Assembly (NCBI GenBank): GCA_035607385.1
Contig: DATNAR010000258.1
Location: 1-44,465, forward strand
Source of the DNA: Casimicrobiaceae bacterium
GTDB lineage: Bacteria > Pseudomonadota > Gammaproteobacteria > Burkholderiales > Casimicrobiaceae
DNA: 44,465 nt
Direction: 5' to 3'
Shown here: one piece after another, positions 1-44,465 of the stretch
Numbering within the stretch: position 1 is the stretch's first letter
Layout of the letters: every line of letters starts with the position of its first letter
The notes under the pieces: generated by a model
The model's database searches: none
The model's input: the letters and a program-made list of their open reading frames with translations, nothing else
Told to the model about the DNA's origin: nothing
Position numbers and translations under genes: made by a program

Positions 1-1
1 C

Positions 2-439
2 GTGTGGTTCGGGCTGGGCATAGCGTCGAAAGTCGTGTTCGGCGTCACGCTGGTTTTCTTCATCGTCTTCTTCAACGTCTACCAGGGTGTCAAGGAAGTA
101 AGCCCGGTCGTGCTCGCCAACGCGCGCATGCTCGGCGCCTCCGGGCGCCAGCTGCTGCGCCACGTCTACCTGCCGTCGGCGACGAGCTGGGTGTTCTCCA
201 GCCTGCACACGTCGATCGGCCTCGCGTTCGTCGGCGCCGTCGTCGGCGAATACCTGGGCTCGGCGCGCGGCGTCGGCTACCTGATCCAGCAGGCCGAGGG
301 CGTGTTCGACATCGACACCGTGCTCGCGGGGATCCTGGTGCTGACGGTGTTCGCGCTGATACTGGACTTCATCGTGACGCGCATCGAAAGCCGCTTGCTG
401 GTGTGGCGGCCGGGGACCGCTGAGACCGAAAGACTGTAA
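2..439 (+). CDS. ABC transporter permease, C-terminal part (nitrate/sulfonate/taurine NitT/TauT type); 5' end lies outside the window
   Basis: The frame is open from the window edge to TAA at 437-439. It has hydrophobic helices and the stretch 'GASGRQLLRHVYLPSATSWVFSSLHTSIGLAFVGAVVGEYLGS', typical of SsuC/TauC-like permeases. Confidence 0.7.
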   Translation: MWFGLGIASKVVFGVTLVFFIVFFNVYQGVKEVSPVVLANARMLGASGRQLLRHVYLPSATSWVFSSLHTSIGLAFVGAVVGEYLGSARGVGYLIQQAEGVFDIDTVLAGILVLTVFALILDFIVTRIESRLLVWRPGTAETERL

Positions 440-547
440 TAAAGCCCCTTGTCCGCGTTTTTTGGGCGATTCGCGGGCCCATACTGACCGCCGCGAACCG
501 TCCGTCCTGGCGCTAGCGGCTTCCCACATCCACACGAGGTGCTGGCC

Positions 548-1009
548 ATGGTCACGCAGAAACGCAGGTTCCTGTCCGTCGCAGTCACAGCACTAGTCTC
601 GACGATCCTGATCGGAAGCGCGGCGGCGGTAACGCTCAGGAAACCCGCAGCAAACGCCGTGATCACGCAGAACGACCCGACGATCGGGTGTGCCCTCAAT
701 CCCACGTACGGCTATGGGTACAAGATCAGGTTTGGATGGAGCCCGACGACGGTGCCGAACTTCGGTCATTATCACCTGGTTGTTCAACACGGTTCATCGC
801 CGCCGGCAATCGACGAGGATCTACACCACCACAGGCTCAAGGACCTCGGGTGCGGCACGTTCGTCATCGACTCGAACCTTTCCGGCTGGCACTGGCAAGT
901 GACGACGTTCGACGGCAACGGCAACCTTGTGGAGACATCTGAGCTGAGGTCTTTCAGTTTTGCTCCGTGTCGTCTCTCGAGTGGGGCAGCATGCTTTGCC
1001 GGGCCCTGA
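548..1009 (+). CDS. Hypothetical small exported protein with a twin-arginine-like signal peptide
   Basis: ATG at 548 lies about 10 nt after GAGG (534-537). The N-terminus 'MVTQKRRFLSVAVTALVSTILIGSAAA' has an RRxFLS Tat-like motif plus a hydrophobic core. The mature part has several Cys and no family I recognise. Confidence 0.5.
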   Translation: MVTQKRRFLSVAVTALVSTILIGSAAAVTLRKPAANAVITQNDPTIGCALNPTYGYGYKIRFGWSPTTVPNFGHYHLVVQHGSSPPAIDEDLHHHRLKDLGCGTFVIDSNLSGWHWQVTTFDGNGNLVETSELRSFSFAPCRLSSGAACFAGP

Positions 1010-1021
1010 GCGCAGCACGAG

Positions 1022-1051
1022 TTGACCCAGCAGTCGAAAAAAGCGTAGAAT
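1022..1051 (+). promoter_or_regulatory. Sigma70-like promoter for the tRNA gene (TTGACC, 18-nt spacer, TAGAAT)
   Basis: TTGACC at 1022-1027 and TAGAAT at 1046-1051, with the -10 box ending 11 nt upstream of tRNA position 1 (1063). Confidence 0.55.
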
Positions 1052-1062
1052 TACCCTTCTGA

Positions 1063-1139
1063 CGCGGGGTGGAGCAGTCTGGCAGCTCGTCGGGCTCATA
1101 ACCCGAAGGTCACAGGTTCAAATCCTGTCCCCGCAACCA
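1063..1139 (+). tRNA. Initiator tRNA-Met (anticodon CAU), CCA encoded
   Basis: 77-nt cloverleaf CGCGGGG..CTCATAA..GGTTCAAATCC..CCCCGCAACCA. It shows the C1/A72 mismatch and three consecutive G:C pairs in the anticodon stem (GGG/CCC), which are hallmarks of bacterial tRNA-fMet. It is near-identical in layout to E. coli tRNA-fMet. Confidence 0.95.
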
Positions 1140-1790
1140 CCATTACAAGCAACCCGCTCCGACAGGAAGATCCGCTCGGAGCGGGTTTCTAATTCCGCAT
1201 AAATCTCGTTGCCTTCTGGCTGCAGGTGAATTTCGCCGAGCAGCTCACGCAGGATTTCGCGCGAGCGCCGGGGGTACCGATTCAGCGAACCGCGCAGATC
1301 GGTTACGGCGCGTCTGTAGCGGGCGATCAGGTCGCTTGTACCTGCCTCACTGTGGCCTCGTTGCCTGCGCTCGATCTGAGCGTTTCGCGTTCGCTTTCGG
1401 CATCGAGCAAGCGCTGGCGCAGTGCCGCCGACATTCCGGTGCTCGCGACCGCGTCGACCAGACGCTCGATTTCCCGGTCGAGGTCAGATATCGTGCATGC
1501 TGCGTCGGGGTGACGCGTGCGCTGTCTCGCGAGCGCGCGGCCAGCGCAGCCCGAATGCGGTCCTGCATCTGCACAATTGCTACGGGCGAAAGCAGTTGCT
1601 CCCGCACGACGGAGAGCACGCGCGTTTCGACAGTGATTCGGCTCAAGGCTGCGATCATTGCGCAAGCGGATGAGGGCGCTTGCTTCTTGGCGCCCGAACG
1701 GCGTACCCGGCCCGATGAGACGTCTGTAGACGGCCGAACAGCGTTCTCGAGCGCAGGGGCTTTCAGATGCCTAGGCGATGTCGGTTTTCT
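1118..1790 (-). pseudogene. Frameshifted, N-terminally truncated remnant of a large serine recombinase (C-terminal coiled-coil/tail region only)
   Basis: Three minus-strand frames read in succession: '..RITVETRVLSVVREQLLSPVAIVQMQDRIRAAL..', '..ISDLDREIERLVDAVASTGMSAALRQRLLDAESERETLRS..', '..DLIARYRRAVTDLRGSLNRYPRRSREILRELLGEIHLQPEGNEIYAELE..'. This matches the C-terminal architecture of 'recombinase family protein' large serine recombinases. At least two frame changes are needed (near 1330 and near 1500). No room is left for the catalytic N-terminal domain before the tkt stop at 1818. The last frame runs through the terminator and stops inside the tRNA (TGA, complement of 1118-1120). Confidence 0.5.
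1153..1190 (+). terminator. Rho-independent terminator after the tRNA
   Basis: Perfect 10-bp stem CCCGCTCCGA (1153-1162) / TCGGAGCGGG (1176-1185) followed by TTTCT. Confidence 0.7.
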
Positions 1791-1817
1791 TGAAATCCTC
1801 TCATGGGCAGGGCTCTT

Positions 1818-3878
1818 TCAACTCTTGCGCAGCGTCTCGAGGGCCAGCCTGCAAATGTTCTCGACCGTAAAGCCGTATTCTCGCAACAGGACGTCGCCCG
1901 GCGCCGAGGCGCCAAAACGGTCGACGCCGAGCACGGTGCCGTGGTCTCCGACGTAGCGATGCCAACCCAGCGGCGCGCCGGCTTCGACCGCTAGGCGCGC
2001 GCCGATCGAGGGTGGCAATACCGCGTCGCGATATTCCTTGGGCTGAGCGTCGAACAGCTCCCAGCTAGGCATCGAGATCACGCGCGCGCGGACCTCTTGC
2101 GCCGCCAGTTTCTGCGCTGCGGCAACAACGAGGCCGACCTCCGAACCGGTCGCGACCAGGATCAGTTCCGGCTTGCTATCCGGCGCGTCGGCCAACACGT
2201 ACGCGCCACGCCGCAGCCCGTCGGCGGCGGCAAAGTGGGTGCGGTCGAGCGTGGGCACATTCTGCCGCGTCAATATCAGCGCTACCGGTCGATCGCGCGT
2301 TTCCAGCGCGACGCGCCAGGCGACGGCTGTTTCGTTGGCGTCGGCGGGACGGATGACGATGAGGTTCGGAATGGCGCGCAGGCCGGCGAGCTGCTCGACC
2401 GGCTGATGCGTGGGCCCGTCCTCGCCCAAGGCAATACTGTCGTGGGTGAACACATAGACGACGTGCAGTCCCGCCAGCGCGGCGAGCCGCATCGGCGGCC
2501 GCATGTAGTCGGAAAAGATCAGAAATGTCGCGCCGAACGGCACGATGCCGCCATGCGCCGCCAGGCCGTTCATAATGGCGCCCATGGCGTGCTCGCGGAC
2601 GCCGAAGTGCAGATTGCGGCCGGAAGCACTCCAGCCGCCGCCGTCGGAGCCTTGTCGATCGCGGGCGCTCATGCCGGGTGCTTCGAAGTCCCCCAGTCCT
2701 TTCAGCGCGGTGTGAGTCGAGGGATCGAGGTCGGCCGAGCCGCCTATCAAGCCGGGCACGCGCGAAGCGATGGCATTCATCACCTTGCCGGAGGCGACGC
2801 GGGTCGCCATGCCTTTGGCGTCGGCGGGAAAGACCGGAATGTCGGCGCCCCACTCGGCCGGCATTCCGCCGTTAACGAGCTGCTCAAACTCCCGCGCAAG
2901 ATCGGGAAACGCTTTCGCGTACGCGGACATTCTTTCGTTCCAGGCCGCTTCCGCCTGCGCGCCGCGTTCGAGGGCCTGTCGAAAGTACGCCAACGCCCGG
3001 TCGGGAACGAGAAACGCCGGTTCTTCGGGCCAGCTGAGATTGCGCTTGGTCAAGCACACTTCCTCTTCGCCTAATGGCGAACCATGCGCTTCGAAGGTGT
3101 CCTGCTTGTTCGGCGAGCCGTAGCCGAGATGGGTGCGCACCAGGATCAGGGAGGGACGCGCGGTTTCCGCCTGGGCGGCGCGCAGCGCCTGGTCGATCGC
3201 GGCCAGGTCGTTGCCGTCGCCGACCCTTTGCACGTGCCATCCGTAAGCCTCGAAGCGTCGCCCGCGGTCCTCGGTGAAGGTGATACCGGTTCCCGCCGAA
3301 AGCGTGACGCAATTATCATCGTACAGATAGATCAGTTTGCCGAGCTGCAAATGCCCGGCCAGCGATGCCGCTTCCGACGCAACGCCCTCCATCAGGTCGC
3401 CGTCGCTCACGATCCCATACGTAAGATGATCGATGATCTCGAAGCCGGCGCGGTTGTAACGTGCGGCCAGCTCTGCCTCTGCTATCGCGAGGCCCACGCC
3501 ATTGCCGAAGCCTTGTCCGAGCGGCCCGGTGGTCACCTCCACACCAGGGGTGAGGCCGCGTTCGGGGTGTCCGGGCGTCATGCTGCCCCATTGGCGAAAC
3601 CGCTTTATCTCTTCGAGCGATAGAGGGTAGCCGGTGACGTAGAGCAGGCTGTATAGCAGCATCGACCCGTGTCCCGCAGAGAGGACGAAGCGATCACGGT
3701 CGAACCAGCGCGGATTGGCTGGATTGTGTTTGAGAAACCGGCTCCACAACACATGCGCCATCGGCGCGGCGCCCAAGGGCAATCCCGGGTGACCGCTGTC
3801 AGCCCTCTGCACCGCATCGACCGACAGGAAGCGCAGAGTATCGATGCAGGAAGCGTCTAGTGCGGAGGTACGGGGCAT
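1818..3878 (-). CDS. tkt: Transketolase
   Basis: 686 aa from the ATG at 3878 (the ORF is open to 3938). It carries '[30 protein letters not shown]', '[16 protein letters not shown]', 'SDGDLMEGV', '[28 protein letters not shown]', so full-length transketolase signatures are present. Confidence 0.93.
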
Positions 3879-4075
3879 CGCGCAGAACTTTGGCCGGTCT
3901 TTATTTTCCAATGACCGAGCGGCGCATGCTTGGTTCAATGTCGTAACCGCCGACTACCAGGACTTCGCGGGAACTTGAAGTTTTCCGGACGCGAGCGGTC
4001 GCCTAAACGCTGTGAGTGACTGCCCAGCAAATTTCAAAAACCGCGAGTGCCGATGCGGCCATTGTAGCTTTTACA

Positions 4076-4115
4076 GATCAACGATTCCCTACAGCGGCTA
4101 TCCGAGTTTCCCGGC
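4076..4115 (+). promoter_or_regulatory. Copy A of a tripartite 40-nt motif (GATCAACG-N4-CCTACAG-N13-TTCCCGGC), upstream of the GH94/PPP/cgs array
   Basis: It has the same box spacing as copies at 43983-44022 (+), 43849-43888 (-) and 31346-31385 (-). A TAGAAT hexamer follows at 4139-4144 and the first gene starts at 4223. Confidence 0.45.
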
Positions 4116-4222
4116 AGCTGACGGCTCCCTGAAGTCACTAGAATCATAGCTCCACAGCGGCTCATTGCGATGAGGGGCCCGTTCTCGCACTCGCATCCGC
4201 AGCCGTCTCGAGACCTACAACG

Positions 4223-7200
4223 ATGATTGCCAATATCCGAGAGGCGCCGGCACGCACATTCGGCACGAACACTCCCATACCTGAAGTGCAGTTGCTTTCG
4301 AACGGCAGATACCACGTCGTGATTACGAACGTGGGCGGCGGCTACAGCCGTTGGCAAGAGCTGGCGGTGACTCGCTGGCGCGACGATGCGACCTGCGATA
4401 GCTGGGGATTCTTTTGCTACGTCCGCGATGTCGTGACCGGGGAGTTCTGGTCCACGACCTATCAGCCGACGCTGGTGCGCGCGGAGCCTGACGAGGCGGT
4501 TTTCTCGCCGGGGCGCGCGACGTTCCGCCGTCGCGTCCACGACATCGAGACCCGTACCGAAGTCGTCGTTGCACCAGAAGACGATGTCGAGCTACGTCGA
4601 ATCCACGTTGCCAATCGGGCCTCGATACGCAGATCTCTCGATATTACGAGTTATGCGGAAATCGTACTCGCACATCCGGCGACGGACGCGGCACATCCGG
4701 CGTTCGCCAAGCTCTTTGTCGAGACCGAGGTGGTCCGCGAGCATCAGGCGATTCTGAGCACCCGCCGCCCGCGTGCCCCCGACGAGCCGACGGTTTGGAT
4801 GTTTCATCGGCTCGCCGCGTACCGGCCGGCGGGCGACGATGTCTCGTATGAAACGGACCGCCTGCGCTTCATCGGTCGCGGGCACTCGGCGGCGGATCCG
4901 CAAGCGATGCGCGATAGCGCTGCCTTGTCGGGAAGCGCGGGTCCCGTCCTCGACCCGGTGGCGGCGATCCGCACCCGGATCACGCTCGATGCGGGTGAAA
5001 CCGCGACCGTCGATCTGATCAGCGGCGTCGGCCAGTCGCGCGCGACGTGCATGGCCCTGATCGCGAAATGCCAGGAGCGCAACTACGTCCATCACGCTTT
5101 CGATGCGGCAGCGGACAAGGGCCGAGCGATCCTGACCAAGCTCGGTGTCGCCGAGCCCGACACGGAGCGCTTTGCGAGCGTCGCGAGCTCGGTCATCTAC
5201 GCCAACGCGTCGTTGCGCGCCGCCCCGGGCGTTATCGGCCGGAACCGCTTGGGCCAGTCCGGCCTGTGGGGCCACAAGATCTCCGGCGATTTGCCGATCG
5301 TTCTATTGCAGATTGCCGATCCGGCAAAGACGGAACTGCTGCGTCAGCTCGTCGCTGCCCACGCTTACTGGCGCTGGCACGGGCTGGCGGTGGACCTGGT
5401 AATTCTGGTCGAAGCGCGCAGCGGCAGCGAGGCGCCGCGGCGCGAGCAGGTCAGCAAGCTGATTGCCGCCGCCGACGGCGCCGGACGGCTCGATCAAGCG
5501 GGCGGCATATTCGTGCGAACCACCGACGAGATCGACGATGCCGATCGCATCCTGCTCGAGAGCGCAGCGCGCGTCGTGCTCAGCGAAGACGATGGTTCGC
5601 TGGCGCAGGCGCTCGAGCGGCGGCGCACCGCAGCGATCTCGATCCCGGCATTGGCGAGCGCGGGCAAACCTGTCTACGGGTCGCCGCAGGATGTCGAGTG
5701 GCCTCGGCGCGACTTGATCTTCAGCAACGGTCAGGGCGGTTTCGCTGCGGACGGCCGCGAGTACGTCATCACGTCGTCACGCTCACGGATGACGCCGGCA
5801 CCCTGGGTAAACGTCCTGGCCAATCCATCGTTCGGAACGCTGGTCTCGGAGAGCGGCAGCGCCAGTACCTGGAGCGAGAATGCGCACGAGTTCCGTCTCA
5901 CGCCGTGGTCGAACGACCCGGTCGGCGATGCCAACACCGAGGCGTATTACCTTCGCGACGAGGAGAGCCGCCGCGTCTGGTCGCCCACGCTGCTTCCGCG
6001 CGGCGGCGCAGGTCCATACGTCGCGCGGCACGGCTTCGGTTACAGCGTCTTCGAGCACAGCGAGGAGGGAATCGATTCCGAACTGTGCACTTATGTAGCG
6101 ATCGACGCGCCGGTCAAGTTTGCCGTCTTGCGGCTGTCCAATCGCTCGGGTCGCGCGCGCCGCCTGTCGGTCACCGGCTACCTCGAATGGGTGCTCGGTG
6201 ACGAGCGAGAGAAGACGATGATGCACATAGTCACCCAGCTCGATGACGACAGCGGCGCGCTGTTCGCGCGCAATCCCTATAGCGCCGACTTCGGCGGCAG
6301 CGTCGCGTTTTTCGAAGGCGGCGATGATCGGGAGCGGAGTTTCTGTGGCGATCGGACCGAGTTTCTCGGGCGCAACGGCACGCTCCGCGATCCCGCCGCC
6401 ATGGCGCGCTCGCGGCTTTCGGGCACGATCGGCGCAGCGCTAGATCCGTGCGCCGCCATCCAATTGCCGTGCGCATTGGGCGCTGGCAAGACGCGTGAGA
6501 TCGTCTTCCTGCTCGGCGCCGGCCGCAGCGTCGAGCAGGCCCGCGATCTGGTTCGACGCTGGCGAGGATCCGCCGCCGCGCACGATGCGCTGGAAGCGGT
6601 GCGGCGCTACTGGCGGCAAACGCTCGGCGCGGTGCAGGTCAAAACGCCGGACGCTGCCCTCGACATCCTGGCCAACGGCTGGCTGGTGTACCAGATTCTG
6701 GCCTGCCGGATGTGGGGACGCAACGCGTTCTACCAATCGAGCGGCGCGTTCGGATTCCGCGATCAGCTTCAGGACGCGATGGCCTTGATTCATGCTGAGC
6801 CGGAGCTGGTGCGCGAGCACCTGTTGCGCTGCGCATCGCGCCAATTCGCCGAAGGCGATGTCCAGCATTGGTGGCATCCGCCGTCCGGCCGCGGCGTGCG
6901 CACCCGTTGTTCGGACGATTACCTGTGGTTGCCATTCGCGACGTGCCGATACGCGCTGGCCACCGGCGACACCGGCGTACTCGATGAGACCGTCCCTTTC
7001 CTGGAGGGCCGCGCGCTCGCGGCGGGCGAGGACTCGTACTACGATCTGCCCAGGCAGTCGCCGGACGCGGCCGATCTCTACCAGCATTGTGTGCGCGCCA
7101 TCGAGCGCGGGCTCTCGTTCGGCGCGCATGGCTTGCCACTGATGGGCACCGGCGACTGGAACGACGGCATGAACCTGGTCGGCGCCGGCGGCAAGGGCGA

Positions 7201-8137
7201 GAGCGTCTGGCTCGGCTTCTTCCTTTGCTCGGTGCTGACCCAATTCGGCGAGCTGGCGCGGCGGCGCGATGACGTCTCGTTTGCGCAGCGTTGCGGCAGC
7301 GAAGCGGCTCGCTTGCGCGACAGCATCGAGCGGAGCGCCTGGGATGGTGCCTGGTATCGCCGCGCCTATTTCGACGACGGCTCGCCGCTGGGCTCAGCGC
7401 AAAACGCCGAGTGCCGGATCGATTCGATCGCGCAGAGCTGGTCGGTGCTGTCGGGCGCCGGCGAAGCGCAGCGCGCGCGCGCCGCCATGGACGCCGTGGA
7501 CCGCCGGCTCGTCGACCGGGAACACGCCCTGGTCCAGTTGCTGGCTCCGCCGTTCGACAAATTCGAACCCGATCCCGGTTACATCAAGGGATACCTGCGC
7601 GGTGTGCGCGAGAACGGCGGCCAGTATACCCATGCCGCGGTGTGGGCCGCGATGGCGTTCGCGGCGCTCGGCAACACCGACCGCGCGTGGGAATTGTTCA
7701 CCATGATCAATCCGATCAATCACGCGAAATCGGCGGATACGATCGAGCGCTACAAGACGGAGCCTTATGTCCTCGCGTCCGACGTCTACGCGCTGCCGCC
7801 GCACGCCGGCCGCGGCGGCTGGACCTGGTACACCGGTTCGGCCGGCTGGATGTACCGCTTCATCGTGGAATCGCTGCTGGGCTTGCGGCTCGATGTGGAC
7901 AAGCTGCACTTTGCACCCTGCCTGCCGGCGGACTGGACCTCGTTCAAGCTCGACTACCGGTATCGGCAGACGCTCTATCGCGTCAGCGTCCGGCAAATCA
8001 GCACCGCGGACGACGCGGTGCGAGTGACGCTGGATGGGGTCCGCCAGGTCGACCACGGTATTGCGCTGGCGGACGATCGCCTGGACCACGTCGTCGAAGT
8101 GATCATCCGTCGCGCACGCGATCAAGCGAGGAGATGA
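4223..8137 (+). CDS. Stand-alone GH94-family glycoside phosphorylase-like protein (candidate 1,2-beta-oligoglucan phosphorylase); paralog of the C-terminal half of the glucan synthase at 18921-27743
   Basis: 1304 aa. It is collinear with residues from about 1640 to the end of the 2940-aa ORF ('[22 protein letters not shown]' vs 'QLLSNGRLHVMVTAAGGGYSRW'). It carries '[10 protein letters not shown]', '[10 protein letters not shown]', '[11 protein letters not shown]', '[15 protein letters not shown]', as in cellobiose-phosphorylase-type enzymes. An in-frame TAG at 4139 means the ORF cannot extend upstream. Confidence 0.8.
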
Positions 8138-8139
8138 AA

Positions 8140-9168
8140 ATGCAGCTCGGCATGATCGGATTGGGACGCATGGGATCCAATATGGTCCGTCGCCTGACCC
8201 GGGGAGGCCACGGATGCGTGGTCTACGACACCAGCGCCAATGCCGTCGCGGAGGTGGCGCAGCACGGCGTCGTCGGGACGGCATCGCTCGAGGCTCTGGT
8301 CGCGGGCTTGGCCAAGCCGCGCGCCGTGTGGCTGATGGTGCCGGCGGCGGCAGTCGATCAGGCGCTGGCGCAGCTAACCCGGTTGCTCGAGGCCGGCGAC
8401 ATCGTCATCGATGGCGGCAACTCCTACTACCGCGACGATATCCGGCGCGCTGCCGAGCTGAAGGCAGAAAAGATTCACTACGTGGACATCGGCACCAGCG
8501 GTGGCGTGGCGGGGCTCGAGCGAGGCTACTGCCTGATGATCGGCGGCGAAAGAAGGATCGTCGAGCATCTGGCACCGATCCTGACGACGCTCGCCCCGGG
8601 TCGCGACGCCGCGCCGCGCACGCTCGGGCGCACGAAGCGGGACAGCACCGCCGAGCAGGGCTTCCTGCATTGCGGGCCGCACGGCGCCGGCCACTTCGTC
8701 AAGATGGTCCACAACGGCATCGAATACGGATTGATGGCCGCGTACGCCGAGGGACTGAACATCCTGCGCAATGCCGAGGCCGGCAAGCGCGCGGGCACCT
8801 CCGATGCGGAGACGGCGCCGCTGCGCGACCCGCAGTACTACCAGTATGAGTTCGACCTGCCTGACATCGCCGAGGTGTGGCGCCGGGGCAGCGTGATCGG
8901 CTCGTGGCTGCTCGATCTCACCGCCAGCGCGCTCGCCGCCGATCCGGGTCTTGCGAACTATAGCGGGCGCGTCTCCGATTCCGGTGAAGGGCGATGGACG
9001 ATTGCGGCTGCGATCGACGAAGCCGTGCCCGCCCCGATTCTGAGCGCCGCGCTGTATGAACGCTTCAGCTCGCGCAAAGACGCGGATTTCGCCAACAAAA
9101 TATTGTCGGCCATGCGGCATGAGTTCGGCGGCCACGTTGAAAAGCCCGCCAAGCAAGCGAAGGCCTGA
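8140..9168 (+). CDS. gnd: 6-phosphogluconate dehydrogenase (decarboxylating), short Gnd-like form
   Basis: '[19 protein letters not shown]' Rossmann N-terminus, plus 'GGNSYYRDD', '[19 protein letters not shown]', '[24 protein letters not shown]'. GGAG lies 6 nt before the ATG at 8140. An alternative ATG at 8134 overlaps the upstream stop (ATGA). Confidence 0.88.
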
Positions 9169-9170
9169 AG

Positions 9171-10556
9171 ATGGCGGAGCCTGCTTCGGATGCGCTGGTC
9201 TTTTTTGGGGCGACCGGCGATCTGGCCTACAAGCAGATTTTCCCGGCGCTGCAGGCGATGATCCGGCATGGCCGCCTCGACCTGCCGATCATCGGCGTGG
9301 CAAAGTCGAGTTGGAATCTCGACCAGCTTAAAGGTCGTGCGCGCGACAGCCTGCAACACCACGGCGGCGTGGACGACGACGCGTTCGCGAAGCTCTCGGC
9401 GCGACTCCGATACATCGATGGCGATTACGCTGACGACGCGACGTATCGACGCCTGCGCCAGACCTTGGGCGAGGCCGCGCGGCCGTTGCACTACCTGGCC
9501 ATCCCGCCGAGCATGTTCGCCACCGTCGTCGAGGGTCTGGCGAAGGCGGGTTGCGCCAGGAGCGCCCGCGTGGTCGTCGAAAAACCCTTCGGGCGCGATC
9601 TCGCCTCCGCGCAGTCCCTCAACCAGACGCTGGCGCAGGTCTTTGCCGAGTCGGCCGTGTTTCGCATCGACCATTACCTCGGCAAGGAACCGGTCGAGAA
9701 TCTGCTCTACTTCCGCTTTTCCAATAGCTTTCTCGACCCGATCTGGAACCGGCACCATGTCGCCCGCGTGCAGATCACCATGGCCGAGAACTTCGGCGTG
9801 CAGGGGCGAGGCCGCTTCTATGACGAAGTGGGCGCGATTCGCGACGTGGTGCAGAATCACCTGCTGCAGATCACCGCGTTGCTGGCGATGGAGGCGCCGG
9901 TGGGGCGCGGGCCGGACCGCCTGCGCCAGGAGAAGTTGCGGGTCTTCAAGGCGATGCGGCCCATTGCAGCGGACGAAGTGGTGCGCGGCCAATTCCGCGG
10001 CTATCGCGATGAGAAGGGCGTGAAGCCCGACTCGCAGGTCGAGACCTTCGCCGCGCTGCGGCTTCATATCGACACCTGGCGCTGGGCGGGCGTCCCCTTC
10101 GATATCCGGGCCGGCAAGCGGCTCCCGGTCACGGCGACCGAAGTCACGGTCGAAATGAAGCAGCCGCCCCACGCCGTCTTCGATCAAGGCCGGGTCGGCG
10201 AGAACTATTTTCGTTTCCGATTGAGCCCCGAGGTCCTTATCTCGCTGGGTGTGCGGGTCAAGGTGCCCGGCGAAGCGATGGTGGGCGAAGACGCCGAGCT
10301 GGTCCTGCATCGTCATCCCGGCGACGAAATGATGCCGTATGAACGTTTGCTGGGTGACGCGCTCCACGGCGACGCGTCGCTGTTCACCGGCGCCGAGTGC
10401 GTCGAGGAAGCCTGGCGCGTGGTCGATCCGATCCTTGGCGACGCGGCGCCGGTCGCCGAATACGAACCGGATACCTGGGGACCGGCGGCCGCCGGGCGCA
10501 TCATTGCTGGCGAAGGCGGCTGGCACAACCCGGCGTCGACCGAGGCCGCGCCGTGA
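9171..10556 (+). CDS. zwf: Glucose-6-phosphate 1-dehydrogenase
   Basis: 461 aa with 'LVFFGATGDLAYKQIFPAL', 'EKPFGRDLASAQSLN', 'RIDHYLGKEPVENLLYFRFSN', 'VQNHLLQI'. It starts 2 nt after the gnd stop. Confidence 0.93.
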   Translation: MAEPASDALVFFGATGDLAYKQIFPALQAMIRHGRLDLPIIGVAKSSWNLDQLKGRARDSLQHHGGVDDDAFAKLSARLRYIDGDYADDATYRRLRQTLGEAARPLHYLAIPPSMFATVVEGLAKAGCARSARVVVEKPFGRDLASAQSLNQTLAQVFAESAVFRIDHYLGKEPVENLLYFRFSNSFLDPIWNRHHVARVQITMAENFGVQGRGRFYDEVGAIRDVVQNHLLQITALLAMEAPVGRGPDRLRQEKLRVFKAMRPIAADEVVRGQFRGYRDEKGVKPDSQVETFAALRLHIDTWRWAGVPFDIRAGKRLPVTATEVTVEMKQPPHAVFDQGRVGENYFRFRLSPEVLISLGVRVKVPGEAMVGEDAELVLHRHPGDEMMPYERLLGDALHGDASLFTGAECVEEAWRVVDPILGDAAPVAEYEPDTWGPAAAGRIIAGEGGWHNPASTEAAP

Positions 10557-11245
10557 CATCGCGCGACCGGGTCGTGTTCCTCCTGGACTGCGACAACACG
10601 CTACTCGACAACGATCGCGTCCAGGACGATCTCAGGAGCCACCTCGAGCGCGAGTTCGGCGCCGCGAGCAGCGATCGCTACTGGGCGATCTTCGAGGCGC
10701 TGCGCGCCGAGCTCGGCTACGCGGACTACCTCGGCGCCCTGCAGCGCTATCGCCTCGGCGACATGAACGATCCGCGGCTGCTGCTCATGTCCTCCTTTCT
10801 GGTCGACTATCCCTTCGCGGACCGGCTCTATGCCGGCGCGCTCGACGCGATCGCGCATCTCTCCCGTCTGGGCTTGCCGGTGATTCTGTCGGATGGCGAT
10901 GTGGTCTTCCAGCCGCGCAAGATCCAACGCTCCGGGCTGTGGGACGCGGTCGCCGGCCGGGTGCTGATCTACATCCATAAGGAAAAGATGCTGGACGCTG
11001 TCGCACAGGCTTATCCGGCGCGGCATTACGTCGTGGTCGACGACAAGCTGCGCATCCTGGCGGCTATGAAACAGGCCTGGGGCGGCCGGCTGACGACGGT
11101 GTTCCCGCGCCAGGGTCATTACGCCTTCGATGCCAAGAACATCGCCGCCTATCCGCCGGCGGCGCTCACCATCGAGCGTATCGGCGAGCTGGTTCACTAC
11201 GATCTGGCGGCGTTGCTTTCGTTACCGAGTCGCCAATTGCGCTGA
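10553..11245 (+). CDS. HAD-superfamily hydrolase (putative phosphatase)
   Basis: The GTG start overlaps the zwf stop (GTGA, 10553-10556). The N-terminal 'VVFLLDCDNTLLDND' is a DxDxT HAD motif I, and 'VILSDGD' and 'VVVDDK' are late motifs. 230 aa. Confidence 0.6.
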   Translation: MTSRDRVVFLLDCDNTLLDNDRVQDDLRSHLEREFGAASSDRYWAIFEALRAELGYADYLGALQRYRLGDMNDPRLLLMSSFLVDYPFADRLYAGALDAIAHLSRLGLPVILSDGDVVFQPRKIQRSGLWDAVAGRVLIYIHKEKMLDAVAQAYPARHYVVVDDKLRILAAMKQAWGGRLTTVFPRQGHYAFDAKNIAAYPPAALTIERIGELVHYDLAALLSLPSRQLR

Positions 11246-11278
11246 ATGAAAGATGCCCGGAATTCCAGGAGATGACTG

Positions 11279-12370
11279 ATGAAACCCACACAAGCGCTGC
11301 ACGATCTCGGCCAGAGCCTCTGGCTCGACAATATCACCCGCGATTTGCTCGCTCGCGGGACGCTTGGCCGCTACATCGGCGACCTCGCCATCACGGGGCT
11401 AACGTCGAATCCCACGATCTTCGATCACGCCATCAGGAACGCCGACACCTACGACGAAGCCATCCGCCGGAAAAGGCGGGAGGGCAAGTCCGGGGAAGCG
11501 CTGTTTATCGAGCTGGCTTTGGAGGATCTCACTCGGGCCGCCGATCTTTTCCGTCCGGTCCATGACGCGACGGGCGGGATGGACGGCTGGGTGTCGCTGG
11601 AAGTCTCGCCGCTGCTGGCGAACGACACCGCCGGCAGCATCAAGCGGGCAGCGGAACTTCACGCGCAAGGCAAACGGCCCAACCTGTTGATCAAGATTCC
11701 GGGAACTCCGGCCGGGCTTCCGGCCATCGAGCAGTCGATCTTCGCCGGTATTCCGATAAACGTCACGCTGCTGTTTTCGCGCGAGCAATATCTGGCCGCT
11801 GCGCAAGCGTACATGCGCGGGATCGGGCGGCGCCTCGCCGCCGGCCGCGACCCGAAGGTCGCGTCGGTGGCCTCGCTCTTCGTCAGCCGCTGGGACGTCG
11901 CCGTCAAGGACAAGGTAGCGCCCGGCCTGCGCAATCGTCTCGGCATCGCGATCGCCCAGCGCACCTACAAGGCATATCGCGAGCTGCTTGCTTCGCCGGC
12001 CTGGCGCAAACTCGCCGCGGCCGGCGCCCATCCGCAACGCCTGCTCTGGGCCAGCACCGGCACCAAGGATGCCGACGCGTCGGACACGCTCTACGTCGAG
12101 GCGCTGGCGGCTCCCGACACCATCAACACCATCCCCGACAAGACGCTGCTCGCCTTCGCCGACCATGGGCGGGTGAGCGGCGTGCTGCCAAGCGATGGCG
12201 GCGATGCCGAACAGGTGATTGCAGAATTCGCGGCCGTGGGGGTCGACGATGCGGCGCTGGCGGCGAAGCTCCAGCGCGAAGGCGCGCAGGCGTTCGATAA
12301 ATCCTGGAACGAGTTGCTGGACTGTATCGCGGACAAGAGCGAGGCGCTCGAGAAGGTCGCTCGAGTGTAA
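11279..12370 (+). CDS. tal: Transaldolase
   Basis: 363 aa with '[18 protein letters not shown]', '[13 protein letters not shown]', '[15 protein letters not shown]', '[17 protein letters not shown]', 'INVTLLFS'. AGGAG lies 7 nt upstream of the ATG. Confidence 0.92.
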
Positions 12371-12381
12371 CGGAGCCGACG

Positions 12382-14037
12382 ATGAGCGCCGCTCCGAAGC
12401 CGCAGGCCCAAGCGCTGACCGATCGCCCGGCGTGGAAAGCGCTGGCGGTGCATTGGCGAGCATTGCAGCACCGGCATCTGCGGCAGCTCTTTGCCGACGA
12501 CCCGCGGCGCGGCGAACGCTTCGCCGCCGAAGGCGCCGGGATTTATCTCGACTACTCGAAGAACCGAATCAGCGACGAGACGATCCGGCTGCTGGTGGAT
12601 CTCGCCGAGGCGTGCGGCCTGAAGGCGCGCATCGCGGCCATGTTCGCGGGCGACAGGATCAACGTCACGGAAAAACGCGCCGTTCTTCACGTCGCCTTGA
12701 GGGCGCCGAAGGGCGAACGGATCGTCGTCGACGGCGTCGACGTCGTTTCCGAAGTGCACGCGGTGCTCGATCGGATGGCTGCCTTTTCCGACCAGGTCCG
12801 CAACGGCCAATGGCGCGGCTATACCGGCAAGCGCATCCGCAACATCGTCAACATCGGGCTCGGCGGCTCGGATCTGGGTCCGGTCATGGCTTATCACGCG
12901 CTGCGTCATTACAGCCGGCGGGACCTGGACTTTCGCTTCGTCTCCAACGTCGACGGCACGGATTTTGTCGAGGCCACGCGCGAGCTCGACCCGGAACAGA
13001 CGCTGTTCATCATTGCCTCGAAGACGTTCACTACCCTCGGGACCCTTACCAACGCCCATGCGGCCCGCGCGTGGAGCCTGGAGAAGCTCGGCGACGAGCG
13101 CGCGATCAGGCGCCATTTCGTCGCCGTGTCGGCCAACGCGCCCGAGGTCGCGAAATTCGGCATCGACGCCGGCGCCATGTTCGGCTTTTGGGACTGGGTC
13201 GGGGGCCGCTATTCGATGGATTCGGCGATCGGACTTTCCACCATGATCGCCATCGGGACGGACAATTTCCGCGCCATGCTGTCCGGCTTTCATGCGATGG
13301 ACCAGCACTTCCGCACCGCGCCGTTCGATCGAAACTTGCCGGTGCTCATGGGTCTGCTGACCGTCTGGTACAACAATTTTTTCGGCGCCCAGACGGTCGC
13401 GGTGCTCCCGTACGATCAATATCTCGAACGCTTCCCCGCGTACCTGCAGCAATTGACCATGGAGAGCAACGGCAAGCACGTCGCGACGGATGGCGCGCGG
13501 CTCGATTATCAGACGGCGCCGGTCTACTGGGGTGAGCGCGGCACCAATGGCCAGCACTCGTTCTACCAGCTCCTCCACCAGGGGACCAAGCTGGTGCCCT
13601 GCGATTTTATCGGCTTCTGCCGGACCTTGAATCCGCTCGGCCAGCAACACGACTTGCTGATGGCCAACCTGTTCGCGCAGACCGAGGCGCTGGCTTTCGG
13701 CAAGACCGAGGACGAGGTCGAGGCGGAGGGGAGCCCACCGTGGCTCGCGCCGCACCAGAGCTGCGAGGGCAATCGTCCGAGCAACACCATCCTGGCCGAG
13801 CGCCTGACGCCGGAAACGCTCGGGGTTCTGGTGGCGCTCTACGAGCACAGCGTTTTCACCCAGGGGACGATCTGGAACATCGATTCGTTCGACCAGTGGG
13901 GCGTCGAGCTGGGCAAAGTGCTGGCCAAGCGGACGCTCCCCGATCTCGAAAGCGCGCAGGCGCCGAATCTCCAGCACGACAGTTCGACCAACGCGCTGAT
14001 CCGCCGTTACCGCCGGTACCAAAGAGGCCCGTCATGA
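12382..14037 (+). CDS. pgi: Glucose-6-phosphate isomerase
   Basis: 551 aa with '[12 protein letters not shown]', '[18 protein letters not shown]', '[17 protein letters not shown]', '[12 protein letters not shown]', 'ESNGKHV', '[16 protein letters not shown]'. Confidence 0.94.
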
Positions 14038-14993
14038 ACCTCGGCTACGACAAACCGCTTTACCTTCTGCCGTTCGACCATCGCCATTCGTACGTGAGCG
14101 GGATGTTCGGATTCAAGCCGCCGCTCACGCCGTCCCAGCATGACCGCGTCGCCGATAGCAAGCGGCTCATCTATGCGGGGTTCAAGCAAGCGCTCGCCCA
14201 CGGTGTGGCGCCCGCATGCGCCGGCATCCTGGTCGACGAGGAATTCGGCGCCGACATTCTGCGCGATGCGATCAATGATCGGTACTGCACTGCGCTGTCG
14301 ACCGAGCAGAGCGGATCGGACGAGTTCGAGTTCGAGTACGGCACGGCATTCGCGGAGCACATCGAAGCGTTCAATCCGACCTTCGCCAAGGTGCTCGTGC
14401 GCTACAACCCCGAAGGCGACGCGGCTGTCAATCGGCGGCAGACGGCGCGGCTCAGAGAACTGTCCGACTACTGCCGGGTCTCGGGTCCACGGTTCATGTT
14501 CGAGTTGCTGGTGCCGGCGACCGAGGCACAGATGGCGGGCGTGCGGCAAGACAAGGAGGCCTACGACTTGCAGGTTCGGCCGCGATTGATGATGCAAGCG
14601 TTGTCGGCTCTGCAAGAAGCCGGCATCGAGCCCGATGTCTGGAAGATCGAAGGACTCGCTCGCCGCGAGGATTGCGAGCGCATGGTAGAGATCGCGCGGC
14701 GCGGCGACCGCAATGAAGTCGGCTGCATCGTCCTTGGGCGCGGCGCCGACGAACAGAAGGTCGTGACCTGGCTCGAGACGGCCGCTTCGGTGACCGGATT
14801 CATCGGCTTCGCCGTCGGACGCACGACCTTCTGGGATGCGGTGGCCGACTACGAGGCAGGCGATGCCACGCGAGAAGAAGCCGCCGCGCGGATCGCCGAA
14901 CGCTATCGCGAATGGATTGCCGTCTTCGAGCGGACCGGCGGCGTCCCCGACGCGCGTACGCGAGCACGGGTCGATGCAACAGGGCCGGCCTGA
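14034..14993 (+). CDS. DUF2090-type protein (class I aldolase-like; the domain found at the C-terminus of some IolC proteins and annotated as 2-deoxy-5-keto-D-gluconate-6-phosphate aldolase domain)
   Basis: The ATG overlaps the pgi stop (ATGA, 14034-14037). 319 aa with '[12 protein letters not shown]', '[16 protein letters not shown]', '[13 protein letters not shown]', 'FMFELLVP', 'DVWKIEG', '[11 protein letters not shown]'. Family assignment is from memory of this domain's conserved blocks. Confidence 0.55.
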
Positions 14994-15032
14994 CTTGTCC
15001 GCCGGCGAAAGCAAGCAGCGAGGGACGCGACG

Positions 15033-16706
15033 ATGAAGGTCAGCCCCCTGGCGGGGAAGCCCGCGCCGCCCGCGATCCTGGTCGACGTACCGAAGCTGGT
15101 CTCGCGGTACTACACCGATGCGCCGGATCCGTCGCTGGCTCTCCAACGGGTCGCGTTCGGTACCTCCGGACATCGTGGCTCGTCGTTCGAGCGCTCGTTC
15201 AACGAGTGGCACGTGCTCGCGATCAGTCAAGCCATCTGTCGCTACCGCAGGCGACGGGGCATCGACGGCCCGCTGTTTCTCGGCATCGATACCCATGCGC
15301 TCTCGGCCCCTGCGTTCGCCAGCGCGCTGGAAGTCCTCGCGGCGAATGCCGTGGAGGTCATGATCGCGCGAAACGACGAATACACGCCGACCCCCGCGGT
15401 TTCGCACGCGATACTGCGCTATAACCGGGGACGGAGCACGGGACTGGCCGACGGCATCGTGATCACGCCATCGCACAACCCGCCCGATAACGGCGGTTTC
15501 AAGTACAACCCGCCCGACGGTGGACCGGCGGGCGAGGACGTGACCGGGGCGATCGAAGCGCTCGCCAACAGGTTTCTCGAGCGCAAGCTCAAGGGCGTGA
15601 AGCGCACGTCGCTGGCACGGGCTCTGCGCGCGGCAACGACGCATCGCCACGATTTCCTGCGCGCGTATGTCGGCGACCTCGGCGCGGTCATCGACATGGA
15701 CGTTGTTCGCGGTGGCGGCATCCACATGGGGGTCGATCCGCTGGGCGGAGCCGGCGTGCACTACTGGCCGGCAATCGCCGAGCACTACCGCCTGAACTTG
15801 AGCATCGTCAACCGGGAGGTCGATCCGACGTTCCGCTTCATGACCGTCGACTGGGATGGTCGCATCCGAATGGACCCGTCGTCGTCGTACGCGATGCAGT
15901 CATTGATCGAATTGAAGGATCGCTTCGACATTGCCTTTGCCTGCGACACCGACCACGACCGGCACGGAATCGTGACCCGAAGCGCCGGCTTGCTGCCTCC
16001 CAATCACTACCTGGCGGTGGCCATCGATTACCTCTTCCGCCATCGCCGGCGCTGGCCCGCGCGGTCGGCCATCGGCAAGACCGTCGTCAGCAGCGCGATG
16101 ATCGATCGCGTGAGCGCAAGGCTTGGCCGCACCCTCTACGAAGTGCCGGTGGGATTCAAGTGGTTCGTCGATGGTCTGCTGGCGAGTTCGCTTGGCTTCG
16201 CCGGCGAAGAGAGCGCCGGCGCCTGCTTTTTGCGGCGCAATGGCAGGGTGTGGACGACGGACAAGGATGGCATCGTGCCAGCGCTGCTGGCGGCGGAAAT
16301 CACGGTGAGCACCGGTCGGGACCCGTGCGAGGGCTACCGCGAGATCGCGCGGGAGCTCGGCGAACCCGTCGAGCGCCGGGTGCAGGCAGAGGCTAGCCCA
16401 AGGCAAAAGCAGCGGCTGACGCGCCTTTCGCCGGCGCAGTTCCGGCACACGGAACTGGCCGGCGAGAAAATCCAGCGCGTCCTCGATCGGGCCCCCGGCA
16501 ACGACGCGCCCATCGGCGGCCTGAAGGTCGTCGCCGCCAGCGGGTGGTTCGCGGCGCGTCCCTCGGGGACCGAAGACATCTACAAGATTTATGCCGAGAG
16601 CTTTCGCGGCGAGGCCCACTTGAACCGCATCGTCGACGAGGCGCAAGCGATGGTCGCCGGCGCCTTGGCGAGCGCGGCGCCCAAACCGGAGCGCGCGAAG
16701 AAGTGA
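15033..16706 (+). CDS. pgm: Phosphoglucomutase, alpha-D-glucose phosphate-specific
   Basis: 557 aa with 'FGTSGHRGSS' (active-site Ser loop), 'ITPSHNPPDNGGFKYNPPDGGPA', 'ACDTDHDRHGIV', 'GEESAGA', 'RPSGTEDIYKIYAESF'. Confidence 0.92.
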   Translation: MKVSPLAGKPAPPAILVDVPKLVSRYYTDAPDPSLALQRVAFGTSGHRGSSFERSFNEWHVLAISQAICRYRRRRGIDGPLFLGIDTHALSAPAFASALEVLAANAVEVMIARNDEYTPTPAVSHAILRYNRGRSTGLADGIVITPSHNPPDNGGFKYNPPDGGPAGEDVTGAIEALANRFLERKLKGVKRTSLARALRAATTHRHDFLRAYVGDLGAVIDMDVVRGGGIHMGVDPLGGAGVHYWPAIAEHYRLNLSIVNREVDPTFRFMTVDWDGRIRMDPSSSYAMQSLIELKDRFDIAFACDTDHDRHGIVTRSAGLLPPNHYLAVAIDYLFRHRRRWPARSAIGKTVVSSAMIDRVSARLGRTLYEVPVGFKWFVDGLLASSLGFAGEESAGACFLRRNGRVWTTDKDGIVPALLAAEITVSTGRDPCEGYREIARELGEPVERRVQAEASPRQKQRLTRLSPAQFRHTELAGEKIQRVLDRAPGNDAPIGGLKVVAASGWFAARPSGTEDIYKIYAESFRGEAHLNRIVDEAQAMVAGALASAAPKPERAKK

Positions 16707-16786
16707 ATGCTCGACCCCGCCGGCATTACGAAATCCATACCGCGCGCTGAATCGAGCGTTGCAGAAGGCAACAATCGGTCGAGACG

Positions 16787-18085
16787 ATGAGCAGCGATAA
16801 GCCCGCCATTGATACGGAACTGGAAAGGCTTCAGAGCGACACCTTTCGCTACTTCGTGCACGAGACCAATCCCGCCAACGGACTGGTGATCGACAAGACC
16901 GCGCCCGACTGGCCCTCCAGCATTGCCGCCACCGGGCTCGCGCTGACCGCGTATCCCGTCGCGATCGAGCGCGGATTCATCACGCGCGATGCGGCGATTG
17001 CAAGAGTTCTCACCACGCTGCGCTTCTTCTGGAACAGCCGGCAAGGCACCGAAGCGGACGCCACTGGCTACCGGGGCTTCTACTATCATTTTCTCGACAT
17101 GCGGACCGGCCAGCGGGCGTGGCGTTGTGAGCTATCGACGGTCGACAGCGCCATTCTGCTGGCCGGCGCGCTGACCGCGGGCGCCTACTTCGACGCGACC
17201 ACTCCCGACGAACGGGAAATCCGGCACCTCGCCGACGCGCTCTATCGCCGCGCCGACTGGCAATGGGCGCAAAACGGGGGCGCCACGGTCACGCACGGCT
17301 GGAAGTCCGAGAGCGGATTCCTGCCGTGGCGGTGGGAAGGCTATGACGAAGCCCTGCTGTTGTACGTGCTCGGCCTCGGCTCGCCGACGCATCCGCTGCC
17401 AACCGAAAGCTATGCCGGATGGTGCTCGACCTACGAGTGGAAGGAAAGCTACGGCTACGAGTATCTGTACGCCGGGCCGCTGTTCACCCATCAGATTTCG
17501 CACATCTGGATCGATTTTCGCGGGATCCAGGACGCGTTCATGCGCGGCAAAGGTATCGATTACTTCGAGAACAGCCGTCGCGCGACTTATGTGCAGCAAC
17601 AGTACGCGATCGCCAATCCACTCAAGTTCGCGGGCTATAGTCGAGATTGTTGGGGGATCACTGCGAGCGACGGCCCCGGCCCCAATACCATCAAATTGCA
17701 GGGAATCGAGCGCCAATTCTTCGATTATGTGGGACGCGGCGTACCGTACGGTCCCGACGACGGCACCATTGCGCCATGGGCAGTGGTAACGTCGCTGCCG
17801 TTCGCGCCCGAGATCGTGTTGCCTGCAATCGAATATCTTGTCCACGAGGTCGATTTGAAAGCGGGCAACCCCTATGGCTTCAAGGCGACATTCAATCCGA
17901 CGTATCCCCACAAGTCCCACAATCCCTATGGCTGGATATCGCCGTGGCACTACGGGATCAACCAAGGACCGATCAATCCGATGATCGAAAATTATCGGAC
18001 AGGCCTGGTCTGGCATTTGCTGCGAAAGTGTCCGTACATCGTTACTGGATTGAAGCGGGCCGGTTTCACCGGAGCTTGGCTATGA
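16787..18085 (+). CDS. GH144-like 'glucoamylase family' protein (candidate endo-beta-1,2-glucanase), no signal peptide
   Basis: 432 aa with 'GFYYHFLDMRTGQR', 'ELSTVDSAILLAGAL', 'GPLFTHQISHIWIDFRG', 'CWGITASDGPGP', 'NPYGFKATFNP', 'YGINQGPINPMIENYRTGLVW'. This is the block pattern I associate with Pfam 'Glycoamylase'/GH144. The N-terminus 'MSSDKPAIDTELERLQSD' is polar, not a leader peptide. Confidence 0.68.
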   Translation: MSSDKPAIDTELERLQSDTFRYFVHETNPANGLVIDKTAPDWPSSIAATGLALTAYPVAIERGFITRDAAIARVLTTLRFFWNSRQGTEADATGYRGFYYHFLDMRTGQRAWRCELSTVDSAILLAGALTAGAYFDATTPDEREIRHLADALYRRADWQWAQNGGATVTHGWKSESGFLPWRWEGYDEALLLYVLGLGSPTHPLPTESYAGWCSTYEWKESYGYEYLYAGPLFTHQISHIWIDFRGIQDAFMRGKGIDYFENSRRATYVQQQYAIANPLKFAGYSRDCWGITASDGPGPNTIKLQGIERQFFDYVGRGVPYGPDDGTIAPWAVVTSLPFAPEIVLPAIEYLVHEVDLKAGNPYGFKATFNPTYPHKSHNPYGWISPWHYGINQGPINPMIENYRTGLVWHLLRKCPYIVTGLKRAGFTGAWL

Positions 18086-18813
18086 AGGTCTCGCTGCGTA
18101 CGGACGGCGCCGGCAAGCAGCAGTGCCGTTGGCATGCGGCATCCGACCCGGCTGCGTTGCACCGGGCCGCGGCGGTAAGCGTCCTGGCGGCGGCCGATCG
18201 CGCGCTTCGCGCGCGGCGGCAATTCCGCGTCGTACTCGCCGGCGGAAACACGCCGCGCGGAACCTATCAAAGGCTCCGTGCCAGCGCAAGCGATTGGTCG
18301 GCCTGGCACATCTATTTTGGCGACGAGCGTTGCCTGCCTGCCGGCGATCCGGGACGCAACTCGCGGATGGCCGCAGAGGCCTGGCTCGATCACGTACCCA
18401 TCCCGGGGGCCCAGCAACATCCGATTGCCGCCGAGCTGGGGCCGAGCGAAGGCGCGGAGAGGTATGCGACGATCCTGCACTCCGTAGGCGAATTCGATCT
18501 GGTGCTGCTCGGGCTCGGCGAGGACGGCCACACGGCAAGCCTTTTTCCAGGACATGACTGGGGGCAGCGGCCGGCGTCGGCGAGCACGTTGGCGGTATTC
18601 GACGCGCCCAAGCCCCCGCCGCAGCGCGTGTCGATGAGCGCCGCGCGGCTGAGCTGCGCCCGGCAAGTCATCTTTCTGGTCTGCGGCAACGATAAACGCG
18701 AGGCAATACGGCAATGGCGTGCCGGCCAATGCATTCCAGCGCGGGCAATTGCGCCCATGGCCGGTGTCGACGTGCTCGTGGAGTCGTCGCTGCTCGGACC
18801 ACGCGGCGACTGA
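18082..18813 (+). CDS. pgl: 6-phosphogluconolactonase
   Basis: The ATG overlaps the upstream stop (ATGA, 18082-18085). 243 aa with 'VVLAGGNTPRGTYQRL', 'WHIYFGDERCLP', 'DLVLLGLGEDGHTASLFPG'. Confidence 0.88.
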   Translation: MKVSLRTDGAGKQQCRWHAASDPAALHRAAAVSVLAAADRALRARRQFRVVLAGGNTPRGTYQRLRASASDWSAWHIYFGDERCLPAGDPGRNSRMAAEAWLDHVPIPGAQQHPIAAELGPSEGAERYATILHSVGEFDLVLLGLGEDGHTASLFPGHDWGQRPASASTLAVFDAPKPPPQRVSMSAARLSCARQVIFLVCGNDKREAIRQWRAGQCIPARAIAPMAGVDVLVESSLLGPRGD

Positions 18814-18920
18814 CGGGAGACAAGAACCGATGCGATCTTCCGGCTGTTTCGCTGCTCATCACCCGAATCTTCGGCACAAGCCGGCCGCGCCGCCTCTAGA
18901 ATGCTGAGCAGCGGCGAGAA

Positions 18921-21900
18921 TTGCCCTTGGACAGGTCCGAGAAAATCGACGTACGAACCGCGGCGGCAGCGCTGAGCGCCCGGAGTAAGGAGGGTCTGCA
19001 AAAACTCCTTCGCCCGATCGCGCACGTCGGCGCTCGACTGGCCACGCCGGCCGTTCCCGTCGATGGCCCGCCTCTTCGGGCGGAGCTGTTCACCGCCGAG
19101 CAGATGGCGCAGCACGGTCGCGCGCTGGCCGCGTTGCACAAGCGGCGAGACTCGCCGGGACCCGATCGACTCCTCGCGCGCCTTGCCGACAATGACGCCA
19201 TCCTGGCGAAGACGTGCGGGCTGCTGATGGCTACCGTCAAGGCGGACCAGCGCCTTACGCCGGCTGCCGAGTGGCTGCTCGATAATTTCTATCTCATCCA
19301 AGAGCAGATACGCACTGCGCGACGCGACCTGCCCAAGGGCTACAGCGAGAAGCTTCCGCAGCTCTCGACAGGTCCGTCGGCGGGGCTGCCGCGCGTCTAC
19401 GATATTGCGCTGGAAACGGTGTCGCACGGCGACGGTCGCGTCGACTCGGCGAGCCTGCGTGGGTTCATCGCTGCCTACCAGACCGTGGCGCCGCTGATGC
19501 TCGGCGAATTGTGGGCCGTGCCGATCATGCTGCGGCTCGCCTTGATCGAGAACCTGCGCCGGGCGGGGACGCGCCTCTTCGCCGGCAGGACCGATCGCAG
19601 CCTGGCCAACGCGTGGGCCGAACGGATGATCGAAGTGGCGGCCGAGGATCCGAAGAGCGTCATCCTGGAGATCGCCGACATGGCGCGCACGCGGCCTCCG
19701 CAGAGCAGCGCATTCGTCGCCGAGTTCGCCCGCCGCCTTCAGGGGCAAGGTGCGGCGCTGGCGCTGCCGCTCACCTGGCTCGAGCAGCTCCTTTCCGAGT
19801 CCGGACAGACGATCGAGAATCTGGCCCAGGAGGAAAATCGGCAGCAGGCTGCGGATCAGGTGTCGATCAGCAACAGCATCGGCAGCCTTCGCTTTCTCGC
19901 GGCGACCGATTGGCCCGAATTCGTCGAGACCATGAGTCTGGTCGAGCAGACGCTGCGCCGCGATCCCGCCCGGGTTTACGCAAACATGGATTTCACGACC
20001 CGCGACCGATGCCGTCATGCCGTGGAACGGATAGCGCTGCGCAGCCCGCGCTCGGAGCTCGAGGTGGCGCGACTCGCGGTTGAGCTGGCCGAAGCGAGCC
20101 TGCGCCGGCAATCGGCCGACGAACGTTATGGGCACGTGGGTTTCTACCTCATCGATCGCGGTGTCCCGGCTCTCGAAAGCGCAGCAGGAATGCGCGTGCG
20201 GTACCTGCACGCGCTCAGGCGCGGGAACTTCCCGTCGTCCCTGCCGATATACCTCGACGGCATTATGCTGATCACCGCCGTCTTCACGGCCGCGCTGGTG
20301 GTCAACGCCAGTGCGGAGGGCGTCCGCGGCTGGATGCTCGCCGCCACCGCGCTGCTGTCGCTTCTTTGCGCGAGCCAGCTGGGCGTCGCGGTGGCGAACT
20401 GGGTCGCGACCGTGCTGTGCGCGCCGCGCGCGCTGCCGCGAATGGACTACTCGAAGGGCGTCCCGACCGAGGCGCGAACACTCGTCGTGGTGCCTTCCAT
20501 GCTGGCCAGCGCCGTTCATGTCGACGAGCTGCTGCAGGCGCTGGAGGTTCGATTTCTTGCCAACCGGAGCGCCAACGTCCACTTCGGTCTGCTGACCGAT
20601 TTTGTCGACGCCGCCGCAGAATCGGTCCCCCACGACGATATGGTCCTGCAGCTCGTGCAACGCGGCATCGAGACGCTGAATGAAAAATACCCGCAGTCGG
20701 CAGCAGAGGGCGACGCCTTCTACCTGTTCCACCGCCCGCGGCGCTGGAATGGACAGGAAAAGCTGTGGATGGGTCACGAACGCAAGCGCGGGAAGCTCGC
20801 GGACCTCAATGCGCTCCTGCGCGGCCGTGGCGAGGGTCGCTTCCTGCGCATCGTCGGCGCCATCGCCGCACTTCGCGACGTCCGCTATGTGATTACGCTC
20901 GACACCGATACGCTGTTACCCAAAGATGCCGTCCGTGAGCTGGCCGCCGCCATGGCGCATCCGCTCAATCGGCCTCGTTACGACGAGCGGCGTCAATGCA
21001 TCGTCGAAGGTTACGGGATACTGCAGCCACGCATCGCGCCCAGTCTCATCGGCAGCAACCGGTCGCGGTACGCGCGGCTCTGGGGAAGCGAGCCCGGTGT
21101 CGATCCCTATACGCGAGCGATCTCGGATGTCTACCAGGACCTGTTCGGCGAAGGCTCGTTCATCGGCAAGGGCATCTACGATGTCGATGCTTTCGAAGCC
21201 ACGCTCAAGGATCGTTTCCCGGAAAACAGGATATTGAGCCACGATCTGCTGGAGGGATGCTATGCCCGCTCGGGGCTGGTGAGCGACGTCCAGCTCTATG
21301 AGGAGTATCCACCGCGCTACCTGGTCGATGTCAGCCGGCGCCTGCGCTGGATCCGGGGCGACTGGCAGATCGCCGGCTGGCTGCTCCCGCGCGTGCCGGT
21401 ACCCGCGGACCAGCGGGCGCGCAATGTTCTTTCCGCGTTGTCGCGCTGGAAAATCTTCGACAATCTCCGCCGGAGCCTCGTCCCCATCGGCCTGGTTGCG
21501 CTATTGATCTTCGGCTGGACGACCCTGGCTTCGTCTGCGCTGTGGACGGTCGCGGTGCTGGGTATCATCCTGATCCCGCCGCTGCTGGTCTCGATCCTCG
21601 AGATGCTGCGCAAGCGCGACGATGTCTTGTTGAGCCAGCACCTTTTCGCTTCGCTGCGCTCGATGGCGCAGCACTTTGCGCAAGTGGCGTTCAGCCTGTC
21701 ATGCCTGCCGTACGAGGCGTTCATCAGCCTCAACGCCATCGTGCGGGCGGGATGGCGGATGCTGGTCAGCCATCGCCGCTTGCTGGAGTGGACTCCGTCG
21801 GCGCAGGCAAACAACGGCGCCAGCGATCTATGGACCTCGATCCGCGCCATGTGGATTGCGCCTTTCGTCGGATTGGCAACGATCGCGTATCTGTTTGCCT

Positions 21901-24900
21901 TCAACCGCGAGGCGCTGGACGTTGCGTTGCCCATCCTGTGCCTCTGGCTGGCGGCTCCGGGACTGGCCTGGTGGACAAGCCTGCCGTACCTTGACCGGCC
22001 GGCGCAACTATCCTTCGAGCAAGTACGACTGCTGCGCAAGCTGGCCCGCAAGAACTGGCATTATTTCGAGACGTTCGTCGGGCCCGACGACAACTGGCTG
22101 CCACCCGACAACTATCAGGAGCAGCCGGTGGCGATCGTCGCCCATCGCACGTCGCCGACCAACATCGGGCTGGCGTTGCTCGCCAATCTCGCGGCCTACG
22201 ATCTGGGCTATCTAACGATGGGGGAAATGATCGAGCGGACGTCGGCGACCTTTTCCACGATGGCCGACATGGCGCGCCACAACGGTCACTTCTTCAACTG
22301 GTACGACACCCAGGCGCGGCAACGGCTTTCGGGGTACGTGTCGACCGTCGACAGCGGCAACCTCATCGCCCACCTGCTGACGCTGCGCGCCGGCCTGCTG
22401 ACCTTGGCCGACGAGGCGATTCTCAGCCTCCGCTGGTTCGATGGCTTGCGCGATACGTATCGGCTGCTGGTCGACGTCGTCGGCAATAACGCGGTTGTGG
22501 GGCTCGCCGACTTCGAGCGCTGCCTGGGCGCCGCGCGAGCTGCGTCGCCGGCAAGCCTTGATTCAACCTGGTGGCACCTCAACGTCTTGTCGACCTCGGC
22601 GCGCGCCGTTGCCGCGGCAATCGACTCGTCGCCAGCTGCCCCGGACGAGGCGAAGCGTTGGAGCAAGGCTCTGGTCCGGCAGTGCAAGGCCGGCGTGGAC
22701 GAGCTCGCGCTGCTGGCTCCCTGGGTGGCAAGCGGAGATGGCCAGGCACCGGAAGCGGCGCCTCGCGTCGTCGCGGCGTCCGCGCTGCCGACGCTGCGCG
22801 AGCTTGCCCTGCGCGGTAGCGATCCCTCGACGTCCGGCGAGCCAGCCGTCGCCGCCCGCGAGCGGATCGTCGCCATCGACGCTTTGATCGCACAGGCCAC
22901 CGAGTTCTCGACGGTCGATTATGAGTTTCTGTTCGACCGCGGCCGCCGCCTCCTCTCCATCGGCTATGACGTCGTCGAGCAACGGCGGGACGCGAGCTTT
23001 TACGACTTGCTGGCCTCGGAGGCACGGGTGTGCAGCTTCGTCGGCATCGCGCAAGGCAAGCTGCCGCAGGAGAACTGGTTCGCCCTGGGTCGCATGTTGA
23101 CGCGCGCCGGCGGCACGCCGACCTTGCTCTCCTGGAGCGGGTCGATGTTCGAGTACCTGATGCCCTCGCTGATCATGCCTTCGTTTGCCAATACGCTGCT
23201 CGATCAGACTTACAAGGCGGCGGTGCAGCGGCAGATAGAGTACGGCCGCCGTCGCGGCGTAGCGTGGGGAATCTCCGAATGTGCCTACAATACCGTCGAC
23301 GTCGCGCTCAACTACCAGTACCGCGCCTTCGGCGTGCCCGGGCTTGGCCTCAAGAGCGGGCTCGCCGAGGATCTCGTTATCGCGCCGTACGCCTCAGCGC
23401 TCGCGCTCACGGTGAAGCCTGTCGAAGCGTGCGCCAATATCGAGCGGATGATCGACGCCGGCTTTGCCGGGCGGTTCGGGCTCTACGACGCGATCGATTA
23501 CACGCCCTCCCGCGTGCCGCGCGGGCAACCCTACGCCATCGTGCAGGCTTTCATGGCGCACCACCAAGGCATGACGCTGCTGGCACTGCTCCACGTGCTC
23601 GAAGACGGCGCGATGCAGCGCCGATTCGAGTCCGATCCCTTGTTCCAGTCGGCGATGCTCCTGCTACAGGAGCGGGTGCCCAGGGCAACCGGATTTTATG
23701 CCCGGGCCGCGGAGCTTGCCGACTTGCGGCCGAGCACGCCGATCGCCGGCGTGGCGCTTCGCACCATCGGCAATCCCGAGACGCGGTCACCCGAGCTGCA
23801 GTTGCTGTCCAACGGCCGTTTGCACGTGATGGTGACCGCCGCCGGCGGCGGCTACAGCCGGTGGGGAAACTTTCAGATTACGCGCTGGCGCGAGGATCCG
23901 ACCCGCGACTCATGGGGTGCGTTCTGCTACATCCGCGACGTCAGCAGCGGCGCGTTCTGGTCGGCCGCCCATCAACCTACCGGCAAGCGCGCCGACCACT
24001 ACGAAGCGATATTTTCGGAATCGCGCGCGGAGTTTCGCCGCCGCGATGGTGAATTCGAAACCCACACCGAAATCGCGGTTTCGCCCGAGGACGATATCGA
24101 ACTGCGCCGCATCCGCATCAGCAACCGCGCGCGTTCGTCGCGTACGATCGACGTCACCAGCTATGCCGAAGTGGTCCTGGCGCCGCCCGCCGCCGATGCC
24201 CAGGCGCCGGCGTTCGGCAACCTGTTCGTGCAGACGGAGATTTTGCCGCAGAAGAACGCCATCCTGTGCACCCGCCGCCCGCGCTCCGCAAGCGAAGCCG
24301 TTCCCTGGATGTTCCATTTGATGAAAGTGCACGGCGACGATGGCGGTGCCGTCTCGTATGAAACCGACCGCGGCCGCTTCATCGGCCGTTGCAATACCAC
24401 GGCCGCGCCGGCGGCGATGCTGCAAAGCGCGCCGCTATCGGGCAGCGCGGGCTCGGTGCTCGACCCGGTGGCCGCGATCCGCAGGGGCGGCCAGGTGAAG
24501 GCCGGGGCGTCGCTCACGATCGATATCGTGACCGGCATCAGCGAGACGCGCGAAGGGTGTCTGGCCCTGATCGACAAGTACCAGGATCCGAGCCTTGCCG
24601 AACGGGTCTTCGATCTGGCCTGGACGCACAGCAGCGTGACCTTGCGCCAGCTCAACGCCAGCGAAGCCGAAGCGCAGCTTTACAACCGCCTTGCCGCCGC
24701 CGTGCTCTACGCCAATCCCGCGCTGCGTGCGGATCCGTCGGTCATCAAGAAAAACCGCCGCGGTCAATCGGGGCTGTGGGGCTATGCGATCTCGGGAGAC
24801 CTGCCGATCGTTCTGCTGCAGATCGAGGACGCGGCCAATATCGATTTGGTGCGGCAAATGATCCGGGCGCACGCCTACTGGCGGCAAAAGGGATTGGCGG

Positions 24901-27743
24901 TCGACCTCGTGATATGGAACGAAGATCATTCCGGCTACCGGCAGGCGCTGCACGACCAGATTTCCGGCCTGATTGCGGCGGGCGTCGAAGCCCATCTGCT
25001 CGATCGGCCGGGCGGGATATTCGTCCGCCGCGGGGAGCAGATCGCCGACGAGGACCGCTTGCTGTTCCAGACCGTCGCGCGCGCCGTCATCGTCGATCGC
25101 CTGGGCACGCTCGCCGAGCAGGTTGGCCGCCGCCTGCCGCTCGATGCGGCGATCGCGCGTCCCGCACCGCCGGCGGCACGTCGCCGTGAAGCAGCTCCGA
25201 TCGAGGAGCGGCCGCGGCGGGCGCTGGCGTTCGACAACGGGCTCGGCGGCTTTACCGACGACGGGCGGGAATACGTCATCGTCACCGATCGCGACACCCG
25301 GACGCCGACGCCATGGTCCAATGTGCTGGCCAACCCGGATTTCGGCTGTGTCGTCTCGGAGAGCGGCCAAGCCTACACCTGGAGCGAGAACGCCCACGAG
25401 TTTCGCCTTACGCCCTGGCAAAACGACCCGGTCGGCGATGCGGCCGGCGAGGCGTTTTACATCCGGGACGAGGAGAGCCGCTACTACTGGTCGCCGACGC
25501 CGCTCCCGGCCAAGGGCGCGACGCCCTATACCACCCGGCACGGATTCGGCTATAGCGTGTTCGAGCACGCGGAGGAGGGCGTGGCGAGCGAACTGCAGGT
25601 CTTTGTCGCGCTCGACGCCCCGGTCAAGTTCGCCGTGCTGAAGCTGCGTAACGAAAGCGAGCGCAGCCGCCGTCTTTCGCTGACCGGGTACGTCGAATGG
25701 GTGCTTGGCGATCTGCCCGCCAAGACCGGCATGCACGTGATTACCGAGTTCGACGCGCGCAGCGGCGTTCTGTTTGCCCGCAACCCGTATAACAGCGAGT
25801 TTCCGCGACGAACGGCATTTTTCGACGTCGACGCGCCGACGCGCAGCGTGACCGGCGACCGCTGCGAATTTATCGGCCGTTCCGCAGCGCTCGACCACCC
25901 GGCGGCAATGGTCGCAGCGGATCTTTCCGGCCGGACCGGCGCGGCGCTTGACCCCTGCGGAGCGATCCGGGTTGCTTGTCAGCTTGGTCCCGGCGAAGCG
26001 CGGGAATTCGTGTTCCGTCTCGGCGCCGGTCGCGATGCAGACGACGCGGCCGCGATCGCGCTACGCCATCAGGGACGCGGCGCTGCCAGCGATGCGCTGG
26101 AAAAGGTCAGGCAATACTGGCAGCGCACCCTTGGCGCCGTACAGGTGTCGACGCCGGACAGCGGCCTGAATTTCCTCGCCAATGGCTGGCTGGTCTACCA
26201 GGTGCTGGCTTGCCGGCTGTGGGGGCGCAGCGGGTACTACCAGTCGGGCGGCGCCTTCGGGTTTCGCGACCAGCTTCAGGATGTGATGGCCCTGCTGCAC
26301 TGCGAGCCGCGGCTTGCCCGCGAGCACTTGCTGCGTTGCGCCGCGCACCAGTTTATCGAAGGCGACGTGCAGCATTGGTGGCACCCGCCGCTGGGGCGGG
26401 GCATCCGGTCGCTGTGCTCCGACGACTTCCTCTGGCTGCCGTTGGCGGCATGTCGCTATGTCGGCGTCACCGGTGATGCCGGTATCCTCGATGAGCCGGT
26501 CCCTTTCCTCGAGGGTCGCCCGCTCGCCGCCGGCGAAGACTCGTACTACGACCTGCCCGCCCGCTCGGAAACGGCAGCGAGCCTGTACGATCATTGCGTC
26601 CGCGCCTTGCTCCACGGGATGCGCTATGGAGCGCACGGATTGCCGTTGATGGGCTCCGGTGACTGGAACGACGCCATGAATCTGGTCGGCGTCGAAGGCA
26701 AGGGCGAGAGCGTATGGCTCGCATTCTTCTTGCACACGGTACTCGAGGAGTTTGCCGAAATCGCACGCCAGCGCAATGACTCCGCCTTGGTCGAGCGCTG
26801 CGATCAGGAAGCGCAAGGTCTGCGCAGCAGCATTGCCGCGCACGGCTGGGATGGCGCCTGGTATCGCCGCGCGTACTTCGACGACGGTACGCCATTGGGC
26901 TCGGCGACCGATCCGGAATGCCGCATCGATTCGATTGCGCAGAGCTGGGCAGTTCTGGCCGGGATCGACGACGGCGGTCGCCCGCGGCTTGCGATGGAGG
27001 CCGTCGATCGACGGCTCGTTGCGCGCGGCGAAGGTCTGGTGCGATTGCTTGAGCCGCCTTTCGACGCCTCGTCGCTCGAACCCGGATACATCAAGGGATA
27101 CGCGCCCGGGATCCGCGAAAACGGCGGTCAATATACGCACGCCGCGATCTGGGCGGCAATGGCCTTCGCCGCGCTGGGCGACGGCACGCGCGCCGAGGAG
27201 TTGTTGTCCATCATCAACCCGATCAACCATGCCAAGACGGCTGCCGCGGTCGCCGTGTTCAAGACCGAGCCCTTCGTGGTCCCCGCAGACGTCTACGCTT
27301 GCGCGCCGCACACGGGCCGCGGCGGCTGGACCTGGTATACCGGCTCCGCAGGATGGATGTACCGTTTGATCGTCGAATCCCTGATCGGGCTCACGGTTCG
27401 CGCGGACACGCTGTCGATAGCGCCATGCTTACCTCCGACCTGGCCGCGGGTGGAACTGGATTACCGGTACAAGAACACCCTCTACCATATTGAAATCTGC
27501 CGTGCTTCCGGAATGCCCGCCGATCTGCAGGGCCACAGGCTTCGGGTCGTCCTGGACGACATGGACGTGAGCGAGCAGCACATCAAGTTGGTGGACGATC
27601 GCCGGAGCCATCTCGTTCAGGTGACCTTGGTGTCCGCCGAAGACAGTCAGTGGCGCGAGCGAGACGTTGCCGCTCGAGGGGCAGCCGCAAGTGTCGAGCA
27701 CAAGACCCACCGGGAAACGGGCGGTGACGCTGCCCGCGGTTAG
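18921..27743 (+). CDS. cgs: Cyclic beta-1,2-glucan synthase (NdvB/ChvB/Cgs type; GT84 domain, membrane segments, middle glucanase-like domain, C-terminal GH94 domain)
   Basis: 2940 aa. The N-terminal region has 'TPAAEWLLDNFYLIQEQI'. The GT84 block has 'VRYVITLDTDTLLPKD', 'GYGILQPR', 'SHDLLEGCYARSGLVSDV', 'RWIRGDWQI' (about 20400-21400). Hydrophobic helices flank it. The middle domain has 'HRTSPTNIGLALLA', 'VSTVDSGNL', 'WSGSMFEYLMP', 'YQYRAFGVPGLGLK' (about 22000-23600). The GH94 half spans about 23800-27600. The only available start is TTG at 18921 (in-frame TAG 21 nt upstream), so the start codon is uncertain. Confidence 0.9.
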   Translation: MPLDRSEKIDVRTAAAALSARSKEGLQKLLRPIAHVGARLATPAVPVDGPPLRAELFTAEQMAQHGRALAALHKRRDSPGPDRLLARLADNDAILAKTCGLLMATVKADQRLTPAAEWLLDNFYLIQEQIRTARRDLPKGYSEKLPQLSTGPSAGLPRVYDIALETVSHGDGRVDSASLRGFIAAYQTVAPLMLGELWAVPIMLRLALIENLRRAGTRLFAGRTDRSLANAWAERMIEVAAEDPKSVILEIADMARTRPPQSSAFVAEFARRLQGQGAALALPLTWLEQLLSESGQTIENLAQEENRQQAADQVSISNSIGSLRFLAATDWPEFVETMSLVEQTLRRDPARVYANMDFTTRDRCRHAVERIALRSPRSELEVARLAVELAEASLRRQSADERYGHVGFYLIDRGVPALESAAGMRVRYLHALRRGNFPSSLPIYLDGIMLITAVFTAALVVNASAEGVRGWMLAATALLSLLCASQLGVAVANWVATVLCAPRALPRMDYSKGVPTEARTLVVVPSMLASAVHVDELLQALEVRFLANRSANVHFGLLTDFVDAAAESVPHDDMVLQLVQRGIETLNEKYPQSAAEGDAFYLFHRPRRWNGQEKLWMGHERKRGKLADLNALLRGRGEGRFLRIVGAIAALRDVRYVITLDTDTLLPKDAVRELAAAMAHPLNRPRYDERRQCIVEGYGILQPRIAPSLIGSNRSRYARLWGSEPGVDPYTRAISDVYQDLFGEGSFIGKGIYDVDAFEATLKDRFPENRILSHDLLEGCYARSGLVSDVQLYEEYPPRYLVDVSRRLRWIRGDWQIAGWLLPRVPVPADQRARNVLSALSRWKIFDNLRRSLVPIGLVALLIFGWTTLASSALWTVAVLGIILIPPLLVSILEMLRKRDDVLLSQHLFASLRSMAQHFAQVAFSLSCLPYEAFISLNAIVRAGWRMLVSHRRLLEWTPSAQANNGASDLWTSIRAMWIAPFVGLATIAYLFAFNREALDVALPILCLWLAAPGLAWWTSLPYLDRPAQLSFEQVRLLRKLARKNWHYFETFVGPDDNWLPPDNYQEQPVAIVAHRTSPTNIGLALLANLAAYDLGYLTMGEMIERTSATFSTMADMARHNGHFFNWYDTQARQRLSGYVSTVDSGNLIAHLLTLRAGLLTLADEAILSLRWFDGLRDTYRLLVDVVGNNAVVGLADFERCLGAARAASPASLDSTWWHLNVLSTSARAVAAAIDSSPAAPDEAKRWSKALVRQCKAGVDELALLAPWVASGDGQAPEAAPRVVAASALPTLRELALRGSDPSTSGEPAVAARERIVAIDALIAQATEFSTVDYEFLFDRGRRLLSIGYDVVEQRRDASFYDLLASEARVCSFVGIAQGKLPQENWFALGRMLTRAGGTPTLLSWSGSMFEYLMPSLIMPSFANTLLDQTYKAAVQRQIEYGRRRGVAWGISECAYNTVDVALNYQYRAFGVPGLGLKSGLAEDLVIAPYASALALTVKPVEACANIERMIDAGFAGRFGLYDAIDYTPSRVPRGQPYAIVQAFMAHHQGMTLLALLHVLEDGAMQRRFESDPLFQSAMLLLQERVPRATGFYARAAELADLRPSTPIAGVALRTIGNPETRSPELQLLSNGRLHVMVTAAGGGYSRWGNFQITRWREDPTRDSWGAFCYIRDVSSGAFWSAAHQPTGKRADHYEAIFSESRAEFRRRDGEFETHTEIAVSPEDDIELRRIRISNRARSSRTIDVTSYAEVVLAPPAADAQAPAFGNLFVQTEILPQKNAILCTRRPRSASEAVPWMFHLMKVHGDDGGAVSYETDRGRFIGRCNTTAAPAAMLQSAPLSGSAGSVLDPVAAIRRGGQVKAGASLTIDIVTGISETREGCLALIDKYQDPSLAERVFDLAWTHSSVTLRQLNASEAEAQLYNRLAAAVLYANPALRADPSVIKKNRRGQSGLWGYAISGDLPIVLLQIEDAANIDLVRQMIRAHAYWRQKGLAVDLVIWNEDHSGYRQALHDQISGLIAAGVEAHLLDRPGGIFVRRGEQIADEDRLLFQTVARAVIVDRLGTLAEQVGRRLPLDAAIARPAPPAARRREAAPIEERPRRALAFDNGLGGFTDDGREYVIVTDRDTRTPTPWSNVLANPDFGCVVSESGQAYTWSENAHEFRLTPWQNDPVGDAAGEAFYIRDEESRYYWSPTPLPAKGATPYTTRHGFGYSVFEHAEEGVASELQVFVALDAPVKFAVLKLRNESERSRRLSLTGYVEWVLGDLPAKTGMHVITEFDARSGVLFARNPYNSEFPRRTAFFDVDAPTRSVTGDRCEFIGRSAALDHPAAMVAADLSGRTGAALDPCGAIRVACQLGPGEAREFVFRLGAGRDADDAAAIALRHQGRGAASDALEKVRQYWQRTLGAVQVSTPDSGLNFLANGWLVYQVLACRLWGRSGYYQSGGAFGFRDQLQDVMALLHCEPRLAREHLLRCAAHQFIEGDVQHWWHPPLGRGIRSLCSDDFLWLPLAACRYVGVTGDAGILDEPVPFLEGRPLAAGEDSYYDLPARSETAASLYDHCVRALLHGMRYGAHGLPLMGSGDWNDAMNLVGVEGKGESVWLAFFLHTVLEEFAEIARQRNDSALVERCDQEAQGLRSSIAAHGWDGAWYRRAYFDDGTPLGSATDPECRIDSIAQSWAVLAGIDDGGRPRLAMEAVDRRLVARGEGLVRLLEPPFDASSLEPGYIKGYAPGIRENGGQYTHAAIWAAMAFAALGDGTRAEELLSIINPINHAKTAAAVAVFKTEPFVVPADVYACAPHTGRGGWTWYTGSAGWMYRLIVESLIGLTVRADTLSIAPCLPPTWPRVELDYRYKNTLYHIEICRASGMPADLQGHRLRVVLDDMDVSEQHIKLVDDRRSHLVQVTLVSAEDSQWRERDVAARGAAASVEHKTHRETGGDAARG

Positions 27744-28117
27744 TGTGCAGGTCTGAAGTTCCGACGATAAAGGAACGAGCGTATGGGGTCGGTAGGCAAG
27801 GCGCGTCCGGACGAAGCCGCCGCGAACCACCGCCCCTGTGTCGGTTTCCCGTACCGGTTTGGCGCGACTGGAAGGTGAACGGCGAAGACTTCGACTAACG
27901 GGCTGAATTACGGGTCGAATACTGGTTAAGAGCGACCGTCGGATGCTCTCAACTCGCCGACGTCACCTCGCGGACTTCGCGCGGCCATGTTTCAGGCTGA
28001 TACTGATGAAATCGCGCATGAAGCTCAGCGTCGGCATCATTTCTCTGGCGTTGCCATTGCGTCAAGACTCAGATGAGATCGGAGAGGTATTTAATTTCAT
28101 CACTGCGCAAAACGTGT

Positions 28118-29317
28118 CTATCCGGGCTTGCCGTCGAGGCGCGACCGCGACAGCACCGGCCAGTAACGAACCGCGTAGATAGTGAACGCAACGGACCAGC
28201 AACCGCCGGAAACGATGACGGTCGTTACGTAGGCGTCGGGTAAGAGCATGGCGCCCAGGACGCGGATCAACGCCGCGAGTTGAATGAGAACGAAGCATGC
28301 CACCTCGAAGCCGTCTGCCGCAAGCGAGCGCCCGGTATGGCCCCGTGCGGTGCGCGTCATCATACCCATCGTCATGCCACCGATGGCCCCGATCGTCAGC
28401 GCGTGAACAGCGAGCGGCTCTGCTACCCACCCAATCGCCGCAAGTCCTCGCAGCACGAGATAGACGACAATCCAGGCGTAAGACGCATGCAGAATCCACA
28501 CCAGCGGTGTCCTGATGGTTTGCCACGGTTGCCACAGACAGAGCCGTGCGGCGTGCGCAGCGGCGACGACAATCGCGAGGATTGCAATTATTTCGGAGGG
28601 CAGCTGCAGAACGTCGGCTCCGAGCAAAACCAGAACGCCGCCCAACGCGAGTTTCTCGACGAGCGGGTTGCGCGAGGCTCGCGCGCCCGGAATGGCGTTG
28701 TTGGTGAACATCGGAATCACTCGGCCGCCGATCACGGCCATGATGAACAGGACGAGATCGAGACCGACCTGCAAACCGGCCCGCTCCGGCCACGCGAACA
28801 CGCCCAGATAGGATAGATGCAGTGAGAGGACGGCTACGGCAAGGAGTAACAGCACCGCGACCAAGAAGTAGTTTCGACGGTTGCCACTGCGTACCAACGG
28901 GATCCCTATGCCCACCGCCACCGCTACCGGAAAAGCTGCGTTTACCAACGCAGCGGCGCTCTCGTAGGGCGTCAGTACCAGCGCTCTACCGGCGATCCAG
29001 AGCAACGCGAACGCCACGAGCGTTGCCCCGGTCGGCGTGGCTTGGCCGGTCCAGGTGCGAACGGCGGTGAACAGAAACCCGGCGATCACCGCCAGCGCGT
29101 AACCGAACAACATCTCGTGGCCGTGCCAAACCTGGCTGCGCAAATACGCAGCGGGCAGATAGCCCGCGTATTGGCAGACCCACAGTGGAATCGAGACGGC
29201 GGCGAAAATGCTGGCGAGCAGATAGAACGGCCGAAAGCCCAGGCTCCAAAGCGCAAAACGGGATGCTAGCGCCGTCGGCCGCAGCGCGGTCGGGCCGCGG
29301 TGCATGATCTCAGGCAC
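28118..29317 (-). CDS. nnrS: NnrS family membrane protein (haem/copper protein linked to NO stress)
   Basis: 399 aa and polytopic. The N-terminal 'LWSLGFRPFYLLASIFAAVSIPLWV..VWHGHEMLFGYALAVIAGFLFTAVRTWTG' matches the conserved NnrS opening. Confidence 0.85.
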   Translation of the reverse strand: MPEIMHRGPTALRPTALASRFALWSLGFRPFYLLASIFAAVSIPLWVCQYAGYLPAAYLRSQVWHGHEMLFGYALAVIAGFLFTAVRTWTGQATPTGATLVAFALLWIAGRALVLTPYESAAALVNAAFPVAVAVGIGIPLVRSGNRRNYFLVAVLLLLAVAVLSLHLSYLGVFAWPERAGLQVGLDLVLFIMAVIGGRVIPMFTNNAIPGARASRNPLVEKLALGGVLVLLGADVLQLPSEIIAILAIVVAAAHAARLCLWQPWQTIRTPLVWILHASYAWIVVYLVLRGLAAIGWVAEPLAVHALTIGAIGGMTMGMMTRTARGHTGRSLAADGFEVACFVLIQLAALIRVLGAMLLPDAYVTTVIVSGGCWSVAFTIYAVRYWPVLSRSRLDGKPG

Positions 29318-29353
29318 AAATCGAGCCCCTTAGCGCTGTCGCCGGGCGAAGCA

Positions 29354-29668
29354 TCAAGGCTTTTTGACCCACGCGCTACACCATCCCTTCGATGCAACGA
29401 GCTTGTTCTGATAAAGCGGGCACGGGCCGGCCGCGTCAGTCGGCTTCCCCTGATAAAGCTGGCAGGTACTGCATGTCTGGCCGGCCGCGTACTTCGGAAA
29501 TTTCGCCTTATCCGCCTTCGTGGCGTCGGCCTTGTAGCCCAAGGCCTGCGCCTGAGGATCGCTCTCGGACAACGGCGTGCCACCCTGGGCGAAAGCAAAG
29601 CGCGAAGCCGCGAGAGCAGACGCAGCCCCCGCGGCGCCAATCAGGAATGTCCTACGTTTATGCTGCAT
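29354..29668 (-). CDS. High-potential iron-sulfur protein (HiPIP), Tat-exported
   Basis: 104 aa with the Tat leader 'MQHKRRTFLIGAAGAASALAASRFAFA'. The Cys pattern 'CSTCQLY..GPCPLY..GWCSAW' is typical of HiPIPs. AAGGAG precedes the ATG. Confidence 0.88.
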   Translation of the reverse strand: MQHKRRTFLIGAAGAASALAASRFAFAQGGTPLSESDPQAQALGYKADATKADKAKFPKYAAGQTCSTCQLYQGKPTDAAGPCPLYQNKLVASKGWCSAWVKKP

Positions 29669-29733
29669 GATGACTCCTTAATGCCGCAACACGCGGCTGA
29701 AAATTGTTGCCGGCGCTTCACGGTTGACGGCGG

Positions 29734-31095
29734 CTAGCCTCCGCCAGGTTGCGTGACCGATAATGGATCACTCGCCGGAAAAGTAGCCTCCAATGCCGCA
29801 TCCAACATATTTTCGCGTGCCCGGTCTGCCATTGACGATTCGCGGTCTTGCCCTGATGGGCTAAATGTCGAAAGCAGTGGCAGACTGAAGAGAAATTCAC
29901 TCCCCCGGCCAAGTCCTTCGCTGAAGGCTTCCACGCGACCGCCATGCATTTCGACCAAGCTTCGGACCAGCGACAATCCAATTCCAAGACCACGCTCAGC
30001 GCGGTCGGATGCACTCTCCAACTGGTAGAACAGGTCAAATATCTTTTTTAGCTCCGAAGCTTCCAGCCCGCGGCCTGTGTCGCGCACTCGGATTACTGCC
30101 TCCTCGCCGGTCGTCTCGGCGGTAAGCCTGATACGGCCGCCGGGATCAGTATATTTCGCCGCGTTGCTGAGTAGATTTGAGATCACCTGGGCCAGCCGGA
30201 CGGCGTCTCCCCTTACAGGAATGGGTTGCGGAGGATGCAGGACCGTCAACTGATGCCTTCTTGCATCGATCATTGCCCGATTCCACACCACCGCCTCAGC
30301 GATCACAGAGACCAGGTCGAGCGCTGCCACTCTTATCTCGAGCTTGCCGCGCGCCACACGCGATAGGTCGAGCAAATCATCCAACAGTCGCGTTATGGTC
30401 GTTACTTGCCGGCTGACGGTGTCGCAAATATCCTGCAGTACCGGGTCGCCGGGACTTCGCATCTGTAGGATATGCACCGCATTGCGAATTGGCGAAAGTG
30501 GTCCGCGCAGCTCATGAGCAACCATCCCGAGGAATTGATCCTTGCGGAGATCGGCGTCGCGTAGTTGCGCCTCGCTTATCCCCAACGCGCCTTGGGTCCG
30601 TTCTTTCTCCGTGGCGTCGCGCCAACTGGTTATGGCGCCTCGCACGCGGCCGTCCGGGGTCTTGACGGGATCGCTGCTTACCAGGACGTTTATTCGAGTG
30701 CCATCCGACCGCGCGACGACCCATTTCTCGTTGCGTATGGTTTCGCCAAATCGTGATGCGCGATAAAGCGGAATCTCCTCAAGGCTCGGTTGGGTGATGC
30801 CGTCATCGAGAAACCATCCGTGACTGTGCGGGCGTTCCGTTGGCCGTATCTGGAGCAAATCATGGCGCGAGATGCCCATGAGCTGCTCAGCCTGACGACT
30901 ATTCGCCATGATCGGAAAGTCGGGAGGGCCGTACGCAATCGTGATGGCCTCAGGTATCCTGTCGATTAGCGCTTGCAACAGCGCGTGATCGCCGTCCATG
31001 TCCCTAGCAGGTTGCTCGAAAGCGAATCCAACGCCAGCAGAAGATACGCTTTCGACCTGCACGCAGTCCGAAAAGTCAGCCGGCACATCGTCCAT
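29734..31095 (-). CDS. Soluble PAS-domain sensor histidine kinase
   Basis: 453 aa from the ATG at 31095 (GGGGAG lies 6 nt upstream; the ORF is open to a TTG at 31143). There is no TM segment. It has a PAS-like region, the HisKA block 'FLGMVAHELRGPLSPI', and the HATPase blocks 'NLLSNAAKYT', 'VRDTGRGL', 'GLGIGLSLV'. Confidence 0.85.
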   Translation of the reverse strand: MDDVPADFSDCVQVESVSSAGVGFAFEQPARDMDGDHALLQALIDRIPEAITIAYGPPDFPIMANSRQAEQLMGISRHDLLQIRPTERPHSHGWFLDDGITQPSLEEIPLYRASRFGETIRNEKWVVARSDGTRINVLVSSDPVKTPDGRVRGAITSWRDATEKERTQGALGISEAQLRDADLRKDQFLGMVAHELRGPLSPIRNAVHILQMRSPGDPVLQDICDTVSRQVTTITRLLDDLLDLSRVARGKLEIRVAALDLVSVIAEAVVWNRAMIDARRHQLTVLHPPQPIPVRGDAVRLAQVISNLLSNAAKYTDPGGRIRLTAETTGEEAVIRVRDTGRGLEASELKKIFDLFYQLESASDRAERGLGIGLSLVRSLVEMHGGRVEAFSEGLGRGSEFLFSLPLLSTFSPSGQDRESSMADRARENMLDAALEATFPASDPLSVTQPGGG

Positions 31096-31345
31096 CGTTC
31101 GCTCCCCGCTCAGCTGTTGATTCGAATCGTATTGATCCTTCAACCTTTGTGACCGACCGGCTCCGACCCAACCGTCCAGTCCGACGACCCGAACGATTGC
31201 GGCGATCGCACATCAGTTCGCGCAGGCCGTAGTCAAAAAAGGATCTTTCCTGGCTTGTTTGGGCGGCAGGAAACAATGGGCTCGGCAAGCGCTCTAAGAG
31301 TGACCGGAAGGAGGCTCATTGTGATATCGCGCCCGGCGCCACATC

Positions 31346-31385
31346 ATCGGGAGACTCTGATATTTTCTGTAGGGCTCTCTTGACT
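31346..31385 (-). promoter_or_regulatory. Copy D of the tripartite motif (read on the minus strand: AGTCAAGA-N4-CCTACAG-N13-CTCCCGAT), about 250 nt upstream of the PAS kinase start
   Basis: All three boxes are identical to copy C (43849-43888), with the same 4-nt and 13-nt spacers. Confidence 0.45.
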
Positions 31386-31593
31386 GGCGGCCGTTGTTTC
31401 GTCGGGCACCGTTTTTATGCGTTGGAGCAGCCGATGCGGGCCCGGCGGAAGGTCAGCGACGGGTCCGAACGCGGTGCAGAAGAGCGAACAGCCAAACCGC
31501 TTGATTCAGCTACGAAAGTGGCTCTGGGAGCGCTAGGCGGCGGCGACCGATAAATCCTGCAACCGGCGAACAGGAGCGTTGCTCAGGTCGTGC

Positions 31594-31851
31594 TCATGCC
31601 ACTTCGCGCGTGCCAGCGTCGATGCGAAAGTCGTCCTCGTCACCGGCACCGATGCGATACGACCCGGAGCTAAACAAAACCACGGTTGAAACCGTCTCAT
31701 GGCGCATTGGGAAGCTGGTGAGCGACCGCTCGTTCGTGGACGTTATCAGTAGTGCATCGGTTTCAATCGTCAAGAGCATCTTACGGGAAATGTCGTAGTT
31801 TCCCGACAGTAATTGCACGAGGACAACGACATGCTTGTTATCGGAGTGCAA
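31594..31851 (-). CDS. Hypothetical protein (weak call)
   Basis: An 85-codon ORF (TTG start; internal ATG gives 61 aa) in a visibly more A/T-rich stretch. I recognise no family and see no clear RBS. Confidence 0.2.
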   Translation of the reverse strand: MHSDNKHVVVLVQLLSGNYDISRKMLLTIETDALLITSTNERSLTSFPMRHETVSTVVLFSSGSYRIGAGDEDDFRIDAGTREVA

Positions 31852-31994
31852 CGAAGTCGGTGACGTTTTCTACCTCCATAGACGCGCTAACCGACGTTGC
31901 AGCCATCGCAGAATACCGAATGGCCAAAGCCACACGAAATTCGCGACGTGGGCGATGGATGCGATCGTCGCCACAACTGATAGGAGAAGAGGCA

Positions 31995-32216
31995 ATGCCA
32001 ACCAAAAAGACAGCAACGTTCGAGACGATTCCTGTAGGGACGCCGGTGACATGGCACTATCGTAGCGCGATTGGTCACGGCACCGTTAAGGGCGTTCATA
32101 AGAAGGGCACTACGACAGCCAACACCATGTACTCCGTCGCACAGCATGACCATCACCCCGGTGAGCCACCGATTGTGGTGCACTCTGGTGCTGCCTTGAC
32201 TCGCACGGATAAGTAG
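31995..32216 (+). CDS. DUF2945 / Hva1-TUDOR-like small protein
   Basis: 73 aa from the ATG at 31995, preceded by AGGAGAAGAGG. The layout 'VGTPVTWHYRSAIGHGTVKGVHKKG...SVAQHDHHPGEPPIVVHSGAALTR' resembles DUF2945 proteins (short beta-rich domain, 'V.W......G.+..+'). Confidence 0.5.
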   Translation: MPTKKTATFETIPVGTPVTWHYRSAIGHGTVKGVHKKGTTTANTMYSVAQHDHHPGEPPIVVHSGAALTRTDK

Positions 32217-32500
32217 CCCCTGATCTACACCCACACCGGCAGGACGGCAGCGCGCCTCACGCGCGTGAATGTCCCGGCATCAACGTCAGAGACCGGCTGC
32301 TACAATGCCACGGGTTGGAGGCCAAAGGCGGTGGCATCGCGCCTGACCGCACTGCGTCGAAACTCGATCCGCAACAGATGCTCCGGACAATCCACGACGG
32401 GCGTCCAGAGACCCGGATGCGGTCCTGGGGCAACCAACTTGGCTCCGATGAGATCTGGAAGGTCATTACTTATCTACGGAGCTTGCGACAAGGCGTTTAG
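32213..32500 (+). pseudogene. Remnant of a class I c-type cytochrome (no start or signal peptide, haem motif degenerate)
   Basis: The frame reads '..RDRLLQCHGLEAKGGGIAPDRTA...IHDGRPETRMRSWGNQLGSDEIWKVITYLRSLR*'. The C-terminal half looks like a cytochrome c ('..MP.W...LSD.EIW.V..Y..SL'). The first Cys of CxxCH is Leu (LLQCH), and there is no ATG/GTG or leader peptide upstream, only an in-frame TAA at 32210. Confidence 0.4.
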
Positions 32501-32511
32501 GGTGTTCAGGC

Positions 32512-32853
32512 GTGCGAGCGTCGCCGTCGTCCGTGTACGCAGTTCGGTATCGGCAGGTGGAGGGCAACGTCGTCTTCTCTTTCCTCAATGCATTTGAACC
32601 GGATACGCAGCGTCTGGCTGAACTGAAGCATCATTATCAGTCGGGCGGCTTAGCCGACAGCACGCTCAAACGTTTGCTCGAGGAGCGTCTCCAAGCGCTC
32701 ATCGAGCCGATCCGCCTGCGACGGCAACGCTTGGCCATGGACCGCGGCGAAGTCGTGGCCATCCTGAGACGTGGGACGGAACGAGCCCGGGACAAGGCCG
32801 CCACAACTTTTGCAGCGGTCAAGCGCGCCCTTGGTCTCGCCTACTTTGTATGA
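32512..32853 (+). pseudogene. 3' fragment of a tryptophanyl-tRNA synthetase gene (C-terminal ~100 aa only)
   Basis: '..NVVFSFLNAFEPDTQRLAELKHHYQSGGLADSTLKRLLEERLQALIEPIRLRRQRLAMDRGEVVAILRRGTERARDKAATTFAAVKRALGL' matches the anticodon-binding C-terminus of TrpRS ('Y..GG.G....K..L.E.+...L.PIR.RR......D...+..IL..G...AR..A..T...V..A+GL'). The Rossmann catalytic part (HIGH/KMSKS) is absent. Confidence 0.55.
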
Positions 32854-32938
32854 GCGAGCAGAAAAGCCACGCGGCGGTTGGCTTAGGCTCGCCAAACGAT
32901 AGACAAGGGAGCGCATCATAAGCGTTGCAGCGCAACCG

Positions 32939-35230
32939 TTGACCGACGACGACCCCGCGCTTTCCCCCTGGTGGATACGCAGCGTGATGTTTGTGATGCT
33001 GCTTGGCTTCGTGGGGCTTATCACGGTCACCACGCTTGCCTACCGCAACGCACCGCCGATCCCGTCGCAGGTACTCGACGCGCAAGGCGTCGCGCTGTTC
33101 AGCGGCGAGGATATCAGCGACGGACAGACGGTATTTCTCAAATATGGCCTGATGGACAACGGCAGCATCTGGGGCCACGGGGCCTACCTCGGGCCGGACT
33201 ACGCGGCCGACGCGCTGCATCGCATGGGCGAAGACACCGCCGAAGCCATCGCGCAACAACAATATCGGCAGCCTTTGGCCGCTTTGACCCGTTCGCAGCA
33301 GGCGGCAGTGCACGCCGAAACGACCGTGGAGCTCAAGACCAATCGATACGATCCGGCCACCGAAACGTTGCATTTGACCGCGCCGGAAGCGGCGGCCTAT
33401 CGCCAACAGATTAACTACTGGACCGATTACTTCCGGCATCCGTCGCGCAATGGCGGTCTGAAGACTGACCTCATCACCGACCCGACCGAGCTGCACCAAT
33501 TCACCGCCTTCGTCACTTGGGCGGCCTGGGCATCGGTCGCCGCCCGCCCCGGCGAGGATTATTCCTATACCAATAACTTTCCGTACGATCCGAGCGTCGG
33601 TAATCAGCCCACACCGGGCGCTGTGTTGTGGAGTGCGCTTAGCCTGATTGTGCTGCTGGCCGGCACGGCGGCGGTCTTGCTGGCGTTCGGAAAGTTCGAC
33701 TATCTGGGCTGGATTTCTAGGGGCCACCACGTGCACCCGCACTTGCTGCCGGGACAGGCCAGCCGGGGCCAGTACGCGCTGGTGAAGTTCTTTGTGGTCG
33801 TGGCATTGCTGTTTCTGGCGCAGACGCTGGCGGGCGGCGCAGTTGCCCACTACCGCGCCGACCCGAGCAGCTTCTACGGTTTCGAGCTGGAGCGAATTTT
33901 CCCCAGCAACCTGGTGCGCACCTGGCACTTGCAGACGGCGATCTTCTGGATCGCTACGGCCTACGTAGCCGCGGCGCTGTTCCTCGGCCGTTCGCTGCGC
34001 GTCGACGAGCCACGCTGGCTCGCCGGCTGGACTAACGTGCTGTTCGCTGCGTTCGCGTTGGTGATTGGCGGCAGTCTTCTGGGCGAATGGCTCGGCATCT
34101 CGCAAATACTCGGTCGCTCGTGGTTCTGGCTCGGCAATCAGGGTTGGGAGTATCTGGAACTCGGCCGACTGTGGCAGTACCTGCTGGTGATAGGCCTTTT
34201 GGTGTGGTTCGGGCTGCTATGGATGCTGGTGCGGCCGCGCGCGCTTGCTGAAGCGGCTTCGAAGCCAATTGTCAAAATGTTCCTGGTGGCTGCACTGGCG
34301 ATACCGGTTTTCTATATCCCGGCTCTATTTTTCGGTGCCAGGACCAACTATACCGTGGTCGATACTTGGCGTTTCTGGATCATCCACCTGTGGGTAGAAG
34401 GTTTCTTCGAGTTCTTCGCCACGACGGTGGTGGCGCTGACGTTCTATCAACTCGGCCTGACCCGCCGCAATGTTGCGCTGCGGGTAATCTACCTTGATGC
34501 CATCCTGTATTTCCTCGGCGGGCTGATGGGTACCGGTCACCATTGGTATTTCACCGGCCAAACCAACGTCAACATGGCGCTATCGTCGCTATTCTCGGTT
34601 CTCGAGGTGGTCCCGCTGACCTTGTTGACGCTAGACGCATGGGACTTCGTACGAACCACGCGCGGCGACTGCGACATCTGCGGCAAGGCGATTGCGATTC
34701 CACACAAGTGGACGTTCTATTTTTTAATGGCGGTGGGCTTCTGGAACTTCGTCGGTGCCGGCATTTTCGGGTTTTTGATCAACCTGCCGATCGTCAGCTA
34801 TTACGAAGTTGGCACCTTGCTGACGCCCAATCACGGCCACGCTGCGCTGATGGGTGTTTTCGGCATGCTGGCGATTGCGCTCATGGTGTTCGTGCTTCGG
34901 CAGACCAGCGACGATACGCGCTGGGCCGGCACTGAGAAATACGTCAAGCTCGCATTCTGGGGCACTAACGTCGGCCTCGCGATGATGGTGGCGATGAGCT
35001 TGTTCCCCGGTGGCGTGCTGCAGGTTTGGGACGTGATCCAGCATGGATACTGGCACGCCCGCAGCCTTGACTACATCGGGAGTCAAAGGTCGCGTTTGAT
35101 CGAATGGCTGCGCTTGCCCGGCGACCTGGTGTTCATCATCTTCGGCGCCGTGCCGTTGGTAATCGCGTCGATCAAGGGTTACCTCGGGGTGCGCGCCGCG
35201 ATAGCGGACACGGCTCCGCGCGCAGGCTGA
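32939..35230 (+). CDS. norB: Nitric oxide reductase, quinol-dependent large-subunit type (qNor/NorZ)
   Basis: 763 aa with an N-terminal TM helix plus a periplasmic extension ('LAYRNAPPIP', 'GQTVFLKYGLMDNGSIWGHGAYLGPDY'), followed by a 12-helix haem-copper oxidase core ('WRFWIIHLWVEGFFEFF', 'GTGHHWYF', 'PNHGHAALMGVFGM'). The start is uncertain (TTG at 32939; ATG 17 codons later). Confidence 0.88.
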   Translation: MTDDDPALSPWWIRSVMFVMLLGFVGLITVTTLAYRNAPPIPSQVLDAQGVALFSGEDISDGQTVFLKYGLMDNGSIWGHGAYLGPDYAADALHRMGEDTAEAIAQQQYRQPLAALTRSQQAAVHAETTVELKTNRYDPATETLHLTAPEAAAYRQQINYWTDYFRHPSRNGGLKTDLITDPTELHQFTAFVTWAAWASVAARPGEDYSYTNNFPYDPSVGNQPTPGAVLWSALSLIVLLAGTAAVLLAFGKFDYLGWISRGHHVHPHLLPGQASRGQYALVKFFVVVALLFLAQTLAGGAVAHYRADPSSFYGFELERIFPSNLVRTWHLQTAIFWIATAYVAAALFLGRSLRVDEPRWLAGWTNVLFAAFALVIGGSLLGEWLGISQILGRSWFWLGNQGWEYLELGRLWQYLLVIGLLVWFGLLWMLVRPRALAEAASKPIVKMFLVAALAIPVFYIPALFFGARTNYTVVDTWRFWIIHLWVEGFFEFFATTVVALTFYQLGLTRRNVALRVIYLDAILYFLGGLMGTGHHWYFTGQTNVNMALSSLFSVLEVVPLTLLTLDAWDFVRTTRGDCDICGKAIAIPHKWTFYFLMAVGFWNFVGAGIFGFLINLPIVSYYEVGTLLTPNHGHAALMGVFGMLAIALMVFVLRQTSDDTRWAGTEKYVKLAFWGTNVGLAMMVAMSLFPGGVLQVWDVIQHGYWHARSLDYIGSQRSRLIEWLRLPGDLVFIIFGAVPLVIASIKGYLGVRAAIADTAPRAG

Positions 35231-35239
35231 GCTATCGTT

Positions 35240-36091
35240 ATGAGGAAGGAAATGGACCTCGAAGTGCAGATCCAGAAGGCACGAGCGTTGAGAAAAATGC
35301 ACGATCGCTCGGATATCCTCGTGCTGCCCAACGCCTGGGACGCGGTCACCGCACGCTTGTTCGCTCGGTTGGGGTTCGCTGCCATCGCCACCACGAGCGG
35401 CGGTGTAGCCTGGTCGCTCGGCTATCCCGACGGCGAGCAAGCGCCGCTACGCGAGGTTGTCACCGCCAGCGGGCGGATCGCGCGAGCGGTCGATCTGCCG
35501 GTGACCGTGGACATGGAAGCTGGTTATGGCACGACGCCGGAAGCTGTCGCTGATGCGGTGCGCGCCGTCATTGCGGCGGGCGCCGTAGGCATCAACCTTG
35601 AGGATGGGTTGCACGCATCCGCCACGCTGCGAGCGCTCGGTGCGGCGGTGGAGCGGCTTCGCGCCGCGGTCGACGCAGCAGCTGTGGCAGGCGTGCCGAT
35701 CGTGATCAACGCTCGCACCGATACCTATCTGTTGAAGTACGGGGCCAGCGACGGCGAGCGCTTCGAAGAGACCGTTCGGCGCGCGAAGGCTTATCTCGCG
35801 GCGGGTGCGGACTGCATCTATCCCATCGGCCTCGGTGATGCCGCGACAATCGCGGCGCTCGTGAAGACGCTCGATGCGCCCATCAACGTCGCGCCGAGGC
35901 CGGGCGTTCCCGCAGTGGCGGAGCTTGCGCGGCTCGGTGTCGCACGCGTGAGCACGGCGACACGTTTTGCGACCCTCGCGTTGTCTGCGGTGGAGAGGGC
36001 GGCGAGGGAACTTCGCGCAAGCGGCCGGTTCGAATGTCTGGACGCCGCGCTTACGTACCCGGATGTGCAACGGTTGTTCGACGAGGCCTGA
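35240..36091 (+). CDS. Isocitrate lyase / PEP mutase family protein
   Basis: 283 aa with 'ILVLPNAWDAVTARLFARLGFAAIATTSGGVAWSLGYPDGE', 'PVTVDMEAGYG', 'GAVGINLEDG'. It starts 10 nt after norB. An alternative ATG at 35252 lies behind AGGAAGGA. Confidence 0.78.
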   Translation: MRKEMDLEVQIQKARALRKMHDRSDILVLPNAWDAVTARLFARLGFAAIATTSGGVAWSLGYPDGEQAPLREVVTASGRIARAVDLPVTVDMEAGYGTTPEAVADAVRAVIAAGAVGINLEDGLHASATLRALGAAVERLRAAVDAAAVAGVPIVINARTDTYLLKYGASDGERFEETVRRAKAYLAAGADCIYPIGLGDAATIAALVKTLDAPINVAPRPGVPAVAELARLGVARVSTATRFATLALSAVERAARELRASGRFECLDAALTYPDVQRLFDEA

Positions 36092-36135
36092 CGACATCGA
36101 TCCGACAACAGTTGTTTTTCAGAGAAGGCAGGCAA

Positions 36136-36603
36136 ATGAAAGAACGCATCGATTACAAGAAGGTTGCTCCGGGAGCGTATAAAGCGATGCTTGCGGTCGA
36201 AACCTACGTGCTCAGCTCGGGGCTGGAGCACTCGCTGCTCGAGCTGGTAAAGACGCGCGTCTCGCAAATCAATGGATGCGCGCATTGCCTCGACATGCAC
36301 ACCAAGGAAGCGCGAGCGAACGGCGAAACGGAGCAACGATTATATGTCCTTGCGGCGTGGCGCGAGGCACCGTTTTACTCTGACCGCGAGCGGGCTGCGC
36401 TCGCTTGGGCCGAGGCCGTCACCCAGATCTCTACGCAGGACACTCCCGATGAGCTCTACGAGGAGATGCGTCGACATTTCGATGAGAAGTCGCTTGTCGA
36501 TCTGACACTTGCGATTATCGCCATCAACGGGTGGAACCGTCTCGCGGTCCCGTTCCGTACTGAAACGGGCAACTATAAGGCGAAGACAGCGCGCGCTGCA
36601 TGA
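36136..36603 (+). CDS. Carboxymuconolactone decarboxylase / AhpD-like family protein
   Basis: 155 aa with 'ELVKTRVSQINGCAHCLDMHTKEARANGETEQRLYVLAAWREAPFYSDRERAALAWAEAVT' and the CxxC-type motif (CAHC) of AhpD-like proteins. Confidence 0.8.
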   Translation: MKERIDYKKVAPGAYKAMLAVETYVLSSGLEHSLLELVKTRVSQINGCAHCLDMHTKEARANGETEQRLYVLAAWREAPFYSDRERAALAWAEAVTQISTQDTPDELYEEMRRHFDEKSLVDLTLAIIAINGWNRLAVPFRTETGNYKAKTARAA

Positions 36604-36746
36604 CATCCCGCCGTGCCTTCGCTGCTCGCGGAACCGAGCTATATGCTCCATCTAGGAGCACATCGACCTCGCCGCAGTCGGATCGGGAACTGGACTGTAG
36701 CCAGTTTGCGTAACCGGCGTGTCTTCGCGCGTCGCAGCGCGCCGCT

Positions 36747-37118
36747 CTAGGACGCGGCTTTGCTCGTTCCTTCTTTCAACACCTCGCGCTTGGCAGCATC
36801 AGCGGACGCTGTATCAGGTGCCTTCGCCGCAGCCTCCTGCGCCTCGACATAGAGGTGCTGGTCTGGACCATTTTTAAGGGGCTGCGTTGGCAGCGGTTCG
36901 AGGTGCTCGTTGGCGAACGCTTCCGAGGCATTCGTACCCGGCGCCGCAGCGTTCGCATTGGGCGGTATCGGCCCGCGTTCCGGGGGCGCAGGTGGGGCCA
37001 CGCCGCCCCACGCGACCTTAAACGCTGGATTGGCGCTGGATGCTTGACTCGTGTCGCGTTGGCCGCAGGCACTCAGCAGTGCGATCGCGGCGATGGCAAT
37101 TACGATTGATGATTTCAT
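36747..37118 (-). CDS. Hypothetical lipoprotein
   Basis: 123 aa with 'MKSSIVIAIAAIALLSAC' (signal peptide plus lipobox L-S-A-C). The mature part is Ala/Pro-rich and low in complexity. Confidence 0.6.
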   Translation of the reverse strand: MKSSIVIAIAAIALLSACGQRDTSQASSANPAFKVAWGGVAPPAPPERGPIPPNANAAAPGTNASEAFANEHLEPLPTQPLKNGPDQHLYVEAQEAAAKAPDTASADAAKREVLKEGTSKAAS

Positions 37119-37218
37119 GGTCTATTGGTCACAAAGAGATGGTTTCCAATCACACCCCGAGTATCGGGTGTGCCAAGGCTTGTAAGCACGTTGGAATCTC
37201 GGTCTGATCGACCCCTTT

Positions 37219-37700
37219 TCATTCGAGCGGCGTCAGACTGTGTTGGACCGAAAACCGGACGAGCGCCGCAAAGTTGTCAAGACCGAGCTTCTGCATCATG
37301 CCGTTGCTCGCCTACAGATTGGACAGCCGAGCGGGCCGATTGTTGCTTGCCGGGGTCACGCCGCCGGGGCAACGTCCCGGCTGGTGGTGGCATGTCCGGT
37401 TCTGGCCGTTCAGCGAAATTCGCGAACGCCCGCTTTCCTATCCAAGCGACCAGTTGGACGTGTCCGTTCCTTGAACAGCGCAGTTCGACAGGACCAGACA
37501 ACGGTTTACATGGCTACCCATCGGCAATATAACGTGGGTGTCGGTTCGCAACCAGACGGAAAGCTTGATAGTTCCGGTAGGGAGTACTGGACTGTTCCAC
37601 ATCTGGAGTCGAGTTCTGCGGCCGAGCCAACGCCCGTTTCCCGGATATTGAACTCCGCGATCCGCGTCAACGCCCCTGTTTATTGGGCCTCGTCGGCGCA
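37219..37700 (-). pseudogene. Decayed NarL/FixJ (LuxR-HTH) response-regulator remnant
   Basis: The minus-strand end reads '..ASNGMMQKLGLDNFAALVRFSVQHSLTPLE*' (LuxR-type HTH recognition and last helices), preceded by an in-frame TAG. Upstream frames give receiver-like debris ('..THVILPMGSH..', '..AVQGTDTS..'). Several frame changes are needed and the HTH is too short, so this is not a functional gene. Confidence 0.35.
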
Positions 37701-37739
37701 CGCTTGGGTAGCAGCTCGGATGTGATCAGCGGACGGCGC

Positions 37740-38927
37740 TTACTCGATTGCCGTTCGCATTCTCGTGCTTGCTCCTGCTGCTAAACGAGGCTTCCGTGTG
37801 GAGGACCTGATCGGTCTGATCCATCGCGCGATATCCGGCCAGGTCTCCCTGAGGATGCGCGATCCCATGAACAGCCCGATGTGGCCGCCGGGAACGAGCT
37901 TCTTCTCGATCTTGCGTGCCGGCGTGCCAAGATACTTCTCGGCGTTGAAGACTTGCTCCTTGGTCGCAATGTCGTCGGACTCGCCGGCAAGAAGATAGAC
38001 CGGACAGGCCACGTCCTTGAGGTTCAAGCGCTGCCCGAGGCCGATGAAACGGCCTTCGGCGAGCCGATTCTCCTTGAACAGCTCGACAATAGCCTGGAGA
38101 TACCAACGACCCGGCAGGTCGATCGGGTTTTCATACCAGCTGCGGAATGTCTCTTCCTTTCTCAAATAGGCCGGATCGTCGATGTGCTCGTAGAGGTCAA
38201 TGTGCTGCCTGATGTAGTGCTTTTCCGGGTGCATGCCTTTCCATCCCTGCAGCATGAAGTTGCCGAGCATGAGACCGCCCCCCATTGCAATCAGCTCTTC
38301 GAAGAATGACCGGGGATGGGTGTGCGCCATGCGCCTGACCGGGCCGTTTCCCGCATCGGTGTCGATCGGCGCACCGGCGAGCACCAGGCGCGCGACTTTG
38401 TGCGGGAAGCGCGCGGCGTACATCGCCGACATCCAGCCGCCCTGGCAAAGCCCCACCAGATTGACGCGTCCACCGAGATCATCGACGCACACGTTGATCT
38501 CGGCGAGATATTGATCGATCTCCAGGTCCTTCATGTCCTCGGTTGCCGACTTCCAATCGGTGAGAAAGACACGCTCCAGGCCGTTCGCGAGCAGCGTTTC
38601 GATCAGGCTCTGGCCCTTGTGGTAATCGGCGATAATCGCAGTATGCCCGGCATAGGGCGCATTGACGATTGTCGGCACGCCCGTGGCCGCAGGCGTCGAG
38701 TAATCGCGAAACACCATCGTCCGCAAGTCGAGCGTGATGCGGTTCGCGGTCGCAAGCTTGGGCCTCAATTCGTGATGAATCTTTTCTTCTTCCGCTAGGA
38801 ACGCGAGGTTCTTCCCGACGAGTTCGAGGCCTTGTTCAGCGATCTGCTCGGCTGCCGCCAGCGGCCAGAACAGCGGTACGCCGATGCCGGAAAGCTTGTG
38901 GGGAGCAACATGAGAAGAATGGACCAT
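37740..38927 (-). CDS. PhaC-like (class III PHA synthase-type) alpha/beta hydrolase with Cys nucleophile
   Basis: 395 aa from the ATG at 38927 (ORF open to 39002). It has the lipase-box variant 'VNLVGLCQGGWMSAMYAARFP', plus 'LLAGESDDIAT' and 'LVPGGHIGLFMG'. These line up with the Cys-Asp-His triad blocks of class III PhaC (GICQGG / GGHIG). Confidence 0.6.
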   Translation of the reverse strand: MVHSSHVAPHKLSGIGVPLFWPLAAAEQIAEQGLELVGKNLAFLAEEEKIHHELRPKLATANRITLDLRTMVFRDYSTPAATGVPTIVNAPYAGHTAIIADYHKGQSLIETLLANGLERVFLTDWKSATEDMKDLEIDQYLAEINVCVDDLGGRVNLVGLCQGGWMSAMYAARFPHKVARLVLAGAPIDTDAGNGPVRRMAHTHPRSFFEELIAMGGGLMLGNFMLQGWKGMHPEKHYIRQHIDLYEHIDDPAYLRKEETFRSWYENPIDLPGRWYLQAIVELFKENRLAEGRFIGLGQRLNLKDVACPVYLLAGESDDIATKEQVFNAEKYLGTPARKIEKKLVPGGHIGLFMGSRILRETWPDIARWIRPIRSSTRKPRLAAGASTRMRTAIE

Positions 38928-39010
38928 GGCGAGCCTCGACAAGGATGAGGTAAGGGTTGGCACACGTCTAAAAGCAAAGCGGATCCGTTGCGAGTGGCGC
39001 ACAGCGCTGG

Positions 39011-39724
39011 TTAGGCTCCGAGGTAGGCCCGCCTTACTTCCGGGTCTTCGGCAAGTTCGGAAGCTGCGCCCTCGCGAACGATGCGACCGGTTTCCATAAC
39101 ATACGCCCGATCGGCGACCTGGAAGGCCGAATGCACATCCTGCTCGACGAGGAGGATCGTGACGCCTTCACTGCGGATGTCGACCAGCACATCGAGCAGG
39201 AGATCGACAACGGTTGGAGCGAGGCCCAGGCTCATCTCGTCGACCATCAGAAGTTTCGGCGCGGCCACGAGCGCCCGCGCCATCGCGCACATCTGCTGCT
39301 CGCCCCCGGACAGGCTTCCGGCCAGTCGCCCGCGTCGCTGCTCGAGGGCGGGGAATAGCGCGTACGCGCGCTCGATGCTACCTTGGACACCCGCCTGGTC
39401 GGTGCGGCGAAACGCACCCATCAACAGGTTGTCCTGCACGGTCATGCGGTCGAAAAGCTGGCGTCCCTCGGGTACCTGGACCAGCCCCAGATTGAAAACC
39501 TCGTCCGCCAACATGTGGTTAATCTCGCGTCCGCCAAACCAAATCCGTCCGGTACAGGGAATCACACGCGACAGCGCACGCAGCAAAGTCGTCTTGCCGG
39601 CCGCATTGCTGCCGACGATGGCTACAATCTCGCCCGCGAAGATCTTGAGGGAAATTGCCTGCAGGACCGGCATTTCGCCGTAGCCGGCGCCAAGCTCGGT
39701 CACCAGCAGCAATGGATCGTTCAC
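39011..39724 (-). CDS. livF: Branched-chain amino acid ABC transporter ATP-binding protein (LivF type)
   Basis: 237 aa with Walker A 'GSNAAGKTT', signature 'LSGGEQQM', Walker B 'LLMVDE', and the C-terminal 'VRRAYLG'. Confidence 0.88.
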   Translation of the reverse strand: MNDPLLLVTELGAGYGEMPVLQAISLKIFAGEIVAIVGSNAAGKTTLLRALSRVIPCTGRIWFGGREINHMLADEVFNLGLVQVPEGRQLFDRMTVQDNLLMGAFRRTDQAGVQGSIERAYALFPALEQRRGRLAGSLSGGEQQMCAMARALVAAPKLLMVDEMSLGLAPTVVDLLLDVLVDIRSEGVTILLVEQDVHSAFQVADRAYVMETGRIVREGAASELAEDPEVRRAYLGA

Positions 39725-40455
39725 GCGCGCCGCCGTCCGAGGTAGGCTTCGACCACCTGTGGGTCGCGAAGTACCTGCTCCGGTGCGCCCTCGGCAATCT
39801 TCTCGCCGTGGTGCAGCACGAGCAGTCGGTCTGACAGGCTCCGGATCGCTTTCATCACGTGTTCGATGACCAGGATGCTGATGCCTTGATCGCGTACCTT
39901 CTTGATCATTGCGATCACCGCTTCGATTTCGACCAGGTTGAGACCTGCCATCACCTCGTCGAGCAGTAGCATCCGTGGATTCATCGCCAGCGCCTTGGCG
40001 AGCTCGAGCCGCTTGCGATCAGGGCCGCCCAGCGCCTCCGCACGCTGATTGGCGCGATGCGCCAGGCCGACGAACTCGAGCTTCTCGCTTGCGACACGGC
40101 GCGCGCGAGGCAAATTGTGATCACCACCTCCCGTGCCGAACAATGCACCCACGGCGACGTTGTCGAGCACGCTCAAGCCTGGAAATGGGCGCATGATTTG
40201 AAACGTACGACCGATGCCCAGCCGCGCGCGGCGATACGCGGGGAGGCGCTTCAGGTCGCAACCGTCGAACGTGACGTCGCCGTCGGTGGCGCTCAGGGTC
40301 CCGCTGATCATATTGATCAGCGTCGTCTTGCCGGCACCGTTGGGGCCAATGAGACCGAGAATTTCGCCGCGCTCAAGTTCGAAGCTCACGTCCGACAGCG
40401 CGACCAGTCCGGCAAAGCGCTTGGTGAGGCCGCGAACGTTGAGAAGTGATGGCAT
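39721..40455 (-). CDS. livG: Branched-chain amino acid ABC transporter ATP-binding protein (LivG type)
   Basis: 244 aa from the ATG at 40455, with 'GLIGPNGAGKTTL', 'GIGRTFQ', 'LLLDEVMAGL' and the C-terminal 'VVEAYLG'. It overlaps livF by 4 nt. The longer listed ORF to 41394 is read-through in an alternative frame of livM. Confidence 0.88.
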   Translation of the reverse strand: MPSLLNVRGLTKRFAGLVALSDVSFELERGEILGLIGPNGAGKTTLINMISGTLSATDGDVTFDGCDLKRLPAYRRARLGIGRTFQIMRPFPGLSVLDNVAVGALFGTGGGDHNLPRARRVASEKLEFVGLAHRANQRAEALGGPDRKRLELAKALAMNPRMLLLDEVMAGLNLVEIEAVIAMIKKVRDQGISILVIEHVMKAIRSLSDRLLVLHHGEKIAEGAPEQVLRDPQVVEAYLGRRRA

Positions 40456-40460
40456 GTTTT

Positions 40461-41378
40461 CTACAACCGATGAACGCGGACGTTTTCGGCGAAGTAGTGC
40501 CAGCCGAACTGCTTGAAACGGCGACCGAGATCGGCTAGACCTCGCGGCATGAACACTACCGCGATCACGATCACGACGCCGAAGAAGAGGCCGGCCAAGT
40601 TCGAGATTTCGGTCGACAGAACCTCCGAGATACCCGACAACAAGAACGCACCGACTACCGGACCGAGGATGGACCCCGGGCCGCCGAACACTGCCATGAT
40701 GATCATCTTCACATTCAGCCCGATGTCGAAGGCGCTGACCGGATCGAGGAACGTGATCCAGTAGGCGTGGATGCCGCCAGCCAGGGCGGCGAAAAATCCC
40801 GAAAGCGCAAACGCGAGCACCTTGTAGAGTGTGGTGTCTACGCCCAGGACGGCCGCGGCCTCCTCGTTCTCCCGGATCGACATAAGCCCGTATCCGAATC
40901 GGCTGCGTGCGATCCAGAGCACTGCCAGCGTCGTCAGTACGAGCAGTCCGAATGCCATCTCGTAGAACAACGCGTCGCCCCGAAGCAGGGGCAGCACCAG
41001 GCCGGTGTTGCGCCCGGCGATGTCGACGTTGGACACGATCGCGATCATTACCTCGGCCAGAGCCAGCGTACAGATCGCGAAGTAGTGCCCTCGTAAGCGT
41101 AGCACCGGCAGGCCGAGCACTACCGCAAAGGCCACCGCGAGTACTGCGCCCAACGCCAACCCGACCCCGAATGGCAGGTGCCACTGCACCATCGCGATAG
41201 CGGTGCCGTAGCTGCCGAGGCCGTAGAACACCGAATTGCCGAACGAAGCGTAGCCGGCGTAGCCGCCGATGATGTTCCAGCTCTGGGCAAGGGTTGCCAG
41301 CAACAATGTACTGATGCCGAATTGGATCAGGCTTGGCGATGCTATCCATGGCGCGGCCGCCATTACGATCAGCGCCAC
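40461..41378 (-). CDS. livM: Branched-chain amino acid ABC transporter permease (LivM type)
   Basis: 305 aa, polytopic, with 'SWNIIGGYAGYASFGNSVFYGLGSY' and 'GLVLPLL'. The GTG start at 41378 is uncertain. Confidence 0.82.
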   Translation of the reverse strand: MALIVMAAAPWIASPSLIQFGISTLLLATLAQSWNIIGGYAGYASFGNSVFYGLGSYGTAIAMVQWHLPFGVGLALGAVLAVAFAVVLGLPVLRLRGHYFAICTLALAEVMIAIVSNVDIAGRNTGLVLPLLRGDALFYEMAFGLLVLTTLAVLWIARSRFGYGLMSIRENEEAAAVLGVDTTLYKVLAFALSGFFAALAGGIHAYWITFLDPVSAFDIGLNVKMIIMAVFGGPGSILGPVVGAFLLSGISEVLSTEISNLAGLFFGVVIVIAVVFMPRGLADLGRRFKQFGWHYFAENVRVHRL

Positions 41379-41407
41379 GCCGATGCCCGCCCATAGAATC
41401 TTGCGGC

Positions 41408-42277
41408 TCAGGTGGTTCTCCCCAGCAGGCCGGTCGGGCGCACGATCAGCACCAGCACCAGGATGCCAAAGCTGGCGACGTCGGCGTAAGTCGGTCCGAT
41501 ATAGAGCGCGGTCAGTGACTCGACGATGCCGAGAAAGAGTCCCCCGGCAATCACGCCCAACGGGCTTTCCAGCCCGCCGATGATGGCAATGGCGAACGAT
41601 TTCGCGGTCAGGCTTGTCCCGATATACGGATTGACCTGCGACACCACGCCATAAAGCCCGCCAGCCGCTCCGGCCAGCGCGGCGCCAAGGCCGAAAGTGA
41701 GCGCGTAGACGCGGCGCGGCTCGACACCGTAGAGACGCGCCGCGATCAGATTCTGCGCGGTCGCGCGGATCGCGCGCCCGAGTCTAGTTCGTGCCAGGAA
41801 CAACCAGAGGATGATGGTGAGCGCCAGCGCCACAGCGAACGCGAGCAGGCGCACCACCGGCACGGTCGCGCCGAACAACGCGAAGTTGTCACCGGCGTAA
41901 GTGGGATTGATGGTGCGAAAGTCCGCACTGAAAGCGATTTGTGCGAGATAGGTCAGGACGACGTCGATACCGAACGTGATCAGCAGCGTGTTGAACATCG
42001 GCGCCCGGATGACCAGGTTGAGCAGATACCGCTGGAGCAGATAGCCGAACGCGAACAGCGCCAGCATAGTCAGCGGGAGCGCGACAAACGGATCGATCGA
42101 CAGCCCCGTGAACAGGTAGTAACAGACGTAGGCGCCGAGCATGATCAGGGCCCCATGCGCCAGGTTCACGATGTTGAGCACGCCCCACACCAACGCCAGC
42201 CCGAGCGCCATCAGGGCGTAGAGTCCCCCCAGCAGGATGCCGTTGACGACGACTTGCCAGAGCAGACTCACGTTCAC
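41408..42277 (-). CDS. livH: Branched-chain amino acid ABC transporter permease (LivH type)
   Basis: 289 aa with 'LLWQVVVNGILLGGLYALMALGLALVWGVLNIVNLAHGALIMLGAY', the classic LivH N-terminus. Confidence 0.88.
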   Translation of the reverse strand: MNVSLLWQVVVNGILLGGLYALMALGLALVWGVLNIVNLAHGALIMLGAYVCYYLFTGLSIDPFVALPLTMLALFAFGYLLQRYLLNLVIRAPMFNTLLITFGIDVVLTYLAQIAFSADFRTINPTYAGDNFALFGATVPVVRLLAFAVALALTIILWLFLARTRLGRAIRATAQNLIAARLYGVEPRRVYALTFGLGAALAGAAGGLYGVVSQVNPYIGTSLTAKSFAIAIIGGLESPLGVIAGGLFLGIVESLTALYIGPTYADVASFGILVLVLIVRPTGLLGRTT

Positions 42278-42404
42278 GCACCGCCCATCGATTGCCGGCA
42301 GCCGCTTGCCTGGCGAACGGTGGAAGGAGGGTAAAGAGTGGGATGTTGCCCGCCCGTTCGCGGCTCGACGGGCTCACTCGCCAACAGGCCCCATCAAGGT
42401 GTCT

Positions 42405-43595
42405 TCAGCGCTTGCTCCATGCGACCATCGGGTACTCGGGCTTGTCGACGAATCCTTTCTGCCCGTAAATCGGCACTACTTTACCGTTCTGAACCTGGAT
42501 CACCGTCTGCGGCAGGCTGATCTGGCCAACCGCATTGAACTGAATCCGACCATACAGGCTCTCGAAATCCACGTGTGCGATCGCATCACGCACCTTTGCC
42601 GGGTCGGTGGTCCCCGCGGCTTCGAGCGCCTTGGCATACGCTTCGACAACGGCGACCGCGGAAGCCGCGTGGTAGTCCGGCTCATAGCCGAAGCGCTTCT
42701 GATACGCCTGCGCGAACTTTTCCGCGTTACCGAAATAATCGTCCTTCTGTGCCGCCGACGGCAGCCATGAGGTCATGCCGAAGGCGTAGTCCGCATCCTT
42801 GCCGAGCGCCTTGCGGAAATCGGCGCTGGGAACGCCGACCGTGAAACTGTAAAAATGCGGATTGACATTCAGGCTCTTGGATTGGCGAATGAAATTCAGG
42901 ATCTCGGTTTCATGGCCAGCCATCAGCACGGCGTCCGGCTGGGCACTTTTGATTCGCGACAGCAACGATGCAAAATCGGAGGCGTTGGTGCTGTAGCGTT
43001 CGTCGAGGACCGTCTTGAGACCCGCCTTGCCCAGCAGCTCGCGCGTGCCGCTGGCGACCGAGACGTCGAAGGCATCGTCGGCGTAGAGCAGGGCCACGGT
43101 CTTCGGCGCCGGGTTCAACTTGCCCATGGCTTGGATCGTGCTCTCGAAGTACTTGCTCGCCACCGGCAGTGTGCCGAAGATGTACTTGTAGCCGCGGTCG
43201 AAGATCTGGTCGGAGGCGCCGCCGCCCTGAATCATCGGCACCTGATATTTTTCTGCGACCGATGAGGTAGCGATCACCGAATCGCTGGCAAACGGACCGA
43301 GCAGCAGATTGATCTTGTCCTGGGAGACCAGTTGTACGTACTGCCGCACAGCGAGATTGTTATCGGACTGGTTGTCCAGAATCTTCAACGCCAGTTGTTC
43401 GTGGGTGTTGCCGATCTTGACTCCGCCCGCCTTGTTGATCTGGTCGACGGCGAACTGGTAGCCGTCGCGATAGTAGCGGCCGGTGTTGGCCAGCGGTCCG
43501 GACATCTGGATGGAGGCGCCGAGGGTGATGGGCGCTGCGGATGCTTCGGCAGCAAAAGCAAGGATCCCAAGCAGTACAAAGAGTAAGCGTTTCAT
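42405..43595 (-). CDS. ABC transporter periplasmic substrate-binding protein (LivJ/K-like, Peripla_BP_6 type)
   Basis: 396 aa from the ATG at 43595, with GGAGGA 5 nt upstream. It has the signal peptide '[21 protein letters not shown]' followed by '[38 protein letters not shown]'. Confidence 0.85.
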
Positions 43596-43848
43596 TCGAT
43601 CCTCCATTCCATTAGCGTTTTCAAGCCCGTGCGCAAAGGCTGGACCGCGCGCGCGTTTGCAGATACCGCGGACCTCGGGAAAGAGAATTTCATTCAATCC
43701 CTCGTTCCATGAGAAGCACGGGTACCGCGAAGGGACCGCCTGCATCGCCATCGGTTTTTCCACGTCTTCGCATGTGATCCACGCGACACGTCCACGCGGA
43801 AGTCCGCGCGTTGTTGGGCCAGTGTGGGACGCAGGCGAGCGTGACGGT

Positions 43849-43888
43849 ATCGGGAGAGCTGGACACTTCCTGTAGGAGTGTCTTGACT
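43849..43888 (-). promoter_or_regulatory. Copy C of the tripartite motif (minus-strand reading: AGTCAAGA-N4-CCTACAG-N13-CTCCCGAT), pointing toward the Liv operon
   Basis: Box sequences and spacers are identical to copy D (31346-31385). It lies 254 nt upstream of the binding-protein start and back-to-back with copy B. Confidence 0.45.
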
Positions 43889-43982
43889 ATCGGGTTCGCC
43901 GGAGAGACCGGCGGCAGGGATCCGACCATTGGCAAGTCGCGGCGGAGCGCCGAATGTTCCGCAGCGGCGCCGCGCTCTATCG

Positions 43983-44022
43983 AGTCAAAGCTTCCCTACA
44001 GCGGCTGTCAAGGCCCCCCGGC
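43983..44022 (+). promoter_or_regulatory. Copy B of the tripartite motif (AGTCAAAG-N4-CCTACAG-N13-CCCCCGGC), pointing toward the response-regulator gene
   Basis: It shares the 15-mer TTCCCTACAGCGGCT, then N10, then CCCGGCAGC.GAC with copy A at the same spacing. TACATT lies at 44045-44050 and the gene start is at 44164. Confidence 0.45.
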
Positions 44023-44163
44023 AGCCGACCTTTAGCCGCAAACATACATTGTGTAGGTTGAGACCGGCGTTGCCGGGAGGCGTTACGATGGTTGCCGCCG
44101 TGATGCAAATCGGATGTGCAGGGACGAGGCCGAAGTCGTCGTCGAGTTGAGAGGTGATTTGCC

Positions 44164-44465
44164 ATGATTAGCGTTCTGCTGGCGGACGATCACGCGGTCG
44201 TGCGCGATGGTCTGCGTGCTCTGCTGGAGGCGCAGGCGGATATCGAGGTAGTGGGGGACGCGGCGAACGGGCGGGAAGTCCTGCGCCTGGCGCAGCAACT
44301 GCATCCGGACGTGGTGGTCATGGACATTGCCATGCCGGAGTTGAACGGGGTCGAGGCGACGCAGCAGATGCACGATGCGTATCCATCGACGCAGGTGCTG
44401 ATTCTGTCGATGCACTCGACCACGGAGCATATCTTTCGGGCGCTGCAGGCTGGGGCACGGGGCTA
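44164..44465 (+). CDS. NarL/FixJ-family response regulator, receiver domain (3' end outside the window)
   Basis: The frame is open from the ATG at 44164 to the window end: 'MISVLLADDHAVVRDGLRALLEAQADIEVVGDAANGREVLRLAQQLHPDVVVMDIAMPELNGVEATQQM..TQVLILSMHS..ALQAGARG'. It has the DD acidic pocket, the phospho-acceptor Asp in 'VVMDIAMP', and the typical NarL-class layout. Confidence 0.85.
   Translation, partial: MISVLLADDHAVVRDGLRALLEAQADIEVVGDAANGREVLRLAQQLHPDVVVMDIAMPELNGVEATQQMHDAYPSTQVLILSMHSTTEHIFRALQAGARG

Follow-up and report, generated by a model that had tools for sequence, protein, structure and literature searches.

Why should genes for making and breaking β-1,2-glucan lie interleaved with pentose-phosphate pathway (PPP) genes? 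The question is raised by a window of 44,465 nucleotides (the whole stretch of DNA that was analyzed), in which eleven plus-strand genes follow one another in the order GH94, gnd, zwf, HAD, tal, pgi, DUF2090, pgm, GH144, pgl and cgs, with tkt divergent. A sequence-only reading of this locus had proposed a cytoplasmic cycle, in which glucan is made, cut, phosphorolyzed and fed into the oxidative PPP for storage or NADPH supply. Our analysis points to a module, accessory and laterally mobile, that turns β-1,2-glucan over inside the cell, a reading to which we assign a probability of roughly 0.5. We found no published description of intracellular β-1,2-glucan turnover feeding the PPP in the literature; one genome-statistics paper has given a "carbon storage" label to the same Pfam families (PMC7895386).

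Organization of the array

The genes had been described as co-directional and closely spaced, and so they proved to be. They span positions 4223-27743 on the plus strand, with successive gaps of 2, 2, -4, 33, 11, -4, 39, 80, -4 and 113 nt. All four of the start/stop junctions reported earlier were found: ATGA at 8134-8137, GTGA at 10553-10556, ATGA at 14034-14037 and ATGA at 18082-18085. At the first of these, gnd most likely starts at 8140, with 8134 as the alternative: there is a GAGGAG upstream, and on identical metagenome contigs the gene is called with a product of 342 aa. We count this tight packing, with its three 4-nt overlaps, in favor of a turnover module. A terminator scan of positions 3800-19000 returned six terminator-like sites, a total below the shuffle expectation. 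Five lie within coding sequence and the sixth (11269-11256, minus strand) in the HAD-tal gap; the scan detected no plus-strand site in the gaps between array genes. Packing of the eleven genes appears operon-like, and they may be co-transcribed.

The array and tkt diverge from an intergenic region of 284 bp (3939-4222), the presumed promoter region for both. Neither a sigma-70-like site nor an FNR box was found within it. One copy of a 45-nt repeat lies in this region (4078-4122), and the other at 43985-44029.

Predicted glucan-active enzymes

We assigned domains by Pfam and NCBIfam profile searches. The first array gene (4223-8137, plus strand) encodes a free-standing GH94 glycoside phosphorylase of 1304 aa, a family placement upheld by Pfam, which recovers two supersandwich domains plus the catalytic domain (E 3e-166 and 1e-125). 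The sequence-only reading had pointed to one characterized GH94 member that acts on 1,2-β-oligoglucans. The 1304-aa protein is not close to that type of enzyme: the match to 5H3Z reaches only E 4e-6, in the catalytic domain, and on this basis we rejected membership of the oligoglucan phosphorylase subfamily (Lin1839/LpSOGP). Residues 20-1267 match residues 1539-2796 of Agrobacterium tumefaciens cyclic β-1,2-glucan synthase (Cgs) in a single alignment (E 5e-302), and the protein is 59% identical to residues 1612-2910 of the window's own Cgs. Its architecture, a supersandwich and an (α/α)6 catalytic domain, is collinear with the GP1-RFL-GP2-GP3 subdomains of Cgs, whose phosphorylase (GP) module begins at residue 1536 in A. 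tumefaciens (PMC10901819). Judged by these alignments, the 1304-aa protein is a complete stand-alone paralogue of the C-terminal GP module of Cgs.

The Asp of its GDWNDG motif (about residue 981) aligns with D492 of chitobiose phosphorylase (ChBP), the His of QYTH with ChBP H644 and the Thr-Gly of YTGSAGW with ChBP T709-G710; we take D492 to be the catalytic Asp, and H644 and T709-G710 the phosphate-site residues, of GH94 structures. All are intact. Neither a transmembrane segment nor a leader was found in the protein. GH94 enzymes are inverting phosphorylases, and hence convert β-glucan to α-glucose-1-phosphate (α-G1P). We predict that the protein is a cytoplasmic β-1,2-glucan phosphorylase yielding α-G1P.

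A second candidate degrader, encoded at 16787-18085 (plus strand), is a leaderless GH144 β-1,2-glucanase homologue of 432 aa. Its membership of GH144 was confirmed by PF10091 (GH144 fold, an (α/α)6-barrel catalytic domain; 7e-86) and by full-length similarity to Xanthomonas XcSGL (8XUL; E 5e-123, 47% identity over 425 aa); CpSGL (5GZH) matches at E 1e-39. Residues E188, F233 and Y314 align with XcSGL E239, F286 and Y367, the first of which is Q in the crystal chain, an E239Q mutant. In the SGL clan, these are the general acid Glu, a Phe near the nucleophilic water and a stacking Tyr (PMC12102758). The product is a predicted β-1,2-glucanase, with a substrate specificity that we infer from sequence. 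As had been claimed, it lacks a leader peptide: no earlier start codon is available between the preceding stop and the start of the ORF, the alignment pairs residue 7 with residue 42 of the crystallized XcSGL chain, and no hydrophobic N-terminal segment is present. Among 66 GH144 homologues, each taken with its longest possible N-terminus, none has a recognizable signal peptide. The window's GH144 protein cannot carry one and is predicted to be cytoplasmic.

The last array gene (18927-27743, plus strand) encodes Cgs, in which Pfam finds a GT2-like domain, a PF10091-like middle domain and GH94. It matches A. tumefaciens Cgs (8RF0/8RF9) with 2042 bits and the cyclization domain of TiCGS (8WY1) at 1e-121, in keeping with its earlier placement; one polypeptide combines GT84, a GH189-type cyclase domain and a GH94 module. 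The large size noted before also stands, but not the length of 2940 aa, since gene calls on identical metagenome contigs give 2938 aa from 18927 rather than from TTG 18921. Hydrophobic windows fall into three clusters (residues 439-498, 849-896 and 972-1015), read here as three probable pairs of transmembrane helices (six). In the A. tumefaciens structure, all soluble Cgs domains are cytoplasmic (Sedzicki et al. 2024, PMC10901819).

The exporter

In domain composition (GT84, cyclase and GH94, with about six transmembrane segments), the synthase belongs to the same family as that of the ChvB/NdvB-ChvA/NdvA (Cgs-Cgt) system of Agrobacterium, Sinorhizobium and Brucella. Unlike in that system, an ABC exporter is linked neither here nor in related loci, the synthase gene is set among those of predicted cytoplasmic degraders and the PPP, and most carriers live freely in soil and fresh water and come from many phyla, rather than being host-associated alphaproteobacteria. 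The absence of an exporter gene from the window, noted previously, was borne out. Neither Pfam scans of large ORFs nor a six-frame motif scan detected an ABC_membrane-type exporter in the window; Pfam found only Liv-type importer components, and the single ABC signature in the motif scan belongs to a Liv-type ATPase gene (39011-39724). A ChvA-type exporter is linked in none of the 80 GH144-centered loci described below, nor in 4 sampled cgs contexts. The exporter may be encoded elsewhere, unlinked, beyond the 44-kb window.

An exporter gene need not adjoin the synthase gene, as in Brucella, and this leaves room for salvage or quality control. Most glucan would then depart through an unlinked Cgt/ChvA-type ABC exporter, GH144 and GH94 would only recycle aborted linear chains, mis-sized rings or released oligosaccharides to G1P, and the PPP genes would adjoin as general hexose-phosphate handlers. 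Cgs products are indeed known as periplasmic (PMC11842490), and the GP active site is dispensable for cyclic glucan synthesis (PMC10901819), so trimming-type functions exist. For salvage, however, the investment is large, as pgm, zwf, pgl, gnd, tal, tkt and pgi (or xfp and ackA) travel along across phyla and plasmids. The GH144 and GH94 pair is also found with no cgs within 10 kb, and an exporter is linked in none of about 90 loci. We consider salvage rather unlikely.

Sugar-phosphate genes and direction of flux

The claim of a complete oxidative branch holds, with zwf, pgl and gnd all present, accompanied by tal, tkt and pgi. Transketolase is encoded by tkt (1818-3938, minus strand; Pfam Transketolase_N, Transket_pyr and Transketolase_C), which adjoins the stand-alone GH94 gene in four related loci. 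On the plus strand, gnd (8140-9168) encodes a short decarboxylating 6-phosphogluconate dehydrogenase (TIGR00872, 417 bits; NF007161, 466 bits), zwf (9171-10556) glucose-6-phosphate dehydrogenase (TIGR00871, 476 bits; also Pfam), tal (11279-12370) transaldolase (NF002881, 456 bits), pgi (12382-14037) glucose-6-phosphate isomerase (NF001211, 841 bits), pgm (15033-16706) α-D-phosphoglucomutase (TIGR01132 equivalog, 843 bits) and pgl (18082-18813), which overlaps the GH144 stop codon, 6-phosphogluconolactonase (TIGR01198, 173 bits). Neither rpe nor rpi turned up in the scanned ORFs.

Two further plus-strand genes belong to this set. The HAD-family hydrolase gene (10553-11245; PF00702) overlaps the zwf stop codon, and its product matches PDB 2P11 ("hypothetical protein") at E 7e-106; the gene is kept between zwf/gnd and tal in eight related loci. 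The DUF2090 gene (14034-14993; PF09863 at 1e-34) overlaps the pgi stop codon and recurs beside pgm or GH144 in six loci. Its product matches DKGP and tagatose-bisphosphate aldolases weakly in NCBIfam and PDB and looks aldolase-like, with a probable class I (LacD/IolJ-like) aldolase fold; an aldolase role has been put forward for DUF2090 (PMC9007349). Pgm, Gnd, HAD and Tal are ~65-80% identical across phyla, with some copies plasmid-borne, and the sugar-phosphate genes look like accessory, laterally mobile genes rather than core housekeeping ones.

On the turnover reading, Cgs, a membrane protein, would make cyclic β-1,2-glucan from UDP-glucose. The leaderless GH144 endo-glucanase would open and fragment rings or linear chains in the cytoplasm, and the free-standing copy of the Cgs GH94 module would remove glucose units with phosphate, releasing α-G1P. 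Phosphoglucomutase would convert this to glucose-6-phosphate (G6P), which Zwf, Pgl and Gnd would take to ribulose-5-phosphate and reduced nicotinamide cofactor, with carbon recycled by Tal, Tkt and Pgi, and probably also by the DUF2090 aldolase. The anomers fit, because an inverting GH94 would yield α-G1P and the adjacent Pgm is α-specific (TIGR01132). Having come through our in silico tests, this route is the best reading of the array.

The suggestion of NADPH supply stands only in part. Gnd matches TIGR00872, an NAD(+)-dependent equivalog, and related loci often have phosphoketolase and acetate kinase in place of zwf/gnd, which makes mobilization of energy or carbon an equally likely role.

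Phosphorylases are reversible, and oligoglucan phosphorylase has been used in vitro for β-1,2-glucan synthesis. Run in reverse, GH94 could make linear β-1,2-glucan or primers from G1P supplied by Pgi and Pgm, both of which are encoded, and GH144 could trim the products; the module would support or replace UDP-glucose-dependent synthesis. A GH94 paired with a GH144-fold protein does mirror the cyclase and phosphorylase half of Cgs. However, cellular phosphate normally favors phosphorolysis, and Zwf, Pgl and Gnd (Xfp and AckA in relatives) are consumers, not sources, of hexose and pentose phosphates. The acid residue E188 is also kept, aligned with E239 of the inverting hydrolase XcSGL, and this hydrolase, not the retaining GH189 cyclization domain, is the closest solved relative of the GH144 protein (PMC12102758). 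A biosynthetic direction is, in our estimation, improbable.

Gene neighborhoods across phyla

The synteny is not unique to this genome; the linkage recurs across many genera, phyla and plasmids. We surveyed neighbors within 10 kb of close GH144 homologues (70-91% identity) in 80 species. Such homologues are carried by at least 80 species of Pseudomonadota, Acidobacteriota, Chloroflexota, Bdellovibrionota, Chlamydiota and other groups. At least one pgm or PPP gene is found at 32/80 loci, pgm itself at 17/80 (usually immediately upstream of GH144), phosphoketolase at 24/80, and cgs or a stand-alone GH94 at 10/80. In each of the five stand-alone GH94 contexts examined, the neighbors are gnd-zwf-HAD(-tal, tkt, pgm); GH144 also lies within 10 kb in three, and cgs in one. 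The synthase gene is itself only loosely linked, at about 10/80 GH144 loci, and just one of four random contexts in a cgs-centered sample contains PPP or phosphoketolase genes. Plasmid-borne examples include pPNAP02 of Polaromonas CJ2, with tal-pgm-xfp-ackA-tkt, HAD, gnd and DUF2090-GH144, and a Variovorax WDL1 plasmid, which also has a GH144 homologue locus. Sinorhizobium meliloti pSymA (16 records) carries xfp, a histidine phosphatase, a stand-alone GH94 and GH144. In some related loci, two of them plus one on a Criblamydia plasmid, α-glucan phosphorylase replaces GH94, so the Pgm and PPP genes there could serve glycogen.

These neighborhoods are mosaic and rich in unrelated cargo, with heavy-metal P-type ATPases in 33/80 loci and multicopper oxidases, transposases and integrases also around. 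Together with cross-phylum identities of 70-80%, which point to lateral transfer, this would fit glucan and sugar-phosphate genes that hitch-hike in a genomic island with no functional coupling. Yet the pgm-GH144 and GH94-gnd-zwf-HAD adjacencies outlast many rearrangements of the surrounding genes, and start/stop overlaps tie glucan genes to PPP genes. The biochemical fit is also specific, from β-glucan through α-G1P and an α-specific Pgm to G6P for Zwf. Mere hitch-hiking seems quite improbable, and the proposed intracellular phosphorolytic turnover of β-1,2-glucan feeding the PPP is well supported by comparative genomics.

Several points tell against turnover nonetheless. If synthase and degraders were expressed together, the cycle would be futile in the absence of regulation. 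Most GH144 homologues lack cgs within 10 kb, cyclic β-1,2-glucan is classically exported to the periplasm, and only one oligoglucan phosphorylase is biochemically defined, to which the stand-alone GH94 bears a remote similarity. The window also lacks galU, β-glucosidase and glucokinase, the latter two of use for residual sophorose. The cytoplasmic cycle proposed earlier is supported in part, by enzyme families, intact catalytic residues, leaderless enzymes and recurrent synteny, and is qualified by the GH94 subtype, the accessory look of the PPP genes and the loose linkage of cgs.

Comparison with glucan utilization and storage systems

In the β-1,2-glucan utilization loci of Listeria innocua and Lachnoclostridium phytofermentans, an oligoglucan phosphorylase is accompanied by an ABC importer and a GH3 β-glucosidase; CpSGL of Chitinophaga is a secreted enzyme. 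The array shares with such loci the sequence of endo-glucanase and then GH94 phosphorolysis to α-G1P, and its glucanase resembles the secreted Xanthomonas GH144. By this parallel, the array could serve catabolism of imported environmental β-1,2-glucan or sophoro-oligosaccharides. Known utilization loci likewise employ a cytoplasmic GH94, part of an ABC permease gene is present at the edge of the window (2-439), and cytoplasmic glucanases with no signal peptide exist (PgSGL1 and PgSGL2; PMC12102758). Here, however, the GH94 is of the Cgs phosphorylase-module type, and the glucanase is leaderless, unlike XcSGL, which has a signal peptide (PMC12102758). No solute-binding protein, permease pair or GH3/GH1 β-glucosidase is linked in the window, and no sugar importer, solute-binding protein or β-glucosidase is among the frequent neighbor families identified at the 80 GH144 loci. 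The synthase gene, moreover, lies within the same array. Carriers also include organisms labeled Nitrosospira, Thiobacillus and Nitrobacter, all chemolithoautotrophic genera. An endogenous substrate is the most plausible, and import very improbable.

Synthase and phosphorylase genes are also paired in glg and similar storage-polymer operons. The array thus resembles glycogen metabolism (glgBXCAP; GlgP and Pgm) in encoding the two together, and its predicted route, from phosphorolysis to α-G1P through Pgm and G6P to Zwf and Gnd, parallels the glycogen-fed oxidative PPP shunt of autotrophs. It differs in its polymer, which would be β-1,2-linked and largely cyclic, rather than α-1,4/1,6-linked, with a membrane enzyme synthesizing it from UDP-glucose, and in its enzymes, whose families are unrelated to those of glycogen metabolism. 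In Calvin-cycle-positive genomes, PF17167, PF06165, PF10091, NAD-dependent Gnd and Zwf are jointly enriched, and the same Pfam families were flagged together with glycogen phosphorylase; the authors read this as carbon-storage capacity plus an oxidative pentose-phosphate shunt (PMC7895386). The turnover module, if real, would account for GH94 and PF10091 tracking carbon-storage genes in autotroph genomes.

Cyclic β-1,2-glucans have so far been treated as periplasmic or secreted, and a 2025 review lists osmotic adaptation, symbiosis and virulence, and iron storage as their roles (PMC11842490). The module would give them a further role inside the cell, in storage or turnover. By analogy with glycogen, β-1,2-glucan would be an endogenous reserve or protectant, beside or in place of its periplasmic role. 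More speculatively, and with some doubt on our part, it may serve free-living members of many bacterial phyla as a widespread cytoplasmic carbohydrate reserve or protectant, made by Cgs, mobilized by a mobile GH144-GH94-Pgm module and fed to a PPP shunt or a phosphoketolase-acetate kinase route. If so, the oxidative shunt would refill ribulose-5-phosphate and reductant, for example in autotrophs, and the phosphoketolase-acetate kinase branch would provide ATP with no electron acceptor in anoxia or dormancy.

Universal stress proteins, acetate kinase, alcohol dehydrogenases, CBS proteins and PHB-related genes occur in related GH144 loci, a content that recalls the low-oxygen-activated (lxa) locus of Burkholderia cenocepacia (PMC3721108). 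Glucoamylase, phosphoglucomutase, G6P dehydrogenase and transaldolase go unmentioned in the main text of that paper. The likeness to lxa and similar hypoxia or dormancy islands is one of gene content only; a hypoxia regulator site was not found upstream of the window's array.

Two uncharacterized enzyme subfamilies, the predicted cytoplasmic GH144 and the stand-alone Cgs-type GH94, are set out here as biochemical targets. Culturable carriers include Polaromonas naphthalenivorans CJ2, Variovorax sp. WDL1, Collimonas antrihumi, Candidimonas nitroreducens and Sinorhizobium meliloti SM11, Rm41 and GR4.

Composition of the array

Pfam and NCBIfam searches of the 44,465-bp window gave eleven plus-strand genes (4223-27743) and a divergent tkt (1818-3938), and they agree with every gene assignment of the sequence-only reading. 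In order, the genes encode a stand-alone GH94 phosphorylase (4223-8137; two supersandwich domains and a catalytic domain), Gnd of the short type, Zwf (TIGR00871), a HAD hydrolase (PF00702 only, generic), Tal (NF002881), Pgi (NF001211), a DUF2090 protein (PF09863), an alpha-phosphoglucomutase, Pgm (TIGR01132, 843 bits), a GH144-like protein (PF10091), Pgl (TIGR01198) and Cgs, a synthase of cyclic beta-1,2-glucan (18927-27743). Intergenic gaps run from -4 to 113 nt throughout, and the four start/stop overlaps that had been reported are present (ATGA at 8134, GTGA at 10553, ATGA at 14034 and ATGA at 18082). The start of gnd is most likely 8140, the position that gene callers picked on identical metagenome contigs. 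A role in NADPH supply had also been proposed. Gnd scores above the cut-off for the NAD(+)-dependent equivalog and also matches an NCBIfam subfamily model named NADP-dependent, and hence such a role is not established.

The HAD hydrolase gene (10553-11245) overlaps the zwf stop codon, and its product closely matches PDB 2P11 (E 7e-106), deposited as a 'hypothetical protein'; the module consistently includes the gene, sited between zwf or gnd and tal. The DUF2090 protein (14034-14993) is a stand-alone, class I aldolase-like protein without the IolC fusion that marks the inositol-pathway form. DUF2090 has been proposed to be an aldolase (PMC9007349). In some related loci (L036, L044, L045, L083), a class I fructose-bisphosphate aldolase lies near the module where DUF2090 is undetected, a hint that DUF2090 may act as an aldolase of the FBP or SBP type.

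The stand-alone GH94 protein, Cgs and the glucanase

Pfam and matches to solved structures placed the three carbohydrate-active candidates as predicted, as GH94, GH144-like (PF10091) and Cgs. The GH94 protein is not close to the characterised 1,2-beta-oligoglucan phosphorylase (5H3Z), which matched only at E 4e-6. From one end to the other, the 1304-aa protein matches residues 1539-2796 of A. tumefaciens Cgs (E 5e-302); the complete phosphorylase module, GP1-RFL-GP2-GP3, begins there at residue 1536 (PMC10901819). Against residues 1612-2910 of the window Cgs, its identity is 59% over 1300 residues, and at the DNA level the two regions form 70-75% identical repeats 19.5 kb apart. Its catalytic Asp, phosphate-site His and Thr-Gly align with D492, H644 and T709-G710 of chitobiose phosphorylase, and no TM segment was found in it. 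The window Cgs scores 2042 bits against A. tumefaciens Cgs and 1e-121 against the Thermoanaerobacter cyclisation domain (8WY1); its three clusters of hydrophobic windows are read as three putative pairs of TM helices.

The best solved relative of the 432-aa GH144-like protein is XCC2207/XcSGL of Xanthomonas (8XUL; E 5e-123, 47% identity over 425 residues), which has been characterised biochemically as a GH144 beta-1,2-glucanase of narrow specificity (PMC12102758). The XcSGL residues that define the clan, E239, F286 and Y367 (PMC12102758), align with E188, F233 and Y314 of the window protein; the 8XUL chain has Q at position 239 because the E239Q mutant was crystallised. XcSGL has a signal peptide, whereas the window enzyme does not. 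The claim that the glucanase lacks a leader held up: its ORF opens at the first start codon past a stop, its N-terminus is not hydrophobic, and its residue 7 is the counterpart of residue 42 in the XcSGL crystal chain. In at least 44 of 66 close homologues the N-terminus could be extended by fewer than 20 residues, and no leader was seen in the twelve longest possible extensions in this set, where the extra sequence is Arg-rich read-through. Judged from sequence, the family memberships and conservation of catalytic residues are secure, and both GH144 and the stand-alone GH94 protein are firmly predicted to be cytoplasmic.

It had been noted that the window lacks an exporter gene. This agrees with our scans, which found no ABC_membrane-type domain and a single ABC signature (six-frame motif scan), in a Liv-type ATPase gene (39011-39724). 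Nor was a ChvA-like exporter linked in any of the GH144-centred loci or four cgs contexts described below. An exporter may be encoded elsewhere in the genome.

Recurrence and spread of the module

To survey GH144, one genome per GTDB species was scanned, which yielded >590 loci with a relative, and the best 80 were analysed. These 80 are 70-91% identical to the window protein, the closest (91%) being from a Casimicrobiaceae MAG. Other carriers among the best 80 are labelled Acidobacteriota, Chloroflexota, Gemmatimonadota, Planctomycetota, Bacteroidota, Chlamydiota and Bdellovibrionota, as well as alpha-, beta-, gamma- and delta-proteobacteria. For L010, L011, L053 and L064, binning error is an unlikely source of the phylum label, since these loci come from contigs of megabase size or from a complete chromosome.

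Neighbours within 10 kb were counted in the best 80 loci by tblastn with the window proteins and by clustering of neighbouring ORFs, with family representatives confirmed by Pfam. Linkage to the pentose-phosphate pathway (PPP) recurs, and the synteny is thus not unique to this genome. At least one pgm or PPP gene is present in 32/80 loci; pgm itself, mostly immediately upstream and co-directional, in 17/80; zwf in 9/80; and gnd and tal in 7/80 each. A cgs or stand-alone GH94 gene is found in 10/80, phosphoketolase in 24/80, acetate kinase and PPK2 in 11/80 each, and a heavy-metal P-type ATPase in 33/80. Further recurrent neighbours are universal stress proteins, N-type ATP synthase genes, class I aldolase and alpha-glucan phosphorylase, the last in place of GH94 in some loci. 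For most GH144 homologues cgs is absent within 10 kb, and no galU, beta-glucosidase or glucokinase gene is linked. The leaderless GH144 subfamily is 70-91% identical in at least 80 species of many phyla, and the Pgm, Gnd, HAD and Tal proteins of GH144-bearing loci are ~65-80% identical to those of the window; identities of this order across phyla indicate lateral spread of the module.

Around GH144, mosaic islands combine phosphoketolase, acetate kinase, PPK2, universal stress proteins and N-type ATP synthase operons with YHS/HMBD heavy-metal P-type ATPases, multicopper oxidases, CBS/ClC proteins and Zn-dependent alcohol dehydrogenases (L011, L015, L024, L028, L030, L032, L033, L036, L038, L043-L045, L047, L054, L059, L071, L092 and L098-L100). 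They look like a hypoxia/dormancy and metal-resistance island.

The stand-alone GH94 protein belongs to a populated family (~1300 aa, 64-74% identity), with sources that include Variovorax, Glaciimonas, Undibacterium, Herminiimonas and Acidobacteriota. Its gene adjoins gnd-zwf-HAD(-tal, tkt, pgm) in all five genuine contexts examined. GH144 lies within 10 kb in three of the five (L088, L089, L092), accompanied by cgs in L089 and by phosphoketolase and acetate kinase in L092. One further protein match, P0089, proved to be a Cgs truncated at a contig end and was left out of the sample. In Variovorax, a GH15 gene (TREH_N + Glyco_hydro_15; glucoamylase- or trehalase-like) sits between zwf and HAD (L087, 16502-18325; L098, 1-1338), a sign that the module's glucan-degrading part may be exchangeable.

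Four cgs contexts were sampled, picked for contig size alone. One contains GlgP, Xfp (phosphoketolase) and Tkt, and the other three have Hsp20, BON, CsbD or PFK neighbours; cgs itself is less tightly linked. A search with the Cgs N-terminus matched mostly fragments of 1000-1800 aa, and cgs is split into adjacent pieces in the inspected contexts L094-L096. Since pgm, pgi, DUF2090 and cgs all occur in adjacent pieces on long contigs (L089, L092, L094-L096), probably through frameshift errors of long-read assemblies, protein lengths from these loci are uninformative.

Copies also reside on plasmids. Plasmid pPNAP02 of Polaromonas naphthalenivorans CJ2 carries tal-pgm-xfp-ackA-tkt, HAD, gnd and DUF2090-GH144, and a copy is present on plasmid 3 of Variovorax sp. 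WDL1. On a Criblamydia sequanensis plasmid (L099, NZ_LK031773.1), a 73% identical GH144 homologue directly follows a site-specific integrase, with ackA, prs, a thymidine-phosphorylase-family gene, an ATP-cone gene, glgP, xfp and a P-type ATPase as neighbours. Sixteen Sinorhizobium meliloti pSymA records (including SM11, Rm41, GR4 and BL225C; locus L097, CP140933.1 1230444-1240741) contain CBS, adhP, xfp, histidine phosphatase, stand-alone GH94 and GH144, the last two annotated as 'glycosyl transferase' and 'glucoamylase family protein'; the matches did not include pSymA of strain 1021. These carriers offer a tractable genetic host that itself produces periplasmic cyclic glucan. Taken together, the module is tightly packed and laterally mobile, and its linkage recurs and resists rearrangement.

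A putative route from beta-1,2-glucan to the pentose-phosphate pathway

The genes are read most economically as a system for phosphorolytic turnover of beta-1,2-glucan inside the cell, and we put the probability of this core mechanism at about 0.5. Cgs would make glucan at the cytoplasmic face of the membrane, GH144 would open and then fragment it, and the free GH94 module would turn the chains into alpha-glucose-1-phosphate. GH94 enzymes are inverting, which fits the alpha-specific Pgm. Pgm would yield glucose-6-phosphate for oxidation by Zwf, Pgl and Gnd, and carbon would be recycled by Tal, Tkt and Pgi, possibly with the DUF2090 protein. Many relatives combine the GH144/Pgm pair with phosphoketolase and acetate kinase, a route that could convert glucan to acetate and ATP with no need for an electron acceptor. 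We infer specificity for beta-1,2-glucan, flux in this direction and co-transcription of the genes; a cytoplasmic glucan pool would presumably serve in storage.

Four other explanations bear on the same genes. The enzymes could salvage by-products of Cgs, which is unlikely, or the phosphorylase could be used in reverse, for synthesis, an idea that we find hard to credit. Equally doubtful is that the glucan and PPP genes are merely hitch-hiking, and catabolism of imported glucan has slightly poorer prospects still. Each accounts less well than intracellular turnover for the way in which a dedicated downstream pathway repeatedly travels with these genes.

All enzyme families of the module are known, and in kind it resembles storage-polysaccharide metabolism with a different polymer. 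A genome-statistics study found Calvin-cycle-positive genomes to be enriched in PF17167, PF06165 and PF10091 and also in NAD-dependent Gnd and Zwf; its authors saw in this a capacity for carbon storage and an oxidative pentose-phosphate shunt supplied by stored glycogen, and identified neither polymer nor gene module (PMC7895386). A 2025 review of the roles of cyclic beta-1,2-glucans covers symbiosis and pathogenesis, osmoregulation and iron storage (PMC11842490). Judged by title or abstract, searches of the accessible literature on beta-1,2-glucan and PPP returned no relevant paper linking both, and those on cytoplasmic GH144 with phosphoglucomutase, or on cyclic glucan synthase with a PPP operon, returned nothing relevant. 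We found no description of the combination of Cgs, leaderless GH144, a stand-alone version of the Cgs phosphorylase module, Pgm and a full set of PPP genes, of its cross-phylum, plasmid-borne distribution, or of the implied intracellular role. The GH144 neighbourhood of the carriers resembles in kind the lxa locus, a hypoxia/dormancy island of B. cenocepacia. We rejected lxa as the same system: the main text of PMC3721108 contains no glucoamylase, pgm or PPP genes and names none of the module's glucan/PPP genes.

Regulatory signals, edges and downstream genes

Scans for promoters, terminators and RNAs gave no regulatory clue. No FNR/Anr-type box was found in the promoter region (3939-4222) or upstream of the array; window-wide, there were 14 matches with up to two mismatches, against ~8 expected. 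A search for a sigma-70-like promoter was negative. Between 3800 and 19000, the terminator scan returned six sites, fewer than the shuffle expectation, five within coding sequence and the sixth on the minus strand in the HAD-tal gap (11269-11256); no plus-strand site falls in any gap between array genes. The Rfam search of the window returned one tRNA and nothing else. This tRNA-Met (CAT; 1063-1139) is followed by a terminator-like hairpin, and the tkt end of the cluster lies ~700 bp further on. The tRNA was rejected as an island integration site, since searches for an integrase and for a repeated copy of the tRNA 3' end found neither.

A 45-nt direct repeat (78% identical) has both copies in intergenic DNA, one in the tkt/GH94 divergent promoter region (4078-4122) and one upstream of a Liv-type ABC operon (43985-44029). 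By a rough estimate it is unlikely to arise by chance in 44 kb. It is missing from 96/96 related loci and is hence species-specific at most, and we discarded it as a shared operator. GC content, ~60-67% over the window, is 0.63-0.675 across the array (4001-28000) versus 0.58-0.63 past cgs (28001-44465); this drop is compatible with a foreign origin of the module, although not diagnostic of it.

Downstream of cgs lie genes for NnrS, a PAS histidine kinase, a quinol-type NO reductase, a PEP-mutase-like protein, a CMD-family protein, a PHB-depolymerase-like/DUF3141 protein and a Liv-type ABC importer. The gene for the DUF3141/PHB-depolymerase-like alpha/beta hydrolase (37740-39002) lies 10 kb downstream, and in L092 the module is adjoined by a DUF3141 protein (21737-23326). 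Such neighbours may constitute a second link to a reserve polymer.

Follow-up and report, generated by a model that had tools for sequence, protein, structure and literature searches.

The open reading frame at positions 4223–8137 on the forward strand of the window, the whole 44,465-nt stretch of Casimicrobiaceae DNA that was analyzed, is a free-standing GH94 gene of the type found in the synthase Cgs; it starts with ATG and encodes 1304 amino acids followed by a stop codon. Its product is best explained as a soluble, cytoplasmic GH94 glycoside phosphorylase that is predicted to be catalytically competent. We think it probable that the enzyme phosphorolyzes β-1,2-glucan in the degradative direction and feeds glucose-1-phosphate to phosphoglucomutase (pgm) and a cyclic oxidative pentose-phosphate pathway (PPP).

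Two PF06165 domains and one PF17167 domain were identified in the 1304-aa ORF (Pfam, E 1e-125 to 3e-166). As proposed in a preliminary description of this DNA, the protein is collinear end to end with the last ~1300 residues of the 2940-aa synthase encoded at 18921–27743: free residues 11–1304 aligned by BLASTP with synthase residues 1614–2912 with 772/1300 identities (59%) and 7 gap positions, and the score of 1506 bits is far above chance. The stronger divergence reported for the N-terminal region was also seen, with identities to the window's own synthase of 52% in the first β-supersandwich (GP1), 49% in the Rossmann-fold-like insert (RFL), 61% in the second β-supersandwich (GP2), and 70% in the catalytic domain. 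Around a motif where 22 mismatches per 100 residues had been counted we obtained 26, a number of the same order whose exact value varies with the choice of 100-residue window. The claim that the ORF begins at a domain boundary was supported by the alignment of free residue 20 with residue 1558 in PDB 8RF0, which puts residue 1 at ~1539; the GP module of Agrobacterium tumefaciens Cgs is reported to start at residue 1536. At most a few residues separate the start of the free ORF from the structural boundary of the synthase GH94 module.

The reading frame cannot be extended upstream because of an in-frame TAG at 4139–4141, as had been stated, and ATG, GTG, and TTG are absent between this codon and 4223. 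The intergenic region (3939–4222) that separates the gene from the divergently transcribed transketolase gene tkt contains a TAGAAT sequence at 4139–4144, which includes the in-frame stop; TAGAAT occurs a second time at 18897. The box was thus where it had been described, but no promoter or shared upstream motif could be confirmed: a sigma-70 consensus scan of 3800–19200 gave no promoter-like site, a repeat search comparing the two upstream regions gave chance-level matches only, and alignment of the tkt/GH94 intergenic regions across orthologous loci revealed no conserved motif. Synthase-like sequence upstream in another frame was sought with synthase residues 1–1620 as the tblastn query, covering every frame of the remaining window, and none was present (best E=2.3), which rules out a decayed cgs upstream of the GH94 gene. 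The view that this is a real separate gene and not a truncated synthase is borne out by this lack of upstream remnants, by the divergent tkt that is also present in orthologous loci, and by ~66 homologues that begin at the same position and match it in length. An identical gene was found on an independent metagenome contig (L001), and the locus was detected in at least 22 soil or rhizosphere runs; none of the RNA runs searched contained the gene.

The domain layout of the protein follows that of Cgs. GP1 (residues ~1–310, 4223–5152) was assigned from PF06165 at residues 18–268, the AlphaFold2 (AF2) model, and Foldseek; in the model it consists of strands at 22–270 and a helical linker at 273–326, it matches 8RF9/8RF0 with a TMq of 0.76, and it fills the place taken by the partner subunit in dimeric GH94 enzymes. 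The RFL (residues ~311–485, 5153–5677) was assigned from a contiguous alignment across Cgs RFL residues 1847–2012 and contains a four-stranded α/β unit at 359–469 in the model, with strands at 359–364, 391–396, 429–433, and 451–454 alternating with helices. Among Foldseek matches to the N-terminal half, only Cgs structures covered the RFL, with 460–478 aligned columns (~470 of the 490 N-half residues) versus ~300 for other GH94 structures; the RFL has so far been described in Cgs alone and is absent from LpSOGP. There follow GP2 (residues ~486–795, 5678–6607; second PF06165, AF2, and Foldseek), the GH94 (α/α)6 catalytic domain (residues 796–1220, 6608–7882; PF17167 at 796–1220), and a C-terminal β-sandwich (residues 1221–1304, 7883–8134; a GH65C-like PF03633 match at 1221–1258 and AF2 strands), all on the forward strand. 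The AF2 model, built as two halves, is of moderate confidence (pTM 0.77 and 0.73; pLDDT 72 and 68), and the halves matched Cgs in Foldseek with TMq values of 0.75–0.77, RFL included. A. tumefaciens Cgs (8RF0/8RF9) was the best PDB match (phmmer E 5e-302), with an alignment that is contiguous across residues 1558–2815 and 45–46% identity in the C-terminal half. Membership in GH94 is further indicated by scores of 420 bits for PF17167 (cut-off 27) and 551 bits for PF06165 (cut-off 23) and by Foldseek matches to GH94 structures at E 1e-42. The Cgs-type order of GP1, RFL, GP2, catalytic domain, and C-terminal domain is therefore present in a free protein.

Active-site residues were mapped through the 8RF0 alignment (A. 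tumefaciens D2393/D2528, a catalytic pair with equivalents in the free protein) and by motif spacing to R630/D631/W758/D760/E917/Y922/H924 of LpSOGP. Within the catalytic domain they are R846/D847 (6758–6763), W979 and the catalytic acid D981 (D981 at 7163–7165), E1130/Y1135/H1137 (7610–7633), and G1205/S1206. Across the 70 free and 131 fused sequences compared, conservation is 97–100% at R846, D847, W979, D981, E1130, Y1135, H1137, and G1205 and lower at S1206 (81%); in a Variovorax orthologue Glu replaces the catalytic Asp. Both copies in the window retain GDWND (free 977–981, synthase 2580–2584), the phosphate-site motif (free 1129, synthase 2732), and a third motif cited earlier (free 878, synthase 2481). 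All catalytic and phosphate-binding residues are present in the alignment, in agreement with the earlier impression that neither copy looks dead.

We identified 69 free-standing homologues of ~1300 aa (55–74% identical), and ~66 of 1267–1350 aa share homologous N-termini. In neighbor-joining (NJ) trees the core free clade was recovered in 100/100 bootstraps, separate from all fused modules sampled, and the window's two GH94 copies were sisters in 0/100; the NJ sister group of the free clade (L046, L020, L056, L077, L075, L066, and L082) had support of only 7/100, and the free clade was not recovered with the catalytic domain by itself. The choice between a recent internal duplication and an ancestral free enzyme, which the preliminary description had left to an alignment and a phylogeny, thus falls against a recent copy: a recent intragenomic duplication of the neighboring synthase is excluded by the 59% identity and the tree. 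The same data bear on the idea that the gene is a functionless recent duplicate or a decaying fragment of a second synthase, which the shared orientation of the two copies and their spacing of 15 kb might suggest. Given that the copies are so diverged and never sisters, that the full-length ORF is kept in ~66 homologues with the same start, that remnants of the N-terminal half are absent, and that the active site is intact, we regard this as extremely improbable. The protein belongs instead to a monophyletic family of free-standing proteins, an old one that appears to have diverged from a proteobacterial synthase. Free-standing Cgs-type GH94 proteins were not described in the papers searched, nor was a GH94–pentose-phosphate operon. 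In Luteimonas (L077) a full synthase is immediately preceded by a second GH94 ORF, which runs off the contig and may be free or fused.

The GH94 gene is predicted to open a tightly packed operon on the forward strand, with gaps from GH94 to pgl of 2, 2, −4, 33, 11, −4, 39, 80, and −4 nt. It is followed, 2 nt past its stop codon, by a gnd-related 6-phosphogluconate dehydrogenase gene (8140–9168; TIGR00872 gnd_rel, 417 bits, cut-off 297; gene call taken from contig L001), zwf for glucose-6-phosphate dehydrogenase (9171–10556; Pfam and TIGR00871, 476 bits, cut-off 401), and a HAD-superfamily hydrolase gene (10553–11245) that shares 4 nt with the end of zwf and is conserved in the cluster, with 68–74% identical copies in L002, L016, L045, L059, and L066. 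Next are tal for transaldolase (11279–12370), pgi for phosphoglucose isomerase (12382–14037), a DUF2090 class-I-aldolase-like gene (14034–14993; ATGA overlap with the pgi stop), and pgm for α-phosphoglucomutase (15033–16706; TIGR01132, 843 bits, cut-off 778). A 432-aa β-1,2-glucanase homologue of the XcSGL/GH144 clan (16787–18085; PF10091, E 7e-86) matches 8XUL (XCC2207; E 5e-123) and CpSGL 5GZH (E 1e-39) in the PDB. XcSGL is a characterized β-1,2-glucanase with a signal peptide (PMC12102758); the N-terminus of the homologue leaves no room for one, so this protein is predicted to be cytoplasmic. The glucanase gene is followed by pgl for 6-phosphogluconolactonase (18082–18813; ATGA overlap with the glucanase stop), in which the motif GLGEDGHTASLFPG was read from the sequence and whose orthologous position in L083 and L086 is annotated Glucosamine_iso. 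The full synthase (18921–27743, +; GT2_3, Glycoamylase (CY), two PF06165, PF17167, and hydrophobic TM-like segments) follows pgl on the same strand, ~10.8 kb downstream of the free GH94 gene; its own GH94 module starts at ~23730 and has intact catalytic residues. On the other side lies tkt (1818–3938, −; Pfam), and the tkt(−)/GH94(+) arrangement recurs in L016, L085, and L087.

This neighborhood is conserved. At least three PPP/pgm genes were located within 10 kb in 10/10 free loci examined, versus 7/75 fused Cgs loci with any such gene (Fisher p = 6e-9). Glucanase homologues of 432–445 aa were present in 6/10 free loci, the Variovorax cluster has a GH15 enzyme instead of the glucanase, and phosphoketolase and acetate kinase genes adjoin the GH94 gene in two relatives. 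Some full-length synthases (L045, L046, and L075) have this PPP cluster beside them too, and the linkage may therefore mark glucan metabolism generally and not degradation specifically. A synthase is adjacent in only 2/10 free loci, including L083, with none within 10 kb in the other eight.

The two roles suggested earlier for a free module, degradation and control of glucan length in trans, fared differently, in that gene context favors the degradative direction and trans control gained no specific support. A trans-acting module would dock on or work beside the membrane synthase, trim nascent protein-bound chains, and alter the ring size of cyclic glucan. The free protein has the architecture of the cis module down to the RFL, a subdomain that in Cgs contacts the synthase N-terminal domain (cryo-EM), and the synthase nearby on the same strand, here and in L083, could be its partner; however, the window's synthase has its own intact GP active site and would need no complementation, 8/10 free loci have no synthase within 10 kb, and the constant partners of the gene are catabolic sugar-phosphate enzymes. 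RFL conservation is also relaxed in the free clade (0.69 versus 0.76 in fused proteins), whereas the other domains are more conserved in the free clade than in the fused proteins. We judge trimming of the synthase product in trans to be quite unlikely, and less likely than a degradative phosphorylase.

In the degradative reading, the signal-less endo-β-1,2-glucanase homologue would open β-1,2-glucan, presumably either cyclic glucan from the neighboring Cgs or linear chains, and the free phosphorylase would use inorganic phosphate to release glucose units from the non-reducing end as α-glucose-1-phosphate. Pgm would convert this to glucose-6-phosphate, which the products of zwf, pgl, gnd, tal, tkt, and pgi would oxidize in the cyclic oxidative PPP. 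Neither a β-glucosidase for residual sophorose nor a glucan importer or exporter was present in the window, which leaves the proposed pathway incomplete. The degradative direction is suggested by the operon partners and by the generally high phosphate:glucose-1-phosphate ratio in cells. Pgm and pgi could equally provide glucose-1-phosphate for synthesis. GH94 reactions are reversible, and SOGP together with a β-1,2-glucanase amplifies primers and builds β-1,2-glucan in vitro (PMC8140972); with pgi and pgm in the operon, glucose-1-phosphate might thus elongate glucanase-made β-1,2-oligoglucan primers without UDP-glucose, giving linear glucan for cyclization or storage. Most prominent in the operon, however, are the oxidative, decarboxylating reactions that consume glucose-6-phosphate (zwf, pgl, and gnd), and the phosphoketolase and acetate kinase genes of relatives point to catabolism. 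Cellular phosphate also far exceeds glucose-1-phosphate, which for glycoside phosphorylases favors phosphorolysis, and we consider the synthetic direction unlikely.

A specificity for β-1,2 linkages is suggested by the catalytic domain, which is 70% identical to that of a Cgs GP domain, and by the finding of only four type-II sites between free and fused clades (167 E/Q, 572 T/G, 835 A/G, and 1049 W/Y). These same four differences, together with the Variovorax GH15 enzyme and the missing synthase at most free loci, could instead mean that the free clade moved to a different β-glucoside or glucan and that the synthase link is only historical. The close catalytic-domain match, the full identity of the −1 subsite and phosphate residues, and the homologue of a characterized β-1,2-glucanase in 6/10 loci make such a shift unlikely.

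Cgs is a single polypeptide in which an N-terminal domain, GT84, six TM helices, and a GH144/GH189-like cyclase precede the GH94 module. In contrast, the free protein lacks the N-terminal domain, GT84 domain, TM helices, and cyclase domain, heads a PPP/pgm operon, and falls in a clade apart from the fused modules. Neither a signal peptide nor a TM-like segment was found in the 1304-aa protein, which is predicted to be soluble. Synthase identity was rejected for this ORF, which has GH94 domains only in Pfam and no synthase N-terminal half upstream. Phosphate shortens Cgs products in vitro (PMC10901819), from which it follows that the GP module, the homologue of the free enzyme, phosphorolyzes β-1,2-glucan; it does so from the non-reducing end (PMC10901819, PMC11842490).

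LiSOGP (Lin1839) and LpSOGP (PDB 5H3Z), both EC 2.4.1.333, resemble the protein as free cytosolic GH94 enzymes with an extra N-terminal sandwich in place of a dimer partner, the same −1 subsite and phosphate residues, and a catabolic role in β-1,2-glucan use, which for the free protein is proposed. They are nevertheless remote kin without the RFL: the phmmer match (E 4e-6) is confined to the catalytic domain, and Foldseek lists the structure at rank 33 with ~15% identity. Membership of their clade was rejected on this distance. SOGPs are moreover found in Firmicutes without a synthase, where the clustered genes encode a GH3 β-glucosidase and an ABC importer for exogenous substrate (PMC3960220). 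The Cgs GP homology and the co-encoded glucanase homologue suggest that the free protein phosphorolyzes sophoro-oligosaccharides with a DP of at least 3, and it may have the EC 2.4.1.333 activity despite lying outside the SOGP clade. The dimeric GH94 cellobiose and chitobiose phosphorylases (1V7V, 3QDE) share the C-half fold and catalytic residues (TMq ~0.72) but are ~800-aa homodimers without GP1 or RFL that act on β-1,4 disaccharides, with 22–24% identity to the free protein.

Free β-1,2-glucan phosphorylases characterized so far come only from Listeria and Lachnoclostridium and are distant relatives (PMC8140972, PMC11842490). A natural soluble version of the Cgs module would be a tractable enzyme for probing what sets the chain-length preference of the synthase and could serve as a new catalyst in the synthesis or shortening of β-1,2-glucans, and the free gene would mark a route, not described so far, by which bacteria that make β-1,2-glucan also degrade it inside the cell. 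The linkage to pgm and to a complete set of cyclic oxidative PPP genes is tight and has strong statistical support; it suggests a role for β-1,2-glucan in carbon and redox economy, a hypothesis that standard genetics could address in carriers that can be cultivated, Variovorax and Undibacterium among them. More speculatively, and with rather low confidence, the cluster could constitute a complete cytoplasmic make-and-break cycle for β-1,2-glucan in soil Betaproteobacteria. Cgs would then build glucan, the signal-less endo-glucanase and the free phosphorylase would mobilize it without ATP, and a dedicated pgm and cyclic oxidative PPP module, supplemented in relatives by phosphoketolase and acetate kinase, would burn it, analogous to the cyanobacterial glycogen phosphorylase and oxidative pentose-phosphate route. 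If so, β-1,2-glucan would be an endogenous store of carbon or energy, or else a pool of osmolyte that can be adjusted quickly, and not merely a periplasmic or host-interaction molecule.

The 1304-codon ORF at 4223-8137 (+ strand, ATG start) encodes a stand-alone GH94 phosphorylase and is a gene separate from that of the 2940-aa cyclic β-1,2-glucan synthase (Cgs). BLASTP aligned residues 11-1304 of the free protein with residues 1614-2912 of the synthase in a single collinear match (772/1300 identities, 59%; 72% positives; 7 gap positions), in agreement with the preliminary description, which had called the ORF collinear with the C-terminal half of the synthase. Two PF06165 supersandwich stretches, a PF17167 catalytic domain and a GH65C-like C-terminal sandwich are common to both proteins; the GT2-like and 'Glycoamylase' (cyclase) Pfam domains are additional and belong to the long protein only. 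The N-terminal region is the more diverged, as had been noted, with 52% identity in the GP1 part and 49% in the insert versus 70% in the catalytic domain; a 100-residue window around the motif for which 22 mismatches had been reported contains 26.

Upstream extension of the ORF is indeed blocked by an in-frame TAG at 4139-4141, with no start codon between it and 4223. Synthase residues 1-1620 found no remnant in the rest of the window in any frame (tblastn, best E=2.3), and the synthase-like upstream sequence that would have marked a decayed full-length gene is thus missing from the window. The transketolase gene (tkt) lies directly upstream on the opposite strand, and the order tkt(-)|GH94(+) is seen again in orthologous loci. 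An identical gene with the same boundaries is present on a contig (L001) from an independent ENA metagenome assembly, and 85-97% of the locus k-mers occur in 22 or more metagenome runs from soil or rhizosphere. The conserved tkt, the identical second assembly and the missing synthase N-terminal half bear out the earlier view of a real, separate gene. Its proposed promoter was not confirmed. TAGAAT occurs at 4139-4144 and 18897-18902, upstream of the free GH94 and synthase genes, respectively, each copy followed within ~20 nt by CAGCGGC, but a consensus promoter scan called neither site and neither showed conservation in orthologous loci.

Among solved structures, the A. tumefaciens synthase is the closest to the free protein (8RF0/8RF9, E 5e-302). 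Its residues 1558-2815 (8RF0 numbering) pair with 20-1267 of the free protein, whose residue 1 thus falls at ~1539. Because the A. tumefaciens GP module is reported to start at residue 1536, and a 1-1540 truncation was used to delete the module (Sedzicki et al., PMC10901819), the claim that the ORF starts exactly at the domain boundary is correct to within a few residues. In the same work the Cgs module is divided, in order, into GP1, the Rossmann-fold-like insert (RFL, 1847-2012), GP2 and GP3; the RFL touches the N-terminal domain of the synthase and is absent from LpSOGP, a 1,2-β-oligoglucan phosphorylase (SOGP) (PMC10901819). The free protein aligns across the RFL without large gaps. An AlphaFold2 model of residues 1-490 (pLDDT 72, pTM 0.77) contains a β-sandwich (22-270), a helical linker and a four-stranded α/β unit (359-469). 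In Foldseek searches with this 490-residue N-terminal half, only Cgs structures aligned over ~460-478 residues (TMq 0.76), whereas other GH94 enzymes covered the sandwich only (~300 columns). The model of residues 486-1304 (pLDDT 68, pTM 0.73) matched Cgs with TMq 0.75 at 45-46% identity and dimeric GH94 phosphorylases with TMq ~0.72; LpSOGP appeared only at rank 33. A scan of the free protein for a hydrophobic segment or signal peptide found neither. We conclude that the finding is real, that its structural reading was right, and that the free protein has the structure of a Cgs-type GP module. It would work like that module; it lacks the GT84, TM and cyclase parts and hence is not a synthase, and it falls outside the characterised SOGP clade (E 4e-6).

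Both copies keep the catalytic Asp and the phosphate-site motifs, as had been claimed, and the alignment shows every catalytic and phosphate-binding residue retained. Counted along the 8RF9/8RF0 alignment, the FRD Asp is A. tumefaciens D2393 and the second GDWND Asp is D2528, the catalytic acid; the free-protein equivalents are D847 and D981. The −1 subsite and phosphate residues of LpSOGP are R630, D631, W758, D760, E917, Y922 and H924 (PMC5309861), and their counterparts R846, D847, W979, D981, E1130, Y1135 and H1137 are 97-100% conserved in both groups of sequences (70 free, 131 fused). The sole catalytic-acid exception is a Variovorax orthologue (L002 / P0024, GCA_001541225.1), which has Glu (GDWNE for GDWND). 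Only four columns (167, 572, 835 and 1049) are fixed differently between the same 70 free and 131 fused sequences. A free enzyme with a changed substrate is considered unlikely. Separately, four contig-truncated synthase fragments (fused P0080, P0082, P0097 and P0106) read GQYTQ, with Gln for the phosphate-site His, and may come from a group of synthases whose phosphorylase module is altered or inactive.

Protein searches returned many homologues of 1267-1350 aa, with identities up to 74%, from Variovorax, Glaciimonas, Undibacterium, Herminiimonas and Burkholderiales metagenome-assembled genomes (MAGs). About 66 of these begin at the homologous position (M-x(~20)-PEVQLLSNG); nine 'short' hits with a cyclase-domain tail are contig-truncated synthases. 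In a Kimura-distance neighbor-joining tree (201 sequences, 1270 columns), one bipartition holds all free sequences; the core free clade (n=69) has 100/100 bootstrap support, and 79-83/100 when the long-branched protein of a Marinobacter MAG (L059) is included. The free and fused copies of the window were sisters in 0/100 replicates, and the module of the window synthase clusters with those of Burkholderiales/Usitatibacter synthases (L033, L030, L004, L014). A recent local copy, one outcome the preliminary description had entertained, is thereby ruled out, and a decaying duplicate is refuted. On this phylogeny the free GH94 belongs to an old family of free-standing proteins and did not arise as a copy of the window synthase. 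With Bacteroidota rooting, the free clade branches from within the proteobacterial synthase modules, its exact sister supported by only 7/100 replicates. Conservation of the RFL is 0.69 in free versus 0.76 in fused sequences, and the remaining domains are better conserved in free than in fused sequences, a pattern weakly consistent with an insert that no longer touches the N-terminal domain of the synthase. In a Luteimonas MAG, a second GH94 ORF (L077 50-2692) immediately precedes a full-length synthase gene. This ORF, which matches free residues 498-1272 at 51% identity, is cut off by the contig end and is either a free GH94 gene or the tail of another synthase in tandem.

In the window, the free GH94 gene is the first of a tightly spaced series on the + strand. 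The gnd-related 6PGDH gene (8140-9168), of the short 'gnd_rel' type named NAD+-dependent by NCBIfam, starts 2 nt past the GH94 stop and is followed by zwf (9171-10556), a HAD hydrolase gene overlapping zwf by 4 nt (10553-11245), the transaldolase gene tal (11279-12370), pgi (12382-14037), a DUF2090 aldolase-like gene with an ATGA overlap with pgi (14034-14993), pgm (15033-16706), a gene for a 432-aa 'Glycoamylase' protein (16787-18085), the previously unlisted 6-phosphogluconolactonase gene pgl (18082-18813; GLGEDGHTASLFPG motif; ATGA overlap with the preceding stop) and, 107 nt past the pgl stop, the synthase gene (18921-27743), all on the + strand. Counting the divergent tkt, the operon encodes a complete cyclic oxidative pentose-phosphate pathway and also pgm, which acts on the phosphorylase product. 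The HAD-superfamily hydrolase and the DUF2090 class-I-aldolase-like protein are conserved cluster members, the former 68-74% identical in distant loci, and neither supplies a recognisable step of the pathway. The genes downstream of the synthase (28118-36603 and 37740-43763) belong to unrelated modules and encode NnrS, a PAS histidine kinase, quinol-type nitric-oxide reductase NorB, a PEP-mutase-family protein, a CMD-family protein, a DUF3141/PHB-depolymerase-like hydrolase and a branched-chain amino-acid ABC transporter. The window contains no NdvA/ChvA-type glucan exporter, other glucan transporter or β-glucosidase for sophorose.

Nine further free-gene loci (L002, L016, L059, L083-L088) were examined with 10 kb flanks. 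Like the window, all nine carry three or more of gnd/zwf/pgl/HAD/tal/pgi/DUF2090/pgm/tkt within 10 kb, whereas any of these genes occurs at only 7/75 fused-synthase loci (Fisher p 6e-9 against the 10 free loci) and at least three at 3/75 (p 9e-11). Since all 10 free loci but few of the 75 fused loci show it, linkage to pentose-phosphate genes and pgm is a distinguishing mark of the free form. The three fused loci with at least three of the genes are full-length synthases within the same cluster in a Gammaproteobacteria MAG (L045), a Lysobacterales MAG (L046) and a Rhodanobacteraceae MAG (L075). In L045 the genes run tkt, zwf, gnd | cgs, HAD, tal, pgi, pgm, with the synthase at the position of the window's free GH94, and this arrangement may be the ancestral state that gave rise to the free gene. 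Such occasional pentose-phosphate genes beside full synthases suggest that the free gene derived from a synthase already within the cluster. Phosphoketolase (XFP) and acetate kinase genes accompany the free GH94 at 2/10 loci (L084, 20360-22747 and 18232-19446; L088, 7564-9948 and 3823-5025), suggesting an ATP-yielding outlet for sugar phosphates. Public annotations name these homologues 'cellobiose phosphorylase', 'glycosyl hydrolase family 65 protein' or 'GH36-type glycosyl hydrolase domain-containing protein'. In reviews, LiSOGP and LpSOGP are the only free β-1,2-glucan phosphorylases listed, and the papers found by full-text searching describe neither a Cgs-type GH94 that stands alone nor its operon with pentose-phosphate genes.

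The preliminary description had offered two roles, control of glucan length in trans and degradation. The former is improbable: the module of the neighboring synthase is itself intact, and only 2/10 free loci (the window and L083) have a full synthase next to the gene. Synthetic use of glucose-1-phosphate is scarcely more probable and fits an oxidative operon poorly. The degradative role is favored on the strong, conserved gene neighborhood. An endo-glucanase homologue would open cyclic or long linear β-1,2-glucan in the cytoplasm, the free phosphorylase would release α-glucose-1-phosphate from the non-reducing end, pgm would convert this to glucose-6-phosphate, and zwf, pgl and gnd would oxidise it, with carbon recycled by tal, tkt and pgi. 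The missing sophorose β-glucosidase and transporter are weak points of this scheme. We infer the direction and substrate of the free enzyme from this context, and the direction also because cellular phosphate far exceeds glucose-1-phosphate, a general rule for glycoside phosphorylases. For the homologous module the reaction itself is established: in vitro, phosphate shortens Cgs products (PMC10901819).

The candidate endo-glucanase is the 432-aa protein, whose closest solved relative is XCC2207/XcSGL of Xanthomonas (PDB 8XUL, E 5e-123), followed by GH144 endo-β-1,2-glucanases. Homologues of 432-445 aa accompany the free GH94 in L083, L084, L085, L087 and L088 (6/10 loci counting the window); in the Variovorax cluster (L002, GCA_001541225.1) a GH15 gene (TREH_N + Glyco_hydro_15) replaces it. 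XcSGL is a characterised β-1,2-glucanase with a signal peptide (PMC12102758). The 432-aa protein begins 80 nt after pgm, which leaves no room for a signal peptide, and it is therefore predicted to be cytoplasmic. Such a signal-less XcSGL homologue would imply that a cytoplasmic β-1,2-glucanase is encoded beside the cyclic-glucan synthase.

Follow-up and report, generated by a model that had tools for sequence, protein, structure and literature searches.

A 42-bp tandem element upstream of predicted sigma-70 promoters in Casimicrobiaceae and its candidate NarL-type regulator

A 42-bp element built from two tandem 18-bp units recurs in a 44,465-nt contig from a Casimicrobiaceae bacterium (the window, that is, the whole stretch analyzed) and in loci of related Burkholderiales (L numbers). 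The features of the element suggest, with a probability of about 0.85-0.9, that it is the upstream transcription-factor site of sigma-70 promoters. This assignment is based on the repeat structure of the element, its recurrence and placement and a conserved hexamer downstream of it.

Occurrence and anatomy of the element

The original prediction described four copies (A-D) of a three-box motif in the window. Sequence reading reproduced their coordinates, strands, 4- and 13-nt spacers and 15 invariant positions (Table 1), as well as the identity of copies C and D at 23 of 23 box positions and the divergent orientation of copies C and B with 94 nt between them. The distances from motif to start were likewise recovered and amount to 108 nt for copy A (start at 4223), 142 nt for copy B (ATG at 44164), 254 nt for copy C (43595) and 251 nt for copy D (31095). 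Two new copies were identified. The fifth, copy E, is strong, has the sequence CGTCAAGAgcatCTTACGGgaaaTGTCGTAGtTTCCCGACAG and is divergent from copy D. The sixth, copy F, is degenerate and weak and was brought out by a weight matrix. The intergenic placement and the orientation toward transcription units that had been claimed for the four copies are true of all six.

The recurrence of the motif in the window is far above chance. The search pattern derived from the 15 invariant positions, TCAA-N6-CCTACAG-N15-CCCG, has four exact matches in the window. With up to three mismatches to the 15 positions, six matches are observed against 0.74 expected, and six were reached in none of 100 shuffles. 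When scored with a matrix constructed from 38 independent sites, the window has five matches of 37.7-50.9 bits, and the top score over 20 shuffles is 3.1 bits.

Table 1. Coordinates of the element, of the predicted -10 hexamers and of the associated genes in the window
Feature	Position	Strand	Remarks
Copy A, 42-bp element	4076..4117	+	Sequence reading; matrix score 44.3 bits
Copy A, three-box form	4076-4115	+	GATCAACG-attc-CCTACAG-N13-TTCCCGGC (sequence reading)
Copy A, tandem 18-bp units	4077-4094 and 4100-4117	+	
Copy B, 42-bp element	43983..44024	+	Matrix score 48.2 bits; orthologous sites in L042, L052, L057, L059 and L060
Copy B, three-box form	43983-44022	+	AGTCAAAG-cttc-CCTACAG-N13-CCCCCGGC (sequence reading)
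Copy C, 42-bp element	43847..43888	-	Matrix score 50.9 bits
Copy C, three-box form	43849-43888	-	AGTCAAGA-cact-CCTACAG-N13-CTCCCGAT (sequence reading)
Copy D, 42-bp element	31344..31385	-	Matrix score 44.3 bits
Copy D, three-box form	31346-31385	-	AGTCAAGA-gagc-CCTACAG-N13-CTCCCGAT (sequence reading)
Copy E, 42-bp element	31768..31809	+	Matrix score 37.7 bits
Copy F, degenerate 42-bp element	37552..37593	-	Matrix score 23.2 bits
Predicted -10 of promoter A, TAGAAT	4139..4144	+	23 nt after CCCGGC, 1 nt beyond the spacing of the other copies
Predicted -10 of promoter B, TACATT	44045..44050	+	
Predicted -10 of promoter C, CACACT	43821..43826	-	
Predicted -10 of promoter D, CACAAT	31318..31323	-	
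Predicted -10 of promoter E, CATGCT	31830..31835	+	
Hexamer after copy F, TATATT	37526..37531	-	
tRNA-Met, then transketolase		-	Gene map before copy A
GH94 glucan phosphorylase-like, 6PGD, G6PD, HAD, transaldolase, PGI, PGM, glucoamylase-like		+	After copy A; Pfam
Cyclic-glucan-synthase-like gene, 2940 aa		+	End of the copy-A array; Pfam
NnrS, HiPIP, PAS-HisKA kinase		-	Copy D upstream
Hva1_TUDOR-like ORF, 73 aa	31995-32216	+	Copy E upstream
106-aa ORF		+	Copy-E unit, between the Hva1_TUDOR-like ORF and qNOR
qNOR	32987-35230	+	Copy-E unit
PEP-mutase-like gene, then CMD gene		+	Copy-E unit, after qNOR
123-aa gene	36747-37118	-	Copy F upstream
Relic of a LuxR-type HTH C-terminus			Copy F upstream
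PHB-depolymerase/DUF3141-like gene and Liv-type ABC operon		-	Copy C upstream
NarL/FixJ-type response-regulator gene, 5' part	44164..44465	+	Copy B upstream; full protein 213 aa

Beyond the window, the strict pattern has six matches among 185,579 representative genomes, a set that evidently does not include the window's own genome. Two proteobacterial MAGs account for four of the six, which clearly represent this motif. A somewhat looser pattern matched 36 stretches in a metagenome collection, and further copies, selected by no DNA pattern, came from the neighbourhoods of orthologues of the response regulator whose gene follows copy B. In total, 45 distinct instances, 38 of them non-redundant, were collected from related Burkholderiales contigs. 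In loci with gene calls, all sites are intergenic save one, which overlaps a doubtful ORF call, and two copies face the 3' ends of genes (L022:10691- and L020:15719+). TCGAG variants of the motif are present in the window's own lineage as well (L013:653-). ORF calling downstream of the sites is noisy in G+C-rich DNA, and the ORFs used here have clear family features or stem from existing gene calls. The proteins of the window have exact matches in many soil and rhizosphere metagenomes.

An information profile over the 38 non-redundant sites, numbered with TCAA at positions 3-6, assigns the three boxes to a single 42-bp element. The distal unit occupies positions 2-19 (R-T-C-A-A-G-r-n-T-T-C-C-C-T-A-C-A-G) and is connected via a five-position linker (n-A-n-n-T) to the proximal unit at positions 25-42 (G-T-C-A-A-R-n-T-Y-T-C-C-C-G-A-Y-A-G). 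The two units are arranged in tandem with a 23-bp period and share the 18-bp consensus GTCAAGrnTTCCC(T/G)A(C/T)AG. A conserved TRTC lies inside the 13-nt stretch that had been described as a spacer, and the conservation runs 2 nt beyond the third box. Columns 9, 20, 22-23 and 31 and both flanks carry no information in the profile. Discrete conserved columns among free ones are the signature of a protein-binding site and not of a repeated DNA element.

Self-comparison of the matrix yields a score of 5.81 for a direct shift of 23 and of at most 1.3 for all other shifts, and it locates dyad centres at positions 9.5, 21 and 32.5. These dyad centres and the shift of 23 are expected from a tandem pair of imperfectly palindromic units. 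Each unit forms a weak, imperfect 16-bp dyad with a 6-N4-6 layout (GTCAAG-N4-CCCKAC; arms GTC...GAC/TAC). The arms are symmetric at about four of six positions, and the inner bases, AAG on the left and CCC on the right, differ in a strongly conserved manner. This AAG/CCC asymmetry is odd for a homodimer site, and a two-headed monomer would fit as well. The 23-bp period corresponds to a non-integer number of helical turns, a property that counts against the proposed activator model.

Promoter layout downstream of the element

A conserved hexamer, yAnAnT, is found at positions 63-68, 22 nt after CCCGAT, and lies outside every search pattern or matrix. The conserved columns are A64 (30 of 38 sites; binomial p=5e-12), A66 (25 of 38; p=1e-7) and T68 (29 of 38; p=5e-11). 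Outside the hexamer, none of columns 43-112 exceeds 0.5 bit across the 38 sites. The shape of the hexamer agrees with that of the sigma-70 -10 element, including the TAnAAT that dRNA-seq mapped in Burkholderia cenocepacia, which also belongs to the Burkholderiales (PMC4603805). A conserved -35 hexamer is absent from the 38-site profile, in which positions 40-45 are unconserved past the T of CCCGAT.

When the hexamer is taken as -12 to -7, the two units span approximately -73 to -56 and -50 to -33. On this model, transcription would begin about 7 nt past the hexamer, near window positions 4151 (A), 44057 (B), 43814 (C, minus strand), 31311 (D, minus strand) and 31842 (E). Given the fixed distance to the -10 element, the unit centres are predicted at about -65.5 and -42.5. 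With the start placed from the predicted -10, the proximal unit would touch the -35 region, whose columns are unconserved. Two MAGs have short leaders, with start codons 59-82 nt past the element; this distance is compatible with a transcription start approximately 33 nt past the element. The predicted 5' leaders of copies C and D are long, at about 215 nt, and count against the promoter model.

The original prediction of a multi-contact regulator site, placed in intergenic promoter regions and oriented to transcription units, is supported. In the proposed mechanism, each copy would bind an activator upstream of a sigma-70 promoter that depends on it. Two dimers of a single transcription factor would fill the two units, and the promoter-proximal dimer would adjoin the -35 region and recruit RNA polymerase. 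Because the site is polar, divergent operons would carry one copy each, which would explain the back-to-back pairs C/B and D/E.

Target genes, candidate regulator and alternative readings

The motif precedes a wide range of genes. In five lineages, one of them Burkholderiales bacterium 70-64, it is located upstream of Liv-type ABC operons, and the copy-C arrangement, with the motif before such an operon, recurs in L019, L042, L052, L058 and L011. The other gene next to this operon in the window, which had been called PhaC-like, matches PHB-depolymerase/DUF3141 models instead. The motif is also found upstream of satP alone or satP-acs (the latter in L061 and L027), the qNOR unit, the kinase-HiPIP-NnrS unit, the GH94/pentose-phosphate array and genes for an IorA-like 2Fe-2S subunit and CMD/AhpD-like proteins. 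In related lineages, it precedes an NMT1-type binding protein gene, the aa3 cytochrome oxidase genes COX2/COX1/CtaG, a cluster with a cupredoxin and a cbb3-type oxidase, nuoA-nuoB, a Tat-exported molybdopterin oxidoreductase of the FdnG type, PQQ dehydrogenases and a gluconate-2-dehydrogenase-like operon, and a transaldolase/GH15/PDH-E1 cluster.

The predicted regulon extends broadly over energy and redox metabolism and the use of carbon reserves and is not specific to glucan. Its members would comprise the aa3 oxidase, qNOR, NnrS/HiPIP, nuo and the PQQ-, FDH-like and gluconate dehydrogenases, together with satP-acs, the Liv transporters and the glucan, pentose-phosphate and PHB-mobilising genes. 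The proposal that the glucan/pentose-phosphate array is the main target was too narrow, because oxidases, qNOR, nuo, dehydrogenases, acetate uptake and Liv transporters are covered as well. The other part of that proposal, a two-component regulon with the gene of the regulator among its members, gains support, since the motif lies before the regulator gene or a kinase-regulator operon in about 8 of 10 lineages.

The response regulator encoded downstream of copy B contains a REC domain and a GerE HTH domain and is of the NarL/FixJ type (213 aa). Among solved structures, VraR, DevR and NarL are its closest relatives, and its close homologues carry the labels Casimicrobiaceae or Burkholderiales. 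No named NCBIfam orthologue was found; the best models (MctR, GacA/UvrY, NarL and ErdR) all remain below cut-off, with a score of 55 bits against a cut-off of 390 for ErdR. The regulator gene is the sole transcription-factor gene found in approximately 55 kb around the window. In addition to the window, the motif precedes the regulator gene in L042, L052, L057, L059 and L060, a PAS-HisKA_3 kinase-regulator operon in L019 and L061, and a HisKA_3 kinase gene in L042. No motif was found upstream of the orthologous or paralogous kinase-regulator operons of L022 and of the second pair of L020. The loci were partly picked via the regulator itself, and the association between motif and regulator is inflated accordingly. 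The sites before regulator genes, including copy B, share a peculiarity in that the proximal unit ends with CCCGGCAG.

From these data, we infer that the NarL/FixJ-type regulator downstream of copy B is probably the activator that binds the motif, and it is treated here as the candidate. That this adjacent regulator is the factor and also acts as an activator is favored slightly over the contrary. The regulator would activate its own gene. Its partners in relatives are multi-PAS HisKA_3 kinases, to which it is coupled translationally. The recognition helix, LFLSPKTVDTYRSR, is invariant in the regulator orthologues and in one paralogue, so several kinase-regulator pairs may converge on one site type. 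The kinase of unit D, which the original prediction paired with the regulator, contains a HisKA domain, in contrast to the HisKA_3 domain of the regulator-paired kinases of relatives; it is probably a target gene and not the cognate sensor.

A more far-reaching reading is put forward tentatively. Near-identical NarL-type regulators, served by several multi-PAS kinases, might constitute a Casimicrobiaceae master switch that couples most of the respiratory chain to glucan/PHB mobilisation via a novel binding mode. In this reading, the site is an unusual polar one composed of a pair of asymmetric 16-bp pseudo-dyads with a spacing of 23 bp, and the targets would include nuo, aa3 and cbb3 oxidases, qNOR, cupredoxins and several periplasmic dehydrogenases. 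The conserved asymmetry within the unit would set the binding apart from that of characterised NarL/LuxR proteins.

It is conceivable, yet doubtful, that the site is occupied by another transcription factor, encoded elsewhere, with the same promoter architecture and with the NarL-type regulator gene as merely one target. Candidates would be an AraC/XylS-type protein on the two direct repeats or an OmpR/PhoB-type protein on four half-sites spaced by approximately 11.5 bp. AraC/XylS-type monomers contact two adjacent grooves, and their proximal repeat overlaps the -35 region. The dominant symmetry of the element, in which an asymmetric 18-bp unit with different but equally highly conserved left and right halves is repeated directly, is in line with such a factor, and the span of the two units recalls araI1/I2 or XylS sites. 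Moreover, HisKA kinases such as that of unit D usually partner OmpR- or NtrC-type regulators. However, the period is 23 bp instead of 21-22 bp, dyad centres are present within each unit, and the motif recurs upstream of one regulator family. No AraC, OmpR or other transcription-factor gene occurs in the annotated motif-bearing loci, and no gene in the window or in annotated loci L001-L022 and L059-L061 was found to encode an HTH_18/AraC domain.

An operator at which a repressor or a nucleoid-organising protein silences these promoters is improbable. The sign of regulation cannot be read from sequence alone, and two copies are located in convergent or 3' intergenic regions. However, the site lies entirely upstream of -33, clear of the -10 element and the start, and a conserved -35 hexamer is lacking, as is usual for activator-dependent promoters.

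Still less probable is the pair of promoter boxes for an ECF-like alternative sigma factor that the original prediction offered as its second option, with CCTACA as the -35 element, CCCGAT/CCCGGC as the -10 element and a 16-nt spacer. The motif does contain two conserved blocks 16 nt apart and is oriented to genes. However, CCTACAG and CCCGAyAG occupy the same position of one duplicated unit (shift 23), the additional conserved blocks GTCAAG and TGTCAAR would have no role in such a promoter, and a separate sigma-70-type -10 element is conserved another 22 nt downstream. No sigma or anti-sigma gene is found nearby. ECF promoters commonly show AAC and CGT signatures, which the CCTACA and CCCGAT blocks lack.

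A dispersed REP/MITE-like repeat or a structured RNA element, as the several copies per window and their frequent inverted pairing might suggest, is hardly credible, given that conservation is limited to discrete columns with free columns and flanks, that the copies are intergenic, nearly all gene-oriented and at a fixed distance to the -10 element, that matches are few (6 among 185,579 representative genomes, 36 stretches of the metagenome collection), that an Rfam scan of the window returned one tRNA only and no RNA-family match for the motif, and that the promoter model places the motif upstream of the transcript.

Known promoter and operator types were compared with the motif and rejected. 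For an FNR/Anr-type or NnrR box (TTGAT-N4-ATCAA or TGA-N6-TCA at approximately -41.5), RTCAA has no TTGAT partner in copies A-C. For sigma-54, L009 and L011 have a TGGCAT element close to the -10; its GG/GC spacing, however, deviates by 1-2 nt, and L007 and the window copies lack it. For sigma-32 and for ECF sigma factors, the spacings are incompatible.

Comparison with known systems

The site adds a new, well-defined example to a well-known class, that of activator-dependent sigma-70 promoters whose tandem sites lie near -65 and -42, and leaves the general view of bacterial transcription unchanged. Its analysis provides a regulon map and a promoter model for an abundant, uncultured soil family of Burkholderiales. 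A single two-component output would tie together respiration, NO detoxification, acetate and amino-acid uptake and the use of carbon reserves. Because the site is long, information-rich and polar, co-regulated genes should be predictable straight from metagenome contigs.

At class II activator sites with a centre close to -42, the LuxR-type lux box among them, a GerE-type HTH dimer at about -42.5 replaces the -35 hexamer, as is proposed for the proximal unit here. The sequence CTGTAGG, the reverse complement of CCTACAG, is present in the Vibrio fischeri lux box, which is one 20-bp symmetric site in contrast to the two asymmetric 16-18-bp units described here. The NarL-family regulator BvgA of Bordetella (Burkholderiales) binds as dimers approximately 22 bp apart that reach the -35 region and recognizes the heptad TTTCCTA. 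This heptad resembles the TTCCCTA of each unit here, a resemblance only, whereas BvgA heptads occur in inverted pairs and their arrays begin much further upstream, at about -90. Like the element, the AraC/XylS sites (araI1-I2 and XylS at Pm) contain a bipartite 17-18-bp unit twice in direct orientation, at approximately -73 to -33, and the proximal repeat reaches the -35 region. Their period is 21 bp in contrast to 23 bp, and no AraC-family gene was detected close to any copy.

The mycobacterial DosR/DevR dormancy regulon and the low-oxygen locus lxa of Burkholderia cenocepacia (PMC3721108) resemble the present system in that a single motif stands before a large set of clustered operons whose functions are respiration, the response to NO and hypoxia, the use of storage polymers and an FtsH-type protease. 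DosR is also an autoregulated NarL-type regulator. However, the FNR-like lxa motif, TGA-N6-TCA, does not match the motif described here, and the DosR/DevR box is a 20-bp palindrome with a sequence likewise unlike it.

CrbR/ErdR is a LuxR/NarL-family regulator that activates RpoD promoters, targets acs and an acetate permease and binds the ACTU motif of Pseudomonas and Vibrio, TWCGAC-N4-GTCGWA, at -52 to -36 (PMC5715377). Reporter fusions in E. coli have served to test CrbR. Both this experimentally defined site and the unit of the present element are 16-bp imperfect dyads with a 6-N4-6 layout directly upstream of the -35 region, and acetate genes are shared targets, as satP-acs bears the motif in L061 and L027. 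The common geometry counts in favor of the NarL-type regulator as the binding protein. The sequences differ, with GTCAAG-N4-CCCKAC in place of TWCGAC-N4-GTCGWA, and two tandem units are found here instead of a single site. The kinases are of the PAS-HisKA_3 type in contrast to the SLC5-STAC kinases of CrbR, and the predicted regulon of the Casimicrobiaceae element is much broader.

Genes associated with motif copies in the window

Copy A of the 42-bp motif is followed by an array that is flanked by two GH94 genes, encoding proteins of 1304 and 2940 residues, and that contains, between them, a full complement of genes for the oxidative pentose-phosphate pathway and for sugar-phosphate metabolism. 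The GH94 genes and the enclosed genes apparently form one operon behind copy A. The original prediction labeled another gene PhaC-like, but its product matches the PHB_depo_C, DUF3141 and alpha/beta-hydrolase models and is less likely to be a synthase than an intracellular enzyme of the PHB depolymerase type. The 106-aa ORF yields no Pfam match. A likeness to the C-terminal part of a tryptophanyl-tRNA synthetase was seen by eye, and the ORF may be a gene fragment. Rfam and ARAGORN searches of the window returned a single tRNA-Met (CAT) gene and nothing else.

The short ORF behind the degenerate motif copy F encodes MMQKLGLDNFAALVRFSVQHSLTPLE, which is strongly similar to the C-terminal end of the NarL-type response regulator (…LMHKLDIGDLPSLVKFAIQHGVTQLD). 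The ORF looks like the remnant of a decayed paralogous regulator gene that lies behind a likewise decayed motif copy. The ORF was not detected by tblastn because it is very short.

Features in the window and motif copies in related loci
Feature	Location	Strand	Position or context
tRNA-Met (CAT)	window 1063-1139	+	
GH94 protein, 1304 aa	window 4223-8137	+	first flank of the array
GH94/glycosyltransferase protein, 2940 aa, cyclic beta-1,2-glucan synthase type	window 18921-27743	+	other flank of the array
106-aa ORF	window 32533-32853	+	immediately upstream of qNOR
Short ORF	window 37217-37297	-	behind weak copy F
PHB-depolymerase-like gene	window 37740-38927	-	
Good motif copy	L022:10691-10732	-	directed into gene 3' end
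Good motif copy	L020:15719-15760	+	directed into gene 3' end

Motif copies directed into gene 3' ends

In L022 the copy sits in the gap where the regulator gene and the PDH-E1 gene converge, and the L020 copy has the end of a VIT1 gene ahead of it. Antisense RNAs, or small transcripts missing from the annotation, could be expressed from these two copies; alternatively, the copies could be leftovers of rearrangements.

Regulator gene surroundings and kinase pairing

Past the right end of the window, gene content after the regulator gene varies among same-species strains (L013 versus L015, L016 and L018). One variant carries FtsH, aconitase and an aa3 oxidase cluster, and the other carries a 143-aa protein, an HTHP haem protein, a cupredoxin and a gluconate-2-dehydrogenase-like operon. 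Each of the two has motif copies of its own.

Casimicrobiaceae genomes contain several kinase–regulator pairs (L020/L021 3898-5612 and 8901-10642; L019, L022 and L061). The recognition helix is identical across their regulators, while the kinases differ in the number of PAS domains, with some lacking PAS altogether. This combination suggests that multiple sensors feed a single DNA-binding specificity in Casimicrobiaceae.
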